IMG/VR virus record: IMGVR_UViG_3300046462_000479
Direction: 5' to 3' (one strand)
From: a virus
Taxonomy: Duplodnaviria; Heunggongvirae; Uroviricota; Caudoviricetes
Length of the DNA stretch: 64,000 bases
Part shown: positions 1 to 64,000 of the stretch, piece by piece
How positions within the stretch are numbered: position 1 is the first letter of the stretch
How the letters are laid out: each line of letters starts with the position of its first letter
Notes under the pieces: generated by a model
Seen by the model: the letters and a program-made list of their open reading frames with translations, nothing else
Databases searched by the model: none
Told to the model about the DNA's origin: nothing
Made by a program: the position numbers and the translations under genes

Positions 1-1
1 C

Positions 2-30
2 TTGACAGGGAATCGAACCAGGAGTAGTGT
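2..30 (+). promoter_or_regulatory. sigma-A/HrdB-like promoter TTGACA-N17-TAGTGT; the ATG at 38 lies ~7 nt after the -10, so the transcript is probably leaderless
   Basis: Hexamers read directly from the sequence; 17-nt spacing. Confidence 0.45.
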
Positions 31-37
31 TCTGGGC

Positions 38-142
38 ATGATCACTTACTTCCTCACCGCGCTGTTCATTGTCGCCGCCGTCCGCTACATCATCCGGTAC
101 GGCATCGGCAACGTCCGCCGCCCGCGGGGCTACCGTGCGTAG
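38..142 (+). CDS. 34-aa hydrophobic membrane peptide (MITYFLTALFIVAAVRYIIRYGIGN...)
   Basis: ATG immediately after the promoter; sequence predicts a transmembrane helix; not in the ORF track because it is under 60 aa. Confidence 0.3.
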   Translation: MITYFLTALFIVAAVRYIIRYGIGNVRRPRGYRA

Positions 143-275
143 CCCCGCGCGCATCATCCGCATCGAGTGGAAAGACGGATGGCAAATCGTCACCTTTGCC
201 GATGGCTACCAGATCGGCGGCCCTGTCACCAGTGTGACAAGTCACACTCGACCCCCTGAAGGGAGGAACCCATGA
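135..275 (+). CDS. hypothetical 46-aa protein (GTG start; same frame as track ORF 69..275)
   Basis: GTG start overlaps the upstream stop; the stop TGA overlaps the next ATG (ATGA coupling). Confidence 0.3.
   Translation: MRSPARIIRIEWKDGWQIVTFADGYQIGGPVTSVTSHTRPPEGRNP
232..247. repeat. 16-bp palindrome family, variant GTGTGACAAGTCACAC
   Basis: One mismatch to GTGTGACATGTCACAC; 24 nt upstream of the ATG at 272. Confidence 0.8.
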
Positions 276-349
276 TCCTCGCAATGTGGATATACGCGGC
301 GCTATGCGTCGCGGCCATAGTCTGGCTATGGTGGCGCTTCGCCCGCTAG
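272..349 (+). CDS. 25-aa membrane peptide (MILAMWIYAALCVAAIVWLWWRFAR)
   Basis: RBS GAAGGGAGGA then ATG; hydrophobic; followed by a terminator. Confidence 0.35.
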   Translation: MILAMWIYAALCVAAIVWLWWRFAR

Positions 350-371
350 ACAATCGAGACTTCGCCCACTA

Positions 372-401
372 AGAGCCCCGCCCACGCGGGGCTCTTTTTT
401 A
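372..401 (+). terminator. rho-independent terminator (10-bp GC stem AGAGCCCCGC/GCGGGGCTCT, loop CCAC, T6)
   Basis: Perfect inverted repeat followed by TTTTTT. Confidence 0.6.
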
Positions 402-411
402 TGCCCAAAAG

Positions 412-1104
412 TCAGACAGTGTGACATGTCACACTCAAAAGCTGATGGCCGAGGAGTTCCGTGTAGGCGGGCGGGATCGCTTCCTTCAACGCCTGCCAAT
501 CAGAGGACCAGTCGATCCCCAAAGCCTCGCGCGCCAGCTGGACTTTCTCCCGCCGGGAAAACTGGCCCTTCCCGACACCGTACTTACGGCGCGCATAAGC
601 CGGATGATGCCCGTAAATCCCGATCGTCTGCTCCCGCCAACACCCGGCACACACCGGCACGAACGGCATCCAGTTCGCCTCAAACAACCGATGCCTACGC
701 AACATATACCGGCCCGCCGGGGCTGAACACCCAGCGTAAGTGACGCCCAACCCGAACATGCTCCCACACAACAACACCGGATCATGGAGTGGAGCACCCT
801 CCACGTTCTCGATCACGAACGGCAAACCCGACGCGGTTAATTTCTCCCGGACCTGCTCGATCAGCCTCGGATGGAAACGATTCGCCCCCGGCAGAATCCT
901 CGTGGACGAGTACGCCTGACATGGAGGCGAAGCGTGCACCGCATCGAACCCGTCCAACGGGAAGGTGAGCGCGTCCGCACATATGAACTCGAACGGATAG
1001 TCCGGCTGCGGCACGATGTCCACGCCCACCACCTCGAAGCCTGCACGCGCATACCCGACGGCCGCGCCACCGAGCCCGCAAAACAGGTCAATTAACTTGA
1101 CCAA
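412..1104 (-). CDS. DNA (cytosine-5)-methyltransferase (Dcm-like), TTG start
   Basis: Motif I FCGLGG, catalytic PPCQ, ENV motif; 230 aa. Confidence 0.85.
   Translation of the reverse strand: MVKLIDLFCGLGGAAVGYARAGFEVVGVDIVPQPDYPFEFICADALTFPLDGFDAVHASPPCQAYSSTRILPGANRFHPRLIEQVREKLTASGLPFVIENVEGAPLHDPVLLCGSMFGLGVTYAGCSAPAGRYMLRRHRLFEANWMPFVPVCAGCWREQTIGIYGHHPAYARRKYGVGKGQFSRREKVQLAREALGIDWSSDWQALKEAIPPAYTELLGHQLLSVTCHTV
419..434. repeat. 16-bp palindrome GTGTGACATGTCACAC
   Basis: Perfect match. Confidence 0.9.
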
Positions 1105-1126
1105 GGGTACCCCCAGGGTGTATACT
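1097..1126 (+). promoter_or_regulatory. promoter TTGACC-N18-TATACT with TG upstream of the -10 and a C-rich spacer; divergent from the methyltransferase gene
   Basis: Consensus hexamers; SD GGAGG 10 nt downstream; one of a family of four. Confidence 0.55.
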
Positions 1127-1174
1127 TTAGTTAATGGAGGAGATGGATTCCTCCCCTAGCGAAAGGAGCGGGAC

Positions 1175-1372
1175 ATGCCGCTCGCAATCGTCCTGAAGTC
1201 CAAGCAGGGCTTCAGCGACTACATCCTCCCCCGCCGGTACGACACCCTCGGGGACGCGCTCGATGCGCGAGCAAAGAAGCGCGAGATGAACGGCGAGTCG
1301 ATGTTCCAGACGCGAGAGATCGCCGAGGTCATCGACACCAAGCGCACCACCAAGATCGTGCGCTTCCTCTAG
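1175..1372 (+). CDS. hypothetical protein (65 aa)
   Basis: ORF track; SD AAAGGAGCGGG upstream. Confidence 0.55.
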   Translation: MPLAIVLKSKQGFSDYILPRRYDTLGDALDARAKKREMNGESMFQTREIAEVIDTKRTTKIVRFL

Positions 1373-1384
1373 CAGACTGAGCCA

Positions 1385-1400
1385 GTGTGACATGTCACAC
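1385..1400. repeat. 16-bp palindrome
   Basis: Perfect match. Confidence 0.9.
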
Positions 1401-1436
1401 TGGCTCGATGTGCTAACGGGAAGGAGGAACAAGCAC

Positions 1437-1553
1437 ATGGCAGCATGGCACGAATACCCCAAGCACCAGCGGCGCAACAACCTGATGTGGACCCTGTTCC
1501 TCATCGGCGAAATCGTCGCCTTCCTCGTCATCCTCTACACCCAATCCCACTAA
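1437..1553 (+). CDS. 38-aa membrane peptide (MAAWHEYPKHQRRNNLMWTLFLIGEIVAFLVILYTQSH)
   Basis: RBS GGAAGGAGGA; transmembrane segment; not in the ORF track. Confidence 0.35.
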   Translation: MAAWHEYPKHQRRNNLMWTLFLIGEIVAFLVILYTQSH

Positions 1554-1567
1554 AGGAGTCCACCCAC

Positions 1568-1807
1568 ATGGACACCAGCTACCCGCTCACCAAGCTCGCG
1601 GGTGGGGCCGCAATCGTCGCCCACAAATGGAACGACCCCTGGGGCACCTGCCCCTGCGGACACCTCGTCTGGGTCGGCGACGACGACACCCACACCTGCG
1701 GCGGATGCGGCACCACGCGCCCCGTCATCCACATCGACGGTGCCCGCACCTACGGGCCGTTCCAAGACTTGACCCACAAGCTCCACGAACGCGCCGTCAC
1801 CGGCTAA
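1568..1807 (+). CDS. hypothetical Cys/His-rich (Zn-binding-like) protein, 79 aa
   Basis: Internal ATG of track ORF 1445..1807, preceded by SD AAGGAG; CPCGH...HTCGGCG. Confidence 0.5.
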   Translation: MDTSYPLTKLAGGAAIVAHKWNDPWGTCPCGHLVWVGDDDTHTCGGCGTTRPVIHIDGARTYGPFQDLTHKLHERAVTG

Positions 1808-1824
1808 CTCCCTTCCCAGAAGGT

Positions 1825-1840
1825 GTGTGACATGTCACAC
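1825..1840. repeat. 16-bp palindrome (20-bp extended GTGTGTGACATGTCACACAC)
   Basis: Perfect match. Confidence 0.9.
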
Positions 1841-1868
1841 ACCCTGGGGGAAAGGAGGTGGCACCCAT

Positions 1869-2123
1869 ATGGCCCGCTTCGCAATCGAAGACCCGCACGA
1901 TCACACGCCGATCGGCACCAGCGGCGACACCGAGTCGCCCTTCCGCGAACTCACGTTCACGGAACTCACCAGCCAGGACAACTTCGGCGACTACTTCCGC
2001 TTCAGCGTCACCGTGCGCCTGAAGCGCGACGAAGCGCTACTGCTCGCACGCAAGCTGGAGTTCTTCATCCAGGAGGCAACACAGCGCGACTGCCGCGTCT
2101 ACCTCGGCGTCAAGAACTTCTAG
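1869..2123 (+). CDS. hypothetical protein (84 aa)
   Basis: ATG after SD GGAAAGGAGGTGG; the track ORF starts inside the palindrome. Confidence 0.55.
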   Translation: MARFAIEDPHDHTPIGTSGDTESPFRELTFTELTSQDNFGDYFRFSVTVRLKRDEALLLARKLEFFIQEATQRDCRVYLGVKNF

Positions 2124-2141
2124 CCTTTCTGACTCCACCCA

Positions 2142-2157
2142 GTGTGACTTGTCACGC
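2142..2157. repeat. palindrome variant GTGTGACTTGTCACGC
   Basis: Two mismatches. Confidence 0.8.
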
Positions 2158-2191
2158 TGGAGTGGGGTGAGAAAGGAGGTGGCCCACCCAC

Positions 2192-2404
2192 ATGAGCTAT
2201 CCAACCACCCACGTAGAGCTGACCACGCTCGACCTGCTCAACCTGAAAAACCTGGTCCGGTACCGCATCACCAGGCTGCAACAGGACAAGCACGACCACC
2301 CGGACCTCGCGCACGTGTTCGAGGAACAGATCCAGGTGCACGAGCAGACGTTCGCACGGCTCGACCGCGCGCACATCGACATGTACCCCGCCCGCGCCGC
2401 CTAG
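2192..2404 (+). CDS. hypothetical protein (70 aa)
   Basis: ORF track; SD GAGAAAGGAGGTGG. Confidence 0.55.
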   Translation: MSYPTTHVELTTLDLLNLKNLVRYRITRLQQDKHDHPDLAHVFEEQIQVHEQTFARLDRAHIDMYPARAA

Positions 2405-2416
2405 CTGACCACACCA

Positions 2417-2432
2417 GCGTGACATGTCACAC
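2417..2432. repeat. palindrome variant GCGTGACATGTCACAC
   Basis: One mismatch. Confidence 0.85.
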
Positions 2433-2512
2433 GCTGGTGGGGTGAGAAAGGAGGTGAAATATCAAGACACAGACCGTGTTGCGATAATCACAACATGCAA
2501 GGAGAAGCAACC

Positions 2513-2788
2513 ATGGCAACGGCCGAGCCCACACTCGCCGACGACCAGATCCTGCTCAACGTGCCACGCACCTCAGCAGACCTGGTCCGCACCACCTGGG
2601 ACTACGAAGTCCGGGTCATCTACCTGCCCGACCTGTCCGCACCCGAATGCGCCTGGGTGTCCATCCTCGACCGCAAAGGCAACATGATCGGCGAACCGAT
2701 CACCCTCACGGTCGAGGACGGAATCGAAGCCTTCAAGAACCCGCGCAAGTTCAGCAACGAGCTGAACGACTTCCTCGCACGGCACTAA
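2513..2788 (+). CDS. hypothetical protein (91 aa)
   Basis: ATG after AAGGAGAAGCAACC; protein-like composition. Confidence 0.55.
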   Translation: MATAEPTLADDQILLNVPRTSADLVRTTWDYEVRVIYLPDLSAPECAWVSILDRKGNMIGEPITLTVEDGIEAFKNPRKFSNELNDFLARH

Positions 2789-2816
2789 CCAACCTCAGTT
2801 GTCAAAGACCAAGGGA

Positions 2817-2832
2817 GCGTGACATGTCACGC
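2817..2832. repeat. palindrome variant GCGTGACATGTCACGC (symmetric)
   Basis: Perfect dyad. Confidence 0.85.
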
Positions 2833-2863
2833 TCCCAAACCTCTACCCACGCAGAGGAGCACC

Positions 2864-3115
2864 ATGGAACGAAACGAACTGCTGCAAGAAATCGAGCGGC
2901 GCTCCACCACCCTCGAACTCGGTGTTCCGATCGCCAACGGCGACGGCACCTTCACCCGGTACAGCCTGCTCGGAGCGGTCGGCCAGAAACTCGCCGCCGC
3001 CGCCGAAAACGCGAAGGAAGAACCGGTCGTCTGTCCCCACTGTGGCGCGGTTAACCGCGCCACCGAGGACCAGGGACTCGTCTACTGCCTGGAGTGCAAC
3101 TACATCGTCGACTAG
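2864..3115 (+). CDS. Zn-ribbon protein (CPHCG...CLECN), 83 aa
   Basis: Two CxxC pairs. Confidence 0.55.
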   Translation: MERNELLQEIERRSTTLELGVPIANGDGTFTRYSLLGAVGQKLAAAAENAKEEPVVCPHCGAVNRATEDQGLVYCLECNYIVD

Positions 3116-3285
3116 CCCGCCCACACGTGCTTTACTATAGGACACGCAAGGGGTGACGCCGTAGCTGAAAATCGCTGCAAACAGGAGCAAATCATACCAC
3201 CCCCAGCCCCAAAAAACCAGTGCCTCTGGCCCCCGTTCCGCCTGAACGGGGGCGAAGCGCATGTCTGCGCCGAGAAGAAACCCCA

Positions 3286-3301
3286 GTGTGACATGTCACA
3301 C
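3286..3301. repeat. 16-bp palindrome
   Basis: Perfect match. Confidence 0.9.
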
Positions 3302-3318
3302 TCCCAAAAGAAGGAGAA

Positions 3319-3675
3319 ATGAGGACCATCTACGCCTACAGCAGCGAGAGAGAAGTCGAGCTGGGCCGCGACCCACACGCCGTCCGCATCATGATCAAAG
3401 ACAGCGACTACAACGCGTTCTCACGCCAACGCGTAGCCGAGAACCAGTACCTCGGCCGCTACCAGATCGGCGAATACATGACCGTCTACGACTACCGGCA
3501 CAAGCGCACCTACAAGCTCGCCAACGCACCCTGCGGACTCGGCTGCCGCTGCGCAGCCGTAGCCATCCAAGTCTGCAGCGAATGCGAACGCGAAGACGGA
3601 ATCATGACCGGAGAAGGATTCTGTGTCACCTGCTACTCCATCCTCAACGGCGAAACCGGAGAAGATCAGCAATGA
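3319..3675 (+). CDS. Cys-rich hypothetical protein (118 aa)
   Basis: ORF track; SD AGAAGGAGAAATG. Confidence 0.55.
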   Translation: MRTIYAYSSEREVELGRDPHAVRIMIKDSDYNAFSRQRVAENQYLGRYQIGEYMTVYDYRHKRTYKLANAPCGLGCRCAAVAIQVCSECEREDGIMTGEGFCVTCYSILNGETGEDQQ

Positions 3676-4007
3676 GCGACCTCACAACTCGCCTCATCGA
3701 ACTCGTCGACGGCGTCCACCTCGCCAGCGAATACGACGACGTAATCGCCAAAGAGCCTGGAACCGCGGCCCTGTTCATCCCTGGCAAAGCCGAAGGAGCA
3801 ATCCCGAACGGCACACGAATCGTCAAGTGCAACACCCAAACAAGCGACTCGTTCTTCGACGGAGACGCGGGAACCGTAAAGGCCAGCCATCTATCCGATG
3901 GGCTGCCAGGAATCCCGCCGTCACCATTCTTCTACTTCGTCGAGTTCGACAAGAAGCCAGGACTGCCTGTCGCGATCTTTGGTAACCGGATCACCACGGG
4001 CATCTGA
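3672..4007 (+). CDS. hypothetical protein (111 aa)
   Basis: ATGA overlap with the upstream stop; the upstream part of track ORF 3261..4007 has an Arg-rich artefactual composition. Confidence 0.5.
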   Translation: MSDLTTRLIELVDGVHLASEYDDVIAKEPGTAALFIPGKAEGAIPNGTRIVKCNTQTSDSFFDGDAGTVKASHLSDGLPGIPPSPFFYFVEFDKKPGLPVAIFGNRITTGI

Positions 4008-4008
4008 A

Positions 4009-4209
4009 ATGAAAGCTGAGCTGCTCACCAAACAAGGCGGCCACGTCGCCTCAATCGAAATGCCGTTCTTCATGACCCCACCCCAAGTGGTGGTATGGGG
4101 TGAACGCATCTTCGTCCACGACGACAGGCCGTTCGTCGAGTCAGAACACGGACACACCTACTACGAAGCATTCGCATGGGCCTACGCAGAACCGATCGGC
4201 GCAACATGA
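4009..4209 (+). CDS. hypothetical protein (66 aa)
   Basis: Internal ATG of the track ORF. Confidence 0.5.
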   Translation: MKAELLTKQGGHVASIEMPFFMTPPQVVVWGERIFVHDDRPFVESEHGHTYYEAFAWAYAEPIGAT

Positions 4210-4301
4210 GCCGCGAAATGAAAGGCATCGTCGCGATCGTCGCCTACGGCATCGTTTTGTGCACCGTGATGCTGTTAAACCACTACGGATATGGAGTGTG
4301 A
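4206..4301 (+). CDS. 31-aa membrane peptide (MSREMKGIVAIVAYGIVLCTVMLLNHYGYGV)
   Basis: ATGA overlap; hydrophobic. Confidence 0.3.
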   Translation: MSREMKGIVAIVAYGIVLCTVMLLNHYGYGV

Positions 4302-4551
4302 CATGTCACACACAGCAGTCGAAACAGTCGGAGAAAGGATCAGACGTCTCCGAACAGAACTCGGCATGAGCCAACGCGACCTCGCAGAACCCGAATACAC
4401 GTTCGCGTACATCAGCCATCTGGAAGCAGGCAACCGGACGGCCAGCCTCACCGCCCTCGTCAAATTCGCGGAAAAGCTCAACACCAGCGCCCTCTATCTC
4501 CTCACTGGCGACGAGCATCGCGACTGCCCATTCTGCGGACGGCACGAGTGA
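4291..4551 (+). CDS. XRE-family helix-turn-helix DNA-binding protein (Cro/CI-like); an alternative start is the ATG at 4303, at the palindrome centre
   Basis: RIRRLRTELGMSQRDLAE...ISHLEAGNR HTH signature. Confidence 0.8.
   Translation: MECDMSHTAVETVGERIRRLRTELGMSQRDLAEPEYTFAYISHLEAGNRTASLTALVKFAEKLNTSALYLLTGDEHRDCPFCGRHE
4296..4311. repeat. 16-bp palindrome; its central ATG is a candidate start codon
   Basis: Perfect match; GGAG 7 nt upstream. Confidence 0.9.
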
Positions 4552-4709
4552 TGCTAGTCGCAATCAGCAGCCTGCAAGCGCTCGTCCGCAACATGCACAA
4601 CCTCGAACGGCAAGGCATGAACGTCCCCGCCAGCATGTACGGGCGGGCACACACCCTCCTCAACGCGCTCAACCACCACATCGAAAGAGAAAGGAAATCC
4701 CATGAGTAA
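4551..4709 (+). CDS. hypothetical 52-aa protein
   Basis: TGATG overlap with the upstream stop; not in the track. Confidence 0.3.
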   Translation: MLVAISSLQALVRNMHNLERQGMNVPASMYGRAHTLLNALNHHIERERKSHE

Positions 4710-4846
4710 AAGAATGCTTGAACTCACGATCCATTACGCGACCGCGTACCGCTGGAACCATGCGTGACCCAGCACGCATCCCCTTGACCCGTGGTACTGG
4801 GAAGAGGACGAGTGGCTGCGACGCATCGACCTATTCAGGAGGGAAC

Positions 4847-5224
4847 ATGGAACTCAAAGTGGGCGACAAGATCACCCGGTACATGAGCGACGAACAGATA
4901 CCCATCCCAGCAGAAGTGTTTGCTGTCGACGACGACTACGTCTACCTCAGCAACGGGGTAATGACCCGCAAAGATCAATGCTGGAAGTTCGACAAAACCT
5001 GCGGGTATGAAGTCGACGAAGAGCTGGGGCTAGGACGGATGGAGGACGGCACCGTTCTGACCAGCAGCTACATCCCCGTCAAGGAATACGGGCCGCCAGA
5101 ACTACTCACTCGCGACCAGCTGATCGCGCTGAAACTCGCCGCCGTCGCCAAACGCGATGGCGTGTCGAAAGAAACGGCGCTCAGCCTCATTTTGGGCTTC
5201 ACAGATAGGCCGGAAGGAGTGTGA
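4847..5224 (+). CDS. hypothetical protein (125 aa)
   Basis: Internal ATG after AGGAGGGAAC; the upstream part of the track ORF is not protein-like. Confidence 0.5.
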   Translation: MELKVGDKITRYMSDEQIPIPAEVFAVDDDYVYLSNGVMTRKDQCWKFDKTCGYEVDEELGLGRMEDGTVLTSSYIPVKEYGPPELLTRDQLIALKLAAVAKRDGVSKETALSLILGFTDRPEGV

Positions 5225-5234
5225 CATGTCACGC
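5219..5234. repeat. palindrome variant GTGTGACATGTCACGC; its central ATG is the start of the next gene
   Basis: One mismatch. Confidence 0.85.
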
Positions 5235-5633
5235 CTAGCGCTTCCCTGCATCGCCTGCGGCCGCGAACTACACAACGTCGACGACATGGCTGGCAATCAG
5301 CCGTACAACGGCACCGCGTTCACGACGCATGGCCACTACGGGTCCACGATCTACGACCCGATGGACGGCCACTACCTCGAAATCAACGTATGTGACGCCT
5401 GCCTCGCACTCCATCCGGAACGGGCACTCGAAGGCCGCGACCGCAGACCCGTCATGGAAGACGGGGTCATCGTCCGATTCGAGGACGTGGAATGGCAGGA
5501 GATGCCGTGGATGCCAGATCCCGAGTCGATCGACTATGCGCTCAAGGTCACGCGCAAGGAGAGCGGCATCGACGACCTCAATCCTCTTCGCCAGATTCCA
5601 GTTCCGGAGTCTGATCCCCCAGCTGCAGCCTGA
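5226..5633 (+). CDS. Cys-rich (CIACG...CDAC) hypothetical protein, 135 aa
   Basis: ATG inside the palindrome; SD GGAAGGAG. Confidence 0.55.
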   Translation: MSRLALPCIACGRELHNVDDMAGNQPYNGTAFTTHGHYGSTIYDPMDGHYLEINVCDACLALHPERALEGRDRRPVMEDGVIVRFEDVEWQEMPWMPDPESIDYALKVTRKESGIDDLNPLRQIPVPESDPPAAA

Positions 5634-6045
5634 ACTTCACCGCGTCCGCGTTCTGGCCCGCGAACTCGATCCGGGTCGGGATGTGGTATTTCTCGGGATG
5701 GCGGCGTTCAAGCAGCCATTCCAGATGTTTGGTGTCGAACTCCTGGACCACGCCGACCAGCTGGCCGCGCTGAAAGATCGGCCGCTCGTTCGGTTCTAGC
5801 GCACGCCGGACGTTCTCGTATTCGAGAGCGTCGTCGATCATTTTTTGCGCGGCGTCGTACAAGGCCGAGAATCGTGGCGACGCTTTCCGTCGTGACTCGA
5901 CCGCGTTCGGGTGTACGCCAGCAGCCCTGGCTGCTTTGCCGATGATCGCGTACTCGTTCACGAGGGCCTCCAGGAAATCTTTCTCCCATGCTTCCGGAGG
6001 CCCTTCGTCCTCGAACAGATTTACTTCGTCTTCGGAGTGTGACAT
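5578..6045 (-). CDS. HTH protein resembling the terminase small subunit N-terminal HTH
   Basis: AIIGKAARAAGVHPNAVESRRK...ALYDAA motif; start ATG at the palindrome centre. Confidence 0.5.
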   Translation of the reverse strand: MSHSEDEVNLFEDEGPPEAWEKDFLEALVNEYAIIGKAARAAGVHPNAVESRRKASPRFSALYDAAQKMIDDALEYENVRRALEPNERPIFQRGQLVGVVQEFDTKHLEWLLERRHPEKYHIPTRIEFAGQNADAVKFRLQLGDQTPELESGEED

Positions 6046-6052
6046 GTCACAC
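6037..6052. repeat. 16-bp palindrome (supplies the ATG of the minus-strand gene)
   Basis: Perfect match. Confidence 0.9.
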
Positions 6053-6937
6053 TACTTCGGTGCGGTATCCGTTGCCGTCCCGGTAGAGGGCGTGCCGTTG
6101 TGTGCAGCGGCCGCAAACGATGTAGCCGAGCGGCCTTTCTGGTCCGTCAACGGGTACGACCTGGACCGGATATTCGCGGCCGAGCGTGTCGATCCTGGTT
6201 TCCGTGGAAGGCCTTTCCACGTCTCGTTCGATCTGGGCTCGGACAGCCTCGACTGTTTCGGGCGCAGGCTGGGCTGTTTCTTCTTGGCGCATCCTGTTCC
6301 GGATGGAGCCGACGGTCGGGTGCGACACTCCGCAAACCTCTGCGATGCGACGGTCCGAGCGCGACCAGTCGCGTTGTAGCTCTTTGCGTACGAGCGACTG
6401 TTTCTGCTCTTTGGTCAGTTGGCGTCGGTTCGCGTTCAGCGCGATCGACAGTTCGTATTCGCCTGCCTGGTCGAGGTCGGACACGAACACGACCGGGATC
6501 TCGGTCAAGCCCAACAGTTTGCTGGCCATCAGCCGGTGACGGCCGTCGATCAGCATGTGGCGGCCGATCACGATCGGCACCCTGACGCCTTCGTCCTCGA
6601 TGCTGTTGATCAGCGCCCGCTGTTCTTCTGCGCTTAGGTCAGGCAGCGGCCCCGATTGCAGCTCGATCTCGCTCCTCAGTTCCGCCAGGAGCGACGAGGC
6701 CGAGGATGGCGAGAGCCCTAGCTCGCTGGCGAGGGTAGTCAGGTTGTAGCCATCGCTCATCTCGTCCGCTAAGAGCAGTTTGATCGCCTGCGCCCTCGGG
6801 GACAACGCCTCCAAGTCCACCGTCCGGTAGTTCGTCGAAAACGTAGTCGGGGGTTCGGGAGCCGTTTCTTCCGAGAACTCGTCTGGGGCCGACGTCGACG
6901 GCTCGTTGGCTACATATCCATCGTCCGTACTGCTCAA
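6047..6937 (-). CDS. ParB-like nuclease-domain protein with C-terminal HTH (TTG start)
   Basis: PIVIGRHMLIDGRHRLMASKLLG ParB/Srx core; HTH VSHPTVGSIRNR. Confidence 0.7.
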   Translation of the reverse strand: MSSTDDGYVANEPSTSAPDEFSEETAPEPPTTFSTNYRTVDLEALSPRAQAIKLLLADEMSDGYNLTTLASELGLSPSSASSLLAELRSEIELQSGPLPDLSAEEQRALINSIEDEGVRVPIVIGRHMLIDGRHRLMASKLLGLTEIPVVFVSDLDQAGEYELSIALNANRRQLTKEQKQSLVRKELQRDWSRSDRRIAEVCGVSHPTVGSIRNRMRQEETAQPAPETVEAVRAQIERDVERPSTETRIDTLGREYPVQVVPVDGPERPLGYIVCGRCTQRHALYRDGNGYRTEVV

Positions 6938-7184
6938 AAGTGGCCATCCTTTCCGGGTTGTAGCGGGCCTCGCATCGGTGCAGGATGATGATTAATTCTT
7001 GGAGCGAGTCGTCGTAGAAGCTGGGGCGTAGGAACATGCCCCAGCCGTCGAAGGCGTCGTCGAGGTACTTGCGGCAGAACACTTCTGCGTCCTCGACTGG
7101 TCCTGGATGCCAGCGGGTCGGCCTGCGGTTGAGGTCGTAGGCTGACGCACCGATTTTCAGGGGCTCGGGTAGGAGACGTTTCAC
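6938..7184 (-). CDS. hypothetical protein (~80 aa; 3' end uncertain, its frame runs on into the ParB gene)
   Basis: N-terminal 80 aa of track ORF 6639..7184 are protein-like; the rest overlaps the ParB gene out of frame. Confidence 0.35.
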
Positions 7185-7222
7185 GCTCGTCCGCGAGTGT
7201 AGTACAGGCGACCGGACAGACC

Positions 7223-7252
7223 TTGATCTACCCCACCCCAGTCATGTATACT
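7223..7252 (+). promoter_or_regulatory. promoter TTGATC-N18-TATACT (TG-extended, C-rich spacer)
   Basis: Same family as 1097, 20082 and 21533. Confidence 0.5.
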
Positions 7253-7329
7253 AATGTAATGGAGGGGAGGTACGGGCTGTCGGTCAGCGGCCCGGAGAGC
7301 GGCTGCAACCCGCAACTCCCCTCCTCACA

Positions 7330-7345
7330 GTGTGACTTGTCACAC
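7330..7345. repeat. palindrome variant GTGTGACTTGTCACAC (centre TT); lies in the 5' leader, ~+75 from the promoter
   Basis: 33-bp block identical to 11411-11444. Confidence 0.85.
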
Positions 7346-7364
7346 TCCTAGCGGAAGGAACCTG

Positions 7365-7571
7365 ATGCTTGCACCAGCAGAAGCGATCGGCGTCGAGCAG
7401 ATCATCCCCTCGACCGGACCGCACGAGCAGATCCTGGTCGGCCACGAGCAGGTGGTGGCACTGCACTTCTTCGAGGCGATCGACTATGACCCGGAGTACG
7501 GTCCGGGCGCGAAGGTGTACCGGCCGGTAGGGCTGGCGGACGCAGCCACGATCAGAGGATGGTTGGCGTGA
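7365..7571 (+). CDS. hypothetical protein (68 aa)
   Basis: ATG after GGAAGGAACC. Confidence 0.5.
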   Translation: MLAPAEAIGVEQIIPSTGPHEQILVGHEQVVALHFFEAIDYDPEYGPGAKVYRPVGLADAATIRGWLA

Positions 7572-7846
7572 TGGGAGAGTTCAAGGAGCTACGTAACGAG
7601 ATTTCTGACAACCCGGCCGGGTTCGATCAGATGAAGGCGCAAGCGCTCGAACTGCTGCGCGACACGGGCGCCTACCTGTTGATGGCGAAGCAGGACAACG
7701 GGTTGCATTGTTTGGCTGCGGTCGAGCCGGGCGTGAACTCGGACGAGTTCATGCTCGGGATAATGCAGGGGATGACAGAAATCCTTGAACGAATGGAGGA
7801 TCTGAGCGAGGAAGCAAGGAGGCTTGACGATGGCCAAGAAGCCTGA
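7571..7846 (+). CDS. hypothetical protein (91 aa)
   Basis: ORF track (GTG/ATG). Confidence 0.5.
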   Translation: MGEFKELRNEISDNPAGFDQMKAQALELLRDTGAYLLMAKQDNGLHCLAAVEPGVNSDEFMLGIMQGMTEILERMEDLSEEARRLDDGQEA

Positions 7847-8036
7847 GCCGGTGCAGGGTTTCATGTTCGAGACTGTCGGGGAAGCTGACGGCCGTAACGA
7901 GACGGTCTGCAAGATCATTGAGCGGGCCACTACCGACAACTCGTTCGAGAACGGATGCGCGTTTCTTGTCGAGTTCGGGGACGGCCACCAGATGGAGGCT
8001 TTCGCGTCTGAGCTGCGACCCTGGTATCCGCTCTAA
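7830..8036 (+). CDS. hypothetical protein (68 aa)
   Basis: ORF track. Confidence 0.45.
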   Translation: MAKKPEPVQGFMFETVGEADGRNETVCKIIERATTDNSFENGCAFLVEFGDGHQMEAFASELRPWYPL

Positions 8037-8038
8037 CA

Positions 8039-8054
8039 GTGTGACATGTCACGC
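8039..8054. repeat. palindrome variant ...CACGC; its central ATG is the start of the next gene
   Basis: One mismatch. Confidence 0.85.
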
Positions 8055-8870
8055 CAATGGGGCATAAGAGAACCGGGCGACCATAAGGTCGTCTGCAAGG
8101 GTTGCGGCACCTTGTTTTACACGCGTGACGGCAAGAAGGCGTATCACTCTCCCGAATGTTCGCAAAACGACCAGAATCGGAAAAAGTCTGCGTCCAATAA
8201 AGGCAAGGCGTTCGAGTTGCGTCGCATGTCTCGCCAGTCGCGGATGCGTGGTTCGACGAGCTTGTTTGATTGGGACCTTGATCCTGACGTGACACGAGCA
8301 GATGATCCGTATGCGCGAGTGTACGATCAGCTGGTGGGGGCTGGGGATGGGACCGCGGACGTTTTGCGGCTTCTTTCCAGGGGGATCGTCTGGGGCAAGC
8401 ACGCCGAGTGTGACATGCCGGAACGGTTCGAAGACCGTCTGATGATCCGGCTGCGGTCGATGGTCGCGAAGCATTGCGGTGTTTCTGAGGTCGATTATCT
8501 GGGGAGGTCCAAGATGGAGCCAAGGCTGCCTGGCATTCAGGTGATCAAGGTCGAGGACGGGTTCGCGGAATCGGTCACTCCGCCCGTCTGCGATTTCTGC
8601 GGGGACATAGGACCCGAGTGGGAGTACGGGTGCGAAGATTTCTACATCGAGGAGATACCGTCCCCGTTCGGGGGGCGGTGTTGGGCGTCCACGGGAGAGT
8701 TCCTGGCCTGCAATGAGTGCTCGGGTCTGATCGACCGGAAGTCAAAGGCGAGCCTGCTGGTTCGGGCCGCTTTCGTTCTGCATTCCGACGAGAAGATGTT
8801 GGAGCAGTCCTCGCGGATCATGCAGGGATTCTTCGACCATATGACCGGAGAAAAGAGGCCGTTTGGCTGA
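8046..8870 (+). CDS. Zn-finger/Cys-rich hypothetical protein (274 aa)
   Basis: CKGCG...HSPEC; C-terminal CDFCGD...CNECS. Confidence 0.6.
   Translation: MSRQWGIREPGDHKVVCKGCGTLFYTRDGKKAYHSPECSQNDQNRKKSASNKGKAFELRRMSRQSRMRGSTSLFDWDLDPDVTRADDPYARVYDQLVGAGDGTADVLRLLSRGIVWGKHAECDMPERFEDRLMIRLRSMVAKHCGVSEVDYLGRSKMEPRLPGIQVIKVEDGFAESVTPPVCDFCGDIGPEWEYGCEDFYIEEIPSPFGGRCWASTGEFLACNECSGLIDRKSKASLLVRAAFVLHSDEKMLEQSSRIMQGFFDHMTGEKRPFG
8408..8417. repeat. isolated half-site GTGTGACATG inside a CDS
   Basis: Half of the palindrome only. Confidence 0.3.
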
Positions 8871-9039
8871 GCGTCAGTCACCATCTCGTGGATTAACGAA
8901 CCATCACTCAATTCGTCTCACAAAAGGCGACGAGGCATTCGTCGAGCTGATTAGGGCAGAGTTGGGTGCGGGGAAAGGAGAGGCTATCAGGACAGCCATC
9001 CGCGTGTACGCGGGCATCCTGATGCAAAAGAAAAAGTAG
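8863..9039 (+). CDS. putative ribbon-helix-helix (CopG/Arc-like) protein, ~58 aa, TTG start (unannotated)
   Basis: IRLTKGDEAFVELIRAELGAGKGEAIRTAIRVYAGIL. Confidence 0.35.
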   Translation: MAERQSPSRGLTNHHSIRLTKGDEAFVELIRAELGAGKGEAIRTAIRVYAGILMQKKK

Positions 9040-9040
9040 A

Positions 9041-9056
9041 GTGTGACATGTCACAC
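9041..9056. repeat. 16-bp palindrome
   Basis: Perfect match; the Ku GTG start is 14 nt downstream. Confidence 0.9.
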
Positions 9057-9912
9057 AGGGAGGTTCGCTGTGAAGACGATAATCAACGCGACGGTGCAGT
9101 TCGGGATGGCTGCCATCCCGGTGGCCGTTGCGTCAGCTCTGAACACGACGAACGATCCGTCGTTCAAGCTGTTGCATGAGCCGTGCCATCAGCCGGTGTC
9201 GAGGTCTGGTGGGGGCGGCTCGAACGGTGGCGGCTACTACTGCCATCACTGTGACACGTCTGCGGACGTGACGGTGCACGGTTTCGAGTACGCAAAGGGC
9301 GAGTTCGTCTGGTTCACGGACGCGGAGATGGCGAACGTGAAGCCGGACCGGGAGCCGGTGATCGTGCTGAAGAAGTTCGTGAAGGCGACGTCGATCAAGC
9401 CGGTGATGGTCGACAAGCACTACTTCTTGAAGCCGTCCGAGATGGCAGCGCTGGCTGACCCCTACGGGCAGCTGTACTCGGCGCTGGCGAAGCTGAAGGT
9501 GGCTGGTGTGGGCACGCAGACGCTGTGGGGGAAGGAGCATCCCTGTGCGATCGTGGCCAACCAGGACTACGCCTCAGGTGGGGTGCTGATGATGCTGACG
9601 CTGATGCTGGCAGAGGATCTGGTTGATCCAGACTTTGCTGCTCCGGTGCCGTCGGCGGCCCTGCGTGCGTCTGCGCAGACGGCGGTGGCCGGTCTGATCG
9701 ACGAGTTGAGGCCGGAAGATGACTTGGTGTCGGAGTCGCGTGACCGGACGAAGGACGCGATCACGGCCAAGGTCGAGGGCCGCGAGATCGCTGTCGTGAG
9801 GCCGCAGGAGACGCTGGAACCGGTGATGGATATCGGGCAGGCGTTGCAGCAGGAGATCGCGGCCCGCAAGAAGGCGTCGAAGCCGAAGCCGAAAGCGAGG
9901 GCGAAGGCATGA
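9043..9912 (+). CDS. ku: Ku-like DNA end-binding protein (the likely real start is the GTG at ~9070)
   Basis: FGMAAIPVAV...SFKLLHEPC...YFLKPSE...MLTLMLAEDLVDPDF align with the bacterial Ku core. Confidence 0.85.
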   Translation: MTCHTGRFAVKTIINATVQFGMAAIPVAVASALNTTNDPSFKLLHEPCHQPVSRSGGGGSNGGGYYCHHCDTSADVTVHGFEYAKGEFVWFTDAEMANVKPDREPVIVLKKFVKATSIKPVMVDKHYFLKPSEMAALADPYGQLYSALAKLKVAGVGTQTLWGKEHPCAIVANQDYASGGVLMMLTLMLAEDLVDPDFAAPVPSAALRASAQTAVAGLIDELRPEDDLVSESRDRTKDAITAKVEGREIAVVRPQETLEPVMDIGQALQQEIAARKKASKPKPKARAKA

Positions 9913-10262
9913 GTATCTCTTCGGGCGACATTGGTCGCCTGTCCGTCGAGCTGCAGGCCCGCTTCCCGGAAGAGGACAACGCGTCCCGTCTGGACGGCTG
10001 GCTGGCGTCAGCTGATATCGACGAGGAGGCGTTCGAGACGCTGATCCAGTCGGCAATCACCGGGTTTTTGCAGCTGTTGCAGGAACGCATCCAGAAAGGG
10101 GGTGACGAGAGGATCGAAGCAGAGGACGCCGACGGTCGCCGGATCGAGATGTTCGGGCTGGACGTCGGCAGCCTGGTCGGCAGCATCGCTTGCAACATGT
10201 TCATTCTCGGTTTCGAAACAGCGACCGAGTACGGCAAGCGTGACATGTCACACGTCGAGTAA
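9909..10262 (+). CDS. hypothetical protein (117 aa)
   Basis: ATGA overlap with ku. Confidence 0.5.
   Translation: MSISSGDIGRLSVELQARFPEEDNASRLDGWLASADIDEEAFETLIQSAITGFLQLLQERIQKGGDERIEAEDADGRRIEMFGLDVGSLVGSIACNMFILGFETATEYGKRDMSHVE
10238..10253. repeat. palindrome variant GCGTGACATGTCACAC
   Basis: One mismatch. Confidence 0.85.
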
Positions 10263-10271
10263 AGGAGAACA

Positions 10272-10607
10272 ATGGACGGTTTGATCCGTCAGGGCGACAT
10301 CATGCTCGTCCCGGTCACAGACAAGTACACGATCGGCATGGTGCGCAAGTCGGTCAAGCAGCGGAAGCGGACCGGGGAAGGTCTGATCGTTGCCGAGGGT
10401 GAGGCGACCGGACATCATCATCGGGTGCGCACCAAGGGTGTGCGGCTGGTCGAGGTCGGCGGCACCTTGTATCTGCAGGGGCCGGAGTCGAAGCTGGAGC
10501 ATGAGGAGCATGAGACGCTGACGGTCCCGAAGGGGACGCACCGGATCGTGCAGCAGCGCGAGCACGCTCCTTCTGTGCCGACCCGGCAGACGTACGTCAG
10601 GGACTAG
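10272..10607 (+). CDS. hypothetical protein (111 aa)
   Basis: SD AAAGGAGAACAATG. Confidence 0.55.
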   Translation: MDGLIRQGDIMLVPVTDKYTIGMVRKSVKQRKRTGEGLIVAEGEATGHHHRVRTKGVRLVEVGGTLYLQGPESKLEHEEHETLTVPKGTHRIVQQREHAPSVPTRQTYVRD

Positions 10608-10609
10608 CA

Positions 10610-11410
10610 GTGACGGGAAGAAGCGGGGCGGGGAAGCCTAGCTCTTCTCCGCCTCTTCCCGACAAGACGCTCGGCCGCATGATCAAGCGGCTGCGCTCGC
10701 AGTACAAGTGGCGTAACTACTGGCGTAACCCGAATGTCCGCACGTTCACGGACAGGGAGATCATGCAGGCGTTGGGGCTGGACCGGAAACGGTTCAACGC
10801 CTGTGTGCGTGCGGCGCCAGCCCATTCGGGGCGTCCATGGAACAAGGAGTCGTGTCTGGCCGCGTTCGAGAAGTTCGTGGACAAGGAGAAGCGGTGGCCA
10901 CACAAGAAGGACTTCCGGAACTGGCGGCAGACGGGGCTTCCGTACCCAGAAACGACCGACAACTGGTGCAGGGACTGGGGCAACAACGTCCGCGGATCGG
11001 TGTGGGTTGTTGACGAGTACTGCCGGAAGTATCCGCACCGGGTGACGACGATGATGGCTATGTCGATCCCGAACCTGACGACCCGCCGCAACGTGCTGCA
11101 ACGGTTGGGCGCGAAGAAGCTGTTGAAAGAAGGAGGTGGCAAAGTTGTGCAGCAGGACGATTTCGGGAAACTGTGGCGGATCGACGCGACCGACGGCGTC
11201 GACAACCGCATCCAGTTCGTCGAGGTCGTCAACAAGAGCCCACGCATAAACGAGGACACAGGCAGGGTGGTGGTCGACCGGAAAGGCAACCTGGTGTTCG
11301 ACCACTATTTCCTGCGTGTTCCTCCGGACATCCGTTCCGCGAAGGATGCCGTGGCTTGGACGGTAAGCGTTCCGGCCGAACGGTTCGTGGGTTTCGCGGC
11401 CGAATCATAA
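10610..11410 (+). CDS. hypothetical Trp-rich protein (266 aa)
   Basis: ORF track. Confidence 0.55.
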   Translation: MTGRSGAGKPSSSPPLPDKTLGRMIKRLRSQYKWRNYWRNPNVRTFTDREIMQALGLDRKRFNACVRAAPAHSGRPWNKESCLAAFEKFVDKEKRWPHKKDFRNWRQTGLPYPETTDNWCRDWGNNVRGSVWVVDEYCRKYPHRVTTMMAMSIPNLTTRRNVLQRLGAKKLLKEGGGKVVQQDDFGKLWRIDATDGVDNRIQFVEVVNKSPRINEDTGRVVVDRKGNLVFDHYFLRVPPDIRSAKDAVAWTVSVPAERFVGFAAES

Positions 11411-11413
11411 CCA

Positions 11414-11429
11414 GTGTGACTTGTCACAC
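11414..11429. repeat. palindrome variant (centre TT), with the same 33-bp block as at 7327
   Basis: Identical flank CCTAGCGGAAGGAA. Confidence 0.85.
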
Positions 11430-11450
11430 TCCTAGCGGAAGGAAACAACT

Positions 11451-11846
11451 GTGAGTGACGACACAAAGCAGACGCTGACGTTCAAGACGACGGACGTCGT
11501 CAAGTCGTTGGAGACGGAGCTGCAGACCCGCGCGGACAAGCGGGCGGCAGCCAAGGAGAAGCAGGACGCCGAGAACAAGAAGAAGTTCGACCAGCTGGTC
11601 GGCCTGATGGGCGACGTGCCGGAGTTCCTCGTCTGGATAGTGAAGGAGGTCAACACCTGCTGGGGTCACGGCAACGTCGGCTCGGAGCAGTTCGACGAGC
11701 ATATCCGCAACACCTACAAGGCGCAGACGGACGGGTCCACGTCCGGCCCGGACACGGATCTGAAGCGGCTGATCCGCGTCTACCAGCTGACGACAGACGA
11801 GACGGTGGTGCTGGCACCGCAGGACGAACCGTACTACTACCTCTAG
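11451..11846 (+). CDS. hypothetical protein (131 aa), GTG start
   Basis: ORF track. Confidence 0.55.
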   Translation: MSDDTKQTLTFKTTDVVKSLETELQTRADKRAAAKEKQDAENKKKFDQLVGLMGDVPEFLVWIVKEVNTCWGHGNVGSEQFDEHIRNTYKAQTDGSTSGPDTDLKRLIRVYQLTTDETVVLAPQDEPYYYL

Positions 11847-11861
11847 ACCGAAGGAGCAGGA

Positions 11862-13400
11862 GTGGCCAAAGCTAACAGCCTGGTCGCTGAGCGTTGGGCT
11901 CACGGCCTGGTCAGTAAGGGCGTGGCCGCGCACCTGTGGGGGGGCACCGTTGTCATCGACGACAGCGGTGTCCTCCACTATCACCGTAAAGGCGGTGATC
12001 GCAGGTATGCGTGGGGGCCTGTCGTGTTGGGCCGGTATCTACCTAAGTCCCGGACGGTGCTGCTGAACGGGGACGGGTTCACGGACCGGCACGCGACCGA
12101 CTGGCAGACGAATCTACGAAACGAGGTGCGCAGACAAGTTCACGCCAATCCGGACAGCAAGTATGTCCGCAATGTGGCCATCGTGCCGTTCGCTGCTTTG
12201 GAGGCGGCCGGGGTCACGGTCGACACGTTCCGTCCCATCCATGTTGTCCAGGACGAAAACGAGCAGGTGTTCCGCCGTCTTCCGCACGTCACCAAGTCGG
12301 AACTGGAGCCGATCGGCGTCCACCAGGAGAAAGACGCTAGGTGGTTGTGGCAGGGGTCGGTGGAAGGACGGCAGTACCAGTACACCGAGTTCGGCGTGTA
12401 CGGATACGTAAACACGAGGACGGGCGAGAAAACAAATGACCGTGACGTCTATGGCGGCTGGCCTCGTTCTGAGTTGAAGTGGCAGGTCGTCGCCCACAGG
12501 GAAACGAATCAGTCGTGGACGGCACGCCAGGCGGTCGGAGGGTGGGCGTGGGTGCGTTCGCTTCCCACCCAGGAGGCGTTTGCCGCGTTAGTACAGGAGC
12601 GTGTCACTGCCAATATCTCCTCGTTGCGGACGGGAAGGCCTTTGAATGTTGGTCCTCTCCCGGAAGAGCCGGGCATGTACATGATCGAGGATATCCACCA
12701 CCTCGGCGCCTGCCTGTTTTCGGCTGAGAGCGTGGATGGCGGCCGCCACAAGTTCTTGTCGGCGTTCGACGAGGCCGAGCCGCAGCAGATGTATTTCCTC
12801 GCTCAGCTTCCGGACGGGTCGGGTGCGAAAACGTATGGGGAGGCGCTGTTGGCGTTGGCTCCTCCGATCGTGCATCAGGCAAGGCTGGAGGGAAGGAACG
12901 TGTTCCGGCAGGGCGACGTGTTCGCCATCGAAACGACTATGAGCGACGGGGAGGTGTATGCGCTAGCGAAAACACGGGTCCGGCGGAACGTCGTCATGTA
13001 TGCCGACACCGTCCACCAGATGGTCGCGGTGATAAACGGGACCGGGACAGAGCCGACGGTACGAGCTGGCGAACTCAGAGAGAAGGTGGAGTGTCCGTGT
13101 AAGTGCGGGCATAAGCGGTGGATCGGCTGGGGGCCGAAAGCGAAGCGGGCCCTGTCGATCTACCGGACCGGACATACGGCCGACGAGGTGGTGGTGTCCG
13201 CGAAAGGCACCACCTACGTCAGGGGACAGATGTACCACGATCCCGGTTTGGAAGATCCGGGGCGGCGGGAGGAGCATCAGTCTGTCGTTCTCGGCAGCGG
13301 GAAGTGGTGTATCGCTGTCCGTAATACGGTTCCGCGCCAGTCGGCGCGGCGGGCCCGGCAGCAGGCCGAGGCAACTACGAGAGAGGAGACACCGGTATGA
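11862..13400 (+). CDS. large hypothetical early protein (512 aa)
   Basis: Long ORF with good composition; C-terminal CPCKCGH; no motif recognised. Confidence 0.65.
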   Translation: MAKANSLVAERWAHGLVSKGVAAHLWGGTVVIDDSGVLHYHRKGGDRRYAWGPVVLGRYLPKSRTVLLNGDGFTDRHATDWQTNLRNEVRRQVHANPDSKYVRNVAIVPFAALEAAGVTVDTFRPIHVVQDENEQVFRRLPHVTKSELEPIGVHQEKDARWLWQGSVEGRQYQYTEFGVYGYVNTRTGEKTNDRDVYGGWPRSELKWQVVAHRETNQSWTARQAVGGWAWVRSLPTQEAFAALVQERVTANISSLRTGRPLNVGPLPEEPGMYMIEDIHHLGACLFSAESVDGGRHKFLSAFDEAEPQQMYFLAQLPDGSGAKTYGEALLALAPPIVHQARLEGRNVFRQGDVFAIETTMSDGEVYALAKTRVRRNVVMYADTVHQMVAVINGTGTEPTVRAGELREKVECPCKCGHKRWIGWGPKAKRALSIYRTGHTADEVVVSAKGTTYVRGQMYHDPGLEDPGRREEHQSVVLGSGKWCIAVRNTVPRQSARRARQQAEATTREETPV

Positions 13401-13585
13401 ATCCGGAGTTCGAGTGTGAGTGTTGCGGTAAGCCGTTGAACGAGAACGGCCATTGCATCAACATCGATTGCAAGGTCGCGCAGGACCAGGCTGCGCAGGG
13501 TGCGGCCAGGTCGACCAGGAAGGCGACAACGTTGGCTGCGGCGAACAACCCGCGGGCGTTTACGTCGTCGGGACGTGTCGACTAG
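13397..13585 (+). CDS. small Cys-rich protein (62 aa)
   Basis: CECCGK...HCINIDC. Confidence 0.45.
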   Translation: MNPEFECECCGKPLNENGHCINIDCKVAQDQAAQGAARSTRKATTLAAANNPRAFTSSGRVD

Positions 13586-13639
13586 CGTCATGCTGTAAGA
13601 CCGGGGGACCTCCTTGCGGTGGGGTCCCTTGGTGTTGCA

Positions 13640-13655
13640 GTGTGACAAGTGTCAT
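13640..13655. repeat. degenerate palindrome (half-site GTGTGACA + AGTGTCAT), followed by an unusually AT-rich 30 nt
   Basis: Half-site only. Confidence 0.3.
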
Positions 13656-13677
13656 TAAGAAATGATTTCAAATTTTG

Positions 13678-13770
13678 TGAGTACAACCGATTGGCAAAAC
13701 TGGCTGGTGGCCGCTTCGGCTCTGGTGGTTGTGGTCATCGTGGGAGTAGTGATGTGGCGTGGACATTAAG
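13678..13770 (+). CDS. 30-aa membrane peptide (GTG start)
   Basis: VSTTDWQNWLVAASALVVVVIVGVVMWRGH. Confidence 0.3.
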
Positions 13771-14301
13771 GTGATTTCTGGCGGTCAGATCGGCGCGGAC
13801 ATTGCGGGTTTGCGGGCCGCGCATAAGGTTGGTTTGGAGACGGGCGGATGGATGCCGTACGGGTACCGGACGCTGTTGGAGCCGTTGCCTGTCGATCTGG
13901 TGGAGCGGTACGGGTTGTCTCAGACGACAACGACGGACTATCCGACGCGGACGCAGATGAACGTGGTTGGGTCGGATGCGACGATCCGGTTTGCGCATCA
14001 TTGGTATACGGCGGGGGAGCGGCTGACCCAGAACCTGCTGGTGAAGAACATGCGTCCCCGTTGGGATGTTGAGTTGCGGCAGGTTCCGGTGGAGGGGAAG
14101 CTGCGGCAGATGCGGTGGACGGTGTTCGGGTTCCCGGATCTGCAGGTTGAGGAGTTCGCTGCGGTGACGGCGGAGTGGGTGCGGGACACGTTGCCTGCGG
14201 AGGGCGGCGTGTTGAACGTGGCCGGGAACGCCGACCTGTCGATCGAGACTGTAGTGGAGGAGTTCCTAGTGTTGGTGTTCGAGCGGCTAAAGACAGTGTG
14301 A
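13759..14301 (+). CDS. SLOG-family / putative molybdenum-cofactor-carrier-like (YpsA-like) protein
   Basis: VISGGQIGADIAGLRAAHKVGLETGGWMP...DATIRF. Confidence 0.65.
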   Translation: MDIKVISGGQIGADIAGLRAAHKVGLETGGWMPYGYRTLLEPLPVDLVERYGLSQTTTTDYPTRTQMNVVGSDATIRFAHHWYTAGERLTQNLLVKNMRPRWDVELRQVPVEGKLRQMRWTVFGFPDLQVEEFAAVTAEWVRDTLPAEGGVLNVAGNADLSIETVVEEFLVLVFERLKTV

Positions 14302-14311
14302 CATGTCACAC
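14296..14311. repeat. 16-bp palindrome
   Basis: Perfect match. Confidence 0.9.
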
Positions 14312-14323
14312 AGGAGGTGACTG

Positions 14324-14713
14324 GTGTTTGCGTCAATGGGTGCGTGGGACATAGCTCAGACCGCAGAGATCTTTCTTGGTTTGTGCATGATCGGCACCGT
14401 GATCGGGGCGATCATCTGGGTGCTCGTCAGGGAGGATAAGGGTCGTCCGATTTTGCCGTGGGGTGAGCGGATGCGCGTCGAGAAGGCGCACGCTCATACC
14501 GAGGTGTTGAAATCGCAGCTGGAACAGGACGGGCTGGAGGTTAAGCGGATCGGGTTGGACCATCACCGCAATTTGGTGATGAGGGCGTTGGAGCAGGGGG
14601 ACGATGAGATGGTGGCACATCTGACCTTGGGGAAGCCGAAACCGAAGCTGGAGAGGGGCGACGAGGAGGTTGTCGGCCAGGTCGTCAACGACGTGTGGGA
14701 GAACCGGTCGTGA
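14324..14713 (+). CDS. membrane protein (129 aa)
   Basis: N-terminal transmembrane segment; GTG after CAGGAGGTGACTG. Confidence 0.55.
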   Translation: MFASMGAWDIAQTAEIFLGLCMIGTVIGAIIWVLVREDKGRPILPWGERMRVEKAHAHTEVLKSQLEQDGLEVKRIGLDHHRNLVMRALEQGDDEMVAHLTLGKPKPKLERGDEEVVGQVVNDVWENRS

Positions 14714-15093
14714 GGGTCCGCTGGTTCGGCGAGTCGTGGCGTGCCCCGATCTGCGAGCCGGAGTATCAAGTCATCGTTCCGGTCGGGACGAAGTGTTTGG
14801 AGTGCACGAAGCCGATCAAAGCGTCGAGCCAGGGGCTTATCACGTCCTGCAGTCCGAGCATCTGGGGGTCGTGGATGATGCAGGTCGACGACGTTGACGT
14901 GACGGTGTGTTCCTACCATCTGCATTGTTGGTTGAAAGAGGTTGTGGGTGGGGAGATGAGCGCGAAGATTCTGGCTCGGATGGACTACCGGGTCACCGAC
15001 GACGAGATCGTGCCGGTCCAGTCTCCTGGGGCGGAAACAGTGGAACCTGGAAGGGGGTGGGGTCGTGAACGAGACGACGGAGACGATTCCTGA
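14695..15093 (+). CDS. Cys-rich hypothetical protein (132 aa)
   Basis: ORF track. Confidence 0.5.
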   Translation: MGEPVVRVRWFGESWRAPICEPEYQVIVPVGTKCLECTKPIKASSQGLITSCSPSIWGSWMMQVDDVDVTVCSYHLHCWLKEVVGGEMSAKILARMDYRVTDDEIVPVQSPGAETVEPGRGWGRERDDGDDS

Positions 15094-15304
15094 TTCGTAT
15101 CAGGCGTATGTTGAGGCTCGTCGGAAGGCTGCGGCGGAGAACCCGGAGCCTGACCCGTTTGTGACTGTGCGGTTGATGCGCGGCGACGTGAACATGTTGT
15201 TGGATCTGATGGCGGCACATGTGCGTGCGTATGGTCCGAAGACGCAGGAGGCGGGTGTGCGTTGCGCGAACGCGCTGGTTGCGTCTCTTCGTGTTGAGCC
15301 GTGA
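15065..15304 (+). CDS. hypothetical protein (79 aa)
   Basis: ORF track. Confidence 0.45.
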   Translation: MNETTETIPDSYQAYVEARRKAAAENPEPDPFVTVRLMRGDVNMLLDLMAAHVRAYGPKTQEAGVRCANALVASLRVEP

Positions 15305-15489
15305 GGTTTGTGGAGGACGGTGCGGTGATCGTTGTCGCCGTCTGGTGCATGTTCGGGTTCTTTTGGTTCCGTTACAGGAAGAGGAGGCAGCATCCTGACG
15401 CTTTAGAGCACATCCACGAGCTGGAAGAGCAGAACGTGGAGATCGACGAGTTCATCCACAAGATTCAAGACCGGGAGGTTCGGAAATGA
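15301..15489 (+). CDS. small membrane/coiled-coil protein (62 aa), translationally coupled to the SPFH gene
   Basis: Transmembrane segment then an acidic helix. Confidence 0.5.
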   Translation: MRFVEDGAVIVVAVWCMFGFFWFRYRKRRQHPDALEHIHELEEQNVEIDEFIHKIQDREVRK

Positions 15490-16412
15490 CTTGGATAATC
15501 CTGACGATCTTGTTTGCGATCGTCGGCGGCATCTCGTTGCTGGTGTGGTTGTTCGGAGACAAAGCTCCGGAGGGGTCGGATGAGATCAGTCCGAAGGCGT
15601 GGGGTGGGATCGCGACCGTCACCATCGGCGTGATCTGGCTGGTGATGACACTGTTTATGTCGGCGACACAGATCAGCGCCGGTCATGTCGGCGTGAAGTA
15701 TCAGTTCGGGAAGATCGTGGGGACGGTCCCTTCGGGCCTTCATGTTGTGGCACCGTGGATCAACGTGGTGTCGGCAAACACGCAGGTCCAGTCGCATACG
15801 TTCGACAACCTGACGTCGTTCTCGAAGGAGACGCAGGACGTGAACGTGACCGCGACCCTGAACTACAGCGTGAACCCGTCCGACGTGAAGAACTTGTACA
15901 CGACTGTCGGGTCGGACTGGTTCGACAAGCTGGTCGCTACCAGGGTGAACCAGTTCTTCAAGGACGAGACGGTTAAGTTTACTGCCGTAGAAATTGCTCC
16001 ACACCGCGACCAGATCCGCAAGGATGTGCGTTCTGTTCTGCGGTCTGCGTTGGCGCCGTACTCGGTGAACGTGGAGGATCTGCTGATCGACAACATTTCG
16101 TTTAGTCCTGCGTTCACGAACGCGATCCAGGACAAGCAGATCGCGACCCAGCAGGCGTTGGCTGCCCAGAACAGGGTGGCGACGGCGAAGTATAAGGCGC
16201 AGCAGATCATCGAGCAGGCGCAGGGACAGGCGAAGGCGAACCTGTTGAAGCGTCAGACGTTGACGCCGTTGCTAGTGGAGCAGAACGCGATCGACAAGCT
16301 GAACCCGAACGTGAGCGTGATCGTGGTCCCGTCGGGCGCGAACTTCATCCTGCCTGGCCTTGCTGCTGCTGCTGCAGCGTCGACGCCGACGGCTCCGACG
16401 AAGAAGCCGTAG
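15486..16412 (+). CDS. SPFH/band-7 (prohibitin/HflC-like) membrane protein
   Basis: N-terminal transmembrane segment; AGHVGVKYQFGKIVG...GLHVVAPWINVV core; C-terminal coiled coil. Confidence 0.8.
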   Translation: MTWIILTILFAIVGGISLLVWLFGDKAPEGSDEISPKAWGGIATVTIGVIWLVMTLFMSATQISAGHVGVKYQFGKIVGTVPSGLHVVAPWINVVSANTQVQSHTFDNLTSFSKETQDVNVTATLNYSVNPSDVKNLYTTVGSDWFDKLVATRVNQFFKDETVKFTAVEIAPHRDQIRKDVRSVLRSALAPYSVNVEDLLIDNISFSPAFTNAIQDKQIATQQALAAQNRVATAKYKAQQIIEQAQGQAKANLLKRQTLTPLLVEQNAIDKLNPNVSVIVVPSGANFILPGLAAAAAASTPTAPTKKP

Positions 16413-16417
16413 TCAAC

Positions 16418-16570
16418 ATGAGCGGGACAGTAGTTAAGCCGTGTACGTGTGCGTCGACACAGCAAGACAAGCTGTACGGACGCGGGCTGCGTCTTCACAA
16501 CCGAATGGTGAAGGATCGCCAAGAGAAGGGATCCCGCTGCACGGTCTGCGGTAAGGAGAAAACTCCCTAG
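16418..16570 (+). CDS. Zn-ribbon peptide (~50 aa; CTC...CTVCG), unannotated
   Basis: ATG after the stop of the SPFH gene. Confidence 0.4.
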   Translation: MSGTVVKPCTCASTQQDKLYGRGLRLHNRMVKDRQEKGSRCTVCGKEKTP

Positions 16571-16616
16571 TGGGACGTGTTCTTCTACGGGCCCAAGCTA
16601 TTCGAGAGGAGGACGC

Positions 16617-16814
16617 GTGATCAGCCGTCTGGTTGAGCGGGTGTTGAGTAGGTTCAATAACGAGGACCGTGAGCTGATCCTGCGCTGGCGGATCTGGAAG
16701 ATGCACTGGCTCCCGTACCGGACGGCCGAATGGATCAAGAACGATCAAGACGAGATGGTTCTCGGCCCGTGGAAATGGCATCTGCCGGACAAGATCACGA
16801 AGAAGTGGCCGTGA
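16617..16814 (+). CDS. hypothetical Trp-rich protein (65 aa)
   Basis: ORF track. Confidence 0.45.
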   Translation: MISRLVERVLSRFNNEDRELILRWRIWKMHWLPYRTAEWIKNDQDEMVLGPWKWHLPDKITKKWP

Positions 16815-17014
16815 ACGCGTGGCTGTGGAACGTGTGGTTGTACGTGTCCCCGTTCGTGTTTGTCGCGTTCGGTTTGCGAGCGGGCCGCTACTGGTGGCAG
16901 GAGGGTTGGCGGCTTAACCGGCCGATGTGTTTCGTGTACGCGTTCGATGCGATCGCGTTCACTACGATGGGCCTGGTTCTCGTGGTGTTGTTGGCTGCAG
17001 GCCAGTTTCCGTAG
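16811..17014 (+). CDS. membrane protein (67 aa), GTG start
   Basis: Two transmembrane segments. Confidence 0.5.
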   Translation: MNAWLWNVWLYVSPFVFVAFGLRAGRYWWQEGWRLNRPMCFVYAFDAIAFTTMGLVLVVLLAAGQFP

Positions 17015-17354
17015 GACTGAGCGGACGGGACGGTCTTCCGGTTTTCTTTTTTTTTAGAGCAGACGCAACACATGCGGACGAAAGATCGGAAGAGCCGAGC
17101 CCCACCCCCCTACCCCCCTCCCCAAACGGGGAGAAGAGATCGGAGGGTGGGGCCATGCGTCCGATGAGTCGGAGTCGCGTCGCCCAGCCGGTTCCCACGC
17201 GGCTCTAGCACCAAACTGAAGGTCGATCGACCGGCACCCTCTAACGGTCGGCACCGGGATCTGCTCACTACCAGAGGGCGATTAACCTGCTCGCTGTGGT
17301 AGTGTTCTCCCTGCTCTGCGTGACGGCGAGCAATGTACCACACAACTGACTGAG

Positions 17355-17385
17355 GGGCCCCTCGCCGGAGGGGCCCTTTCTTTTG
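17355..17385 (+). terminator. rho-independent terminator (9-bp stem GGGCCCCTC/GAGGGGCCC, loop GCCG, then TTTCTTTT)
   Basis: Perfect hairpin plus U-tract. Confidence 0.6.
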
Positions 17386-17401
17386 GTGTGACATGTCACA
17401 C
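17386..17401. repeat. 16-bp palindrome
   Basis: Perfect match. Confidence 0.9.
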
Positions 17402-17405
17402 TGGC

Positions 17406-17433
17406 TTGACTTCTCTCGGCAGAGGTGTAGGCT
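17406..17433 (+). promoter_or_regulatory. promoter TTGACT-N16-TAGGCT (actinobacterial TANNNT -10)
   Basis: Hexamers. Confidence 0.45.
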
Positions 17434-17483
17434 CCGATTATTAACCGCGCGCAGGCGCGGGATCCTTCCCGAGAGGAGCCGAG

Positions 17484-18116
17484 TTGATCCTGGACGTCGA
17501 GATTAAGGGCGTCACCTTCCGTGACGTCACAAAAAAGGCGGACGGCAAGCAGATCCGCATCTTCGAGGTCGAAGACCAGAACGGCATCAAGTGGACGACC
17601 AGCCGCCAGGACATCGCGAACGAGGCGTTCCGTCGGGTCGGCCAGATGGCACAGATCCAAGGCCGTGAGGAACAGAACGGCGCCTACCTGAACCGCTACC
17701 TGGACATGGTGTCTGAGCCGGGCGTCCTGACTCCGCCTCCGTCGCAGGAGTTCCCCATCCCCGGCGTGGTGCAGAGCGCCCTCGATGCATCGCTCCCGCG
17801 CGCTCCAATGGCTCCTACGCCTCCGCCCGCGCCCATTCCTCCTTCGGCACCAGCGCAGCCGACGATCCAGCCGAGCGGGCCGACAGAACACGACTGGCAG
17901 ATCTGGCGGCAGGTCGCAGCCAAGGTGTCCGCCACCGTGTCAACCACTGCCCCCGAGTTCTGGAGCAACCTCGACGACCTGGTCCGCTACTTCGCCTACG
18001 GCACCAAGCCCTCCTACGTTCCCGGAGACGCTCCCCGCTTCATCCCGGAGGGTGCGATCCAGGAGAGCAACGCCGAGGGACCGCCGCCGTACACGGACGA
18101 TGATATTCCGTTCTAA
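17484..18116 (+). CDS. SSB-like protein: noncanonical N-terminal domain, Pro-rich linker, C-terminal DDDIPF acidic tip (TTG start)
   Basis: Terminal DDDIPF is the SSB C-terminal tail signature. Confidence 0.6.
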   Translation: MILDVEIKGVTFRDVTKKADGKQIRIFEVEDQNGIKWTTSRQDIANEAFRRVGQMAQIQGREEQNGAYLNRYLDMVSEPGVLTPPPSQEFPIPGVVQSALDASLPRAPMAPTPPPAPIPPSAPAQPTIQPSGPTEHDWQIWRQVAAKVSATVSTTAPEFWSNLDDLVRYFAYGTKPSYVPGDAPRFIPEGAIQESNAEGPPPYTDDDIPF

Positions 18117-18461
18117 GTGGAGGGGATGGATCAGCTAAGTCTCTTGCCCGATCCAAGTCGGCCAATTAAGGGACGTCACCATACACATGCTAGGGACACA
18201 GAAGAATCTGCGGCTCAAGCTGCTGCACCGAGAGCCGGGACGGCCCGAGCGCGAGTTTTGGAACATCTTCGGCAAGCGGGTTCGTACGGAGCAACTGACT
18301 TCGAGTTGAACGAGATGTTGCTACCAGGGCGTCGCTCGGTGAGTGCGGGAACCAGACGAGCGGAGTTGATTCGCGACGGATGGCCAATCATCGACTCAAA
18401 GCGGCGTCGAGAAACTGATACCGGTACGGCTGCGATCGTATGGGTGCTCAGTGCGCCTTAG
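18117..18461 (+). CDS. hypothetical protein (114 aa)
   Basis: ORF track. Confidence 0.45.
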   Translation: MEGMDQLSLLPDPSRPIKGRHHTHARDTEESAAQAAAPRAGTARARVLEHLRQAGSYGATDFELNEMLLPGRRSVSAGTRRAELIRDGWPIIDSKRRRETDTGTAAIVWVLSAP

Positions 18462-19290
18462 CGGATGGCATGTTCCGATCGAGCATCTGTCCGCGAGTGC
18501 GATCGGGATGCTGGTCCAGTGTCCTGAGCAGTTCAGGCTCAGAAGGGTGTTGAAGATCCCGGAGTCGATGGGCGTGGACAGGTTCGTCGGCATCGTCGAC
18601 CACGGCACGCACGCGGAGAACTTCAGGCAGAAGATCGCGACCGACCAGGACCTGCAGCAGCAGACGATGTGGGAGATCTTCGACAACACCTGGGACCAGA
18701 CGATCCTGCAAGAAGGCGAGCCGGAGTGGAGCAGTCCGGTCGAGCAGACGAAGACGCTGGGTCAGCTGATGGTGGACACCTACCACGCTCAGGTGTCGCC
18801 GACGGTGCATCCGATCAAGGTGGAGGAACGGTTCGAGCAGACCTTCAAGAACATGCCGATCCCGATCGTCGGCTACCCGGACGTCGAGACTCGGTCGCAG
18901 ATCATCGAACGGAAAACGTCGGCGTCGAAGCTATCGAAGCCGAAGTCGAAGTGGGTGGTGCAGGGCCGGATCTACAGCATGGTGTACGCGAAGCCGGTCG
19001 AGTACCACATCATCACGAAACAGAAGACTCCGCAGGTCGTGACGGCAGAGACAGCACCTGCAATGTGTTTACACCCTGAGCACGCAGACTCGACGTTGCA
19101 GGTGATCGAGCAGGCGTTGTTCAGCCTGAACGACTACTGGACACGCTACGGTCCCGACCATCCCTGGCCGACCACCGGCCTCTACCACGACTGGCTGTGC
19201 AACTACTGCTTTGCCGGTCCCAGCTACGGCGGCTTCTGTGTCGCCTGGAAAGGACAGACGAATGAGCAAGATCGCAAGCACGAAGTGTGA
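18451..19290 (+). CDS. Cas4/RecB-family PD-(D/E)xK exonuclease with a 4-Cys cluster
   Basis: GYPDVE...IERK; N-terminal QCPEQF plus C-terminal CNYCFAGPSYGGFC. Confidence 0.65.
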   Translation: MRLSGWHVPIEHLSASAIGMLVQCPEQFRLRRVLKIPESMGVDRFVGIVDHGTHAENFRQKIATDQDLQQQTMWEIFDNTWDQTILQEGEPEWSSPVEQTKTLGQLMVDTYHAQVSPTVHPIKVEERFEQTFKNMPIPIVGYPDVETRSQIIERKTSASKLSKPKSKWVVQGRIYSMVYAKPVEYHIITKQKTPQVVTAETAPAMCLHPEHADSTLQVIEQALFSLNDYWTRYGPDHPWPTTGLYHDWLCNYCFAGPSYGGFCVAWKGQTNEQDRKHEV

Positions 19291-19462
19291 CAAGTGCGGC
19301 AACCTGATCGAGGACGGCACCGGAGGTGAGCTGGTCTTCACTACCAAGACGAACCGGCAGACAGCCGACCTGCACCAGACCTGTGCTGACGGGCTCGGTG
19401 TCGACTTCAAGACGCAGAAGAAGCGCGGCCGCAAGCCGAAGGAACCAGTGACAGTGGTGTGA
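19262..19462 (+). CDS. Zn-ribbon + AT-hook-like small protein (66 aa)
   Basis: CDKCG...; KKRGRKPKEP. Confidence 0.45.
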   Translation: MSKIASTKCDKCGNLIEDGTGGELVFTTKTNRQTADLHQTCADGLGVDFKTQKKRGRKPKEPVTVV

Positions 19463-20085
19463 CCAAGTTCCCCACTGAAAGCAGGGACGTTCAGGGCCTA
19501 GAAGGGGACGAGTACCCGGACTTCAAAGTCGGGCCCGTCTGTGCCGTGCCTGGCTGCAGGCGGCTGACCGACCACGCACACCACCTGTTCAGTAGGGGAA
19601 TGATGGGCGGCGCTTTCAACTGGGTGCTGGTCCCTGACGGCACCGAGATCGGCAACAAGGCCCCGCTCTGCTACCGCCACCACGAACAGGTCACGAACAA
19701 CGAGATCGGCATCACCTACCAAGGGGGCCGCTTCTTCTGGGAGGGCGAGCCACTGTCATGGCAACCACCCAAGAAGGGCGGCCCCGAGGAGGTGTCAGTA
19801 ACAGAGCAGGAGGAACGCCCGGTCTGTCCCGGCTGTGGCCGCAGGATGCCAAAGCCTCGGATCGACACACCCGTTGAGGAGAAGAAGCGCCGCAAAACGT
19901 GGGCGGTGTCTGTCCCGGCAACAGTGGAAGAGGACGGGGCGGACGTGCTGGACGCCCTGTTGGAGTCCGCCCGCGAGAAGATGGACGCGGCTGGACTCGA
20001 CTGGGGTGAGGGCCAGAAGTACTTCGTGTTGTCTACCGCGCTCGGACTGTTCGTGATGCACGCGGAACAAGTCCTCAGCAATTGA
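19459..20085 (+). CDS. HNH endonuclease
   Basis: CAVPGCRRLTDHAHHL...LCYRHH. Confidence 0.75.
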   Translation: MTKFPTESRDVQGLEGDEYPDFKVGPVCAVPGCRRLTDHAHHLFSRGMMGGAFNWVLVPDGTEIGNKAPLCYRHHEQVTNNEIGITYQGGRFFWEGEPLSWQPPKKGGPEEVSVTEQEERPVCPGCGRRMPKPRIDTPVEEKKRRKTWAVSVPATVEEDGADVLDALLESAREKMDAAGLDWGEGQKYFVLSTALGLFVMHAEQVLSN

Positions 20086-20111
20086 ACACCCCCACTGTAC
20101 TGTGGTATAAT
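20082..20111 (+). promoter_or_regulatory. promoter TTGAAC-N18-TATAAT with extended-10 TGgTATAAT
   Basis: Near-perfect consensus. Confidence 0.6.
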
Positions 20112-20132
20112 AGGTTAACCGAGGGGAGGGGC

Positions 20133-20324
20133 ATGGCATCGCGCATACGTTGTGAACGATGCGGCTTCATTGTTGAGAGAAAGGAGCGGATACGGTCAAA
20201 ACACACGAACGCCTACTACTGCAAAGACCTCCACCGATGCGACAGACGCAGACGAGGCGACGTCGGCCTCGAAGACATCTTCTCGCTGACCGAGCAATTA
20301 AGGAGCGACGTTGGAAAACTCTGA
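20133..20324 (+). CDS. Zn-binding small protein (63 aa)
   Basis: CERCG...YYCKDLHRC. Confidence 0.5.
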   Translation: MASRIRCERCGFIVERKERIRSKHTNAYYCKDLHRCDRRRRGDVGLEDIFSLTEQLRSDVGKL

Positions 20325-20592
20325 AGAAAAGCAACGCAAGGCTATCGCCGAGATCCAGCTCCTGTACGAGAAGATCAGCCGCGTCCAGTACGAACTGACC
20401 TGGTTCCCGTTCAAGGTCGGACAGCTAGGAGCGATCGGTCAGCTAGGCCCGCCAGAGACAGCCCGTGCGATGATCGAGTCGATGAGAGCCGACATTAATG
20501 ACCTCATGGACGCGACCGAGGCCTGCGCTCTGCAAATGGGACAGCTGTTAGCCAACGTCGAACAAGCACTAGACCGACAAGAAGAAGTGTGA
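20311..20592 (+). CDS. hypothetical coiled-coil protein (93 aa)
   Basis: ORF track. Confidence 0.5.
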   Translation: MENSEEKQRKAIAEIQLLYEKISRVQYELTWFPFKVGQLGAIGQLGPPETARAMIESMRADINDLMDATEACALQMGQLLANVEQALDRQEEV

Positions 20593-20602
20593 CATGTCAC
20601 AC
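20587..20602. repeat. 16-bp palindrome; its central ATG is the start of the next gene
   Basis: Perfect match. Confidence 0.9.
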
Positions 20603-20911
20603 TCTCCGCGCATCTATATCAGTGGGCCGATCAAAGACAACATCGACTACGAAGAAGACTTCGAACAAGCCAAGGCCACCCTAATAATGCAGGGATGGCA
20701 TCCAGTTAGTCCTGCTGATCTACGTTCAGATCATTGGAGCTACGGCGACTACATGCGAGCAGATATTTTGCTTTTGCTTACATGCGAGTCGATCTACATG
20801 CTCAGTGGTTGGAAGAATTCCAATGGTGCCCGTCTCGAATACGAGATAGCAAAGATGTGCGAGATGACGATAGTGTATGAAGCACTAACCGATTACGAGG
20901 AGGAAACATGA
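20594..20911 (+). CDS. DUF4406-like / nucleoside 2-deoxyribosyltransferase-like protein
   Basis: YISGPI...CESIYMLSGWKNSNGARLEYEIA. Confidence 0.6.
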   Translation: MSHSPRIYISGPIKDNIDYEEDFEQAKATLIMQGWHPVSPADLRSDHWSYGDYMRADILLLLTCESIYMLSGWKNSNGARLEYEIAKMCEMTIVYEALTDYEEET

Positions 20912-21111
20912 AGCTGTACGAAATTGCTGTGCTGAAGAACGAGAAGACGGACAAGGACGGCGAAGTAGTCGACGCGGCCGACATTGTCGTTCCGATCACG
21001 CCGGTACTGGCACGAGACGACGCACAAGCGCAGCTGCTCGCAGCACGTGCCATCCCGGCAGACGAGATCGACAACCTGGACAGACTCGTTGTCGTGGTGC
21101 GCCCTTTCTGA
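20908..21111 (+). CDS. hypothetical protein (67 aa)
   Basis: ATGA overlap. Confidence 0.5.
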   Translation: MKLYEIAVLKNEKTDKDGEVVDAADIVVPITPVLARDDAQAQLLAARAIPADEIDNLDRLVVVVRPF

Positions 21112-21321
21112 CCCAGGATTGGACAGAAGAGCTAGAGGACGTCCACGAACATCAGGAGCATCTCGATCTAGTCGGTCGCGGTGGCGCTAGGTGGTTCGGC
21201 ACCCATCCCGCCAGCTACACGACGACGGGCGGAAACGTGCTTGCTGCCGGTACGACCGGGAACGTGTTGTGGTCGCAGGTGCCTACGACAGCTACGTATA
21301 CGTCGGCCAGCACGGTTCTGA

Positions 21322-21537
21322 ATGGCTGACGAGATCAAGTACACGAAGCGGAAGACCGTGAGGGTGAGCGGTGCTCTCAGTCGCGAGCTGGGAGAGATCC
21401 AGGTGTACGAGGGGGACGCCAAGTTGCTGGAATGGATCGCCGAATTCCTTGGCTGTAGCAAGGCCGAGGCTGTACGTTCTGCTATCCGCTCAATGGCTGC
21501 CCAGTTGACAATGATTGACAAGCGCTCGCCCCCTTGA
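21322..21537 (+). CDS. ribbon-helix-helix-like small regulator (71 aa)
   Basis: KRKTVRVSGALSREL...SKAEAVRSAIRSMAAQL. Confidence 0.5.
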   Translation: MADEIKYTKRKTVRVSGALSRELGEIQVYEGDAKLLEWIAEFLGCSKAEAVRSAIRSMAAQLTMIDKRSPP

Positions 21538-21562
21538 CCCACCCACGTGTACAATGGTATAC
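21533..21562 (+). promoter_or_regulatory. promoter TTGACC-N18-TATACT (TGg-extended), preceded by two further TTGACA hexamers at ~21504 and ~21514
   Basis: Consensus hexamers. Confidence 0.55.
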
Positions 21563-21573
21563 TATAGTAATGG

Positions 21574-21864
21574 ATGGAGGTTCGTGTGCGGTTACGTTTT
21601 CGCAAGAAACCCGTCCTAGATCGGCGGCCGCCGGTAACGGAACGAGAGCTGCAGATCGCTCGCCTCATCGTAAGCGGGATCAGCCGCCAGGAGATCGCTT
21701 CCCGGCTCGGCATCTCAGTCAGCGCGGTTAGCCAAACCAACCGTGCCATCGACGCAAAGCTAGGTCTCCCGTACCGCCCACACGGTCGGCCCACAAAGGC
21801 TGACCGTTTGGCGTACCTAAACGCCCTAGCACAAGCCGTTAGCCAGTGTGACATGTCACACTGA
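21574..21864 (+). CDS. LuxR/GerE-family HTH transcriptional regulator
   Basis: ELQIARLIVSGISRQEIASRLGISVSAVSQTNRAIDAKLG. Confidence 0.8.
   Translation: MEVRVRLRFRKKPVLDRRPPVTERELQIARLIVSGISRQEIASRLGISVSAVSQTNRAIDAKLGLPYRPHGRPTKADRLAYLNALAQAVSQCDMSH
21846..21861. repeat. 16-bp palindrome
   Basis: Perfect match. Confidence 0.9.
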
Positions 21865-21874
21865 AAGGAGGGAG

Positions 21875-22246
21875 ATGACAGCAAAGAAAACTCCGTTCGA
21901 ACGCATCGAGGTGAAAGCAGCCCGAGGCGACTACACGCTGGTAGAGCCGCTCGATCTGATCATCCTCGAATCGCTGCCGAACGAAGGAACGCTGTTCGTC
22001 GGCCTGTACCCGCTCGGCGAGACAGCCGGGAACATCAGCAAGGCGAAGCTGGAAGGAAAGATCCCGGTCAGCGTCGTCGCCCGCAGGCTAGGAACGCTGC
22101 GGCAGCAGGGGCTGGTCGTGAAGAAGCAGGCGATCGGCCAGGGCGCCAACGAGAAGAACGTGGTGTGGCAGCGCACTCCCGCTGCTGTCGCACTCCTAGC
22201 CTCCAAGGAGGGAAAGAATGGCAGCAGCAACAAGAAGTCTGGTTGA
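21875..22246 (+). CDS. putative winged-helix DNA-binding protein (123 aa)
   Basis: ATG after GAAAGGAGGGAG. Confidence 0.45.
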   Translation: MTAKKTPFERIEVKAARGDYTLVEPLDLIILESLPNEGTLFVGLYPLGETAGNISKAKLEGKIPVSVVARRLGTLRQQGLVVKKQAIGQGANEKNVVWQRTPAAVALLASKEGKNGSSNKKSG

Positions 22247-23105
22247 CGAGTTGCACGCCAACTCGGAAATCAAGGAGGTCCAGCTGAGCCAGTTGCAGTC
22301 GGACTTCTCCTACCAGCGCGACACAAACGAGGCGCTGGTCGACGCGATCGCGAACGACTGGGACACCGTCGCATCGGAACTGATCCTTGTCTCCAACCGC
22401 GGGGTCCGCTCCAAGGACGGAGAGATCAAGGGCGGACTGTTCATCGTCAACGGCCAGCATCGCACCAAGGCCGCGCAGAAGCGGAGCATGACCACCATCT
22501 GGGCTCGCGTCATCGACCTGCGCAAGGTCAAGGACCCGGGAGCGATGGAGGCCGGGTTCCGGCTGAAGACGAACAAGCGGATCAGCGACCGCCCACTGGA
22601 ACGGTTCAAGGCGCAGGTGCGTTCCGGTGACGAGGACTCGCTGGCGATCGTGAAGCTGCTCGCCGGATTCGACACGGAGATCAACGCGTCGCCGAGCAGC
22701 GAGGTCGGCATCAACTGCGTATCCACCGTCGAGGGCCTGTACGCGCTCGACAACGGCTCGCTGCTGAGCGACACGCTGGAAGTGGTCCGAGACACGTGGC
22801 GGCACGTCGGCGGCGACTTCACCAAGGCGTCCCTGTTGAAGGGCGTCTGCTGGTTCATCGAGAAGCACGCCGAGGAGTCCGACCGGACCCGGCTCGTGTC
22901 CAAGCTGCAGGGAGTCGGCATCACCGCCCTGGAATCTCGGGCCCGCACCATCGGCCTGACCATGGGCGGCAGCATGTGGATGAACTACTACCGGGCCATC
23001 GTCGATCTGTACAACGAGCAGCTGCGCGAGAAGAACCGGCTGCAGTGGATGCTGCGCGGCAGCCAGCGCGTCGACCGTGGCGGCGGCCAGCAGCGGGCCG
23101 CCTAG
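22218..23105 (+). CDS. ParB-like / DGQHR-domain (DndB/DpdB-like) protein
   Basis: LILVSNRG...GGLFIVNGQHRTKAAQK. Confidence 0.65.
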   Translation: MAAATRSLVDELHANSEIKEVQLSQLQSDFSYQRDTNEALVDAIANDWDTVASELILVSNRGVRSKDGEIKGGLFIVNGQHRTKAAQKRSMTTIWARVIDLRKVKDPGAMEAGFRLKTNKRISDRPLERFKAQVRSGDEDSLAIVKLLAGFDTEINASPSSEVGINCVSTVEGLYALDNGSLLSDTLEVVRDTWRHVGGDFTKASLLKGVCWFIEKHAEESDRTRLVSKLQGVGITALESRARTIGLTMGGSMWMNYYRAIVDLYNEQLREKNRLQWMLRGSQRVDRGGGQQRAA

Positions 23106-23209
23106 TCCGATACCGAACGTCAACAAAAAAGGAGGTACGCCAGACGGACCCAGTTCCGACCAGCCGACGCGTGAGGTTCCGCGTCGGGGAAGCCTGACCT
23201 GGAGGAGAG

Positions 23210-23620
23210 TTGCGCTTACGTATCTGGACAGCGGCCCTGTCCGCGGCGTTCTTCGCTGGGACACCCGCAGCAGCACAACTGTTACCGGCAGCACCACCAG
23301 CACATCATCACCGGCACCACCAGCAACTCTGGCACGCGCCGAAGTGGTGGCTACCTGAAGCCACCTGCATCCACGACCACGAGGGAGCGTGGACCGACTC
23401 CGGCTACTACGGAGGAGGACTGCAGTTCCTCGTTTCCACGTGGAACCGGGCCGCAGCATGGCACCGCACGAAACACGACGAGATCCCGTTCGTCTCATCG
23501 ACGGCAGAAATAGGACGGCTGCCCCCACGCATCCAGCTGCACGCGGCTATCCGCATCTGGCTGCAAGACCATCGCAGCTGGCATGAGTGGGGGACAGCCG
23601 GTATGTGCGGGCTGGGTTAG
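23210..23620 (+). CDS. secreted Rpf-like (resuscitation-promoting-factor / transglycosylase-like) protein, TTG start
   Basis: Signal peptide; EGAWTDSGYYGGGLQFLVSTWNRAA...WGTAGMCGL. Confidence 0.65.
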   Translation: MRLRIWTAALSAAFFAGTPAAAQLLPAAPPAHHHRHHQQLWHAPKWWLPEATCIHDHEGAWTDSGYYGGGLQFLVSTWNRAAAWHRTKHDEIPFVSSTAEIGRLPPRIQLHAAIRIWLQDHRSWHEWGTAGMCGLG

Positions 23621-23635
23621 CGTGACATGTCACAC
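23620..23635. repeat. palindrome variant GCGTGACATGTCACAC
   Basis: One mismatch. Confidence 0.85.
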
Positions 23636-23652
23636 TCACTGAAGGGAGAGCA

Positions 23653-23883
23653 ATGGAAACCATAATCGTCCCCGAGAGACCGCACCGGCTCACGGATGGG
23701 CTCCATCATCTGGTGCCGGTCCGCCGCAAGCAGAAGACGATCGTGATCGAGGCGGACCCGGTAGAGGAGGCCCTTAGCAAGATGGTCGAAGAGGCCAGAC
23801 AGGGGCACGTGATCGCGGGCTCGTTCCATGCGGGCTCGAATCTCCACTGCACGCTCGGCCTGATCGAGCACGTAACCAGCTAA
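23653..23883 (+). CDS. hypothetical protein (76 aa)
   Basis: SD GAAGGGAGAGCAATG. Confidence 0.5.
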   Translation: METIIVPERPHRLTDGLHHLVPVRRKQKTIVIEADPVEEALSKMVEEARQGHVIAGSFHAGSNLHCTLGLIEHVTS

Positions 23884-23888
23884 GTCTG

Positions 23889-24272
23889 ATGCTGGGCTAC
23901 GTTCAGCCCTTCCTCATCCAACGCCACTCGGACGCCATGCCGCTCTGGCCGTGGATCTGGATGGCCTTCTGCTTAATGCTCGTCGCCGTCGTGTCGGTCG
24001 GCCTACTAGCGGCCATGTTGGAGACGAGGAGCGCCAGGAAGAAGTTGAAGAACAGATTCAATTGGCGGAGTTCGGACAGGTGGACTCCGGTCCAGAAGGA
24101 GCTGGTCGAGCGGCTGTACGCCGCAATGCCTCCGCAGTTCCAATTTGTAGCGTCCGGGGCGCTGGCGGAGAAGGCGGCAGTAATCATGAATTACAACGAC
24201 GCGTACGGGCAGTGTGAGGCCGTTGACTGGTATGAGCGCGCACTTGTGGGAGTGCGAACCAAACAAGACTAG
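23889..24272 (+). CDS. membrane protein (127 aa)
   Basis: Transmembrane segment WPWIWMAFCLMLVAVVSVGLLAAML. Confidence 0.5.
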   Translation: MLGYVQPFLIQRHSDAMPLWPWIWMAFCLMLVAVVSVGLLAAMLETRSARKKLKNRFNWRSSDRWTPVQKELVERLYAAMPPQFQFVASGALAEKAAVIMNYNDAYGQCEAVDWYERALVGVRTKQD

Positions 24273-24287
24273 TGTGACATGTCACGC
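24272..24287. repeat. palindrome variant ...CACGC
   Basis: One mismatch. Confidence 0.85.
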
Positions 24288-24343
24288 TGGTATTCCTAGC
24301 GGTCAGGGCCATTCCTAGCCGCCAACCAACAGAAAGGACGGCG

Positions 24344-25834
24344 ATGGCAGCCGTAGCACAATCGGAACAAAGCAAGATCGAGGAGCGTCTCCGCGAATCG
24401 TTGCGGATGCTCGGCGGCGCAGCGTTCAAGGACGAGGACGTGATCAGCCGCGGCAAGCAGATGATCATCCCGGAACGGATGAGCTACCAGGACGCAGTCG
24501 ACTTCCTGGAGAAGCGGATCGCGGAAGAGGAACAGAAGACCTACTACGAGCGGACGTTCCCGTACCGGCCGATGGACGGCGCCTACTGCACCTGGGTGGC
24601 GTTGAAGGAACACTTCGGCTCGGTGTCGCACCGCTCGCAGACGGTGCAGACGATGTTCGGGCCGAAGAAGGCACCCCCGGCCATGATCGACATTCCCGTC
24701 GGACCGGACCGGATCGAGCAGGTGCCGTGGGGCAACTTCGAGATCCCGTTCCTGCCCGGAGTGGTGCTGGAACTCGGCTCGAAGTTCGACCCGGAGTTCG
24801 GACAGCTGTTCCACATCCAGGGGCAGGGCCCGAAGAAGTACCGCAACGAGGTCGAGGGCATCTTCAAGCTCGTCGCCCGGCAGCTGGCAACCTCGTCGAT
24901 CTACCGCGGCCAGGCGATCACCGGCAAGGAGACGCCCGACTTCCTCGACCTGTCCGGCATCGACCCGAAGAAGGTCACCTACAGCGAGGAGGTTCTCGCG
25001 CAGCTGGGCGCGAACGTGTGGAGCCTGATCCGCTACTCGGACGCGTTCCGTCTGGAAGGGCTGCCGTTGAAGCGGGCCGTCCTTCTCCACGGCCCGTACG
25101 GGACCGGCAAGACGCTGGCAGCGATGCTGACCGCACAGGAGTGCGTCCGCCACGAGTGGACGTTCCTGTACGCACGGCCGGGACGTGACGATCTCAACTT
25201 CGTCATGCAGACCGCCCGCCTGTACCAGCCCGCCTGCGTGTTCTTCGAGGACATGGACGTGGTTGCCGACCCCGGCACCGCGGAAGGCGACGACATCACC
25301 CGGCTGCTCGACCTGTTCGACGGCCTCACCGCCAAGAGCACCGAGATCCAGGTGATCCTGACCACCAACCACGTCGAGAAGATCCACAAGGGCATGACCC
25401 GGCCCGGCCGGTTGGACGCGATCATCGAGATCGGCAGCCTGGATGGGGCCGGAATCGAGAAGCTGATCAAGGCGGTCGTTCCGCACGACCAGCTGTCCGA
25501 CAACATCGACTGGGACAAGGTCGTCGCAGCCATGTCGGACAGCGACGGCGTGCCGGACTTCGTGCCCGCCTTCGTCAAGGAGGCGGCAGACCGGACACGT
25601 CGCTACGCGATCGCCCGCACCGGAGGCGACACCAGCGACCTGGAACTGACCACCGACGACTTCGTGCACGCAGCCACCGGCCTCCGGCCGCACCTGGACC
25701 TGATGCACGGAGCGAAGGACATGGTCGAGCGTGACCCGCTGTCGGTCGTGGTCAAGCGCGACGTCGGCCAGGAGATGGAGGTCAAGCTCCGCGAGCTGAT
25801 CCATCCCAAGTTCCTCGTCGAGGACGAAGCCTAA
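24344..25834 (+). CDS. AAA+ ATPase with a ~250-aa N-terminal domain
   Basis: Walker A GPYGTGKT, Walker B VFFEDMD, TTNHVEK...RPGRLD. Confidence 0.85.
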   Translation: MAAVAQSEQSKIEERLRESLRMLGGAAFKDEDVISRGKQMIIPERMSYQDAVDFLEKRIAEEEQKTYYERTFPYRPMDGAYCTWVALKEHFGSVSHRSQTVQTMFGPKKAPPAMIDIPVGPDRIEQVPWGNFEIPFLPGVVLELGSKFDPEFGQLFHIQGQGPKKYRNEVEGIFKLVARQLATSSIYRGQAITGKETPDFLDLSGIDPKKVTYSEEVLAQLGANVWSLIRYSDAFRLEGLPLKRAVLLHGPYGTGKTLAAMLTAQECVRHEWTFLYARPGRDDLNFVMQTARLYQPACVFFEDMDVVADPGTAEGDDITRLLDLFDGLTAKSTEIQVILTTNHVEKIHKGMTRPGRLDAIIEIGSLDGAGIEKLIKAVVPHDQLSDNIDWDKVVAAMSDSDGVPDFVPAFVKEAADRTRRYAIARTGGDTSDLELTTDDFVHAATGLRPHLDLMHGAKDMVERDPLSVVVKRDVGQEMEVKLRELIHPKFLVEDEA

Positions 25835-25839
25835 AGGAC

Positions 25840-25913
25840 GCAGCAGCCGTGAGCTAGGCGCGGCTGCTGCTCTGGGGGCTGGGTGTGACCGAACCTCCCA
25901 CGCCCAGCCCCCA
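25840..25913 (+). terminator. two tandem 10-bp GC hairpins (GCAGCAGCCG...CGGCTGCTGC; GGGGGCTGGG...CCCAGCCCCC) with no clear U-tract
   Basis: Inverted repeats seen directly. Confidence 0.35.
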
Positions 25914-25924
25914 GCCCGCACACC

Positions 25925-26617
25925 ATGAACTACTACGCGATCAAACTCAGGGTGTTCCCCGCCACGCAAGACATGGTGGAGTGGCTGGCCACTCCACCAG
26001 AACAGCTCCGCTTCCCGGCGGGAGAACGCAGCAAAACCGAGTATGTCCGTCTCATCCACGACCCGGAACGGATGCGAGACGGCTTCAGCATCAAACTCCT
26101 AGTCGAAACCGAGGACGACAACCCGCACGAATGGTCGTGGGATGAGGTGTTTGAAGTAGAAGCGGACAGGGTCGAGTTCATCCGCGCCGAACCGATCAGC
26201 GAACCGGACGGCCTCCTCTACTACGACGAAGACGAGCCAGACCGCGGCGAAGAAGCTCCGGAAGAGGAATGCTGCTACCACTGCGGCGGCTACCACAACG
26301 GCAAGCGCTGGTGGCGCGACGAGGACGGCGACGCCTACTGCTCCTCGCACTGCCTGATGGAAGTCCAAGGCGACGATGCCGTCCAGGTGTCGCCGGACGG
26401 CATCAGCTTCCACCGCAACGATGACCCGTGGCGGAAAGCCGTCGTCGGAGACCTGATCCAGCTGACCGGAGAAGGCATCATCGCCCCAGGCTGGGCCGGA
26501 CAAGTCATCCGGGTCACCAACCGGACAGACCAGAAGGTCAACTACAACGGCAAAAACCAGTGGGTTTACAACCAGGAGAACCGGTTCGCGATCGTCACCC
26601 CTAGCGAGGAGGAATAG
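25925..26617 (+). CDS. acidic hypothetical protein with a C-terminal Cys cluster (230 aa)
   Basis: CCYHCGG...WWRDEDGDAYCSSHC. Confidence 0.55.
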   Translation: MNYYAIKLRVFPATQDMVEWLATPPEQLRFPAGERSKTEYVRLIHDPERMRDGFSIKLLVETEDDNPHEWSWDEVFEVEADRVEFIRAEPISEPDGLLYYDEDEPDRGEEAPEEECCYHCGGYHNGKRWWRDEDGDAYCSSHCLMEVQGDDAVQVSPDGISFHRNDDPWRKAVVGDLIQLTGEGIIAPGWAGQVIRVTNRTDQKVNYNGKNQWVYNQENRFAIVTPSEEE

Positions 26618-27426
26618 TGGCCAAGACAACAATCACCTACCAGCCGCAGTGGTACCAGTCAGACGAGTCCCGTATCACCGCCTGGGCCGTCACCCCCGAA
26701 GAACACCTCTGGATCACGTCCATGCCGCAGATGGAGTCTCAGTCGGAGGCGCTCGACTACTGCAGGTCGTGGGACGTGGAGGGCAGCTACCGGGCCAGCC
26801 GCATCGTCGAATACACAGACGGCCTCCCGACGTCGGTCGTGTGGATGAGCGTCTGGGAGTCACCGCTCACCACCACCACCACGGAGGAGGCGGGAGCAGG
26901 ATCCGGCCTGCCAGGCGAAACGATCAAGCTGCTCGTCTGGATGGACCGCGACCAGCCGCTCGACCACTGGAACTTCCAGAACAAACTGAAAGGGCTGAGA
27001 AGCAACAACAACTGGGACCTCGTCTACGCGCGGCCGATCGACACCAAAGGACGGATGGTCCAGTACAGCGTCCGTCTCAACCTGTGGCCGGTCGGCAAGA
27101 AACCCGTCGACGAGTGGAACTGGTGGACCATCTTCGACAAGGACCCGGAAACTCAGGCCGACGAGGTCGAGGTCGTCCGCTCCAACCCGATCCCGCCGAG
27201 AGAGTTCCCGTCCGGCGTCGACACCGTCGACTGCACCAACTGCGGCAAGACTGTCGAGGCGGCCAAGCAATGGCGAGGCTGGGACGACGAACAAGACATG
27301 ATGGTGCCGTTCTGCAGCTGCCGCTGCATCGACGAGATGCACGACACCGATCGGTACCGGCAAGACCCAGACGGAGACGAACACGAGGACCCCGGCTGCG
27401 TCTGCCTGGTGACATCAGCCGCCTAA
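26617..27426 (+). CDS. hypothetical protein with a C-terminal Cys cluster paralogous to the preceding gene (269 aa)
   Basis: CTNCGK...WRGWDDEQD...CSCRC. Confidence 0.55.
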   Translation: MAKTTITYQPQWYQSDESRITAWAVTPEEHLWITSMPQMESQSEALDYCRSWDVEGSYRASRIVEYTDGLPTSVVWMSVWESPLTTTTTEEAGAGSGLPGETIKLLVWMDRDQPLDHWNFQNKLKGLRSNNNWDLVYARPIDTKGRMVQYSVRLNLWPVGKKPVDEWNWWTIFDKDPETQADEVEVVRSNPIPPREFPSGVDTVDCTNCGKTVEAAKQWRGWDDEQDMMVPFCSCRCIDEMHDTDRYRQDPDGDEHEDPGCVCLVTSAA

Positions 27427-27429
27427 CCA

Positions 27430-27445
27430 GTGTGACATGTCACAC
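27430..27445. repeat. 16-bp palindrome
   Basis: Perfect match. Confidence 0.9.
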
Positions 27446-27562
27446 TGAAAGATGCTGGGGGTGCCAGCAGGGGCGCCGGACGGTCGAAGGTAAACTTCCT
27501 CCGGCGCCCCACCTTCCAAAGGAGGTGTCCATGCCAAGCACAGTCTGAGCCTAAGGAGGCAC

Positions 27563-27826
27563 ATGCGACGCTGGCATGAAGAACAGCCGCTGATGTTTCG
27601 GCGGTGGAAGCAGGAGATGGACAAGCACGAGTACGACTGGCGGTGTCCGCCCACCGACCCGAGCGCGTGTCACTGCACGGCGGGTGTGGGGTCGATGCGG
27701 AAGCGGACGCCGCTCGGTTGCGGCAACCCTCGTTGCGGCATCTGCCACTGGTCGAAGTTCTGGGAGCCGAAACGGCGGGCCAACACGAAGCGGCGGGAGA
27801 TCGAGTTCGAGCTGAAGGTTTCATAG
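27563..27826 (+). CDS. Cys-rich hypothetical protein (87 aa)
   Basis: SD CTAAGGAGGCACATG. Confidence 0.45.
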   Translation: MRRWHEEQPLMFRRWKQEMDKHEYDWRCPPTDPSACHCTAGVGSMRKRTPLGCGNPRCGICHWSKFWEPKRRANTKRREIEFELKVS

Positions 27827-27892
27827 CCTGGGACGTCTGGCTCCCTGAACTCCAGGAGAGACAGGGCCGCAGAGCTGGACGTCCCAGAGAAA

Positions 27893-27930
27893 CAGAAAAG
27901 CCCCGAGCCTGAAGCCGGGGCTTTTCTGTG
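27893..27930. terminator. bidirectional terminator-like hairpin (AAAAGCCCCG...CGGGGCTTTTCTGTG)
   Basis: GC stem flanked by an A-run and a T-run. Confidence 0.45.
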
Positions 27931-27993
27931 AGAGGAGACGGCAGCAGGACGTCTCACCCGTGACCTTACAATGAGGGAGGCGATATTACAACC

Positions 27994-28653
27994 ATGGTCG
28001 ATCTGATCGGCAAGAGACTGAAGCTGCAGCAGCTGATGGTGGCAACGATCGCGGACCGGCAACACTGGTTCTACGACGAGGTGCGGCCGATGCCTGTCCC
28101 GGCCGCTTGGGCGAAGGGCCAGCACGTGAAGGGCGACTGTTCCAAGGGCGTCCAGTATCTGTGCCGGTGGGCGAACGCGCCCGACCCGATGCAGAACAAC
28201 TGGTCCCCTTACGGCAACTCGTCCACGATCTGGCTGGCGCTCCACCACGCGCTCGCCGCCTCCGTCCTACAGGTAGGAGACATCGTCACCTTCGGCAACA
28301 ACGGCAACGACCATGCGGCCATGGTCCTGGAAGCAGGCTCTGACCCGCTGCTGTGGAGCTTCGGACACCAGGGCGCACCCGACAGCTACCGGCTGTCCGC
28401 AGACACGCGCCCACATCAGCTGTGCGTGCTCCCCATCGTCGCTCCTCCCCCGACCATGCAAGACAAGCTGCGTGCCGCGACCGGCTACTACGCCTGGGTT
28501 GCTTGGAGGCTCGGAGAGGGCCCCTGGAAGCCGTGGGGGCCAGCCAACAAGTCGGTACGACCGAACGTGCCGAAGCTGATCCCTATGTCCTGGTGGAGGG
28601 ACTACGTGGCCTTCCTGGCAGCCAGAAAGAAAGGCAACACGGCTAGCATCTGA
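27994..28653 (+). CDS. NlpC/P60-family cysteine peptidase (candidate endolysin)
   Basis: GDCSKGVQYLC ... NDHAAMV Cys/His pair. Confidence 0.55.
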   Translation: MVDLIGKRLKLQQLMVATIADRQHWFYDEVRPMPVPAAWAKGQHVKGDCSKGVQYLCRWANAPDPMQNNWSPYGNSSTIWLALHHALAASVLQVGDIVTFGNNGNDHAAMVLEAGSDPLLWSFGHQGAPDSYRLSADTRPHQLCVLPIVAPPPTMQDKLRAATGYYAWVAWRLGEGPWKPWGPANKSVRPNVPKLIPMSWWRDYVAFLAARKKGNTASI

Positions 28654-29148
28654 TCAGGGGGAAGAAGTCGTCGAAGCCGGGACGGTGATCGTCACTATCT
28701 GCGCTGGCGGCGTGGTCACGCGTGGCCGCTCGTAGTAGAGGATGATCGCCGTGATGAACGACACCGCCAGTGCCACCAGCGAGTAGAGGATGGCGCTGAA
28801 CGCGTTCACGCCCTCACGGTGCCCTATCTGCGAGGCCATGTAATCGTTGATCGGCTTCATCGCCACTGCCGTTTTCGCGTCCAAGGCTTCCAGCCGGTCG
28901 TTAGACACGTAGGTACGGCGGATCTCGTCGATCTTGTTGGCGAGATCGTCGTGCTTATCCAGCGTGACGTAGTTGCCGCGCTCACGCTCGATCTGCTGCC
29001 GGAACTGGTTCATTGACTCCAGCCGGTACTCCAACGCGTCCTCCGCCTTATCCAACGCGTCCTTAGTGTCGTCGAAGCGCTGCTCGACGTACTGTTTAAG
29101 GGCGCGTAGCGTCCACCCCTCCCCATCTATTTCCGGTTCGCGAGCCAC
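28654..29148 (-). CDS. coiled-coil protein with a C-terminal transmembrane anchor (164 aa)
   Basis: C-terminal ILYSLVALAVSFITAIILYY. Confidence 0.55.
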   Translation of the reverse strand: MAREPEIDGEGWTLRALKQYVEQRFDDTKDALDKAEDALEYRLESMNQFRQQIERERGNYVTLDKHDDLANKIDEIRRTYVSNDRLEALDAKTAVAMKPINDYMASQIGHREGVNAFSAILYSLVALAVSFITAIILYYERPRVTTPPAQIVTITVPASTTSSP

Positions 29149-29152
29149 CCCA

Positions 29153-29761
29153 TTACACGCCAGGCGGGGTGGCTTTTAGTATGCCTCCTTGCGCCACTAC
29201 TACCTGATGCTCATGCACAAGCTCATCCTTGAACGACAGCATCGAGCGCGGGTCCGTGAACACAAGCAGCGTGTTGTTCTGCGCCTTTCTGGTCCCCGTG
29301 ACCGGGATCGTGCCTTCGCCTGACGCAGACCAGTTCGTCGACCCTTCGAAGCCGACGACGCCGTCCAGGACGCCGCCCTTGGTGTGGCTGATCTGATGGG
29401 TCTCGCTTTGGCCGATGGCGAAGTGGGCCTGGTATGCGGCAGGGTCCTGAGCCGCGTCAGAAGCAAGGATCGCTTTCTCATGCACGCCGCCCGCCTGGCT
29501 CTTATCCAACGTGATCACCGTCAACACGTTCGCGTTCTCGACGGAGTCCATGATCAACCTGTTCAGCGCGTCGTCGTCGTAGCCGAACATGTTCAAGTAG
29601 ATCGACTGTGTCACCATCCCGAACAGATACATGAGAATCCCATGAACATCATCCCGGCCCACGTAGAACAGCCGGTGGTCATCGGACGCGTCGGGAGGGA
29701 ACGCCTTCTCCAGCGTGTACGGTGCCAGATCGCCCAGAGTGAAGCTCTGTAGGCTAGTCAT
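29153..29761 (-). CDS. PLD-family (single HKD motif, Nuc-like) protein
   Basis: HTKGGVLDGVVGFEGSTN = HxK(x4)D(x6)GSxN. Confidence 0.75.
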   Translation of the reverse strand: MTSLQSFTLGDLAPYTLEKAFPPDASDDHRLFYVGRDDVHGILMYLFGMVTQSIYLNMFGYDDDALNRLIMDSVENANVLTVITLDKSQAGGVHEKAILASDAAQDPAAYQAHFAIGQSETHQISHTKGGVLDGVVGFEGSTNWSASGEGTIPVTGTRKAQNNTLLVFTDPRSMLSFKDELVHEHQVVVAQGGILKATPPGV

Positions 29762-29783
29762 CGTCCCCTCCCTTCCGCGCGTG

Positions 29784-30047
29784 TTACGGGGCCGGAGGAG
29801 TGATGCTTGCCAGCTCCGTTGCCACGGCCGCCGCAGCAGTCTGGACCGACTGGTCCTCAGCGGTCAGGTCCGCGGCGGGCTTCGCCGCAATTGCCGCGTT
29901 CACAGCGTCGATCAGCGTGTTGATAGCCGCGACGAGCGCAGCAAGATCGGTGTCGAACGTAGCCTGGTCAATCGCCATCTTGTCTAGCCTCCCTATGATC
30001 TGGTCGAGTTTGTCTTTGATCTGGTCGAATGGGTCCCATCTGCTCAT
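29784..30047 (-). CDS. Ala-rich hypothetical protein (87 aa)
   Basis: ORF track. Confidence 0.45.
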   Translation of the reverse strand: MSRWDPFDQIKDKLDQIIGRLDKMAIDQATFDTDLAALVAAINTLIDAVNAAIAAKPAADLTAEDQSVQTAAAAVATELASITPPAP

Positions 30048-30244
30048 TTGGTAGGTGGGACCTCACGGTTAAGAATCGGTGCCAGCCAGCCGCCAAAAGC
30101 CGAAATGACGCCGACAAGCGCGGCCGCTTCCGGCAACGTCACATGCACATGCATGAGCGACAGCAGCCAGACGGCGACCCCGGCACCAGTGCTGCCGAGC
30201 GCGCCGCCTACAACCTTGGGATGGAAGTCGGTGAAGCTGTTCAT
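30044..30244 (-). CDS. holin-like small membrane protein (two transmembrane segments, 66 aa)
   Basis: GGALGSTGAGVAVWLLSL...LVGVISAFGGWLAPIL. Confidence 0.45.
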   Translation of the reverse strand: MNSFTDFHPKVVGGALGSTGAGVAVWLLSLMHVHVTLPEAAALVGVISAFGGWLAPILNREVPPTK

Positions 30245-30268
30245 TGTTACCTCCTGTTGACTATCGGC

Positions 30269-30814
30269 TCAGAGGTTGGTGTGTGGGGCGTTGTCGATTA
30301 GCCAGATGTACAAGGACGGCTGGAACTGGACCGAGTTCGCATCATAGGTTGTCAGGTACATCGTCCCGCCTGATGGGACTAGCCCTGCTGTGAGGTAGCC
30401 GATCTCGAAGAACCCGGACTGGTTCGCGTACGGGGTCGCGACGTACTTGTAGTCGGGGCTGCCGATCTGCATGAATCCCGGCACGGTCGAGTTGTCCCAG
30501 TAGAGCGTGTACCGGGACCCCGCCGTCCCCGATGCGTAGAAAGAGGCGAGGGCAGCCCAATAGGTTCCCGGCTTGTGGATGATGATGGTGTGCTGTCCCC
30601 CACCACCAAACGTTGTGACCCCGTATGTGAAGATGTCGGGTGCATTGGTCGCAAATTTCGTGCTGGGGAAATCGTATCTCTGGGTGTGGGCTGCCCCTCC
30701 GGTGTTAGTGGTGTAGCTCGTCCCAGAGATGTACGCCCACGAGGTCGTGGCTACAGGATCCGACCCGAAAGGCAGATGCGTTACTGCGTGAAGTCCGATC
30801 GGCTGCCTGGTCAT
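30269..30814 (-). CDS. minor tail / fibre-like protein (181 aa)
   Basis: Position after the Dit-like gene; Gly/Thr/Tyr-rich. Confidence 0.5.
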   Translation of the reverse strand: MTRQPIGLHAVTHLPFGSDPVATTSWAYISGTSYTTNTGGAAHTQRYDFPSTKFATNAPDIFTYGVTTFGGGGQHTIIIHKPGTYWAALASFYASGTAGSRYTLYWDNSTVPGFMQIGSPDYKYVATPYANQSGFFEIGYLTAGLVPSGGTMYLTTYDANSVQFQPSLYIWLIDNAPHTNL

Positions 30815-32826
30815 GGCGTGAAGTAGGTGACGCCGTCAAACTTCGAGTACCAGGAGCGAGGCGACAGGTCCAGGTTCATCGTCCACTGCGGCACGTTCGC
30901 GTAGCCGACACTGACCTGGTTGTGGATGCCCTCGACGAAGAACTGTGTTGCTTTGAAGCCGCCGCCGCCAGGGTTCGTTTCCGTCACGATCACAATGTCT
31001 CCTATCTCGACTCCGGTCACGAACTTCCACCAGGCCGGACCCAGGCTGTCGTTCGGTGGGATCGTCTGGAAGGTGATCTTCGAGATCATCTCGACCGGGT
31101 TCTTGTAGTTGTCCACGAAATACTGGCCGAAGATCGCTGTCTCGTTCACGCCCGACCCGTTCGAGTCTGATGCGGGCTTGTTCACTCCGTCACCTCCCGG
31201 CTGTGTGGCCGGGAACGGAGAGCCGACAGGGCCGACGATGCTGGACGTGATCAGCAGATCGGGGATGGACAGAACACGAGTCCCGTACTGATTAATCGAC
31301 GTCGGATCGGTCTTCAGGTTTGCTGAAATCAGATTCTGCACGATGTTGTACGGCATACACAAGCAGGCGTTGATCACGTTCTTCAGGTCCAACGTCCACT
31401 CGATGTCGCTGATCGGCGCATACCCGAACGTCTGTGCGGCGTTCCTGTCTCCCACGTTCCAGACGATGATCTGTTTCGATCCCGGCTGCGGATTCGCGTT
31501 CACGTCACGCGTCTCGTAGTTGGCCGGGTTCAGTCGTGACCAGCGTCCACGGAACGCGACCTGTCCCCACCTGTCCATGAATACGTTTGCGACGTTCGGG
31601 AACTCGGCGTCCGCAGCGTCCTGCATGACCGCAAGCGTCGATGTCTGCGGGTTATAGACCGTCTGTTGCATGTCCACGTTGCCGGTGAAGATGTTCCTCC
31701 ACGAGGCGGGCCATCCTGCATCGTTCAGGACCGCATTAATGCGATCGTCGACTTGTTGGGCGACATAGGTGGTGGTACCAGTCGAATCCGGGACAACCTC
31801 GGCACGGGAGAGAAGCTCGAACCCGTCAGTCAGGTTGACGACGGGAAGCATCAGCCGTGCCGCCTGGTCGGCGAACGTCCAGTCCCACGACTCCACAAAC
31901 CCGGTGAACATGTCATGGTAGGAGCCGTCGACGGGGTTCTGGACAGTGATTTTTGCCTGGGCCAGCGGGCCGATGTTTCCGAAGAATGGACCGCTCTTAT
32001 TGGTCGGGTCGAACACGCCGGTCGGGTCTTCTAGTGTGATCGTGGCCGTCCCGGCCTGCGTCTTGTCCAGCTCGTACTGGCGTCCTCGATCGGACGTCCA
32101 GGCCGTCACCACGTTCTGGTTGTTCGGAAACGACGCGTTCGGATACGAGGGATCGTCGAGACGAACCCAGACAGGAGACGTCTCATACGTGCTGCTCGTA
32201 AAAGCGATACGGATACCTTCACCGGCCGACGCACCGCTCGCACCAGAAATGCCGCTAAAACCTATACCAGCAGACCCGTTAGAAAACAGTCTCGCCTTGA
32301 AAGCTAGACTTGTATTTGCGCTCGGGTAAAGGATCGCTGACGTCGTCGGGTTGGAACCGAAACTAAGATCGCTGATCGTCAGCGTCTTGGTTCCTCCGTC
32401 ACCGACAACCGTCGGCAGGGTGCCGGACACGTCGGCGGAGAACTTGTAGGTGATGCCGTTGACGCTCGGGAACTGGACGCTCACCACTCCCGTCCCCCCG
32501 GACCCGCCGTCATAGTTCCAGACGACACCCACATATCCCTGATCTACATTGCCGGAAGTAGTCCCGTACTTAAACACGATGATGGAAATAAAGAGGAGAG
32601 GAGCTGCTGTCCTTTGCACATCCGAGAAGAACGTCTGCCCTGACGTCAGCCCGCCTACCGTAGTGATATGCAACGTCAGGTTCCCGGCACCATCAGACGT
32701 CCCGGAAACAGTTGCAGAGTTCGGGTCGCCCGAAAACAAATTATATGACGTTGTTGCCGCCAGACCAGTACACGTAGCGATGATGTCCGTGGAGCCGTTA
32801 TAGCTCCAAGAAACAGCGGCGGCCAT
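30811..32826 (-). CDS. minor tail protein (distal tail / Dit-like, 671 aa)
   Basis: Immediately downstream of the tape measure gene. Confidence 0.6.
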   Translation of the reverse strand: MAAAVSWSYNGSTDIIATCTGLAATTSYNLFSGDPNSATVSGTSDGAGNLTLHITTVGGLTSGQTFFSDVQRTAAPLLFISIIVFKYGTTSGNVDQGYVGVVWNYDGGSGGTGVVSVQFPSVNGITYKFSADVSGTLPTVVGDGGTKTLTISDLSFGSNPTTSAILYPSANTSLAFKARLFSNGSAGIGFSGISGASGASAGEGIRIAFTSSTYETSPVWVRLDDPSYPNASFPNNQNVVTAWTSDRGRQYELDKTQAGTATITLEDPTGVFDPTNKSGPFFGNIGPLAQAKITVQNPVDGSYHDMFTGFVESWDWTFADQAARLMLPVVNLTDGFELLSRAEVVPDSTGTTTYVAQQVDDRINAVLNDAGWPASWRNIFTGNVDMQQTVYNPQTSTLAVMQDAADAEFPNVANVFMDRWGQVAFRGRWSRLNPANYETRDVNANPQPGSKQIIVWNVGDRNAAQTFGYAPISDIEWTLDLKNVINACLCMPYNIVQNLISANLKTDPTSINQYGTRVLSIPDLLITSSIVGPVGSPFPATQPGGDGVNKPASDSNGSGVNETAIFGQYFVDNYKNPVEMISKITFQTIPPNDSLGPAWWKFVTGVEIGDIVIVTETNPGGGGFKATQFFVEGIHNQVSVGYANVPQWTMNLDLSPRSWYSKFDGVTYFTP

Positions 32827-35800
32827 TAGTTCAGCCCGACACTACGTCCGGCGTTAGGGCCGCGTGTTTGTGTCGCGTTTCGGCGAGAGTTACGGATCAG
32901 TTTCGCGCGCAGCTCTCGGGCCAGCTGGTCGGCGTTCACGCTGCTGCTGTTGATCACGATGTCGCCGTGAACGTGGATGCCGCCGCTGTCATACGACTGA
33001 GGATGACGAACGTTCGGATGCTTGTGTGTCGGCACCGGGTGCGGCAAACCCGTGATCGCCCCGATGTTCGAGTGCGGACCCACCCCGGACGGCAGCGCGA
33101 TCCCGGCAGCAGCACCGCCAGTCGGAACCCGGAAATGGTGGGCCTGCGCCTGAGACAGGTTCGCTTCCAACAGCTTCTTCTGCGCATACGACAGACCAGG
33201 AATACGGTTGACCAGGCTCTCGATCGACACCGGCCGGTAGTTCGTCCCCATCCCCGACTGGCCCTTCAGGGTGTTGTTGATGTTCTGCAGCCACGACGTA
33301 ATCTTGTCCTTCTGCGCCGTCGACAACGTGATGTTTTCCTTGCGGGCGAGCGCCAGCACCTCGTGGATCTTCCGCAGCTCCTTCAACGTCGTCGAGTCGA
33401 ACCGGAACCCGGTACCGGTGATCTGCTTCATCAGCTTCGCCAGCGACTCGTTCGCCAGCTGGGACCTGGTGATGCCGAGCGCGGCAGCGGTCACACCAAT
33501 GTCGTGCTTGCGGCCGCCAAGGAGATGCTCCAAGAAGTCGAGCATGATCTTCCGCTCGCGGCCTGCGATCGTCAGCTGCGCGGCCACCGACTTCCCGCTG
33601 CCGATGCCGAGGATCTTGTCGATCGCCAACGAACCAGGAGACCCGGCGCCACCGTGGATCCGTTTCTGTGTCGCCTCGATCTGCTTCGCCAACGCCAGCT
33701 CTTCCCGCTTCTGCGCGAGCAGCTGCTTCCCGGTATACGTCTGCGCCTTCAGCCAATTAAGCGCCTTCTCCTGCTGCGCCAGCAGCGCCTTGTTCGCAGC
33801 CAGCTGCTGTGCCGCAGTACCCGACCCGCCCGCCAACGCGGCCCGCTGACCGGCATTCGACAACGCCGCCTGCATACCAGCAGGAAGCAGACCCAGCCCG
33901 CCACCGCCGCCGGTCGTGGGGACACTGCCAGCCTTAGGAATGTTCCCGGCACCAGCGTTGTTGTTGAGCGTTTTGTACGTGTTTATCTGATCAATGATCG
34001 ACGCCTTCTGCGACGACGTCAGGCCAGGCATTCTGAGCAGGTTGTTGTAGTAGGCGATCGCTCGTTTGTTGGCCCGCACATCGTCAGCCGTGTTTGGGCT
34101 TCCTTGCGCTCGCGAGACAGCCAACTGAATGCTCCCTGGCAGAGTGAGCATCCCCATCGTGAACCGGTCCACAGCGGGCTGGTCCCCTGTTCCGCGTCCC
34201 GGTCCGCCGGGAGCGCCTCCTCCACCACGCGTCGGATGCGTTGCCGCCCCTGAAAGGGTGGTCGGCGTAACGGCTCCGCTCTGACTGACTGTCACATACC
34301 CGGTGTTCTTGCTCCAGTAGACGCCGTTCCCGACAGACTTAAGACCAAGATCTTTGATCGACTGCTTCGCTGATGCCGACGGTTCCGTGAACGCCATCGC
34401 CGCACCCAAGGCACCGGCACCAATAAGTCCAAGCATCGGACCAAACCTTGTCGCTAGAGCCGTAAGAGCCGGGAACAACGTCCCGGTGATCGTTGCCGCC
34501 AGCCCGGTAGTGGCACCAGCGGCAGTCGTTTCCGCGCCCGCCATCCCGTAGAACAGTCCGGTCGTTGCTGTCGTGGCTCGGCCGACCCCGAGGATGCTTC
34601 CGAGCAGCCCAGCACCAGAGTTGAGGCCCATCATTACCGTCACAGACCGGAGCGCGCTCCGCATCAGGTAGAGCGCAAACACCCAGCCCAACAGCGTCTT
34701 CGCCAACGGAATCCGCAGGATCTGATTGATCATCCACACGAACACTCTCAGGGCGCCAGCAACAACCTGGGAGACGGCCGCCTCGACCTTAATGAACGCC
34801 AGCGCAGTCTGTTCCAGTACAGGCAGCAGGACATTGAGGAGACCGAAAAGCGCCTTGATTTGCGCAAGATGCGCCTCGAACAGGCTGTGGAGTGCGGCCT
34901 GGGTTGTGGTCAGGTTAAGCCATGTTCTGATTTTCCCGATGATGTCGGCCAACATGCCGATGAACTGTGTCCCGAAGCCGACGGCAGGCTTAAACACCGC
35001 GAAGAGGGCGCCGCCGATCTGTTTGAACAGGTTCAGCCACACGTCGAACATGTGGATCAGCGACTCGACGACATGGTGGACCTGCCCCCAGTTCTGTGGA
35101 GAGTTCCACTTCGTGAAGAAATGGTCGAGGCCCTTGATCAGGCCGCCGGTGTGCTGGGCTGCAGCGTCGAGCACTTTCATGAACAACTCGAACGCCTGCG
35201 TCAGCATGTGGATCGACTGCGGCAGCCGCTTCTGGAAGATCTTCTCCAAGTCCGTGAAGATGCCCAGACCACCCTGCGGACCCGCTTGCTGCAGCCAAGA
35301 GAACAACGGCTGCAGGCCCTTCTGGATGATCTTCGTGTTCTCGGCGGCGAACTTCCCGATCGTCGGCAAGAACTTCTCGCCGACCAACATGATCTGCCGG
35401 ATAATGTCCGCACCCGTTTTCGCGGCCGGGGCCGTCAGCTTGTGGAACATGTCTCCGAACGCGACCGACGTCTGCGCCGCAGCCATATACGCTTTCCGTA
35501 CCCGCGGATCGAACTCGGCCATCGCCGCGTTAAGCTGCTTCTGCGCAGTAACAGCCTGCCTGCTGTTCTTCCCGTAGGTCGCGATCGCAACGTCAAGCTT
35601 GTCCATCGCCTGCGCGGTCGTCGTAATGCCATGCAACGCCTGGCCCGTACCAGCAAGATCGGTACCCATCCCCACCGCCGTGGTAGCCAAAGCGCCACCA
35701 GCAAGAAGTCCGCCGCCGAGCAGAGCACCGACACCCGACCCAGCAATGCCGAGCGTGCTAGTCAGCGCCCGCTCCGCACCGAACCCGGCCAGGCCTCCCA

Positions 35801-36740
35801 GCGACCCGAACCGTGCCATGCCAGGGAACAGCCGTCGGCCTCTGCCACCGAAGCCACCGCGTCCGAATCCGAACATCCACGGGACAGGGATACCGCCGCC
35901 GCCACCCCAGCCCATGGCCTGCAAGAAGCCGGGCTGGTTATCTCCGCCGCGGCCGCCGATCAACCCGAGAAGGCCGCCCATGAAGTTGTGCGAAGGATCG
36001 TTCGGGTCGATGCCGCGCGACCTGAGATACCGCACTGCGCCAGCAACATCACCGCCGCCCACCTGGCTCATACGCAGGATCGGGTTCGGAGGCAAAGGAC
36101 CTTTGCCGAACGAGCCTACGTCCCGACGGATCCGTTCCGCATACTGCGCGTCCTGCGCGAAGATCCTGTTCTGTAGCAGCAGGTTGGCCGGGTTATAAGG
36201 AACCATCTCCCGACCGGGAGGCACTCCGCCACCGGCAGGCGCTCCGCCTGCCGTGAAGATCCTGTTCGGACGTGTCACCTGCTGCCATGCCGACCCGTTC
36301 CAGATCAGGTCCTGTGACGTGGGGGGCAGGAACGTGCCCAGCGACGACCGGGCACGCCCGACACCCATCGGCATCCCCGAACCACCGTATTCTCCTCTGG
36401 CCCGCCCAACGAGATCGAGCGCTACTTTCGCCTCGACGGCTGCGTTGCGGATGTCATTGATTTGGTCGACTTCCTGCCTGGACGCAAGCGCGTTCTGCGC
36501 GACAGCCGATTGAGGAACGTACAAGTCGGACATCTTGGAACGGACATCGCTGACCGTGTCCATGGTGGACACGAGGGCGCTGTCGATGATCTTCAGGTTG
36601 CCTTTGACCTGAGCGACAGCCCGCTCGGGAAGCTCCATATCTCTCAGGTCGGTATTCAGCCCAGCCATGGCTCGCCGGGCGTCGTCGATTGCCTTCTCGG
36701 TTGCGGCAAGCTGCGTGTCGGCAGCCTTCATCCCTGCCAT
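32826..36740 (-). CDS. tape measure protein (1304 aa)
   Basis: Size; coiled-coil N-terminus; Gly-rich segments; follows G/GT. Confidence 0.85.
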   Translation of the reverse strand: MAGMKAADTQLAATEKAIDDARRAMAGLNTDLRDMELPERAVAQVKGNLKIIDSALVSTMDTVSDVRSKMSDLYVPQSAVAQNALASRQEVDQINDIRNAAVEAKVALDLVGRARGEYGGSGMPMGVGRARSSLGTFLPPTSQDLIWNGSAWQQVTRPNRIFTAGGAPAGGGVPPGREMVPYNPANLLLQNRIFAQDAQYAERIRRDVGSFGKGPLPPNPILRMSQVGGGDVAGAVRYLRSRGIDPNDPSHNFMGGLLGLIGGRGGDNQPGFLQAMGWGGGGGIPVPWMFGFGRGGFGGRGRRLFPGMARFGSLGGLAGFGAERALTSTLGIAGSGVGALLGGGLLAGGALATTAVGMGTDLAGTGQALHGITTTAQAMDKLDVAIATYGKNSRQAVTAQKQLNAAMAEFDPRVRKAYMAAAQTSVAFGDMFHKLTAPAAKTGADIIRQIMLVGEKFLPTIGKFAAENTKIIQKGLQPLFSWLQQAGPQGGLGIFTDLEKIFQKRLPQSIHMLTQAFELFMKVLDAAAQHTGGLIKGLDHFFTKWNSPQNWGQVHHVVESLIHMFDVWLNLFKQIGGALFAVFKPAVGFGTQFIGMLADIIGKIRTWLNLTTTQAALHSLFEAHLAQIKALFGLLNVLLPVLEQTALAFIKVEAAVSQVVAGALRVFVWMINQILRIPLAKTLLGWVFALYLMRSALRSVTVMMGLNSGAGLLGSILGVGRATTATTGLFYGMAGAETTAAGATTGLAATITGTLFPALTALATRFGPMLGLIGAGALGAAMAFTEPSASAKQSIKDLGLKSVGNGVYWSKNTGYVTVSQSGAVTPTTLSGAATHPTRGGGGAPGGPGRGTGDQPAVDRFTMGMLTLPGSIQLAVSRAQGSPNTADDVRANKRAIAYYNNLLRMPGLTSSQKASIIDQINTYKTLNNNAGAGNIPKAGSVPTTGGGGGLGLLPAGMQAALSNAGQRAALAGGSGTAAQQLAANKALLAQQEKALNWLKAQTYTGKQLLAQKREELALAKQIEATQKRIHGGAGSPGSLAIDKILGIGSGKSVAAQLTIAGRERKIMLDFLEHLLGGRKHDIGVTAAALGITRSQLANESLAKLMKQITGTGFRFDSTTLKELRKIHEVLALARKENITLSTAQKDKITSWLQNINNTLKGQSGMGTNYRPVSIESLVNRIPGLSYAQKKLLEANLSQAQAHHFRVPTGGAAAGIALPSGVGPHSNIGAITGLPHPVPTHKHPNVRHPQSYDSGGIHVHGDIVINSSSVNADQLARELRAKLIRNSRRNATQTRGPNAGRSVGLN

Positions 36741-36781
36741 GAACCCGGCAACCTGTGCTTCCAGCTTCGCGGTGAGGACTG

Positions 36782-37401
36782 CTACCTCGATTTGAGCTTC
36801 GCCTCCCGTTCAGCCTGTTCGTACGCCCATTTCTCGTCGGCGGGACGCAACTCGTTCAGCTCGACCATCCACTCGGCCAGCTCCGACGATCCGATCCGTT
36901 GCAGCATCTCGGCCACTGTGCACCCAATCTTTTCCGCGATCAGGAAGTAGAGGCGCCGTTCTGGGTGCTGTCGAAGTTTCCCTCGGCCGCTCCGGCGTAG
37001 GCTCCGAGGGCGGACAGCTTCTCGATCTCATCGACGACGTCGGCGATCTTCGAGCCGCCGATCTTCATGACGCGGTCCATGTCGCCGGGCCGGAACATCG
37101 GCTTCCGGTCACCAGGAGGAGTGGAAGGGTCGACGACACCGGCCTGGATCAGCTGCCGCTGATACATCTTCGCGTCGATCTTCTTCTGGTCTGCGAGCAG
37201 GCCGACCGACTGCCAGCCGACGATCTCGGCTCGCGCTTCGCCGGTGATCTCGGACAGGACGAGCAGGCCGAGGCCGTCGATCTCGACCTCTTTCTCTTTG
37301 AGGACGCCGACGTTGTTCAGCCAGTCTTCGCGGGACGCGAACTTCTTCGTGGCCGGGGCCGTAACCTCGATCGTCGTCTCAGTTGGATTAGCGGGGCTCA
37401 T
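36782..37401 (-). CDS. tail assembly chaperone GT (-1 programmed frameshift product; slippery GGGAAAC at ~36976-36982)
   Basis: The -1 frame after G encodes ...HPERRLYFLIAEKIGCTVAEMLQRIGSSELAEWMVEL. Confidence 0.6.
36940..37401 (-). CDS. tail assembly chaperone G
   Basis: 153 aa, directly upstream of the tape measure gene. Confidence 0.7.
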   Translation of the reverse strand: MSPANPTETTIEVTAPATKKFASREDWLNNVGVLKEKEVEIDGLGLLVLSEITGEARAEIVGWQSVGLLADQKKIDAKMYQRQLIQAGVVDPSTPPGDRKPMFRPGDMDRVMKIGGSKIADVVDEIEKLSALGAYAGAAEGNFDSTQNGASTS

Positions 37402-37912
37402 AGCTCACTCCTTCATCGTTGAAATTAACTTGGATTTGTGCGGATCCGCAGCGCGCGTCCCCGACTCCTACAAACACTCCTGGCCCGAACTCCAGCCAGG
37501 CCAGCACCTGCTCTGTCGGCTCTACTGTGACGTCGACGACGGCCGACATGCCGATGATCTTCGTGGCTGTCTGTGTTGCTTCACCTCCTCCTAGCGTCGG
37601 TCTGTCCTGGGTGACGGCGTCTATGTCGAGCCTCCACCCTCCCTCGCCGATCAGGCTGACCGGATAGCACGTCCCGCTGGCCCTAACACTGGTGAGGCAG
37701 CGGTTGAACCCGACCCGGCCGGAGCGGTGTATCTCAACCGCCCTGACCGGGTCCTCGACGTCGAAGCTGAGAGTTTCCGGCAGCCAACACTGGAGCCCTT
37801 CCGGTGCCCGCCAATCCCAACCTGTCCCGCAATCCTGTAGCCATACGTCCTCGAACTGGTACGGCTCTCCGACGGCGTACACCTTGCCGCCCTTGCCTGT
37901 GAAGTAGCGCAT
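37388..37912 (-). CDS. second major-tail-like protein (174 aa; paralogous N-terminus MRYFTGKGGKVYAVGEP)
   Basis: Internal ATG of track ORF 37388..38242; the N-terminal motif is shared with the adjacent major tail gene. Confidence 0.55.
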   Translation of the reverse strand: MRYFTGKGGKVYAVGEPYQFEDVWLQDCGTGWDWRAPEGLQCWLPETLSFDVEDPVRAVEIHRSGRVGFNRCLTSVRASGTCYPVSLIGEGGWRLDIDAVTQDRPTLGGGEATQTATKIIGMSAVVDVTVEPTEQVLAWLEFGPGVFVGVGDARCGSAQIQVNFNDEGVSYEPR

Positions 37913-37914
37913 GT

Positions 37915-38325
37915 TTACGGCTGGTGCTGCAGAGATCCCGTCCCGACGAAGGTGAAGTCGATCGTGATCAGACCGTCGACCGGGTCGCTGATCGCGAACT
38001 GGGTGATGTTCGCGGTGCCTTCGTAGAAGCCGCCCAGCTGCGCTGACACCTGCAGCTGCAACACAACCGAGCTGGACGTGAGCAGGGCGGTGGAGAGCAG
38101 GAACTGGCCTGTGGTGTCGTTGATCAGGTTCCAGTATCCGTTGATGGCGCCGTTCCAGCCGCGCAGGCCAGGAACGAAGTGGCGCCACGAGTCGCCGAGC
38201 ACGGAGGCGTCGTAGTTGCCTGCGTCCACGGTCAGCGTCCACTGGTGGACGTCGGTGATCGGGGTCAGCGGCGTGCCTGGAATGTAGACGGTGCCGCCTT
38301 TACCCGCGAGAGCAGTCTCAGCCAT
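37915..38325 (-). CDS. major tail protein (136 aa)
   Basis: MAETALAGKGGTVYIPGTP; position upstream of G. Confidence 0.6.
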   Translation of the reverse strand: MAETALAGKGGTVYIPGTPLTPITDVHQWTLTVDAGNYDASVLGDSWRHFVPGLRGWNGAINGYWNLINDTTGQFLLSTALLTSSSVVLQLQVSAQLGGFYEGTANITQFAISDPVDGLITIDFTFVGTGSLQHQP

Positions 38326-38404
38326 ACCTTTCCTCCCTCAAAGAGTTGCCCTGTCTATCGCCCAAACTTGACCGAAATAGCGGCAGCAGCGTAGTCTTTA
38401 ACCC

Positions 38405-38587
38405 ATGGCACACAAACACATAGAGGACCAACGGTCCTACCATAAGGCCTACTACTGGGCGCACAGAGACAAGCGGCTAGCAGAAGCGGCCGCCTACTAC
38501 TGCGAACACAAGAACGACCCTGCCTTCAAAGATCGAAGAAGGCTGTACGCGCAGCGCTACCGGCTACGGAAGAAGTTCGGCCGCTAA
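38405..38587 (+). CDS. dubious basic 60-aa ORF, antisense to the leader of the major tail gene
   Basis: Weak RBS; lies inside the 266-nt leader. Confidence 0.2.
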   Translation: MAHKHIEDQRSYHKAYYWAHRDKRLAEAAAYYCEHKNDPAFKDRRRLYAQRYRLRKKFGR

Positions 38588-38590
38588 CCA

Positions 38591-38606
38591 GTGTGACATG
38601 TCACAC
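38591..38606. repeat. 16-bp palindrome 266 nt upstream of the major tail protein start
   Basis: Perfect match. Confidence 0.9.
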
Positions 38607-38791
38607 TACTGACCTCTGACCCAGGGGGAGGATGGACCGTAGCCGACGAGCAGGGTGGCAAGCACCCAGGCGGACAGCCCGAACGCGATCAGGTCAAGTT
38701 CTGGTTGGCCGAACACGGTCTGGTTGAACCCTGCGAGCAGGAACAGAAAGAACGCGAGAGCACGCAAAACTAGGCTGACCATAACTTCTCC

Positions 38792-39235
38792 CTACCGTTG
38801 GTCGTTTTCCCACATGATGAAGTAGTTCTGGGACCATTCGTGCCGTTGCTTGTCGTCTCTGCCCAGGTAGATGGGCGACTGTTGGGCGCGGATCAGATGG
38901 AAGATCGCTCCACCGGGGTTGAGGGTGGTCTCCACGACGCCTTGCAGCGCCTTGAAGATCCCCTCAACCATGGTGTTTCCAGCCAGGTAGCCCTGCATCC
39001 CGGAGCGGGCGCGCACTTGGATGACAGGCTGGTCGAGCTTTGATTCTGGTCCCCCTCCTCCGGTCAGCACCATGATCGGCGGTAGCCCTCCCCGTTCAAT
39101 GATGGCTGCCGCGAAGTCGGGGGAGTCTGGAAGCAGAGACGAGAACAGGTTGATCGTCCCTGCCTGGTTGAAGTTCAGGCTCAGCCCTTGCCCTTGCAGG
39201 TAGGTGCAGATTTCGTCGCCGAGCGACAGACTCAT
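38792..39235 (-). CDS. tail terminator-like neck protein (147 aa)
   Basis: Internal ATG; 4-nt overlap with the upstream gene. Confidence 0.5.
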   Translation of the reverse strand: MSLSLGDEICTYLQGQGLSLNFNQAGTINLFSSLLPDSPDFAAAIIERGGLPPIMVLTGGGGPESKLDQPVIQVRARSGMQGYLAGNTMVEGIFKALQGVVETTLNPGGAIFHLIRAQQSPIYLGRDDKQRHEWSQNYFIMWENDQR

Positions 39236-39804
39236 TCGGGGCTGGCCGTGTCGAAGATGAGCGGCACACCAGAAACGATGTCCATGAACGGGATGAAGCC
39301 CTTGCCGCTGCCGAGCAGCATCGCTTTGATCTTGTTGGCCATCACCGGCTGCAGCCGCCACGCGTGTTCCAGCACCGGGTCTTCGAGGAACTTCGCTTTG
39401 GTGGGCGGCTCGTGTTCGTGTTCCATGATTTCGTGGACTGGGACGACGTAGCCGGAGGCGGGCAGTTTCCGTACCGGGTTGATCTCGTCGCCGAACCCGT
39501 AGCCCATGACGATCTCGACTTCGCCTTCGACTGTTTCTGACATGACGAACCGGGCAGACCGTTTGGCTGTGCCGGTGTCGACGGGTATCTCCATCAGGGA
39601 CTGGTCCATGATGTCTTGGGCTACGGCTGCGAGCCCGTCGATCATGCCGATCTCCATGCGCATCCCGGCGTTCTCGAACGGACCGAACTTCTGTTCTGTT
39701 CGGCCGAAGCGGACGCCGCCGGACGGCCTCCGCACCATCGGCTGCCCTGCGTTTACGTAGCGGACAACAGGGTCAGCCATCAGGTGGCCACCACGATCAG
39801 CCAC
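39232..39804 (-). CDS. HK97 gp10-like head-tail joining protein
   Basis: PVDTGTAKRSARF motif. Confidence 0.55.
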   Translation of the reverse strand: MADRGGHLMADPVVRYVNAGQPMVRRPSGGVRFGRTEQKFGPFENAGMRMEIGMIDGLAAVAQDIMDQSLMEIPVDTGTAKRSARFVMSETVEGEVEIVMGYGFGDEINPVRKLPASGYVVPVHEIMEHEHEPPTKAKFLEDPVLEHAWRLQPVMANKIKAMLLGSGKGFIPFMDIVSGVPLIFDTASPE

Positions 39805-40163
39805 GGGTTGGCGTTATCGAACGGCGGTCCGATCAGCGTGTTGATGCTGGTCGGTTGTTCCGAGAACCCTTCGTCGCCGACGGCGTTGATCATCGTCAGC
39901 CGGTCCCACAAAGTGAACTGTTCGGCTTTGCAGTCGTCGCCGGAGAAGAACAGGTCGAAGTCAGGGTCGCCGGTTGTTTCGTCGGCCTTACGGATCGCCT
40001 CGACGCCGCCCTGCATCATGCCGTGCGCTTCCCGGTAGCAGCGGAGTATCTGGGCGGGAGCGTAGATCGGTTCGCCGTGGCCGTCGAACCCCTGCCATGA
40101 CTCCCACTTGACGCGGGCGGTCATCATCGCGGAAATCTCAGGAGGGCAGGAAGGGATCGGCAT
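39780..40163 (-). CDS. head closure-like protein (127 aa)
   Basis: Position and size. Confidence 0.45.
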   Translation of the reverse strand: MPIPSCPPEISAMMTARVKWESWQGFDGHGEPIYAPAQILRCYREAHGMMQGGVEAIRKADETTGDPDFDLFFSGDDCKAEQFTLWDRLTMINAVGDEGFSEQPTSINTLIGPPFDNANPWLIVVAT

Positions 40164-40648
40164 CAGAACACCTCTTCGTCAAGGACGAGGCTTTCCCCCT
40201 CGACGGTGTCGGGAAGCGTGTCGGTGGTGTAGCCGCCCACCCACGGGTTCTCCATCATGTTCTTCGTGAACATCGGCGCGATCAGGCCGGAGTCCTGGCC
40301 GATCGTCATCTTGTCGGCCGCGGTCATGCCGCCGATGTAGGGGACGACAGTGCCCATCGCCTTGCTGCGCAGCATCCTGGCCATGGTGAACCAGCCTTGC
40401 GCCATCTTGGTGTACTGCACCTGCATCGACCTGCCCAGCCGGACGTCGGCTTTGCGCAGGACGCGGCGGCCGATCATTTCGGCGCAGCGGGCGCATCCAG
40501 CCCAGAAGTTCCGTTCCTGGGTGAGCGCGTAGGCGATCTCTTCGTCTTGGAGCTGCTGGTCTCTAGGGTCGGTGTCTTGCAGTTCGGCCCGGACCTGGTA
40601 GACCTCGTTGGTGGCCAGCTCGCTGGGGTTGTAGCTCCACGGCATCAT
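40163..40648 (-). CDS. head-tail connector (gp6-like) protein
   Basis: N-terminal SELATNEVYQVRAELQDTDPRDQQLQDEEIAYALTQ. Confidence 0.5.
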   Translation of the reverse strand: MMPWSYNPSELATNEVYQVRAELQDTDPRDQQLQDEEIAYALTQERNFWAGCARCAEMIGRRVLRKADVRLGRSMQVQYTKMAQGWFTMARMLRSKAMGTVVPYIGGMTAADKMTIGQDSGLIAPMFTKNMMENPWVGGYTTDTLPDTVEGESLVLDEEVF

Positions 40649-40956
40649 GTCACCTCTAGGACACCGGATAGCAGCACCGGGATTTCCGGGCTGTCTGTGA
40701 CTTTCACGTACACATCATAGAATCCGGCTGGGAGGACGACGGCTCCGCCGGGGCCGACCAGGCAGCGGGCGTAGTAGATGCCGTTCAGGGTGCTCCACGA
40801 TCCCGCGTAGAACGCGGTCGGTTCGGCTGCGGGGTCGGGGAACGCGAACGTGACTGTGTCTCCGGTCGGGTCGCCTCCGGTTGCTTCCGAGATGGGAACC
40901 CTCACGTATTGCAGCGAGGCGCTGTTGATCTGTAGGTCGGCGAGGCTGGCTGTCAT
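40645..40956 (-). CDS. hypothetical Ig-like protein (103 aa)
   Basis: Internal ATG; 4-nt overlap with the upstream gene. Confidence 0.5.
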   Translation of the reverse strand: MTASLADLQINSASLQYVRVPISEATGGDPTGDTVTFAFPDPAAEPTAFYAGSWSTLNGIYYARCLVGPGGAVVLPAGFYDVYVKVTDSPEIPVLLSGVLEVT

Positions 40957-43900
40957 AGCGGCTTTCCTGCGCTCCAATCTTGGTCTGTGTCGTCTGTCTG
41001 AATATCGACGCTCATTCTTCCGGTAGCCCATCCTGATTCTGGCGGGCAGACGGTGTAGTCGGCACCGACGCAGGTCAGTCTTCCGGTCGCCCAGCCGGAC
41101 TCCGGCAGGCCCGCCTTGAAGTACAGGTTCTGGGCTCTGACCGCGGTCGGCGGAACGATCCGGTACTTGGGCTGGCGTCGGTTGCGTCTGAGCGCGTCCT
41201 TGACCGCGACCAGCACGACGGTGAGGACAAGGATCGCGATCCTGCGTGCCGCCAACGTGGTCGGCGGGAAGATGCGGGTGTGCGGCCCGCGCCGTACCGC
41301 TTCCCGTTGGATGCGGCCGTTAAGGACAACCCTGATCGTCGACTGGCTGCGGTCGGGAAGTCGGTATGCGCCCTGGACGATCTTGCGGACGACAGTCGGC
41401 CGCGGCCTGATGCGGACCAGCCTGACCAGCGGACCGAAGAACACCTGCAGGACGGTCGGCTCTCCGAGAACCTTACTGGTCGGCCTAGGCCGTATACGGG
41501 CCAGCGTGACCCGGATCGTCTGCTCGGCCTGCTCGACGGACGGCACCCTGACCTTGGTCGGAATCCGGAGGAATCGGCTGGTCGGACGCGGCCTGGTGGC
41601 GACGGTATGGACGGACGGTCCAGCGAAGACCCGCAATGTCTGCGGCTCGCCGAGCGTCTTGCTGGTCGGCTTGGGCCTGGCGTGGGTGAGCGTGACCGCG
41701 ACAACGGTCTCGACCGGAGGAGTGGAGACGACGGTCGGCTCTCCGAGAACGTGGATGGTGGGTCTCGGCCTGGTGCGGACGAGACTGATGGCAAGCGTGC
41801 GCAGCTTCTGTTCGACCGACGGGACACGAACAACCTGCGGCTCTCCGAGTGTCTTGACGGTCGGACGCGGCCGAGTGTGGGTGAGCCACACAAACGGCCC
41901 GTAGAACGCCGCCTTAGCGACAACAGCCGGTTCAGCCAGGAACGAGCGCGGAGCCCGTCTCTGAGCTTCCAGGCGCGTCCTGAACGCCCTGGTGACGCTG
42001 ATGCTGCTCGTCTGCGGGTAGAAGATGAGCGGACCGAGCGTGCGCCTCGTCGGCCTCGGCCTGATCCTGGCCAGAGCGACCTGGATCGTCTGCATCCGCT
42101 GGGTCGGCAGCGGGATGACAACCGTCGGCGGCCGCAGGACAGAATGGGCTGGCCTGGTGACCCGCCTGACGGTGGCAACCTTGACCGGCGCCTGTGGCGG
42201 TGCGGCAACAATCGTGGGCGGCTGCAGCCTGCGGACGGTCGGCCTGGGCCTAGTCCGAACCAGGTCGACTCTGATCGTCTGTTCCTGCTGCTCGACAGAC
42301 GGAACACGGACAACCTGTGGCGGGCGCAGGAATGAATGGGCGGGCCGCCGCTTGTCTTCCAGCGGTATCCGTACCGCGACCTCGGTTTCTACCGGGCCGA
42401 AGAACTCCTGCAGTGTCGTCGGAGGCGGCAGGAACGCACGAGTCTTGCGTGGCCTTGTGTGAACGAGCGTGACAACGATCTCGCTGGTCTGCGAGTAGAA
42501 GACGGCAGCGAGACGGCGAACAGTCGGCCGCGGCCGGATCCGTGTCAGCGCGACAAGGATCCTGCTCGTCTGCGAGTAGACGGTGTAGCCGAGCTTGGTC
42601 CCGACTGTCGGCCTCGGCCTGATACGGGCCAGGTGGACGGCAGGGCCGTAGTAGATTTGGCCGACGGGGATGACGACTGCCGGTGGCGACAGTTTGGAAT
42701 GCGGCAGGCGACGGCGGTCCTCGACCGGGATACGTACAGCAACCTCTGCTTCGACCGGACCAGCAAAAACCTGTAGGGCCTGTGGCTGCCCGAGCGTTTT
42801 CGTGGTAGGCCGCGGCCGAGCCCGGACCAGATCGACCCTGATCGTCTGCTCCGCCTGCTCAACCGACGGGACACGAACAACCTGCGGCGGAGCGAGGAAG
42901 TAGCGGGTCTCACGCGGCCTGGTACGGACAGCCGCGACCACGACCTCGCTGGTTTGCGGGTAGACGGTGTAGCCGAGCCGGGTGCCGAGCGTATGCCGTG
43001 GCCGCGTGTGGACAAGATCGACGCGGATGGTGTCTTCGGCCAGCTCGATCGAGTACGGGGTGAGCGTCGCCGGAGGAGCAAGCAGCCAGACGGTGTGGCG
43101 CGGCCGGATACGGGCCAGCTCGGAGACGATCTCCAGCCGCCGGTCGGGAGCCCGCAGGTACGGCTCGACAACGGTGGTCTGGAAGAAACGCCGGGTGGGC
43201 CTCGGCCTGGTATGGACGAGCGGTGCGAGCGGCCCGTTGTAGACAGCACGGTTAATGACCTGCGGCTGGCCGAGATCCTTTGTGGTCGGCCGTGGCCGCG
43301 TGCGGACGAGCGTGACGCTGATCGTCTGCTCTCGGTGCTCAACACTGGGGACACGAACGGCCTGTGGTTCACCGAGAACATGGACGGTTGGCCGCGGCCG
43401 CGTGTGGGCCAGCCATGTTCTCGGACCCTGGAAGATCTGAAGTACGGTCGGCGGGCTAAGGAACGTTCTGGTCTTGCGCGGCCTAGCATGGGCCAGCCCG
43501 ACCAAGATCTCGCTGGTCTGCGCGTAGAAGAACGGCGGCCCGAGGTTCGACATCGGCGGCCGACGGTGCCTCCGGTTGAACCGGTCGATGGAGAGCAGGT
43601 TGACGGACGGCCCTTGGAACGTCTGCAGGACGGTCGGAGGACTGAGGAGCGAAGATGGGAAGTGGCGTCGCCCGAATCCGCGGAGCCGGTTGTCCTGGAG
43701 GTTGACGCTGATCAGCGGAGCAACGAACCCGGTTGCGGCGGGAACAAACCCGAACAGCGTGGCCGTCGTCCGGCGCGGCCGGGTGCGCGTCAGCTTCGTC
43801 TTGACGACGAGCTGGCCGGGCGTCGTGACGACCGCGAGCGGCCGGAGGTACAGGGCCGTCGTGAACGTCTTGGTGGTCGGCCTCGGCCGCGTCTTTACAA

Positions 43901-45494
43901 GGTCGACGCGAATCGGTGACGCGACGAACACGGCCGTCGTGATGACGGCGGGCGGAGCGAGCCGAGAGAACGTCCGGCGCGGCCGCGTCCTGGCGACGGC
44001 GACGGCGACATTCTCGGCGATCGGCGACGAGACGACCGTCGGCCCGTATAGGACGCTCATCGCGAGCCGCGCCGACGTGTTCCGGGACGCGCCGACAGCC
44101 CCCGTCGTCAGCCACGTCTGGACGGTTTCGATCCGCTGCGACGGCGGCGCGTTGAATACCTGCGGTGGCGCGATGCCCGCTACGGTGCGGCGACGGACCC
44201 GCGTGACACGCGACGAGGAGACGGCGACGGTAGTGACACTGACCGGCTCGGGGAGCGGCGGCGGCTGCGCGAGCGTCCCAACGGGGAACAGGAGCGACTT
44301 CGGGGCGCGCCGCTGCGCCTGCGCCCGGAGCATCACTGCGACGTCGAACGCGACCCCTTGGTTGATGGTCTGCTGTTGCTGCGAGATGGGAGCTGCCAGG
44401 ATCAGAGGTGGCTTCGGCCCGAGGAACGGCGACCGGTAAACAACCGATGTCTGCGGGATGGATCCTCCGCTGAAGTTGTCGAGGTTTGCGCCAGTCGCGA
44501 AAACGCTCGTCCGGATGTACGGGTAGTAGACGTCGGGCAGGAACGTGGAGTCACTGACTGAGATAGCGAGGAGCCAGTCGGTCGGGGTGGCGCCGTTCTT
44601 CTTCACCCAGACGGTGAGGCGTGTCCCTTCGCGCCTGAGACGGTACGAGTTACCCGCTGCGACCCCGGCGGCAGTAGACCCGGTACCTAGAGTGCTCCCG
44701 GATCCTTTGACGACCTTTATGAGCGTGATGGCTCCTCCGGACTGGGCGAATTGAACGTCGTAGCCGTTCTGGTCGCTGGCGTTCGGTCCAGCCGGTTGCG
44801 CGTTGAGTCCGAGGTTGAAAAAAGAGGCGACGGGCGCCGTGACGGAGTCGACGGCGACCTCGCAATACGGGCCGAATGGTTCTGCCCGGACAGCGATGGT
44901 CGAGCCAGATGTCGAACAGGCCACGTTCGACGTGATCGTGATAGAGCCAGCGAATCCGAATACCGGAGTCACCCAGTCCGGCCCGAGCGCCGCCCTGTTG
45001 AAGTCGTCGATCAGCCCGGATATCGCCGTCGGGACGTCCGTGTACGCCTGAACGTCGACCCATCCCGGGAGCGGGAACCGGCGCTTCTCCGAGATACGCC
45101 GCGACTGACTAGCGAGCGCGACCGTGATCGTCTGCTGCCGTTGGGTCGGAAGCGGCGTTACGAGTTGCGGAGGCTTCGGACCGAGGAGCGGACTGCGAAG
45201 CTGAACGATCTGCGTTCCGCCATCCGACAGCGACGTAGCTCTAGTGAGGCCGCCGTCCCAGCCCTGTAACGGGAACCGGCGTGTCCGGCCGTGGCCACGG
45301 TCGAGACGGTCGACGGCGAGGTTGACGTCTAGCGTCGTAACGACCGGCGGATTCGACGCGTTGGTGACCTCGGCGGGAGTGTGCGGGCCGATGTTGCTGC
45401 CGGAACCGGCGCCGTAGGAAGTGCCGTCTCCCTGGTCGGCGAGTGCAGGTGTTACGAACGCCTGCTGCTGTATGCCGCGGCCTATGCGCGGCAT
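40953..45494 (-). CDS. giant repeat protein (1513 aa): ~330-aa lectin-like N-terminal domain plus ~22 tandem 30-45-aa repeats ending in (T/I)RPR(P/K)T
   Basis: Uninterrupted 4.5-kb ORF; repeated VRVPSVEQxEQTIRVxLVRTRPRPT units. Confidence 0.7.
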   Translation of the reverse strand: MPRIGRGIQQQAFVTPALADQGDGTSYGAGSGSNIGPHTPAEVTNASNPPVVTTLDVNLAVDRLDRGHGRTRRFPLQGWDGGLTRATSLSDGGTQIVQLRSPLLGPKPPQLVTPLPTQRQQTITVALASQSRRISEKRRFPLPGWVDVQAYTDVPTAISGLIDDFNRAALGPDWVTPVFGFAGSITITSNVACSTSGSTIAVRAEPFGPYCEVAVDSVTAPVASFFNLGLNAQPAGPNASDQNGYDVQFAQSGGAITLIKVVKGSGSTLGTGSTAAGVAAGNSYRLRREGTRLTVWVKKNGATPTDWLLAISVSDSTFLPDVYYPYIRTSVFATGANLDNFSGGSIPQTSVVYRSPFLGPKPPLILAAPISQQQQTINQGVAFDVAVMLRAQAQRRAPKSLLFPVGTLAQPPPLPEPVSVTTVAVSSSRVTRVRRRTVAGIAPPQVFNAPPSQRIETVQTWLTTGAVGASRNTSARLAMSVLYGPTVVSSPIAENVAVAVARTRPRRTFSRLAPPAVITTAVFVASPIRVDLVKTRPRPTTKTFTTALYLRPLAVVTTPGQLVVKTKLTRTRPRRTTATLFGFVPAATGFVAPLISVNLQDNRLRGFGRRHFPSSLLSPPTVLQTFQGPSVNLLSIDRFNRRHRRPPMSNLGPPFFYAQTSEILVGLAHARPRKTRTFLSPPTVLQIFQGPRTWLAHTRPRPTVHVLGEPQAVRVPSVEHREQTISVTLVRTRPRPTTKDLGQPQVINRAVYNGPLAPLVHTRPRPTRRFFQTTVVEPYLRAPDRRLEIVSELARIRPRHTVWLLAPPATLTPYSIELAEDTIRVDLVHTRPRHTLGTRLGYTVYPQTSEVVVAAVRTRPRETRYFLAPPQVVRVPSVEQAEQTIRVDLVRARPRPTTKTLGQPQALQVFAGPVEAEVAVRIPVEDRRRLPHSKLSPPAVVIPVGQIYYGPAVHLARIRPRPTVGTKLGYTVYSQTSRILVALTRIRPRPTVRRLAAVFYSQTSEIVVTLVHTRPRKTRAFLPPPTTLQEFFGPVETEVAVRIPLEDKRRPAHSFLRPPQVVRVPSVEQQEQTIRVDLVRTRPRPTVRRLQPPTIVAAPPQAPVKVATVRRVTRPAHSVLRPPTVVIPLPTQRMQTIQVALARIRPRPTRRTLGPLIFYPQTSSISVTRAFRTRLEAQRRAPRSFLAEPAVVAKAAFYGPFVWLTHTRPRPTVKTLGEPQVVRVPSVEQKLRTLAISLVRTRPRPTIHVLGEPTVVSTPPVETVVAVTLTHARPKPTSKTLGEPQTLRVFAGPSVHTVATRPRPTSRFLRIPTKVRVPSVEQAEQTIRVTLARIRPRPTSKVLGEPTVLQVFFGPLVRLVRIRPRPTVVRKIVQGAYRLPDRSQSTIRVVLNGRIQREAVRRGPHTRIFPPTTLAARRIAILVLTVVLVAVKDALRRNRRQPKYRIVPPTAVRAQNLYFKAGLPESGWATGRLTCVGADYTVCPPESGWATGRMSVDIQTDDTDQDWSAGKPL
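41290..44060 (-). repeat. in-frame tandem DNA repeats (~100-130-bp units) inside the giant gene
   Basis: Recurrent GGCCTCGGCCTG...GATCGTCTGC nucleotide blocks. Confidence 0.6.
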
Positions 45495-45796
45495 CGCGAC
45501 CTACCTAGAGGCGGTTCCCCTGGTCGAGCGGGTCCGGCGCGGACAGCGCGACGGACGCGGCGGACGGTGACGCGGCGGCGGACGCGGGGCCTCCGCGCGA
45601 GCCGTCCAGCGATCAGGCGAACGGTCGTGAGGATCGGCCGGAACCACCTGACCGTGATTCGTTGGAGCGTCCGCGGCTGCCGGACGAGTGCGACTCTGAG
45701 CGTCCGCATTTCTATCGGTGGGAGTGCCATCGGCGCGATGACGGCGGGTGGGGGAAGGGCGCAGTTGGCTCGCACGGCTAGAGGATACTCCGCGGC

Positions 45797-46366
45797 CTAA
45801 AGCATTCCGTAGAGGGTGGCGACGCTTCCAGCAACGAAGTTCGCTCCGCCCGCGGCGACGAGTTGGAGGTCGTTGATGGCGGCGGTGTTCCGCCAGAGGC
45901 CGGTGAGGAGGCCGATGAAGCAGTCGGCCAGCGTCGATGAGAGGTAGCAGGTGTTCCCGAACACGTTCTTGAAGTTGCCGACGGTCGCGTAGCCGGGGAC
46001 GACAAGCTCGCCTGTCCCGAACCGGTTCGCGGGGGACGCGCCACCGCCTTCGAGGACAGCCCACGCGGCCGTCTGCGCTACGCCGCCCGCACCGGACACC
46101 GCGCTCGTCCCTCCGGCGATCATCTCTTCGCGGTCGTAGTTCGCGCCCGAGTCGCCGTTGAAACGGATCAGCGTCTCGGACGCATTCGTGCTACCCCCGT
46201 CGTCGCGGAGGTAGGTGACGCAGCGGAGCGCCCGGAACGTCTGCGGGATGTTCGCGAACTCGATAGTCGGGGTGGCGACACTGATGACGCGCGAGTCGAT
46301 CTCGGTGAGCCCGGACAGGACAGTTGCGCCTGCCGCCGACCCAGGAGTGATGAACACGCTTGACAT
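45797..46366 (-). CDS. hypothetical structural protein (189 aa)
   Basis: ORF track. Confidence 0.5.
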   Translation of the reverse strand: MSSVFITPGSAAGATVLSGLTEIDSRVISVATPTIEFANIPQTFRALRCVTYLRDDGGSTNASETLIRFNGDSGANYDREEMIAGGTSAVSGAGGVAQTAAWAVLEGGGASPANRFGTGELVVPGYATVGNFKNVFGNTCYLSSTLADCFIGLLTGLWRNTAAINDLQLVAAGGANFVAGSVATLYGML

Positions 46367-46391
46367 GCGGGGAGAGTATCGCTGCTTACGG

Positions 46392-47273
46392 CTAGTGGCC
46401 GGGAGGGAGTAGGACCTGCATCGAACTCCACGGCATGTTGTTCGACAAGACCAGGCCGTTCGCGTTGCCGGGGTCGAGGGTGATGCCGAGCGACGACCAG
46501 TCGGCGTCGTTGACGGCTCCGCCAGCCCGGTCTGACCCGTGGATGGTCATGTTGCTGCCGCCGTCGCGGCAGAGCATCCCGTAGTTCTGGAGGGCACGGC
46601 AGACCATCTTCTCAAACAAGTTCAGGGTGAGCGTGTCAGGGTTGACGTTCGGGTTGAGGCGCATCCATGCGCCGAACGTGAGGCCGGTCCCTGCTCCTCC
46701 GAATGATGTGTTGGCCGGGTACGGGCATGGGGCCGGGCCGACGTTCGCCATGTTGAATACGAGGGCGTGGTTGATCTGGCCGGAGGCGACGTCGACGGCG
46801 CTGATGATGGCGCGGCCGAGCGGGAACCGGGCGGCGTTCGCGTTCCCGGGTTGCGGCTCCTGGTCGGCTCCGAGCGGGAACGAGACGCCGAACGCGCAGC
46901 CGGTGATCCGTTGCGTCCCGGAATCGTAGGTGACGCCGCTCATGTCGTGTTCGCGGCTGTGGATCGGGTCCTTGACGGTGAGGTGATGGTCGGTGGAGAC
47001 GCCGGGCTGGGTGCCGAGCGGGATGTAGAGGGTCGCGTCGAGGAACGCGCTTCCGGGGACGGCGTAGCCGGGCGAGTCGGATTGGGTGACGGCGGTCGCG
47101 ACGTCGGCCGCGAACGTAGCCTGGTTAGCGCCGACGCCTGCGGTGGCGACCCACGTGGAGACGAGCGACACGGTGTTGGGGTCGAGGGTGGCTCCTCGGG
47201 CGGACCAGGCCCATGGTCCGAACTGCGGCCCGGGCTGGAGCGCTGGCGGCGTGGGGAAGTGCGGTTGCCGCAT
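46392..47273 (-). CDS. structural-module protein, paralog of 48990..50024 (293 aa)
   Basis: Shared GPWAW...YIPLGTQPG..DHHLTV.DP.HSR...NANAARFPL blocks. Confidence 0.55.
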   Translation of the reverse strand: MRQPHFPTPPALQPGPQFGPWAWSARGATLDPNTVSLVSTWVATAGVGANQATFAADVATAVTQSDSPGYAVPGSAFLDATLYIPLGTQPGVSTDHHLTVKDPIHSREHDMSGVTYDSGTQRITGCAFGVSFPLGADQEPQPGNANAARFPLGRAIISAVDVASGQINHALVFNMANVGPAPCPYPANTSFGGAGTGLTFGAWMRLNPNVNPDTLTLNLFEKMVCRALQNYGMLCRDGGSNMTIHGSDRAGGAVNDADWSSLGITLDPGNANGLVLSNNMPWSSMQVLLPPGH

Positions 47274-48631
47274 CAGGTGAACGTCGGGACGAGGATGTCG
47301 TGGCGGGGAACCCAGAGCCGCCCCTTGCGCGCCCACTTGTCGCCCAGACAGTAGACGGAGGCCCGGTTCACGGCCTGGCCGATCACCTGGAGCGAGAACG
47401 GATCACTCCGATCTTGCGCCTCTTGCCCTTGGAACACGCCGGGGGCGTAGTCGACGTAGATCCCGATCGCGCAGCACATCGCGATACGCGTCGACGAAGT
47501 GACTTGGGTGATCCGGCAGACGGGCGCAGTCCCCTTCACCACTGATGGGAACTGCTGCCTCGCGCCGAACGAACACTTCCAGCCTGCGCCGTAGGTGCCT
47601 GCCGTGAAACCACTCCAAAATGCTCCCGACGTTCCGGTCGCGTTCAATGAAACGTTGGCGACGGTCGGGTTAGACACGATCCCGAACGTGCCCGCCTTCG
47701 CGCTCGTTGTGACGGGGGCTCCAGTGATAACGAACTCCCAGAGCGCCACGATGCCGTCCAGTGCTGCAATACCCGCGGCAGCGTAGGTAGTCATTGTTGC
47801 GTTGTAGTTGACGTTCGCGTTCGAGGTCGCATTACGGATCTGATGGAGACCGTTGCCGCCGGTCGTGTCCGCGATACCAGCAGGCGGCGCGTTATCGACC
47901 GCGTTGAACAATCCGGTCGCTCCTGCGTTGTCGCGCGTCCAGCCTGTCCCGACCGCACTGTCCGCGGTCGGGACGAGCAGCACAACTTTTCCTGGACCAC
48001 ACCAGCCTGTGTTAGCTGTCCCGGTCGAGTCGTTCAGGGCGATGTCGTCGATGTTGATGGTTTTGCTCGCGCCCGGGGCCTCCCACCAGCCCCACTGAAT
48101 GTTCGACGTTCTGGCTACGCTTCCGCTCCAGGTCGCCACGGTGATGCCGTCCAGGAGAAGCGTGGCGGACGTCCAGTTGCTGGTTGCCGTTGCTACGGCT
48201 TGTATCTCGACGCGGTGCCAGGTGCCGTCGTTCATAACTGCCGACGGTGAACCTTGCGCTGCCCCGCTGACGACCAGTTCTAAAGCGCCGTCGGTGCGGA
48301 GACGGGCTGCCGGATTGTTTCCCGCATTCGTCCCGAATCCGAACACCCTGGCCGCAGAGGACGGGGTCGCCGAGGTGAGCAGGTAGGCGCGGATAGAGTA
48401 GGTGACCCCATCGACGCCGAGGGTGTAGCCAGCCTGGCTGGGAAGGTTGTACCCGGTAGGGTTGTTGCCGACACCCGAGTCGGATTTGTATGAGGCGGCA
48501 CCGCTGCGGAACACCACAGTGTCTCGCGTCGCGCCGATTCCACTGTTTCCGTCAGGGCTGGCGTCGGCGAGTGGGCCTCCAGCGGGTACCGCGCCGTCAA
48601 CTTCGGCTCCTGCGTGCCAGAGTCGCGCCAA
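47273..48631 (-). CDS. lectin/ConA-like structural protein (452 aa)
   Basis: ORF track; beta-rich composition. Confidence 0.55.
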   Translation of the reverse strand: MARLWHAGAEVDGAVPAGGPLADASPDGNSGIGATRDTVVFRSGAASYKSDSGVGNNPTGYNLPSQAGYTLGVDGVTYSIRAYLLTSATPSSAARVFGFGTNAGNNPAARLRTDGALELVVSGAAQGSPSAVMNDGTWHRVEIQAVATATSNWTSATLLLDGITVATWSGSVARTSNIQWGWWEAPGASKTINIDDIALNDSTGTANTGWCGPGKVVLLVPTADSAVGTGWTRDNAGATGLFNAVDNAPPAGIADTTGGNGLHQIRNATSNANVNYNATMTTYAAAGIAALDGIVALWEFVITGAPVTTSAKAGTFGIVSNPTVANVSLNATGTSGAFWSGFTAGTYGAGWKCSFGARQQFPSVVKGTAPVCRITQVTSSTRIAMCCAIGIYVDYAPGVFQGQEAQDRSDPFSLQVIGQAVNRASVYCLGDKWARKGRLWVPRHDILVPTFT

Positions 48632-48635
48632 GGGT

Positions 48636-48980
48636 CTAGGTCGCCTGTTCTGTGGTTTCGATGATCAGTGGACCTTCGTAGCCTTGCGCCTGGTAGTCGT
48701 ACTTGTAGACCTCGACCGTGTAGGTGCCCGCTACGGGCGCGGACGCGGTGATCGTCCCGCACGTGTGAACACCCGCAACTGTCCATCTCTGCTCGGTCAG
48801 GTCGGGCGCAACAACGACAACGTCAAGGTAACGGCCTCCAAAGTTGCAGAGGGTGATGTCGAACGTTCCCCCGGCCACGGTCGGGTTGGGGCTAGTGGTG
48901 ACGGTCGCGTTCGTCGCGTCCGCGGACGCGACGACCACCGCGGCAACTAAAGCCGCGCAGATGAGCAGAAGCTTCTTCAC
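48636..48980 (-). CDS. small secreted Ig-like protein (signal peptide; 114 aa)
   Basis: MKKLLLICAALVAAVVVASA signal peptide. Confidence 0.55.
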   Translation of the reverse strand: MKKLLLICAALVAAVVVASADATNATVTTSPNPTVAGGTFDITLCNFGGRYLDVVVVAPDLTEQRWTVAGVHTCGTITASAPVAGTYTVEVYKYDYQAQGYEGPLIIETTEQAT

Positions 48981-48989
48981 GGTTCCTCC

Positions 48990-50024
48990 TTACGGGGACG
49001 GTGGCGTGAGGACCTGCATCCTCGACCAGGGGATCGGCCCGAGCTGACGCGCGTACGGGTAGGCGGGACTGTAGGCCGGGTTTGTGATCGGCAGCGTGAC
49101 GCCGACCGCTCCCCAGGAGGTCGCCTGGCCGCCCTGGTTGACGGCGTCGAGCGCGTAGATGGCGACGTTTGAGCCGAGGTCGCGGAGGAACATTCCGTAC
49201 TGCTGGAGCGCGTAACACATCAGCTTCTCGAGGGTCGGCAGGATGAGCGCGTCGACGTTGACGGTCGGGTCGAGGCGGAGCCAGGTTCCGAGGCCGAGGC
49301 CGGTGCCGCCGGGCGCCTGCCCGTTTGCTGGATACCGGGTCGGGCTTCCGACGTTCGCCATCGAGAACACGAGCGGATGCAGGATCGCGCCGCCCGCGAT
49401 GTCGGCGGGCGTGATCAGCCCCTCGATGAGCGGGAACCGGGCCGCGTTCGAGTTGCCGGGCGCGGGCTCCTGTACGGCTCCGGGAGCGAACGACGTGCCG
49501 CCCTGGCACGACCAGACCGATCCGTTGAAGCTGGCCTCCCAGAGGTCGGACTGGCGGCTGTGGACAGGGTCCTGGACGGTGAGGTGGTGGTCGCTGTTGT
49601 GGCCCGGCTGGGTGCCGACGGGGATGTAGACGGACGCGTCGAACGGGCCGCCGCCCGAGATGGCGTAGGCGGGCGAGCCGCCATCGGTGTCGGCGCGGGC
49701 GACGGACGCCTCGAAGTAGTAGCCGCCGCCGTTGGTGGCGAGCCATGTTGAGATCATCGCCGCCGAGTTCGGGTCTATGGCTGCCTGGGTCGCGTCCCAC
49801 GCCCACGGGCCGCTAGACGGCGGGGGCGGGACAGGCGCAGGTGCTGTCGGTGCAACCAGTTGACCGGCTTCGGCGCGTGCGGCGGCGATCAGCGTGAGCG
49901 CGTTCGCCCAATTCGTTCCCGGAGGAGGCGTCGTCCATTTCCGGTTGATGTAGCCGACCGTCGTCTGCTTCAAGGCTGCAACAGCCTGGTCGAGTTTTGC
50001 TTGAACGTCCTGCGGGGATGCCAT
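48990..50024 (-). CDS. structural-module protein, paralog of 46392..47273 (344 aa)
   Basis: See the paralog. Confidence 0.55.
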   Translation of the reverse strand: MASPQDVQAKLDQAVAALKQTTVGYINRKWTTPPPGTNWANALTLIAAARAEAGQLVAPTAPAPVPPPPSSGPWAWDATQAAIDPNSAAMISTWLATNGGGYYFEASVARADTDGGSPAYAISGGGPFDASVYIPVGTQPGHNSDHHLTVQDPVHSRQSDLWEASFNGSVWSCQGGTSFAPGAVQEPAPGNSNAARFPLIEGLITPADIAGGAILHPLVFSMANVGSPTRYPANGQAPGGTGLGLGTWLRLDPTVNVDALILPTLEKLMCYALQQYGMFLRDLGSNVAIYALDAVNQGGQATSWGAVGVTLPITNPAYSPAYPYARQLGPIPWSRMQVLTPPSP

Positions 50025-50767
50025 TACTCCTCATCTTCAGGTATCTCTGCTGTTTCTATCGCCACCTGGAAGCCGTCGGCGATCGTGAGCCCAGTCATCC
50101 ACCGGTCCTCCTTCTCCGACCAGGACGGCCACACTGTCGTGCCGACAAGATGGCCTAGCCGTGCTGCCGTGTCGACATGGATCTTGAAGCCAGCTTCGGT
50201 GGCGCGGATGCAGAAGTTGACGTCCTCGCTGATTCTTCGTCCTTGGCTGTCGCGTCCGAGTTCGAACCAGGGAGGGTCGATGGTCTCGATTACTGATCTG
50301 CGGATCAGCATCCCGGACGAGCCCGAGAACTGGACCTCGACCAGCTCGTCGGGACCGTACAGGCTGAGGTCCATGAAGTTGTCGTCGACGGTCGGGACGG
50401 GAAGGAACGGCTGCTGGCGGCGGAGGCAGAGCGGGGCAGCAATGTCGACATTGCGGGTGAGGAGCTGCACGAGTATGTCGGGCCGGAACGAGTGGTCATC
50501 GTCGATGAACCAGATCCATTCGCCGTGGATCTCCGCACATGCCTGATTGCGCAGCTCGGAGATGTCGGAACCGATCTTCGGCTTGACAACCGACCCGGCG
50601 GGGATCTGGAGTCCCATCAGGTTTAGCCAGAAGAGGGTGTAGCGGGCCGCCTCGTTGGCGAGCATGACGACGGTTCCAGGCTGGTTCTCCGGCTGGTTCA
50701 TCAGCACAGCCATCTCTTCCAATTGGTCGATCCTCATCAGCGTCCTTTCATGCGTGCATGTCGGCAA
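50024..50767 (-). CDS. putative GT-A-fold glycosyltransferase (DxD: WIWFIDDDH)
   Basis: DxD motif and EDVNFCI; paralogous to 50748..51440. Confidence 0.55.
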   Translation of the reverse strand: MPTCTHERTLMRIDQLEEMAVLMNQPENQPGTVVMLANEAARYTLFWLNLMGLQIPAGSVVKPKIGSDISELRNQACAEIHGEWIWFIDDDHSFRPDILVQLLTRNVDIAAPLCLRRQQPFLPVPTVDDNFMDLSLYGPDELVEVQFSGSSGMLIRRSVIETIDPPWFELGRDSQGRRISEDVNFCIRATEAGFKIHVDTAARLGHLVGTTVWPSWSEKEDRWMTGLTIADGFQVAIETAEIPEDEE

Positions 50768-51440
50768 AAACCCAGCCTGACTTGGGAGGAATCGTGAGCT
50801 GGTAGCCGCCCATCATCGAGAACCCGTAGGTCCAGCCGTCAGGCTCACGGACAGGCCAGACGCAGGACGTGCAGGAATGTCCGAGATACGCGTCCAGGTC
50901 ACACCAGATCCGGAGCCCGGCTTCGCGCGCCTTGATGCAGAAGTTCACGTCCTCTCCTACCCGGTTAGTGATGCCGGTCCCCGTCTCGAACCATGGTTCC
51001 GGAATGTCGTCCAGAACGCTCAGACGGATCAGCAGACCGGCGGCACCGGAAGCGGCCAGCTCGACCAGGCCTCCGTCCGGGTAGTCGTCCAGGTTCAGGC
51101 GGGCCGTCTCGCCGTCTCCTATGTCGATCCAGTTGACGGGACGGTAGGGCGGGTTCCGCATCAGACAGAGCGGGATAACGATGTCGAGGTCGTGGGCGAG
51201 CAGCTTCCGCAGCAGATCAGGAGACCAGACATGGTCGTCTCCCATCAGCCACACCCATTCCTTGCCTCTGTCCAGCGCCTCCTGCAGGAGCGCGTTCTGG
51301 CCGTCAGCGAGGTCCCAGCCGTACCTGAACTTCGTCTCCCACCCGTCCGGCATGTCCGTCTCCGCAAGCGACCCGGCAAAGGTGCTGAAGCGTGCGGACT
51401 CTTGCGCGATCACTCCGATCAGGCCGCCTGCAGGATGCAC
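50748..51440 (-). CDS. putative GT-A-fold glycosyltransferase (WVWLMGDDH)
   Basis: Paralog of the preceding gene. Confidence 0.55.
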   Translation of the reverse strand: MHPAGGLIGVIAQESARFSTFAGSLAETDMPDGWETKFRYGWDLADGQNALLQEALDRGKEWVWLMGDDHVWSPDLLRKLLAHDLDIVIPLCLMRNPPYRPVNWIDIGDGETARLNLDDYPDGGLVELAASGAAGLLIRLSVLDDIPEPWFETGTGITNRVGEDVNFCIKAREAGLRIWCDLDAYLGHSCTSCVWPVREPDGWTYGFSMMGGYQLTIPPKSGWVFADMHA

Positions 51441-51916
51441 GTCAGCCCCCCTTCGCTCAGGTCTCCGTGGACTCGTTCCATCCGCTCGGGGATATCGCTG
51501 TCAAAGAACTCGTAGCCGTAGTCGTGGATGACGGCGAGGCTGCCAACGTCGAGATACGGAGCAAACGTCGCAATCTCCCTAGGCTTATCGGGACCGTCGC
51601 AATGAAGAATTACGGGCGACAGATCAAAATCTCTAACGACATAGGGGATATTCTTCCAAATATCCATCTGGTTAAAGTATCCAGCAAGCCAATCTATCTC
51701 CGGGTCGGCAATGTCGTAGGTCTGAAAGATCATGTTTCTATGCCACGCCTGATCGGAAAGATAGAGAGCGAAGCCGCCGATTCCAGTCCCGAGTTCGATG
51801 ATCTGTTCGACCTCGGGGTGGAGGTTGAGGAGTTTCTCCCAGACGAGGTAGTCGTGCCACCACTGGTGCGCCTCAACGCCGCAGTAGCTGGTGGTCATCT
51901 CCTGGACGGAGATCAC
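51419..51916 (-). CDS. class I SAM-dependent methyltransferase-like (TylF/CmcI-like) protein
   Basis: IIELGTGIGGFALYL motif I; VILHCDG. Confidence 0.5.
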   Translation of the reverse strand: MISVQEMTTSYCGVEAHQWWHDYLVWEKLLNLHPEVEQIIELGTGIGGFALYLSDQAWHRNMIFQTYDIADPEIDWLAGYFNQMDIWKNIPYVVRDFDLSPVILHCDGPDKPREIATFAPYLDVGSLAVIHDYGYEFFDSDIPERMERVHGDLSEGGLTCILQAA

Positions 51917-52152
51917 TTGATCTGTTGCAGCAAGAGCGGGTACGGACCCCTGGCTTTAAGCCTGCCGTCGATCACATACTCGACCTCGTCTAGCGTGCCC
52001 CCGACACCGTTCGCTGTTGGGGGGTCCCACCAGTCCAGCAGCTTGCCTTCCGGGAGAGTGGCCGCAGCCACAATGGGGCTTCCTCCCAGGCAGCGGATCA
52101 CATGCTCGTGGGAGACCTTCTTCGGTTTGCTTGTGCGTTGCCTTGCCATCAT
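51913..52152 (-). CDS. hypothetical protein (79 aa)
   Basis: Internal ATG; ATGA overlap. Confidence 0.4.
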   Translation of the reverse strand: MMARQRTSKPKKVSHEHVIRCLGGSPIVAAATLPEGKLLDWWDPPTANGVGGTLDEVEYVIDGRLKARGPYPLLLQQIK

Positions 52153-52481
52153 TTCTCCTTCGGGATAGGCGGTCCGCTGTAGTCCCACCACAGCCGTTCG
52201 CCTTGGTGGCTGACTTCGAACATCCAGTCGATCCCGTGCTGGTTGGCACGCCGGACGATGTCTGCCAGACAAGAGCCGTCCCGCTGTCGGCCCGGACAGT
52301 CCACAGGACAATCGCAACCAATCTGCATGGTCCTGATACAAGGAGACGGCATCGCCTTGGACTCAACAGGAATCTCGTATCCGTCTTCGTCGACTGGCAG
52401 CTCCACGTCCCGGACGATCTGGCGGCGGCCGGTAAGACCGGCACCCATGATTTCTGGTATCTCGCTCATGGACGGCAGCAT
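52149..52481 (-). CDS. Cys-rich hypothetical protein (110 aa)
   Basis: ORF track. Confidence 0.45.
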   Translation of the reverse strand: MLPSMSEIPEIMGAGLTGRRQIVRDVELPVDEDGYEIPVESKAMPSPCIRTMQIGCDCPVDCPGRQRDGSCLADIVRRANQHGIDWMFEVSHQGERLWWDYSGPPIPKEK

Positions 52482-52549
52482 ACGCCTCCTTAACGACAGA
52501 GGGCCCCCGAAGGGGCCCTCTGAGGTAGCCAGTTCAACCGAGATCTATC

Positions 52550-53074
52550 TTAGACCTCGACCGTGATACCGACGTAGCAGTTGACCGCAGCGCCCGCCGT
52601 GGTGCGATGGCGGAGGAACCCGGCCTGCACGATCTCCGGCTCGCGCCCGAGCGGATACTGGATGTAGATACCAGACGTGGGCGGAACGAAGTGCGTTGAC
52701 AGGTTGCGGACCGTGCCTGTCGGCGTAACCTCCGTCGCCCCGGTACCGAACCCGGAAGCGTTCGAGGCCAGCGAGAACATCGAGCCCGTCGACTGAGACG
52801 ACGCGTTCGGGTCGTTCGCCGGTGCGATGTCCGCGGACGCGTATGTCGTCAGCGTCGTCTGCGGCGCCGTGGTGTTGGCGATCAGCTCAACCGTGATCGG
52901 CGTCGCTGCCGCGGAGCCGTTGAACTCCGTCCACCATTCCACGACACGGTAGGTCCAGCCTGCCGTGGTGAGCAACTGCATCATCGTCTTGATCGCCGTG
53001 CCTGTCGTGATCGACACCGCTGCTGCCGCACCCGGCACCGCTCCGTTCATGATCGTGTAAGTCTTCGCAGCCAT
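52550..53074 (-). CDS. hypothetical virion protein (174 aa)
   Basis: ORF track. Confidence 0.5.
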   Translation of the reverse strand: MAAKTYTIMNGAVPGAAAAVSITTGTAIKTMMQLLTTAGWTYRVVEWWTEFNGSAAATPITVELIANTTAPQTTLTTYASADIAPANDPNASSQSTGSMFSLASNASGFGTGATEVTPTGTVRNLSTHFVPPTSGIYIQYPLGREPEIVQAGFLRHRTTAGAAVNCYVGITVEV

Positions 53075-53090
53075 TTCTCACTCCCTTCGC

Positions 53091-53309
53091 TTACTGCCGG
53101 GGCTGGTTCAGCAGAACCACGCCTTTTTCTTCTGAGTGGTACATGCGGTGATGTTGTTTCATCAGTAAACCCATCTGTCTGCGCGGGCCCATCGCGTGGT
53201 AGCCGCACAGTTCACAGTCGACAACCATGTCTCCGTCAGCGTCGAACGGGCTCCTATACGTCTCCTTGTTGAAGCTGGGAAGACGGGGAGCAACCACAAT
53301 CTGGCTCAT
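53091..53309 (-). CDS. C2H2-like Zn-finger small protein (72 aa)
   Basis: CELCGYH...HHRMYH. Confidence 0.4.
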   Translation of the reverse strand: MSQIVVAPRLPSFNKETYRSPFDADGDMVVDCELCGYHAMGPRRQMGLLMKQHHRMYHSEEKGVVLLNQPRQ

Positions 53310-53611
53310 CAGGATCCCGACGCCAGGAAGGAAACGTTTGATCCGGTCGATGCCACGATCCCGTAGATCGCCTCGTCCAGATGGAGCAGGATCTGCAAGG
53401 TCGTGGACGCAGCCATCGGATACCCGTTGGCCGTTGTCACGCCTTGCGGGCCGAGGAACACGGTCGCTCCTGAGCTGTTGGACAAGAAGATGCTCCTGTT
53501 CGGGTTCTGATACCCGCCCTGCGACTGGCCATAGGTCGGGTTCGGGGCTGGGACGATCTGTTTCCCTCCCACCGTGGTATCGACCGCAACCGTTCCGGAC
53601 GTGAGTGCCAC
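53309..53611 (-). CDS. hypothetical protein (100 aa)
   Basis: ORF track. Confidence 0.45.
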   Translation of the reverse strand: MALTSGTVAVDTTVGGKQIVPAPNPTYGQSQGGYQNPNRSIFLSNSSGATVFLGPQGVTTANGYPMAASTTLQILLHLDEAIYGIVASTGSNVSFLASGS

Positions 53612-53899
53612 TTATGCGCCACCCATTGCCGTCCACACCGCGTTACCGGCAGTACCGGCAGTCGTGCAACGGTAGAAATAGGTGGTCTCACCAGCAGCAT
53701 CCGTTTTGATGTACAGGTCGTTTACGTTGCCGCCGATCGTCGGCAGCCCCGCACCGGCGCTGAGCGTGCAGCCGTTCAGCCGGATCGGCGAAGAGAACGC
53801 GTTCGTGGTGCCGGTGTTCGCGTCCGTGTAGAAATCCATTCCCATCGCCTGGTTTGGGTACTGATCGCCAGGCGGTCCCTCGTCAGCGACATTGCTCAT
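53612..53899 (-). CDS. hypothetical protein (95 aa)
   Basis: SD GGAGGGTGACATG. Confidence 0.5.
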   Translation of the reverse strand: MSNVADEGPPGDQYPNQAMGMDFYTDANTGTTNAFSSPIRLNGCTLSAGAGLPTIGGNVNDLYIKTDAAGETTYFYRCTTAGTAGNAVWTAMGGA

Positions 53900-53900
53900 G

Positions 53901-54371
53901 TCACCCTCCTAACGCGGCCTCTGCCGCCGTTGCCGCGTCTTCGCCGCGTACCCGCGACCCGTCACTCAGCGTGTACCAGCCACCCCCTGTGTGTTCCGGG
54001 AAGGAGTGTGACATGTCACCCTGGTCTTCCTCTTCTTCGGCTTCTGGTTCGTCCTCGCTTACGGGCTGGACGGCATCCCGTTCCACTCCCTCGTAGTTCA
54101 GGTAGGAGTGGGTCGGGTCAGACAGGCCGTGCCCTGTTGGGGCAGCCGGATCAGGCAGCTGCCCCACGCTGGGCCAGTCTTCGCCGTCGTCTGGGACGTT
54201 GATGGCCATCATGGCGGCCTTCCCGAGTTCCACCAGATTGTCGGCCGCGCGTCCCCACTCGCCCGCAGGGATGACATCCCCAGGCTCGTAATCCACGATT
54301 AGACCAGAACCGATCGGATGTTCGGCCTTGATGGGCTTAACCGCGACGTAGGAGAAGACGATGTGAGGCAT
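53901..54371 (-). CDS. acidic hypothetical head-module protein (156 aa), containing an internal palindrome
   Basis: ORF track. Confidence 0.5.
   Translation of the reverse strand: MPHIVFSYVAVKPIKAEHPIGSGLIVDYEPGDVIPAGEWGRAADNLVELGKAAMMAINVPDDGEDWPSVGQLPDPAAPTGHGLSDPTHSYLNYEGVERDAVQPVSEDEPEAEEEEDQGDMSHSFPEHTGGGWYTLSDGSRVRGEDAATAAEAALGG
54006..54021. repeat. palindrome variant GTGTGACATGTCACCC inside a CDS; its central ATG is in frame
   Basis: Two mismatches. Confidence 0.8.
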
Positions 54372-55364
54372 TTACGCAGACACCGCCGTGTGGAAGTAGG
54401 CGCCGAGATCGGCGCCGACGATCTTGACAGCGAAGGCAAGCTCGCCCTCGATGCGGATCGTGCCGATGCCAAGCCACGGCATCGGGATCTGACTGATCCT
54501 GCTTCCGAACGCGCCCGCACCCAGAAGGCCTACCCAGGTGAAGATGTATCCGGCCGACGGAACCATGATCCCCGGCTGCGGCTCCGCGTAGAGCAGCAGC
54601 GCGTCCAGGGTCGGAGCGATGAACGCGAAGCTGTCAGCGCCACCCTGGTTGCCGTTGTTGATGATCGCGGCAGCAACGAGCACCTGGAAGTTGTCCACGC
54701 CAGGCGGAGCGATCAGCGACGCGAGCAGATCGGTCGTAACCACACCACGCTGGGTGTACTTGATGCGCTGCACGATCTCGTCGTGGTTCTTCAAGACCTC
54801 CCACACGCGCGGCCCCAACACGAACTTGTTCGGGAACTTGCCTGTGTTCTGCTTGATCGACCACACCTGCGCCTCGATGTCTTCCAGCGGCGTCGAGTTG
54901 GCCAGGTTCCACTGCGGCGACGGAACAATGTCCGCCCCGGTCGTGGAACCAGTCCACGTGGACACCGCCAGAATCGTTGCCTGAACCAGAACCTCTCTGG
55001 CCAGCAGCATCCGGTGCGTAATCCACAGCGTCGCGTCACGGTCGGCGTTCAGCGGCACATCGGAGTTGGCCCGGATCTGCGGGTCGACGTCCTTGTGGAA
55101 CGCGTAGAGCGGAGCGTAATACGACGGAGTGTTGTCCAGGTTGTATCCGCCACCGACCGACTCGGTCGACGGGGCACGGACCTGTGCTTCGTTCCGGAAC
55201 CAGTCGCCCTTCGTGTACACGAAGTACCTGTCGGACTGCTTCTGTACCGGCACGACAGGGAACACCTTGTCGGCGATGTAGTCCGAAGAGTCCTGCATGT
55301 ACGCCTGGCTGATGTTCGTCAGCGGGCGGTTAACGTGTACTTGGGCAAGATATGGCTCAGCCAT
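54372..55364 (-). CDS. major capsid protein (330 aa)
   Basis: Position after the scaffold; size; capsid-like composition. Confidence 0.6.
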   Translation of the reverse strand: MAEPYLAQVHVNRPLTNISQAYMQDSSDYIADKVFPVVPVQKQSDRYFVYTKGDWFRNEAQVRAPSTESVGGGYNLDNTPSYYAPLYAFHKDVDPQIRANSDVPLNADRDATLWITHRMLLAREVLVQATILAVSTWTGSTTGADIVPSPQWNLANSTPLEDIEAQVWSIKQNTGKFPNKFVLGPRVWEVLKNHDEIVQRIKYTQRGVVTTDLLASLIAPPGVDNFQVLVAAAIINNGNQGGADSFAFIAPTLDALLLYAEPQPGIMVPSAGYIFTWVGLLGAGAFGSRISQIPMPWLGIGTIRIEGELAFAVKIVGADLGAYFHTAVSA

Positions 55365-55385
55365 TTGCTGGTCTCACCCCTTCCC

Positions 55386-55820
55386 TTAGTCGCCCGCCGC
55401 AACCAGCCCGGAAGGCTGGAACAGCATCGAAGAAATGATTCCCGTGGACCCGGCTTCCATTGCCACGCCGAGGACCTGGGTTCCAGACACGGTGTACGGG
55501 GTACCCGTGAACACCGTTGCGCCTGTGTACTTGACTGCGCGGCCGGACGAGTCGGAGGAGAGCAGATCTCCTGCGTTGAACGATCCGCCGCACAGCACCT
55601 TGCTTGGCCCGCCAGTCCTGACCTGGCAGCCGATCGGGATCGCCGTCGTGCCGACCGGAGCGTCCTGCAGGACACCGAGTGCCCTCTGCCCGGTCGCGCA
55701 AGTGGCGATCATCCCGGTCGATGCCAGCTGGATGAACTTGAACTGGTTTGACGCCATCGTCGTGTTACACGTGAAGGTGAAATCCCAGCCTACGTTGGTG
55801 CCGAAAGCAGGTCCAGCCAC
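55386..55820 (-). CDS. putative head decoration protein (144 aa)
   Basis: Lies between the scaffold and the capsid gene. Confidence 0.4.
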   Translation of the reverse strand: MAGPAFGTNVGWDFTFTCNTTMASNQFKFIQLASTGMIATCATGQRALGVLQDAPVGTTAIPIGCQVRTGGPSKVLCGGSFNAGDLLSSDSSGRAVKYTGATVFTGTPYTVSGTQVLGVAMEAGSTGIISSMLFQPSGLVAAGD

Positions 55821-57008
55821 TTATGCCACCCCCCCGTTGCCAGCACCGTAGTGGTACTCCTCGGCCTGGTAACGCTCGTACAGGCGGGCACCCTCGGCGG
55901 TCTTAAGGACCCGGTCGAGCGCCTGCTCCTGCGACAGCTCGCCTGACTTCTCGACCAGGTCGGATGCCATCTTCTCGATCTGCGCCCACGGGCCTTCCTT
56001 GGTCTCGCCGTCGTTCAGTGACGCGCGTCCCATCTCCGTGAACAAGCCGCCCTTGGCGACTCTTTCCTCGGCACCGCTGAGAAGCGCTTCCAGCTTCTCG
56101 AACGTCTCCGGATCGAACTTCTCTGACGCCTCTTTCAGGATCGGAGCGAGGTCGTCGGTCGGAGCGACATGCGAGTAGGAGGCGGCCTTCTGGATCATGT
56201 CGCGGTGACGGAGATCGTCCTGCGACTTGGCCAGCTCCTCCCTCGTCTCTGCCAGCTCACTCTCTGTCTTGTCCGCCTTCGAGATGATCTCCTCGAAGAA
56301 CGGTCGGCTCTCAACAGGGACGCCAGAGAGGTCCCACGTCCCGTCTTCCTTGCGAACCGGCACCTGGACTTCCACTGTGCCCCCTTCGTTGGTTTCTACT
56401 TCGTTTGCCACATCGCCGCTATCGGAATCTGTCTCAGCTTTGCTGAACGGCTTCGCCTTGCGGCCGCCGAACGGCAGCTTCTTTTTCTTCTTGCCCTTAC
56501 TGTCGTCAGCGTCGTCGTCTGGCTCCGCGTCGTTCCCGTCGGAATCTTGGGCGACTTTCGGGGCGGACGCCGTTCCTTCCAGATCGGTGCCGGAACCGGA
56601 ACCGTCCTTGTCGGCCCCGGACGCGGACCCGTACGAGTCGTCCTCGTCGGCGTCTTCGTCGCCGAACAGCTCGGTGGGAGACTTCACCGACGTCGAGTTC
56701 AGCTTCGGGTTGTTACGGCCGTACAGTTCGGTGCCGAGCTTCTCTACCAGCTCGGGAGAAAACTCCCCCTCCACGCCTTTGAGTAGGCGTACGGCAGCGA
56801 CAACGGCCCGCTCGACGGTCTCGTCCATGATCCCGTCCTTGCGGATCTCATCAAGCAGGGCGCCTTCTCGCTCCCAGGGGACTTCGAGAATGTCGTCAAG
56901 CTCGCTGTCCAACTGGTCATCCCCTTTCAGCAGCAGAAAGCGCCGCTTATTCGCGGCGCGGCGGACGACAGAAACCTCGTCCCCATCTACTCCTCCGAGA
57001 AACCTCAC
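55821..57008 (-). CDS. scaffolding-like protein (acidic, coiled coil, 395 aa)
   Basis: Asp/Glu-rich low-complexity segments; position. Confidence 0.5.
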   Translation of the reverse strand: MRFLGGVDGDEVSVVRRAANKRRFLLLKGDDQLDSELDDILEVPWEREGALLDEIRKDGIMDETVERAVVAAVRLLKGVEGEFSPELVEKLGTELYGRNNPKLNSTSVKSPTELFGDEDADEDDSYGSASGADKDGSGSGTDLEGTASAPKVAQDSDGNDAEPDDDADDSKGKKKKKLPFGGRKAKPFSKAETDSDSGDVANEVETNEGGTVEVQVPVRKEDGTWDLSGVPVESRPFFEEIISKADKTESELAETREELAKSQDDLRHRDMIQKAASYSHVAPTDDLAPILKEASEKFDPETFEKLEALLSGAEERVAKGGLFTEMGRASLNDGETKEGPWAQIEKMASDLVEKSGELSQEQALDRVLKTAEGARLYERYQAEEYHYGAGNGGVA

Positions 57009-57026
57009 GTGCAGCGGTATCGGAAG

Positions 57027-59231
57027 CTACCGGCCGACCATCCAATCCTGCGGCTCCTGCCGCATATATCCGGTTTCGGATTGGGGGATCTGCATGTCGC
57101 GGCGGATGCCGGTGCCGCCGATGGACAGGCCCGTGTATTTGCCGTCCAGGACGTCCTGCCACACGGCCGGGTCTTCGCAGTGCAACACCATCACCCAGGT
57201 GCCCTTCTTCACCATCTCTGTGCCGTCGTAGGTGAAATCGGTGGGGGCAATGAACGACTCGACCGGGACTAGGCTTGGCTTGTTCGTTTTGAAGAATCCG
57301 GGGCGTGCGTGCTGCAGCTTCGACACCGACGCTTTCCCCTTGGCCACGTTCTTCATGTACTTGTGGGCGGCCGACTCGACCTCCTGCGGGATCATCCAGT
57401 CGTCCTGGCTGTCCAGGGCGTTTGGTTCCAGTACGACGCCGTAGATCAGCTGCCGGTGCTTGTCCGCCTTCTGTACCTGGTATTTCAGGCGCCGGTTGGC
57501 GTACATGATCGAGATGTTCTTCAGGGGGACATTGACGTGAACGTCTGAGATGGTGGGGCCGGAAACGGCTGCCATCGCGCCAGCCTCGCCCTGCCCTTCC
57601 AGTCCGGCGGCAGCGTCGCCTACGTCGTTGGAGGGGGGAGCGTCTCCGGCCGGACCTTCGGCGAAGTCTTTGCCGAGCATATCTCCGCCGATGATGTCCA
57701 GCACCTCGTTCCACGAATGGGGCGGCATTTCGGTGTAGTGGCTGACCACGTTCGGGTTGGTCCACTGCACGTTCCGGTTGGCGTCCTGCATGAAGTCGTT
57801 GGCCTGCACTTTCAGGCATTCTCCTTTGCGGGCCCGATGCTTGGTCGGGTTGGTGCGGCCGATGTAGTGGCCGTCGCGGGTGATCATCCGGTAGCTGTAG
57901 CCGCCGTCGGGTGTGCGGCTCATCCCGTGCACACGCAGGTTCAGTGTGGCCGGACGTGCCTGCGCTTTCTTCACCTCGAACGCCTTCTTCGCTTTCAGCT
58001 TGCCGCCTTTGAAGTCGATCTCTAGGATGGTGCCGGGACCGATCTCGTCGGCCTGGATCGCTCTGGTGTCGACTTTGCTGCGGTAGCCGTGGCCACCCAG
58101 CCAGCCTTCGGCCAGCTCGATGTTGCGGCTGTGGGTGATCAGCGCGACCGTGTGGCCTTGGTCGACCATCTTCAACAGCTTCTCCAACGCTGGGATGAAC
58201 CGCTTCTGGTAGGCGTTGAAGGATTCGCCGCCGTCGACGGGCTTGTCGGGATGGTCGTCCATGAACGGCTTCAGTTTCGGGATCACGTCCGCGGACGAGT
58301 GGCCTGCGAACGAGCCGAGGTTCCAGGGCCGGTAGGCGTTGTCTGACTTGACCGGGGCCCCGCAGATACGGCTGGCGATCTTCGAGGTCTGCTCGGCCCG
58401 TGTCAGCGTCGAGCTGTAGATCGTCTCCACTCCCGCGTTCTTCAAGAACTTGCCGAGGTTGCGGGCCTGTACGCGGCCTTGCGCGTCCAGCGGGATGTCG
58501 CGCCAGCCTTGCACGATGTCGTGCGGCGCTCCCGGCTTGTTGTAGCGGGTCTTCGCGTGCGAGACCAGGAACAGTTTCCCTGGCGTCGTTTTCATGGTCG
58601 GCTCGATCGCTTCCCCGAACTCGCGCAGCTTGTCACGCAGCCGGGCGGGAGGGTCTTCGGAGTGGCGTTCCTCCTGCACGTACAACGGGTCATGCTTGTC
58701 GATCCGTCCTTCCCAGCGGTCACAGACGTAGCCTTGGTCGACCTGGACGTTGTCGAACATTTCGCAGCGTCCGGCCGTGAAGAAGTCGCAGTTGCCGCAA
58801 TCTTCGTCTGCGTCGTCTGAGGGACGGTAGTGCGCCCAGCCGGGGATGCCGCTCTTCTTCACGGACTCGGCCAGCTCCTGCTTCTCCCATTCCTTTACGT
58901 CGCGGAGCGTCATCACGCCGCCGTTCGCTTCCACTTTCTCCCGGATGTTGGCGTGTTCCGGCTCAGCCAGACCGTCCAGCCAGTAGGACAGCTCCTGGTC
59001 GACAGGGTCGTGGCCGTACTTGTCGTTGCATTCGGACCGCAGGTCGGGATGGGCGGCCCAGAAGCGGCGTAGCTCCTGTTTGGCGTCCTCTTCGATGGCG
59101 CTGACGTTGGCGCAGTCTTTGTCGACGGTGTGGGGAAGCTTGCCTTTGTTGTCGAAATGATGGCGCTTCACCCAGTCGTGTCCAAAGCGGGCGTTCAGGT
59201 ACTCGCGCTGTTGTTGGCTACGGGCAGGCAT
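57027..59231 (-). CDS. prohead protease (HK97/S78-like C-terminal domain) fused to a degenerate histidine-phosphatase (PGAM/SixA-like) domain and a Cys-rich N-terminus (734 aa)
   Basis: C-terminus DSQDDWMIPQEV...LQHA...GLSIGG (His and Ser); middle QGWRDIPLDAQGRVQARNLGKFL...TIYSSTLTRAEQT...ALITHS. Confidence 0.7.
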   Translation of the reverse strand: MPARSQQQREYLNARFGHDWVKRHHFDNKGKLPHTVDKDCANVSAIEEDAKQELRRFWAAHPDLRSECNDKYGHDPVDQELSYWLDGLAEPEHANIREKVEANGGVMTLRDVKEWEKQELAESVKKSGIPGWAHYRPSDDADEDCGNCDFFTAGRCEMFDNVQVDQGYVCDRWEGRIDKHDPLYVQEERHSEDPPARLRDKLREFGEAIEPTMKTTPGKLFLVSHAKTRYNKPGAPHDIVQGWRDIPLDAQGRVQARNLGKFLKNAGVETIYSSTLTRAEQTSKIASRICGAPVKSDNAYRPWNLGSFAGHSSADVIPKLKPFMDDHPDKPVDGGESFNAYQKRFIPALEKLLKMVDQGHTVALITHSRNIELAEGWLGGHGYRSKVDTRAIQADEIGPGTILEIDFKGGKLKAKKAFEVKKAQARPATLNLRVHGMSRTPDGGYSYRMITRDGHYIGRTNPTKHRARKGECLKVQANDFMQDANRNVQWTNPNVVSHYTEMPPHSWNEVLDIIGGDMLGKDFAEGPAGDAPPSNDVGDAAAGLEGQGEAGAMAAVSGPTISDVHVNVPLKNISIMYANRRLKYQVQKADKHRQLIYGVVLEPNALDSQDDWMIPQEVESAAHKYMKNVAKGKASVSKLQHARPGFFKTNKPSLVPVESFIAPTDFTYDGTEMVKKGTWVMVLHCEDPAVWQDVLDGKYTGLSIGGTGIRRDMQIPQSETGYMRQEPQDWMVGR

Positions 59232-59239
59232 CAGAAGGA

Positions 59240-59255
59240 GTGTGACATGTCACAC
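59240..59255. repeat. 16-bp palindrome 9 nt upstream of the protease-fusion start
   Basis: Perfect match. Confidence 0.9.
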
Positions 59256-60697
59256 TAGGATTGTTCGCTTTTCGCTCCGGAAGGCTGCGCGTCCGAGCCG
59301 GGAGGACCGGCCCCGCTCAGCTGCCGCTGGTCGAAGTCGTATTTCTCTGGGTCGTTGATGGCTGGTGCGCCCATCTGTTCGTTGATCCACGGAAGCGTCG
59401 TTTCCCAGTCGATCGGGGCGCCGGTGCGGCCGATCCGGTTGATGAAGTTGCCCAGCGTGTCCAGGTCGATCGTTTCCACCGAGCTATGACACAGCTTCGG
59501 CATCTCGTCGGTGCGGCCGTTCAGCTTCCACAGGATAGGGATGCACTGCGTGTTAAAGACGCTGCTGATGATGTCAAGGTAGGCGCCCAAAGAGGCTGCA
59601 AACAGGTCCTTTTTCGTGACCGACAGCGCGTACGAGCCGACCTTGTCTTGGCCCATCATCACCAGGTCGGCCAACACCGAGGTGGCCATACGGTTCTCGT
59701 AGCGGCCGATGATCTGGCTGGTGTCGAACTGCCGTGATCCGGCTGACGCCATCAGCTGCAGCTCCCACCCGAACGGCAGCACCACGCCTTCCTGTTCGTC
59801 GCGGCGGATCGACGACACCACCGTTTTCGCCATCTGCAACATGTTGGCCATGCTGGTGTCGGACGCATCCCAAATGTCGGTGCCTTCCGGCGGGATCAGC
59901 ACAGGCAGACCGGCCAGGTCGCGCTCGATCCCGATCGCCTCGATCTGCTGGATGTTCTTAATGAACCACCAGGAGCGGTAGGCGTTGCGGAGGATGCTGC
60001 GGCCTTCCGGGTTGTCCTTGAAGATGGTGGTGCGGAAATGGAGCGCCTTGTTGCGCGGAATGAAGCGGAGCAGATAGTCGGGCGGCGGGTTCTGGATCAT
60101 GCCGTCGATCTCTCCGAAGTCGTTGAACACCCATTTCCACAGGCTGTCCTGGGAACGCAACGGGATCTTGGCCAGCCCGATCTGCCCGTCGTTGTACAGG
60201 CTGGACATGGTCGGACTCTGGTCCCAGCCTTTCCGGACCTTGAACACCATCTCGTGGTAGCTGTAGCCGTACTGGAGGAAGCTGATGATCTCGCTGATCG
60301 AGTCGGCCCAGCTGAACGCCATGTCTTCGCGGACCTCGTCGAACCATTTGGCTCCGGGACTGTCTTTCGGTTCGCTCCACCAGGTGACGCGACGCATGAG
60401 CATGGTGATGGCGTAGAGGACGGCCCCGATGATCGGGTCCTGGTCGCCCATCTCCCGGTATACCTCTGCGGCTCGGCGGCCCTGCTGCAGCTGGGTCAGC
60501 CATTCCTCGAAGACGAAGCCGCCCCAGTGTCTGAGACCGGATCGGCCGAACTCTTCTGTCAGGTCGCTACCGCCGTAGCCGAGGTTGTATTTCGTTTGTG
60601 GGCTGGCGGCTTTGCCCAGCATTGTGCGCGGGCCGAAGTCGCCGACGATGCGGCGGCCCTCGTTGGGGTGGTGTCCGTTGGTTCCGGCGAGAATCAC
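59255..60697 (-). CDS. portal protein (480 aa)
   Basis: Size and position upstream of the protease. Confidence 0.6.
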   Translation of the reverse strand: MILAGTNGHHPNEGRRIVGDFGPRTMLGKAASPQTKYNLGYGGSDLTEEFGRSGLRHWGGFVFEEWLTQLQQGRRAAEVYREMGDQDPIIGAVLYAITMLMRRVTWWSEPKDSPGAKWFDEVREDMAFSWADSISEIISFLQYGYSYHEMVFKVRKGWDQSPTMSSLYNDGQIGLAKIPLRSQDSLWKWVFNDFGEIDGMIQNPPPDYLLRFIPRNKALHFRTTIFKDNPEGRSILRNAYRSWWFIKNIQQIEAIGIERDLAGLPVLIPPEGTDIWDASDTSMANMLQMAKTVVSSIRRDEQEGVVLPFGWELQLMASAGSRQFDTSQIIGRYENRMATSVLADLVMMGQDKVGSYALSVTKKDLFAASLGAYLDIISSVFNTQCIPILWKLNGRTDEMPKLCHSSVETIDLDTLGNFINRIGRTGAPIDWETTLPWINEQMGAPAINDPEKYDFDQRQLSGAGPPGSDAQPSGAKSEQS

Positions 60698-61023
60698 GCG
60701 CTGTGAGTATCGCCCTCCGGGCGGATGCTGGTGATCACGCGGACCAGTCCCCCGTGTTTATCGACCAGATACATGCGTTTCAGGTCGGCCGTCCAGACGA
60801 ATCTCATCGTCCGGTCGCGTTCGTTGCCGTTGCGGCGGCCGCGAACACGGTTGCGGCTGGATACCGCCCAGGACGGCTGCCGGGTCGAGTAGCGGCCCGA
60901 GTCGAGCGCCTCGTTTACTTCCTGGGCAACAAGCAGACGCAGGTAGCTGCCGGACGCCATCTCTTCCGGGAACCGCTCCCGAAACTGGTCGACGGCATGG
61001 TGGGTTACCTCAACCGGCCTCAT
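60694..61023 (-). CDS. hypothetical protein (109 aa)
   Basis: ORF track. Confidence 0.45.
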   Translation of the reverse strand: MRPVEVTHHAVDQFRERFPEEMASGSYLRLLVAQEVNEALDSGRYSTRQPSWAVSSRNRVRGRRNGNERDRTMRFVWTADLKRMYLVDKHGGLVRVITSIRPEGDTHSA

Positions 61024-62014
61024 CGAGCACGCTTTTCGCCCTCGACTGTGCCGTGCGGGCCTCCCGCACGAACGCTTCCAGCTCTTCCGGGTCTGACGTT
61101 TCTAGCGCCTGTTTGGCCCGCTCGCTCACTGTCCGCAGTTCTGCTTTCGTCATCGTTTCCAGTGGCGGCATGATCGTGAAGCACTCAATGAGCGCCTGGT
61201 TGGTCTGGGCGATGATGTCCAGGTATTCGCCCGCACGGTCGCCGACCTCGACCAGACCGTCGAATCCGTCCACGACACCGGCGAGAACGTCGAGCAGGTC
61301 GCGCAGTTCTTCTTGCGGGTCGGGCGGAACAGGCAGACATGAGGTCAGAAACGATTCCGTCTGCATGAACTTGTGAATGTCGTCGGCGTACAGTGTTTCG
61401 CTTTGGCCTTTGTCGATCACCCAGACGGACGCTTTGGTGAAGTGGTGGTCGAAGTCGTACCGGTAGAGGTCGCCGTATTGGCGGGCGACACGGATCATCT
61501 CTCTGACGCTGTAGGTGTGGTGGATGAACTCGCCTACCTGTTCGATTGTCTGGCCTTCCCAGGAGGGACGGATGAACCAGCTGACCACAACGAATTCGCG
61601 TGCCGCCCGACACAGGTTGTGGAGCGCCCTTTCTCCGTCTTCGACGTGTTCGAGCAGATGGCGGACGTAGACGATGTCGGCTGTCTCTAGTTCGTCCATG
61701 TCGAACAGGTCGACGACGTCGAAGGTCAGGTCCGGGTACTGCTCTTTGCAGTAGTTGACGAACCGAGGCGTGAAGTCGTAGCCGGTGTAGCCGATCCTGA
61801 CCGCTTCTCCCGGTTCGAAGCCTTTGATTTCGATGCCGGTGCCGCATCCAACTTCGAGGAAGCTGGACGGGCGGGCGCGGCTGACGATCAGCCGGAGGAT
61901 GCGCCTGTCGGGCGCGTCGGGTCCCTGTCCTATCCCCCAGCGGCCAAGTTCTGTTTCATCGGGCTGGCTGAGGAACGTTTCTGCGTCGAGTTTCGACCAG
62001 GGCGTGTTAGGCAT
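61010..62014 (-). CDS. class I SAM-dependent methyltransferase
   Basis: FLEVGCGTGIE motif I; DIVYVRHLLEHV. Confidence 0.7.
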   Translation of the reverse strand: MPNTPWSKLDAETFLSQPDETELGRWGIGQGPDAPDRRILRLIVSRARPSSFLEVGCGTGIEIKGFEPGEAVRIGYTGYDFTPRFVNYCKEQYPDLTFDVVDLFDMDELETADIVYVRHLLEHVEDGERALHNLCRAAREFVVVSWFIRPSWEGQTIEQVGEFIHHTYSVREMIRVARQYGDLYRYDFDHHFTKASVWVIDKGQSETLYADDIHKFMQTESFLTSCLPVPPDPQEELRDLLDVLAGVVDGFDGLVEVGDRAGEYLDIIAQTNQALIECFTIMPPLETMTKAELRTVSERAKQALETSDPEELEAFVREARTAQSRAKSVLDEAG

Positions 62015-62783
62015 GGTGTCTCCGCATCTCTGCTACCAGCTGGCCGCGGTTGGATTCGGCACGGGCGAGCATCCCTTCCGGGTTAGTGGAGTAGTGGAAC
62101 AGGACCTCGTTGACGGCGGCGAAGCGGGTGCCGCGCCGCATCAGGTCGATCCACAGGTCCCAGTCTTCGTAGCCGCCGTGGACGCCAGGCCAGCCTGCCA
62201 TGGCGGGATGGTATCCGCCGCAGTCTCTGAGGATCTGGGTGCGGAACAGGCTGCAGTAGAAGTAGCGGTTGTAGCCCCAGAGGACCTCTTCGTCGACTTC
62301 GTTGTAGGGGCGGTCGTAGCCGGGCATGTAGGTGCCGTTGCGGGTGGGCCCATGTTCTTGTAGGCCGGTGAGGACAACGTCGGCGTCTTGCAACAGGGGC
62401 AGCGTCTTCTCGATGTAGGTCTCTTCGAGCCAGTCGTCTGCGTCTAGGGGCAGGAAGGCGAGGCTGCGGGTGTTCATCAGGCCGGTGTTGCGGGCCGAGG
62501 GGAGGCCGCGGTTGTTGGTGCGGACGATCTTGACGGGCGTGATCGTGCTGAGACAGTTGACCGGTTCGAGGCTGCCGTCGTCGACGAGGATCACTTCGAC
62601 CGGCATCACGGTCTGTCTGAGCGCCGAGTCTAGGGCCCGTTGCAGCTGGCCGAGTTCGACGTTGTAGCAGGGGATGCAGACTGTCACCCCTTCTTCTAGC
62701 CGATGCAGTTTGTCCAGCGCCTGGTCGCGTTCCACGATCGTCTGGTACTGGTCGGTGCTCATAAACGCCTGGGTGATGCTCAT
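62007..62783 (-). CDS. family-2 glycosyltransferase (258 aa from the internal ATG)
   Basis: VCIPCYNVELGQLQRALDSALRQT...VILVDDGS. Confidence 0.7.
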   Translation of the reverse strand: MSITQAFMSTDQYQTIVERDQALDKLHRLEEGVTVCIPCYNVELGQLQRALDSALRQTVMPVEVILVDDGSLEPVNCLSTITPVKIVRTNNRGLPSARNTGLMNTRSLAFLPLDADDWLEETYIEKTLPLLQDADVVLTGLQEHGPTRNGTYMPGYDRPYNEVDEEVLWGYNRYFYCSLFRTQILRDCGGYHPAMAGWPGVHGGYEDWDLWIDLMRRGTRFAAVNEVLFHYSTNPEGMLARAESNRGQLVAEMRRHHA

Positions 62784-63742
62784 GTCCAACCCAGAGAGGA
62801 GAAGTTGTTGTTGTAGATCATTTCCTTCCAGTCCGGCTCGTGTACCCAGTAGTGGGTGGCGTTGAGCGGGATTGCTTTGTGCAGCCATTGCACAGATTCC
62901 ATGTGTTTGTCCTCTCCGCCGAGGCCCATCTGGTAGCCCCAGCTGACGATGAACGAGTTGATGCACAGGTCGTTGTTTTCGTTGGTGGGTGCCGCCAGCA
63001 GGGTCTGGAACGCTTGTTCTCTGTCGTCTTGGAAGTTGATCCAGAAGTCAGCCATCCATGTTCTTCCCCAGCTGCCGATGCCGGGCTGTCTGACGATGTA
63101 GATGCTGTTTTCCTCGGTCGGGTTAAAGATGTTGGAGTACCAGTCCAGGTGCATGGCGTCGAATGGGGGGCCGCAGCGTATGGTGTTCATCTGCAGCCTG
63201 CGATGTTCTGGTCCGGCCGGGAAGACATGGAAGGTGGTGTCGATCGGCCAGTGGCCGTAGGGGATCGTTCCCAGCCATTCCATCGTGTTTTTGTACAGGA
63301 GCCGGGTTTGGGTGGCGAGCACCATGCTGCGTAGCGGGTAGCCGTAGGGGATCTTGTCGTTGACGCGGGTGTGGGGCCCGACAGCACAACCGGTTTTCTT
63401 GGCTACGGCCATGTAGGCGGCAAAGGCGCGGCTGCTGGCGCCTTCGAAGCAGATGTCGGCGTCTGTGACCGCATACCAGTTGTGCGAGTCTCGGTATTGG
63501 TCTTTGAGAGCGATGTTGTAGTTGTCGGTGAGGGCGGGCATGGAGTCGACTTTTCCCAGCTGGTACACCTTTTTCACTTCTGGGAGCTGTTCGACTTTGT
63601 CGAGTAGACGCAGACAGTCGGGATGGTCGGTTCCGTTGTCGACGATGACCAGCTGGTAGAGCATCTTCATGTGCCGGAACGAGTTGATTGTCCGGGCGAG
63701 CGTGTCCAGCCGGTTGTAGGTGCCGAGGAAGACGGTCAGCAT
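62780..63742 (-). CDS. family-2 glycosyltransferase (320 aa)
   Basis: VFLGTYNRLDTLARTINS...LVIVDNGT. Confidence 0.7.
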   Translation of the reverse strand: MLTVFLGTYNRLDTLARTINSFRHMKMLYQLVIVDNGTDHPDCLRLLDKVEQLPEVKKVYQLGKVDSMPALTDNYNIALKDQYRDSHNWYAVTDADICFEGASSRAFAAYMAVAKKTGCAVGPHTRVNDKIPYGYPLRSMVLATQTRLLYKNTMEWLGTIPYGHWPIDTTFHVFPAGPEHRRLQMNTIRCGPPFDAMHLDWYSNIFNPTEENSIYIVRQPGIGSWGRTWMADFWINFQDDREQAFQTLLAAPTNENNDLCINSFIVSWGYQMGLGGEDKHMESVQWLHKAIPLNATHYWVHEPDWKEMIYNNNFSSLGWT

Positions 63743-63960
63743 TAGAGCGTGTCTAGCATCCTCGATAGCAGCATGTCGCGGCCGTCCTGGTCTGGAACGT
63801 CTTTCCAGTGGCTGGCGTTGGTGAAGTGGATCCAGTCGCCCAGCTTTTCGATCCCCCAGGATTGGAGGCCGTGTTCGTCGGGTTCGCGGACGGGCATGTA
63901 GCCGTGCTCGACCGTCCAGAGCAGCTGCCAGTCTTCTTCGCTGAACAGCGGCCAGTTCAT
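63742..63960 (-). CDS. hypothetical protein (72 aa or longer; the frame stays open to the window edge)
   Basis: ORF track. Confidence 0.4.
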   Translation of the reverse strand: MNWPLFSEEDWQLLWTVEHGYMPVREPDEHGLQSWGIEKLGDWIHFTNASHWKDVPDQDGRDMLLSRMLDTL

Positions 63961-64000
63961 GCTGCCGCAGTCTCCGTCGTCGCGTTTGTGTTCGCCGCGG

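Follow-up and report, generated by a model that had tools for sequence, protein, structure and literature searches.

A repeated 16-bp palindrome at the cistron boundaries of a phage genome as a candidate site for a phage-encoded dimeric DNA-binding protein

Why does a short palindrome recur between consecutive early genes of a phage, upstream of SD sequences and start codons? This arrangement, put forward in the original prediction, is borne out by the positions of the copies. The window (the whole 64,000-nt stretch of DNA that was analysed) holds 14 exact copies of GTGTGACATGTCACAC plus 12 with one or two mismatches, 26 in all, against 0.00 exact copies and 0.04 copies at up to two mismatches expected from dinucleotide-preserving shuffles of the window. 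The motif is thus hugely over-represented, which answers the question of chance frequency raised at the outset. All 26 coordinates given earlier match, although the description of about 26 perfect copies was an overstatement because only 14 are perfect; that at 2817 is perfectly palindromic but of a variant type. The genome is about 77 kb and exceeds the window (the same protein is also found on a 77.6-kb JGI contig), and at least four further copies and one weak copy lie left of the window's edge on Logan contig SRR26076576_208117, giving at least 30 palindrome sites in the genome. The phage is uncultured and comes from soil. The window copies, given without strand, are as follows.

232..247: copy GTGTGACAAGTCACAC, centre AA; SD GGGAGG and ATG 272, 24 nt downstream
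419..434: perfect copy, 22 nt past the strong terminator 371-396; overlaps a methylase-like ORF (412-1104, minus strand) at its 3' end
1385..1400: perfect copy; a TAG ends 13 nt before it, and ATG 1437, with GGAGG, follows after 36 nt
1825..1840: perfect copy; TAA 18 nt upstream, ATG with GGAGG 28 nt downstream
2142..2157: copy GTGTGACTTGTCACGC; TAG 19 nt upstream, ATG 2192 34 nt downstream
2417..2432: copy GCGTGACATGTCACAC, 13 nt past a TAG; the Logan call puts the next start at 2513
2817..2832: copy GCGTGACATGTCACGC, a symmetric variant that relatives L162 and L168 also use; ATG 31 nt downstream
3286..3301: perfect copy; ATG 3319, 17 nt downstream
4296..4311: perfect copy, stop/start junction; TGA 4299-4301 ends a 31-aa ORF, and the central ATG 4303 is the start of the 82-aa XRE gene
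5219..5234: copy GTGTGACATGTCACGC, stop/start junction; TGA 5222-5224 ends gene 4718-5224, ATG 5226 opens a 135-aa ORF
6037..6052: perfect copy, minus-strand stop/start junction; TGA ends the ParB-like gene 6047-6937 (minus strand), ATG is the start of the TerS-like gene 5578-6045 (minus strand)
7330..7345: copy GTGTGACTTGTCACAC, within the leader of the early operon that runs rightward, at about +71 from promoter TTGATC-18-TATACT (7223-7252)
8039..8054: copy GTGTGACATGTCACGC, 3 nt past a TAA; a 274-aa ORF starts at its central ATG, 8046
9041..9056: perfect copy before the Ku-like gene; GGAGG and GTG 9070, 13 nt downstream
10238..10253: copy GCGTGACATGTCACAC; ATG 10272, 18 nt downstream
11414..11429: copy GTGTGACTTGTCACAC; TAA 4 nt upstream, GTG 11451 21 nt downstream
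14296..14311: perfect copy whose TGA closes gene 13759-14301, with GGAGG directly adjoining the motif and GTG 14324
17386..17401: perfect copy between terminator and promoter, 6 nt past terminator 17352-17379; -35 element TTGACT (17406) 4 nt downstream, spacer 16, TAGGCT
20587..20602: perfect copy, stop/start junction; TGA 20590-20592 ends gene 20311-20592, ATG 20594 opens a 105-aa ORF
21846..21861: perfect copy; GGAGG and ATG 21875, 13 nt downstream
23620..23635: copy GCGTGACATGTCACAC; upstream TAG ends on the motif's first base, ATG 23653
24272..24287: copy GTGTGACATGTCACGC before the AAA ATPase gene; position kept in four relatives (L160:9885, L161:7641, L162:9952, L163:9818)
27430..27445: perfect copy, 4 nt past a TAA; next start 27563
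38591..38606: perfect copy where two genes converge, some 265 nt before the major tail protein gene; it adjoins the stop of a minus-strand gene of 58 aa and lies 3 nt beyond that of plus-strand ORF 38405-38587
54006..54021: copy GTGTGACATGTCACCC, read in frame within head gene 53901-54371 (minus strand), encoding ..GDMSH..
59240..59255: perfect copy, portal stop/protease-fusion start junction

Departures from the consensus fall into few classes. The centre is AA or TT in the copies at 232, 2142, 7330 and 11414, and position 2 is C or position 15 is G in those at 2142, 2417, 2817, 5219, 8039, 10238, 23620 and 24272, which confirms the GCGTGAC and GTCACGC forms and the TT/AA centres described earlier; the copy at 54006 has C at position 15. 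The copies at 7330 and 11414 have an identical 33-bp block in common. The 16-mer is preceded by A in 24/26 copies and followed by T in 18/26, with CA..TG flanking about half of the 26. The 16-bp dyad is effectively 18 bp long in this genome and 20-22 bp in its relatives. The three half-sites with centre reported before are real, and all read GTGTGACA[TA]G.

8408..8417, plus strand: GTGTGACATG
13640..13649, plus strand: GTGTGACAAG
19285..19294, plus strand: GTGTGACAAG

Placement of the motif is strongly biased, as anticipated: 76% of the copies are intergenic versus 14% of random positions. Copies occupy minimal intergenic gaps, close up against the upstream stop codon, and their tie to that stop codon is tighter than that to the next start codon, which lies at a loose distance of 3-47 nt. 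At four junctions the motif itself supplies both the stop (TGA) and the start (ATG). Nearly all copies lie inside transcription units, at cistron boundaries. Of 99 copies, only 4 are adjacent to recognisable promoters, and thus classical operator function is the exception; the copy at 7330 does lie downstream of a consensus, SigA-like promoter, as had been proposed. Strong terminators directly precede two copies (419 and 17386), one of which is just upstream of a -35 element, and other copies form pairs or clusters in long non-coding gaps beside a conserved gene of about 300 aa. The motif is concentrated in the early region; the non-virion part carries 23 copies rather than the 21 assigned to that region in the original prediction. 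Its count of three in the virion block stands, as do their placements before the protease fusion (59240), in a head gene (54006) and ahead of the major tail gene (38591).

The phage belongs to an uncultured clade. The clade shares the scaffold GYGT-N-ACATGT-N'-ACRC, and each relative has its own version, often at homologous positions. Relatives reached through the AAA ATPase and ParB-like genes carry 7-16 copies of GCGT-N-ACATGT-N'-ACGC per 10-21 kb each, where N is T in L160 and L166, G in L162 and L168, A in L163 and mixed in L161/L167. The site upstream of the AAA ATPase gene shows positional homology in five genomes with the sequence type swapped, and at the portal/protease junction relatives L060, L062 and L064 carry a palindrome of their own. 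In the head gene that follows the capsid gene, L060, L061 and L063 have CGTAACAAGTTACG (..VTSY..) at the codon position of copy 54006. The motif is missing from the homologous junctions of some close relatives and from the more distant relatives examined. Conserved positions with swapped sequence imply that specificity resides in a trans-acting factor which varies from phage to phage and hence is not a host factor.

The original prediction left the level of action as either DNA or RNA. In L161 and L167, 9/23 copies are half-site hybrids, the two halves combining independently (Fisher p = 0.41), and among the position-2/15 variants of the window there are 2 doubles versus 1.2 expected. Hybrids with an internal mismatch make up 21/99 copies, and some that are positionally conserved have predicted folding energies of -0.1 and -1.9 kcal/mol, versus -5.4 +/- 3.0 for the background. 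Complementarity of the flanks past the conserved bases is at chance level, with no covariation found. The independent half-sites, the unfoldable conserved copies and the lack of flank covariation favour recognition of double-stranded DNA by a dimer. By inspection of the listed copies, the asymmetric AA/TT centres have no consistent orientation relative to transcription, and the same 16-mer occurs in tandem operator-like arrays of unrelated bacteria.

We therefore consider that the palindrome may be a double-stranded DNA site for a putative phage-encoded dimeric protein, most likely serving operon-wide control of transcription, an explanation to which we give about an even chance. Such a protein would recognise the palindrome sequence-specifically at 30 or more sites. 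Because coding sequence does not easily accommodate a 16-bp dyad, the sites would have settled in the smallest gaps, directly past a stop codon and just before the next ribosome-binding site, with a few beside promoters or clustered in long non-coding regions. When occupied, the sites would impede or silence RNA polymerase on both early arms, in a manner akin to Cluster A stoperators or the KorB operators of plasmid RK2, and the outcome would be early shut-off or a silent state; the late operon would have three sites at module boundaries. Co-evolution of protein and sites would then give sister phages one- or two-letter variants of the same scaffold. Against this explanation, the late operon seems poorly served by a roadblock between its portal and capsid genes, and the two head-block copies bracket a protease-scaffold-capsid module, an arrangement that would suit mRNA processing or stabilisation too. 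Moreover, neither an integrase nor a clear lysogeny module was found in the approximately 68 kb examined, which leaves stoperator-like silencing with no obvious lysogenic context.

Three proteins encoded by the phage are candidate binders.

4303..4551, plus strand: candidate binder 1, an 82-aa XRE-family HTH protein (Pfam HTH_3) with a C-terminal CPxCGR tail
6047..6937, minus strand: candidate binder 2, a 296-aa ParB-like protein with wHTH, ParB N-domain and HTH
22218..23105, plus strand: candidate binder 3, a 295-aa ParB-like/DUF6551 protein, present in all four motif-bearing relatives

We infer that the XRE protein is the first choice and the ParB-like protein at 6047-6937 the second. The former matches phage repressor/regulator PHROGs, its nearest solved structures (DdrOC, C.AhdI and C.BclI) are dimeric palindrome binders, it is kept in L166 and L167, and a motif copy overlaps or abuts its start in two genomes. 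The ParB-like protein aligns to ParB 6t1f across the N-terminal and HTH domains, is kept in L166, L167 and L168 and adjoins a terminase small-subunit homologue. All three proteins are conserved across the clade. Among the 3-5 genomes available, co-variation with motif type was not demonstrable for any of them, and divergence of the DUF6551 protein tracks overall relatedness rather than motif type.

An RNA element seems unlikely. Here a hairpin at the cistron boundary would serve processing, protection of mRNA ends or gating of translation and reinitiation, its ligand being perhaps a phage-encoded RNA-binding protein or nuclease. The location of copies at gene boundaries within operons, the stop and start codons inside the motif and the head-block copies bracketing the capsid module, plus the one preceding the major tail gene, would all fit. 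Symmetric copies are predicted to fold (-9.7 kcal/mol for the 20-mer, mean -11.2 with flanks, a range of about -10 to -14, some 2 SD below background), and in the window no SD lies between the motif at 59240 and ATG 59231, the motif occupying the place where relatives have their SD. However, the half-site, hybrid and flank data given above argue against RNA pairing, and at positions 2/15 of the variant copies in the window, G.U-compatible changes (4) occur no more often than C.A changes (3). The distance to start codons is loose, the stem is too short for RNase III, and some copies lie directly past strong terminators, upstream of a -35 element or in long non-coding gaps. Rather improbable, too, is a DNA-bound but non-transcriptional role, in which the copies would be parS-like loading sites for a putative ParB-like binder acting in genome organisation or condensation, in segregation of an extrachromosomal prophage or in a replication or packaging step. 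The canonical parS is also a 16-bp palindrome, the phage has two ParB-family genes (one with the N-terminal and HTH domains of genuine ParB, beside the terminase small-subunit homologue), sites cluster in long non-coding regions and the region examined gave no integrase. Yet we noticed no ParA partner, the motif differs in sequence from parS, thirty sites wedged between genes along both early arms are unlike known centromeres and the DUF6551/ParB-like protein diverges with phylogeny. Note that KorB is a ParB-family transcriptional regulator, which blurs this possibility into the main explanation.

We regard as very unlikely that the motif is selfish or structural DNA with no regulatory ligand, either a small mobile palindrome or a linker for recombination and module shuffling. 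Its absence from homologous junctions of some close relatives, the hybrid half-sites (which could be recombination products) and the shared 33-bp block are in keeping with such an origin, whereas diverged genomes keep the positions but swap the sequence type, homology breakpoints show no enrichment at motifs (1/76 ends within 30 nt versus 3.6 expected), neither target-site duplications nor an associated transposase accompany the copies and the strong homogeneity within a genome would need a separate explanation. Least probable is exploitation by the phage of the site of a host transcription factor, CRP/GlxR-like or other, as suggested by the likeness of the TGTGA..TCACA half-sites to CRP-family sites and by the bacterial arrays of the 16-mer. 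The CRP resemblance fails on spacing, the motif having N4 rather than N6, and TGTGA-N6-TCACA is absent from the window. Sister phages, some from similar soils, use different variants, and in 185,579 species genomes the 18-mer gave only chance-level single matches with no host regulon visible.

Membership of Cluster O (Corndog-like), entertained in the original prediction, was not upheld: there is no megablast match, Corndog shares only a Ku homologue (23% identity), the Cluster O repeat TGTTCGGNNNCCGAACA is absent from the window and neither motif occurs in the other's genomes. Hence the element is not already known by membership. The analogy drawn earlier to the Cluster O repeat is apt.

Plasmid RK2 carries 12 OB sites. 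These KorB operators are palindromic and repeated, are bound by a ParB-family protein and regulate transcription both near to and far from promoters (PMC11790492); the window likewise encodes a ParB-like protein with N-terminal and HTH domains, a putative binder. OB sites are far fewer, however, and do not lie wedged between cistrons. KorB acts together with KorA and a ParA partner (PMC11790492), and the operator sequences are unrelated. The Cluster A stoperators of L5 gp71 and its relatives are 20 to 30-plus short conserved sites in short intergenic spaces across the whole genome, with a few at promoters, bound by a phage-encoded regulator that blocks elongation, and the specificities of site and repressor diverge between relatives (PMC9283540, PMC6550527). 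Stoperators, in contrast, are asymmetric 13-bp sites bound by a monomer, their orientation to transcription is essential and their phages are temperate (PMC9283540, PMC6550527), whereas the present motif is a true dyad lacking orientation, and lysogeny functions were not found in the region examined. The SAS/ESAS elements of Clusters K and EF also place a conserved short motif just before non-structural gene starts, and the ESAS inverted repeats differ between subclusters, with half-site departures that do not support RNA pairing (PMC3203893, PMC7302621). The SAS is 13 bp, asymmetric, contains the SD and lies 3-7 bp from the start in one orientation (PMC3203893, PMC7302621), whereas the present dyad precedes a distinct SD by a variable distance and is linked to the stop codon before it.

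The nearest described parallels are inverted repeats of phages in Clusters EG and O, both of unexplained function. Cluster O genomes of about 70 kb carry over 30 copies of a 17-bp dyad, TGTTCGG-NNN-CCGAACA, which is denser in the non-structural arm, has no orientation and is mostly not at promoters; a dimeric protein is predicted to bind it, and the genomes likewise code for Ku and ParB-like proteins, with glycosyl/methyl-transferases beside the portal (PMC4351075). That repeat differs in sequence and in its 3-bp spacer, about one third of its copies are in genes, it is described as not closely linked to starts and one motif is common to five genomes, whereas the present clade has variant specificities (PMC4351075). 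Only a distant portal match to Microbacterium phages was detected, and the 18-bp inverted repeat of their Cluster EG, GATCAACC-NN-GGTTGATC (PMC7302621), is unrelated in sequence and absent from the window. It numbers 8-10 copies at one genome end, versus at least 30 here in both early arms and the virion block, and lineage-specific variants were not reported (PMC7302621). Nevertheless, it too is a short perfect dyad with a 2-bp centre, its multiple copies occupy short gaps between genes, typically 14-22 bp before the start of a non-structural gene, and it is conserved in related phages though the flanking DNA has diverged; integrase and repressor were not found in EG phages (PMC7302621).

An exact search of the window for GTGTGACATGTCACAC returned 14 copies and a search allowing two or fewer mismatches returned 26, compared with 0.00 and 0.04 expected from dinucleotide-preserving shuffles; the over-representation is real and far beyond chance. 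The original prediction had spoken of about 26 perfect palindromes, and all of its coordinates were recovered, but only 14 of these copies are exact whereas 12 are imperfect. The imperfect copies have AA or TT in the middle, or changes (T to C, A to G) in the symmetric pair 2/15, and the copy at 2817 is a perfect palindrome in variant form. The three half-sites predicted in addition are also real, centre included. By block, 23 of the 26 copies lie in non-virion DNA and three in the virion block.

Genes were called from third-position GC, and these calls were later confirmed by those of the sequence collections. They fall into three blocks: small genes on the plus strand form the left arm, an early operon runs rightward from a SigA-like promoter at 7223, and the virion genes occupy the minus strand from 28.6 kb to the end of the window. 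The functions identified include an XRE regulator (82 aa), a Ku homologue, two ParB-like proteins and an AAA ATPase, plus the virion portal, protease fusion, capsid and major tail proteins. The window contains neither tRNAs nor a large terminase gene, no integrase turned up in the ~68 kb covered, and the window has no nucleotide-level match to deposited phages. The nearest cultured phages have only ~40% identity and are Arthrobacter phages by portal and Gordonia and Mycobacteroides phages by ATPase. MT835491, the closest deposited phage by portal (47% identity), was set aside because it has 44% GC, lacks the motif and has only portal and capsid in common with the window. Individual genes are given below (L156 and L158 are sequence of the same genome beyond the window, and L166, L167 and L168 are relatives).

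412-1104, minus: C5-cytosine DNA methyltransferase-like ORF, opposite to its neighbours; 230 aa versus a 324-position profile
5578-6937, minus: ParB-like gene (wHTH, ParB_N and HTH) with a terminase small-subunit (TerS) homologue directly after it
9070-9912: Ku-like DNA-end-binding protein, conserved in L166-L168
32826-36740, minus: 1304-aa ORF after the tail assembly chaperone, probably the tape measure
38405-38587, plus: very basic 60-aa ORF on the strand opposite to the surrounding virion genes, flanked by a 58-aa gene and the major tail gene
40953-45494, minus: 1513-aa ORF upstream of the connector genes, without a family match
53901-54371, minus: head gene after the capsid gene, 156 aa, of which the C-terminal ~60 residues match PHROG 'Arc-like repressor'
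57027-59231, minus: 734-aa protein in which a histidine-phosphatase domain (Logan Pfam call) is fused to a prohead protease of S78 type at the C-terminus
61010-64000 (minus) and L156 1-4355: at least five glycosyltransferase/methyltransferase genes directly upstream of the portal gene
L158 7912-8856, L166 13436-14329 and L167 16492-17385: conserved ~300-aa protein with no Pfam or PHROG match
L158 10293-10850, just beyond the window: protein with an Xre_MbcA_ParS_C domain (antitoxin-type)

The methyltransferase-like ORF looks short for its family, and the ParB-like/TerS pair lies far from the portal gene and is transcribed opposite to the flanking early genes. The combination of a histidine phosphatase with an S78 protease is unusual. 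The Ku-like protein suggests genome circularisation through host NHEJ; Corndog, a Cluster O mycobacteriophage, encodes Ku, as does mycobacteriophage Omega. The ~300-aa protein is always preceded by a long non-coding region having two to four palindrome copies (in L158 also a promoter, TTGACT-17-TAGTGT) and could be an autoregulated factor or an initiator.

The window is part of a larger genome, as seen from an exact protein match on Logan contig SRR26076576_208117 (73.4 kb), and its ParB-like protein is also present, identical, on a 77.6-kb JGI contig. Left of the window, 3.9 kb of sequence contain four further copies and one weak copy, which together with the 26 copies in the window gives a genome total of at least 30. 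Two of the left-side copies are 59 bp apart, inside a ~590-bp non-coding gap between divergent genes. An identical 33-bp block composed of the palindrome plus TCCTAGCGGAAGGAA, SD included, occurs at 7328-7360 and at 11412-11444. The Logan contig is broken at this block, which is common to copies 7330 and 11414, so that k-mer assemblies of the genome break at this repeat. Positions 24294 and 24313 have a related element, TCCTAGC.

At a typical window copy, the stop codon of the gene upstream is either within the motif or ends 0-29 nt ahead of it, and a start codon with an SD comes after. When 87 copies from nine loci with independent gene calls were pooled, 76% lay mostly in intergenic DNA (14% of random positions), 53% had a start codon within -16 to +60 nt (14% at random) and 48% had a stop codon within -16 to +30 nt (9% at random), and thus the predicted positional enrichment was borne out. 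Motifs follow the stop closely, most often by 2-5 nt, or contain it as their own TGA or TAA, and the start codon lies anywhere from 3 to 47 nt beyond the motif. At 4296, 5219, 6037 (minus strand) and 20587 the palindrome itself gives the preceding gene its TGA stop and, with its central ATG, the next gene its start; among these four starts is that of the XRE gene. In seven of the 26 window copies (1385, 4296, 5219, 6037, 8039, 20587 and 54006) the central ATG and the downstream ORF share a reading frame, which is about the estimated chance fraction, and hence we do not claim a designed start role. Two copies directly follow a strong intrinsic terminator, and one of these is 4 nt upstream of a -35 element. 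The motif was rejected as a promoter, because SigA-like promoters are few and just 4 of the 99 copies have a recognisable one next to them.

Relatives in the virion block were found by capsid homology in IMG/VR (74-84% identity) and lack the window motif in their virion regions. In its place the subgroup L060-L064 has CGTAAC-NN-GTTACG, a palindrome with the same 2-bp centre, at places matching window copies 59240 (portal-stop/protease-start) and 54006 (~300 nt after the capsid gene). The latter site is inside the conserved head gene, where the palindrome is read in frame as GDMSH in the window and as VTSY in the relatives, within one codon of the same position, and is directly followed by a conserved FPxHxGGxWY motif (FPxHxGGxWYxLSxG). 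Two other relatives have no palindrome at this head-gene site.

Relatives in the early region, reached through AAA ATPase and ParB-like homologues, comprise seven loci from soil assemblies, all of which are dense in GCGT-N-ACATGT-N'-ACGC, usually with cc..gg flanks. Taking CAGTGTGACATGTCACACTG, the form with G at position 5, as reference for the T/A and A/T variants of the symmetric pair 5/12, position 5 is T in L160 and L166, G in L162 and L168 (in L168 together with C at position 2), A in L163, and a mixture of G and T in L161 and L167. A copy lies directly upstream of the ATPase gene in five of five genomes. Comparable palindromes are absent from relatives at 52-58% ATPase identity, from the cultured Gordonia phage Keelan and from prophage McProf, which makes the element a trait of a single uncultured clade. 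Since positions are inherited while the sequence differs between genomes, a specificity factor that travels with the phage is called for.

Elsewhere in viral, genome and metagenome collections, exact matches to the 16-mer or 18-mer are mostly at chance level. A lambdoid family of 15 loci has a single copy between the cro-like and replication genes, which we count as one coincidental event, and XRE homologues near single copies in other loci (L006, L024, L025 and L023) were dropped as leads because they showed no operator-like arrangement. The three variant 16-mers gave only single matches in IMG/VR, none related to the window: 61 for variant GCGTGACATGTCACGC, 22 for the T-type and three for the A-type, with 43 for the window's own 16-mer. 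Many of the GCGTGACATGTCACGC matches (L195-L255) are in isolate prophages, so that some prophage family may have a conserved site there. The AAA ATPase and Ku proteins led to no relatives in IMG/VR. Two unrelated IMG/VR lineages of GC ~0.55 (L016/L028/L034 and L036/L033/L020) have four to six clustered cc-GTGTGACATGTCACAC-gg copies, with no proteins detected in common with the window clade; their clusters lie in non-coding DNA adjoining a TraR/DksA-like zinc-finger ORF. Unrelated contigs from metagenomes and genomes of Candidatus Brocadia (L141, L153, L128, L131 and L136) also contain the same 16-mer, closely repeated in tandem with a 20-35 bp period; these arrays resemble operators, iterons or centromere sites.

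Comparison between genomes cannot tell a DNA site from an RNA hairpin, because the palindrome stays symmetric under both models, whereas variation within a genome can. In L161 and L167, two loci from one sample, half-sites of the G and T types are joined in all combinations (GG 8, TT 6, GT 5 and TG 4; Fisher p = 0.41), and 21 of 99 copies across all genomes are hybrids in which the bases at position 5/12 cannot pair. The 2/15 variants of the window are likewise independent (two doubles versus 1.2 expected), and U.G-compatible changes (four) are not commoner than C.A changes (three). The predicted folding energies are -5.5 kcal/mol for the 16-mer alone and -9.7 kcal/mol for the 20-mer; with flanks, symmetric copies average -11.2 and hybrid copies -8.2, compared with a background of -5.4 +/- 3.0 kcal/mol. 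The positionally conserved copy upstream of the ATPase gene has predicted values of only -0.1 (L163) and -1.9 kcal/mol (L162). Complementarity of the flanks outside the conserved bases is at the level predicted from column composition, and the long stems at 1385 and 1825 are therefore due to chance and were discarded as structural evidence. By inspection, asymmetric centres (AA/TT) occur both ways relative to transcription. Pairing maintained by covariation, as for a structured RNA element, was thus not found, and a hairpin acting in processing, stability or translational coupling is unlikely given independent half-sites, conserved hybrids predicted barely to fold and chance-level flanks. Taken with the copies at terminators, at a -35 element and in non-coding clusters, these results favour a dimer that would read two half-sites on duplex DNA; the symmetric copies may still have an RNA role.

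The variants, hybrids and homologous positions narrow the candidate binders to three genes. The XRE protein (4303-4551) scores as a phage repressor/regulator, and its nearest solved relatives, DdrOC, C.AhdI and C.BclI, are dimeric palindrome binders. It is conserved at a syntenic position; a motif copy overlaps its start codon in the window, and in L167 one lies immediately before its SD. The ParB-like protein (6047-6937, minus strand) has Pfam ParB_N and HTH domains and aligns to ParB 6t1f residues 11-169 (N-terminal and HTH domains); because its neighbour is a TerS homologue, it may instead have a role in packaging. The DUF6551/ParB-like protein (22218-23105) is in every motif-bearing relative. 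Any co-variation of these three proteins with motif type is below what three to five genomes can resolve. The ParB alignment speaks for a non-transcriptional ParB-type function, but the divergence of DUF6551 follows overall relatedness and the window has no canonical parS, and we consider such a function quite improbable; no ParA-type partner ATPase was noticed among the proteins scanned (part of ~100 genes). Selfish or recombination-linker DNA is very unlikely, since homology breakpoints are not enriched at motifs in a crude test at ~70% identity. Least credible is a host-factor site: the spacing is wrong, sister phages use different variants and no host regulon is visible. The predicted resemblance to CRP sites failed in that the spacing here is N4 and the window has no TGTGA-N6-TCACA site. 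A restriction-modification link was dropped, as ACATGT, CATG and GTGAC are at expected frequency outside the motifs.

That the sites bind a phage-encoded dimer on DNA and that occupancy modulates transcription along operons is a proposal to which we give an even chance; binding, the identity of the binder and the transcriptional consequence are all matters that we infer. The dimer would occupy its sites on duplex DNA, and the occupied sites would act by roadblock or silencing along operons rather than by promoter occlusion, with coding constraints placing the sites in the smallest possible inter-cistronic gaps. A bolder version, which we hold only tentatively, is that an uncultured soil actinophage clade has a genome-wide code in which ~30 dyads doubling as gene punctuation would be read by one small phage regulator, whether an XRE dimer of Cro type or a ParB clamp of KorB type, that would so control transcription (and possibly translational coupling) of nearly all early genes at once, single-base switches at a symmetric position giving new sister-phage specificities. 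Such a code, if real, would parallel the stoperator/immunity system, but with dyad symmetry and possibly without lysogeny. Confirmation of a regulator would provide a compact orthogonal operator/regulator set, a model for phage evolution of new regulatory specificities and a possible explanation of related repeats in cultured actinophages.

In comparison with known systems, the motif sequences have no mention in the searchable literature, and membership of Cluster O, as originally suggested, did not hold. Window positions 1-20000 gave no megablast match, and one of ~100 proteins (Ku, 23% identity) matches Corndog. The conserved inverted repeats bound by the repressor of Streptomyces phage phiC31 are a further analogue, and the transferase run beside the portal gene resembles the virion-modification cluster described for Cluster O. 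The 17-bp repeats of Cluster O (34 copies in Corndog) are predicted to be dimer-bound (PMC4351075). Their consensus TGTTCGGNNNCCGAACA has no match at two or fewer mismatches in the window, and Corndog has no copy of the window-clade motif, but both systems have some 30 or more dyads spread through the genome, denser in the non-structural arm and mostly off promoters (here at least 30, 23/26 and 4/99). The 18-bp inverted repeats of Cluster EG Microbacterium phages (2-bp centre, 8-10 copies, 14-22 bp upstream of starts; PMC7302621) are the closest described analogue, sharing the 2-bp-centre dyad and short intergenic gaps near starts (here 76% intergenic, 3-47 nt), although their sequence GATCAACCNNGGTTGATC also has no match at two or fewer mismatches in the window. 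Thus, the element belongs to neither repeat family by sequence or genome relatedness. The start-associated sequences of Clusters K and EF are asymmetric 13-mers that contain the SD and lie 3-7 bp from the start in one orientation (PMC3203893), whereas the window motif is a dyad with no SD inside, a separate SD after it and variable distance; their consensus is absent from the early region. Cluster A stoperators are 13-bp asymmetric sites with orientation following transcription, where the immunity repressor of a temperate phage binds and blocks elongation, asymmetry and orientation dependence being their defining features (PMC9283540), whereas the 16-bp perfect palindrome lacks orientation and its AA/TT centres (by inspection) occur in both senses. 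By analogy, the element may nonetheless work like stoperators, or like KorB operators (PMC11790492); the window shares with ParB-parS and KorB-OB systems, in which such a protein acts as a CTP-dependent clamp at palindromic sites, a ParB-family protein having N-terminal (CTPase-type) and HTH domains. The sister-genome variants, hybrid half-sites and homologous positions that the Cluster O and EG cases lacked make the question of DNA site or RNA hairpin addressable by sequence data. The element is a new family of a kind already known in phages, the mechanism of which is unsolved. What it adds is a scaffold common to the clade whose variants differ at single positions, homologous placement of copies, one of them coding and in frame, and sequence-based evidence that favours a DNA-protein mechanism over RNA structure.

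Follow-up and report, generated by a model that had tools for sequence, protein, structure and literature searches.

We have found that four sites in the window, that is, the stretch of ~64 kb analysed here, which is part of an uncultured soil phage genome of roughly 77.5 kb, are most probably functional promoters, read by the host RNA polymerase with its primary sigma factor (sigma-70 / SigA / HrdB type). Judging from the sequence, we put the probability of this reading at about 0.8. Sigma region 4 would read TTGAC and region 2 would read TATAMT, the two being held 18 bp apart, and transcription would be expected to start ~7 nt downstream of the -10. This way of reading the two hexamers is established for sigma-70-family promoters. 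In M. smegmatis, TANNNT is the preferred SigA -10, while mycobacterial SigA promoters show no -35 consensus (PMC6448022); because of the latter, the label "host-type" rests on the general sigma-70 model. A preliminary description had already taken the four sites for entry points of the host RNA polymerase, and this fits their position, orientation, 18-bp spacing and the conservation of the hexamers in relatives, although several of the details attached to it do not stand.

The host of the phage probably belongs to the actinobacteria. The distant protein matches of the phage lead to phages of actinobacteria (best ~40% identity, all <48%), and a further pointer is one 5.6-kb contig binned to the Actinomycetota; a mycobacterial or streptomycete host, as named earlier, is not established. 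In a megablast search against 50,697 phage records, we have observed no nucleotide similarity to deposited phages. In a scan of 37 ORFs against Pfam or PHROGs, neither a phage RNA polymerase nor a sigma factor was detected, and no repressor or integrase has been identified in the phage. Overall, the promoter family is of a commonplace type, met here in a phage lineage that is new.

A family of four sites with a fixed spacing

The four hexamer pairs are all present in the window (Table 1), the last one starting at 21534 and not, as first given, at 21533. Their -35 elements match TTGACA at 5, 4, 4 and 5 of 6 positions for S1 to S4, and the -10 elements match TATAAT at 5–6 of 6 (TATACT three times, TATAAT once), always with A at position 2 and T at position 6; an A/T-rich stretch of 6–9 nt follows. 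The spacer is exactly 18 bp at these four sites, at a fifth member, and also where relatives have a site in the place of S3, S4 or S5 (eleven cases). The fifth member, S5 (TTGACA-N18-TATACT at L034 2449), lies outside the window and diverges from the large terminase gene, with 20 nt to the terminase start codon. "Near-identical" is a proper description of the hexamers, but not of the spacers, which share only 8–11 of 18 bases among the four sites. Likewise, a TG placed as in an extended -10 (at -15/-14) occurs at 20082 and 21534, while at 1097 and 7223 the TG abuts the hexamer; that is, the extended -10 (TGn) is not a property of the whole family.

The C-rich spacers, on the other hand, are present at all four sites. 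Of 9 family members, 8 have ACCC at spacer positions 2–5, and the upstream half of the spacer is 74% C+T across 16 promoters by hand count. The standard sigma-70 model gives no explanation for this pyrimidine-rich half.

Table 1 Coordinates of the promoter-like sites and of the features next to them in the window
Feature	Sequence	Position	Strand	Remarks
Second-class promoter	TTGACA-N17-TAGTGT	2–30	+	592-nt divergent gap that begins outside the window
S1	TTGACC-N18-TATACT	1097–1126	+	promoter core
Predicted 5'-proximal hairpin, S1 transcript	GGAGGAG / CUCCUCC	1136–1154	+	7 bp
S2	TTGATC-N18-TATACT	7223–7252	+	promoter core
Structured S2 leader (predicted)	GGAGGGGAG (7261–7269) / CUCCCCUCC (7317–7325)	7261–7325	+	9-bp closing stem around two inner hairpins
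Terminator/palindrome/promoter junction	promoter TTGACT-N16-TAGGCT	17352–17433	+	upstream of gene 17484–18116; in order, strong intrinsic terminator (17352–17379), palindrome (17386–17401), promoter (17406–17433)
S3	TTGAAC-N18-TATAAT	20082–20111	+	promoter core, canonical TGn
Zn-ribbon-like ORF		20133–20324	+	63 aa; ribosome site GGAGG; leader ~15 nt from S3
Two TTGACA hexamers	TTGACA	21503–21508, 21514–21519	+	within codons of ORF 21322–21537
S4	TTGACC-N18-TATACT	21534–21563	+	promoter core, canonical TGn
GerE/LuxR-type helix-turn-helix ORF		21574–21864	+	PF00196, E = 9.7e-8

We have then to consider whether such sites are merely chance matches within 64 kb of DNA. An unbiased scan (10 or more of the 12 bases agreeing with TTGACA/TATAAT, spacer 16–19) yields 3 distinct sites against 1.1 expected, a modest enrichment, and a generic consensus scan at a loose threshold yields 4 against 3.9; both outcomes would speak for chance. 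The family pattern TTGANC-N18-TATAMT with at most one mismatch, however, gives 4 matches against 0.25 expected (at least 4 in 0 of 100 shuffles), and an extended pattern with at most three mismatches recovers the same 4 sites and none further (0.11 expected), where both patterns were written after the sites had been seen. Moreover, the cores of S1 to S4 all lie on the + strand, in the non-coding 10% of the window, overlapping ORFs by 0–8 of their 30 bases, and are co-oriented with the next gene; the local GC content is 46–53% compared with 62%, i.e., the DNA is AT-richer. Because of this placement, the family carries extra weight beyond the modest result of the generic scan. Taken together with the conservation of the positions in relatives, this makes an origin by chance extremely improbable.

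The preliminary description also listed two sites with other -10 boxes, and both are there. The one at 2–30 sits in a divergent gap, and ATG 38, 7 nt after its -10, opens a 34-aa ORF (38–142) that could be translated from a leaderless mRNA; this site with ATG 38 is the best leaderless candidate that we have seen. The one at 17406 is backed by a terminator-then-promoter layout that is kept in relatives. Besides S1 to S5, three sites with TAGNNT -10 boxes appear to form a second class of the same kind. The words "early" and "strong" and the count of "at least six units" used before are deductions from the sequence, and the whole genome contains at least 8 such promoter-like sites, two of them outside the window. 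In addition, many copies of a short palindrome, with lineage-specific sequence variants, are found downstream of promoters and between early genes, and they do not overlap the -35/-10 cores.

Conservation of the hexamers in related phages

In relatives at 56–78% protein identity, the -35/-10 pair is kept at the same places and always 18 bp apart, while the remainder of the spacer and the leader diverge. For the terminase-proximal site, TTGnnn-N18-TATACT is kept in six phages (67–77% terminase identity), with the exceptions of a -35 reading TAGACA in one and a -10 reading TATGAT in one, and what diverges is the leader together with the 3' half of the spacer. Positional equivalents of S3 are found in L023 (TTGCTC-N18-TAGATT) and L025 (TTGTGC-N18-TAGATT), and those of S4 in L022 (TTGACC-N18-TATACT) and L043/L050 (TTAGCC-N18-TATAAT); in L022 and L043 the site overlaps the stop codon of the preceding ORF. 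Hexamers conserved in place with diverging flanks are thus observed for S3, S4 and S5. For S1 and S2, no positional equivalents occur in the relatives' loci compared, among which there are no syntenic relatives.

This pattern bears on the idea that we are looking at a repeated cassette with another role, namely a protein-binding or recombination site, or a recently duplicated mobile promoter-leader module, whose likeness to a promoter is secondary. In its favour, the terminase-proximal site of L061, which has a different gene context, differs hardly at all from the S1 core with its start region (GGGTGTATACTTTAGTTA), and the spacers of S3, S4 and S5 are alike at 11–14 of 18 bases. Yet what relatives conserve is mainly the two hexamers and the distance between them rather than the cassette as a whole, every copy faces genes, and two copies stand precisely at strand switches, where a promoter is needed. 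We consider this explanation very unlikely.

The pyrimidine-rich spacers could also mean that the promoters are factor-dependent (middle or regulated), with a phage protein reading the segment just downstream of the -35 and switching the family on or off together. A candidate would be the small LuxR/sigma-region-4-like protein from S4, or the ribbon-helix-helix-like protein encoded upstream of S4. The spacer bias described above would agree with this, as would the fact that ACCCCCCT is common to the window phage and L003 while other spacer bases diverge, and that the S4 product is a helix-turn-helix protein with weak similarity to sigma-70 region 4. However, with hexamers and a spacing so close to consensus, no activator would be needed; the C-run is shifted in register in S1, and the equivalents in L061 and L059 lack it; the LuxR ORF is not found at the loci of L024 and L025; and around the -10, inverted repeats that might form a dimer operator are not significant (5.25 vs 5.01 in controls). 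Dependence on such a factor is therefore unlikely, and recognition by the host sigma factor itself remains our preferred reading.

Gene context and leaders of the predicted transcripts

Both S1 and S2 are located at strand switches. S1 diverges from a C5-methylase gene whose TTG start codon (1104–1102, - strand) overlaps the S1 -35 (1097–1102; the -10 is at 1121–1126), and the C-run at 1109–1113 in the S1 spacer is the complement of a GGGGG 5 nt upstream of this start codon, at the position where the methylase ribosome site would be. The gene downstream of S1 has a ribosome site of its own, AAAGGAG, and begins at ATG 1175, which makes the leader ~41 nt long. S2 lies in a 427-nt divergent gap between a - strand ParB-like gene (6047–6937) and the + strand gene 7365–7571. 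The predicted fold of its leader has -49.9 kcal/mol (z = -2.5), and 3' of the closing stem come a palindrome (7330–7345), a ribosome site and ATG 7365, so that the leader is ~106 nt long. Both gene starts, 1175 and 7365, are agreed by both metagenome gene callers.

S3 and S4 have a different setting. The S3 -35 overlaps the TGA stop codon of gene 19459–20085, and the Zn-ribbon-like ORF that follows is conserved in four relatives, though missed by the metagenome gene callers. The S4 -35 overlaps the TGA stop codon of a ribbon-helix-helix-like ORF (21322–21537). The LuxR-type ORF after S4, again missed by the gene callers, could start at ATG 21574 or at GTG 21586; the latter sits 5 nt after GGAGG and is the more likely start. 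As for the three tandem -35 elements once proposed at S4, both extra hexamers do exist, but neither has a -10 partner at 16–19 bp, and they are absent from L022, the one relative checked; they are probably incidental.

In the proposed mechanism, S5 would be the start of the rightward non-structural operon, S1 and S2 would restart rightward transcription beyond islands of leftward genes, and S3 and S4 would act as internal promoters for two small putative regulators, the Zn-ribbon and the LuxR-type helix-turn-helix proteins, giving transcripts that have short leaders with a true ribosome site.

A GGAGG occurs 9–13 nt after the -10 at S1 to S4. It had been read everywhere as an SD within 12 nt, with very short leaders as the consequence, which is plausible only at 20082 and 21534, where real genes start at ATG 20133 and, more likely than not, GTG 21586, 4–10 nt after it. 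At 1097 and 7223 no credible start codon follows, and the claim of short leaders fails at S1 and S2, because the genes begin at 1175 and 7365 and the GGAGG is predicted to pair in a hairpin. According to the predicted folds, the GGAGG at S1, S2 and S5 and a CCUCC further downstream form a stem at the transcript's 5' end, the GGAGG being the 5' arm of this stem and not a ribosome site. The stem would start 1–5 nt from the predicted 5' end and have a purine-rich 5' arm. Such 5' stems are predicted at S1, S2, S5 and S6 and also at every one of the six terminase-proximal equivalents, although the sequences differ. In 8 of 11 leaders, a predicted helix of 6 bp or more starts no further than 5 nt from the assumed 5' end, compared with 17.8% of random 130-nt segments (p ~1e-4), a statistic that depends on the assumed start site and on a criterion chosen after the folds were seen; for S1 and S6, whose leaders are short, the folds have weak z-scores (-0.7 and -1.8). 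The stem may protect the mRNA from 5'-end-dependent RNases, for which we would give slightly less than even odds.

An alternative for the same region is that the transcripts are leaderless, an ATG or GTG after the -10 being the 5' end, and that the downstream gene is controlled through translation of a short leader peptide across the hairpin. An ATG or GTG does occur 4–8 nt after the -10 in 11 of the 16 promoters that belong to the family or are related to it, and short ORFs (20 aa at S1, 30 aa at S2, 31 aa at S5) end near the next ribosome site. Leaderless transcripts make up ~24% of those in M. smegmatis (PMC6448022), and they are also predicted for PL1 and PR2 of Cluster O (PMC4351075). But the peptides are not conserved, sharing no more than ME/VE; where a G-run follows an A/T-rich stretch, ATG/GTG arises from composition alone; and the L061, L022 and L043 equivalents have no such codon. 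We regard this alternative as improbable.

Comparison with known systems

Experimentally proven early promoters for the host RNA polymerase are known from T7 (A1–A3), T5, lambda (PL/PR) and mycobacteriophage L5 (Pleft). Located at the start of the non-structural arm, they let the phage capture the host holoenzyme on entry, and the phage here likewise has several near-consensus -35/-10 pairs at the start of its non-structural gene arm. The promoters here are predictions, and their spacers have 18 bp, compared with 17 bp in the E. coli phages; to our knowledge, no conserved pyrimidine-rich spacer segment has been described for any of these early promoters.

For the predicted 5' stems, the ompA leader stem-loop, the B. 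thuringiensis cryIIIA STAB-SD and the polypurine stabiliser of phage SP82 are known stabilisers at mRNA 5' ends. What our leaders, as predicted, have in common with them is a stem that begins only a few nt from the 5' end, or else a polypurine run that resembles a ribosome site but is remote from any start codon, at the opening of a phage early transcript. Unlike in STAB-SD, the polypurine run here is predicted to be base-paired and not free for 16S rRNA. The companion palindromes, rather than the promoters, resemble the conserved inverted repeats of phiC31 and the "stoperators" of Cluster A, which are operator-like palindromes that recur in the genomes of actinobacterial phages: a single short site is present many times, between early genes and downstream of promoters, here off the -35/-10 cores.

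Of the known systems, the Cluster O mycobacteriophages (Corndog and relatives) come closest, with 8–9 predicted SigA-like promoters (PMC4351075). The promoters are predictions in both cases. In this comparison the genome layout alone is alike; the phage here has no nucleotide or high protein similarity to Cluster O, and its best protein matches are to other actinobacterial phages. The spacer is fixed at 18 bp here, the palindrome is GTGTGACATGTCACAC here and TGTTCGGNNNCCGAACA in Cluster O, and the main promoters here have predicted structured leaders while PL1 and PR2 of Corndog are predicted to be leaderless. On the other hand, both have genomes of ~70–77 kb with several strong -35/-10 predictions, some at divergent AT-rich gaps (PMC4351075), a short perfect palindrome that recurs more than 30 times in the gaps between genes of the non-structural arm, genes for Ku-like, ParB-like and AAA-ATPase proteins, and methyl-/glycosyltransferase genes beside a large terminase gene that lies away from its usual position.

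Promoter-like sites and their setting

We have located all four promoter-like sequences listed in the preliminary description as described there (S1 to S4, Table), only that the last starts at 21534 instead of 21533. The family pattern TTGANC-N18-TATAMT with up to 1 mismatch is observed 4 times against 0.25 expected from shuffles, and an extended pattern with up to 3 mismatches returns the same 4 against 0.11; since both patterns were drawn up after the sites had been seen, these counts overstate the case. The generic consensus (at least 10/12, spacer 16–19) gives an unbiased test, in which 3 distinct sites are observed against 1.1 from shuffles, and the enrichment is only modest. The promoter case is strengthened by the placement of the cores in non-coding, co-oriented and AT-richer DNA. 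Actually, all four lie, bar 0–8 edge bases, inside the non-coding 10% of the window, on the same strand as the next gene, and the GC content around them is 46–53% against 62% overall. In addition, S1 and S2 sit exactly at leftward-to-rightward gene switches. That the sites are mere chance matches is, in our judgement, extremely improbable.

Several finer points had been overdrawn. The hexamers are near-identical, but the spacers have only 8–11 of 18 bases in common among the four, and the TG upstream of the -10 takes the canonical extended -10 position at 20082 and 21534 only, and is directly adjacent to the hexamer at 1097 and 7223. The proposed series of three tandem -35 elements at S4 does not hold, as the extra TTGACA hexamers (21503 and 21514) are codons of a 71-aa ribbon-helix-helix-like ORF, have no -10 partner and are missing from the homologous ORF of relative L022.

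Overall, we consider it likely (probability about 0.8) that the four sites are host primary-sigma promoters. That is, the sites are real and the core of the host-polymerase reading is probably right, though several of its details are wrong. S1, S2 and a fifth member outside the window (S5) would begin or restart rightward operons, while S3 and S4 would be internal promoters for two small putative regulators. A scan of 37 ORFs against Pfam or PHROGs brought up neither a phage RNA polymerase nor a sigma factor; a 1513-aa ORF is without assignment.

Table. Coordinates of the sites, genes and repeats under discussion (L-numbers are metagenome contig loci; L034 is the same genome).
Feature	Location	Strand	Remarks
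S5, TTGACA-N18(CACCCCCCTGTACTGTAG)-TATACT	L034 2449		20 nt from start codon of divergent large terminase gene
TTGACT-N18-TAGTGT	L034 8351	-	upstream of 314-aa leftward gene
C5-cytosine methylase	window 412-1104	-	divergent; TTG start codon overlaps S1 -35
Perfect inverted repeat GGTCAA-gttaa-TTGACC	window 1086-1104		covers S1 -35
S1	window 1097	+	
ParB-like/helix-turn-helix protein, 296 aa	window island 5578-6937	-	
Protein matching small terminase subunit families, 155 aa	window island 5578-6937	-	distant from large terminase gene
S2	window 7223	+	
S3	window 20082	+	
Zn-ribbon-like protein, 63 aa	window 20133-20324		directly downstream of S3; conserved in four relatives
71-aa ribbon-helix-helix-like ORF	window 21322-21537		
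S4	window 21534	+	
GerE/LuxR-type helix-turn-helix protein, 96 aa	window 21574-21864		directly downstream of S4; Pfam E = 9.7e-8
16-bp palindrome, example copies	window 419-434, 1385-1400, 7330-7345, 17386-17401, 21846-21861		
1513-aa ORF, structural arm	window 40953-45494	-	no PHROG match; largest protein in window without assignment
734-aa protein adjoining portal	window 57027-59231	-	His_Phos_1/protease fusion
Methyltransferase and glycosyltransferase gene block	L026 8075-12733		region = window 62007-64000 and L026 7191-12733

With the site at 17406 included, the genome holds at least 8 predicted -35/-10 sites. The L034 8351 site, which would drive the 314-aa leftward gene, occupies one common divergent gap with the site at window 2-30. 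The main divergent control region (L034 2429-2838) lies about 6.4 kb left of the window, and it shows no sigma-70-like promoter for the leftward structural operon, which exceeds 40 kb; such promoters were also sought for the leftward terminase, ParB-like and methylase genes and were not found. The -10 of S5 falls in an 8-bp palindrome, AGTATACT.

We have fetched the relatives' loci by anchoring on the DUF6551 protein and on the terminase (56–78% protein identity). In the terminase-proximal gap of six relatives, the -35 (TTGAAA, TAGACA, TTGCGT, TTGATT, TTGCGC and TTGTGT) lies exactly 18 bp from the -10 in all six, with five of the -10 boxes reading TATACT and the sixth TATGAT. A pairwise alignment to L003 shows non-coding identity only at CTTGA-A-ACCCCCCT and TATACT. 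At the S4 position, TTGACC-N18-TATACT occurs in L022 and TTAGCC-N18-TATAAT in L043/L050, the -35 in each case lying upstream of the LuxR-type ORF and overlapping the stop codon that ends the ribbon-helix-helix-like ORF. L023 and L025 carry TTGCTC/TTGTGC-N18-TAGATT at the S3 position, upstream of the Zn-ribbon ORF. The terminator-then-promoter arrangement of 17406 recurs 5' of the homologous 210-aa gene in L022 (TTGACT-N16-TAGTGT), L023 (TTGATC-N17-TAGCTT) and L044, where the -10 TAGGCT is kept and a convincing -35 was not found. Such a pattern, in which the flanks drift but hexamers and spacing stay fixed, is what a promoter under selection would give. For S1 and S2, a search of the relatives gave no syntenic counterpart, and in terminase relatives at about 50% identity the divergent gap is not syntenic. 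The S1 core and start region are, however, nearly the same as in the terminase-proximal promoter of L061, as a cassette without promoter function would also allow; we hold this explanation to be very unlikely.

Leaders, spacers and start regions

GGAGG as a ribosome site behind a short leader is believable at S3 (ATG 20133) and S4 (GTG 21586 or ATG 21574), but not at S1 and S2, where a credible gene start is missing after it. Since both gene callers start the genes at 1175 and 7365, the leaders there would be about 41 and 106 nt. The reading of GGAGG as a ribosome site is to be corrected at three of five promoters. In the predicted transcripts, a stem starts 1–5 nt from the assumed 5' end at S1 (GGAGGAG / CUCCUCC), S2 (a 9-bp closing stem enclosing two hairpins, z = -2.5), S5 (leader z = -4.5) and one further promoter, S6. 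A 5' stem is also predicted in all six terminase-proximal equivalents, whose sequences all differ (such as GUGUGGGU/ACCCACAC in L004 and UAGGAGG/CCUCCUA in L061). With a criterion set after the folds were seen and an assumed start site, a helix of at least 6 bp beginning within 5 nt of the 5' end occurs in 8 of 11 leaders against 17.8% of random segments (p about 1e-4). Based on these predicted stems, the conserved polypurine run would serve mainly as the 5' arm of a 5'-proximal stem. In S5, the leader order is the 5' hairpin, a 17-bp GC hairpin and then the palindrome. Known 5' mRNA stabilisers guard against 5'-end-dependent decay, and by analogy we infer that the stem may protect the mRNA in the same way. 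Works on such stabilisers appear in the reference list of PMC3997798.

The spacer has a marked composition, with ACCC at positions 2–5 in 8 of 9 sites and 74% C+T in the upstream half over 16 promoters. Factor-dependent promoters, in which the C-rich segment would be read, seem unlikely, as this segment shows no significant inverted repeat with the polypurine run. The operator version of the idea, with the C-rich spacer and downstream GGAGG as half-sites of an inverted repeat centred on the -10, was rejected on the same ground (best 7-nt complementarity 5.25 vs 5.01 in 4000 geometry-matched controls). We have likewise rejected a read-through RNA that would pair the C-run with the ribosome site and leave only promoter-initiated transcripts translated, its folds being no stabler than shuffles (z: S2 +0.2, S3 +0.8, S4 +0.9, S5 -0.4). 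At S1, the C-run complements GGGGG 5 nt upstream of the methylase TTG start and may double as the complement of that gene's ribosome site; as a general explanation this fails for S2–S5.

An ATG or GTG lies 4–8 nt past the -10 in 11 of 16 promoters. These could be leaderless short ORFs, although an A/T-rich start region meeting a G-run could alone yield them; an added layer of leaderless leader peptides, which is compatible with host primary-sigma promoters, is in our view improbable. Downstream of TTGACA-N17-TAGTGT (window 2-142 region), ATG 38 falls exactly 7 nt past the -10, and translation of the 34-aa ORF 38-142 may thus start on a leaderless mRNA. It is doubtful, though conceivable, that the conserved unit shifting between contexts is a whole promoter-leader cassette, made of TTGAC, a pyrimidine-rich half-spacer at fixed 18 bp, TATACT with an A/T-rich start region, and a polypurine 5' arm (often with ATG/GTG first) closing a 5' stem. 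If a phage or host factor recognised the half-spacer, or the ATG/GTG were translated leaderless across the stem, initiation, mRNA stability and translation would be coupled in one portable module.

Genome layout, small regulators and palindromes

Since the 77,466-nt contig L034 prolongs the window leftward (window position = L034 position - 8826), the window is about 64 kb of a roughly 77.5-kb uncultured phage. DNA identical to it is held in several metagenome assemblies, and at least 200 related proteins occur in metagenomes, on contigs as long as 73–79 kb; the source sample of one relative is labelled farmland. The 50,697 deposited phage records gave no megablast match to the window, and a viral collection queried with the 512-aa ORF and the DUF6551 protein returned no close relative. 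The host is most likely an actinobacterium: the closest protein matches (38–47% identity) are to phages of Arthrobacter, Mycobacterium/Mycobacteroides and Gordonia, and the sole hit of two scans over 185,579 genomes was a 5.6-kb contig binned as Actinomycetota. A tRNA search of the window found none, and no Rfam family reached threshold across it.

Non-structural genes form a rightward arm (about 1.1 to 28.6 kb; Ku, SPFH protein, PD-(D/E)XK nuclease, DUF6551 protein and AAA ATPase), and structural genes a leftward arm from beyond 64 kb down to 28.6 kb, with a Mu-type portal, a protease fusion and a major capsid protein (a weak, sub-threshold Pfam match). The window also encodes a tape-measure-sized ORF. 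The fusion joins a histidine-phosphatase domain to an XkdF-type S78 prohead protease domain, and its relatives carry an extra NUDIX domain. A two-gene leftward island, in which no promoter was recognised, interrupts the rightward arm. The terminase and portal are about 9 kb apart (L026 4194-13046), with about five small ORFs followed by the transferase block.

The Zn-ribbon-like and LuxR-type ORFs, both in a low-GC island (56% at 20–22 kb), were overlooked by the metagenome gene callers. Their conservation in relatives (L022 and L043/L050 for the LuxR type) and the Pfam match indicate that they are genuine genes.

A 16-bp palindrome, GTGTGACATGTCACAC, has 26 copies with up to 2 mismatches (0.15 expected) over window 232-59255; in the rightward arm, most lie roughly 10–100 nt 5' of a + strand start codon. 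The relatives carry variants (GTAAC-nn-GTTAC, GTTAC-nn-GTAAC, CGTCAG-nnn-CTGACG and CCGGAC-nn-GTCCGG), which points to a sequence-specific binder changing between lineages. Of the two candidates, the LuxR-type ORF has no copy in the L024 and L025 loci, where palindromes remain, and the beta-strand of the ribbon-helix-helix protein fails to track palindrome type.

Significance and comparison with known systems

As sigma-70-type phage promoters, the sites are nothing out of the ordinary; the lineage that carries them is new and uncultured. Because such promoters are expected in a phage relying on host RNA polymerase, this is a useful annotation, not a surprise. It provides a working transcription map for a soil phage lineage that is widespread and has no cultured member, and it recovers two overlooked small regulator genes. 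In addition, the 18-bp spacing, the pyrimidine-rich half-spacer and the 5' stems are cheap to test in a surrogate actinobacterium, and might yield short, strong promoter-leader parts for high-GC Gram-positive bacteria.

TANNNT is documented as a SigA -10, as is the frequency of leaderless mRNAs in mycobacteria (PMC6448022). Since the same study reports no -35 consensus in host promoters, the strong TTGAC boxes are a phage-style feature and do not copy the usual host promoters. Among described systems, the Cluster O mycobacteriophages come closest, with 8–9 predicted SigA-like promoters, a 17-bp palindrome in more than 30 copies, Ku, ParB-like and AAA genes, and methyl-/glycosyltransferase genes beside a terminase gene sited away from its usual position (PMC4351075). 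Sequence relatedness to the present phage was not found, but the layout is alike, and both have the unusual terminase-portal gap with a transferase block together with Ku, ParB-like and AAA-ATPase genes.
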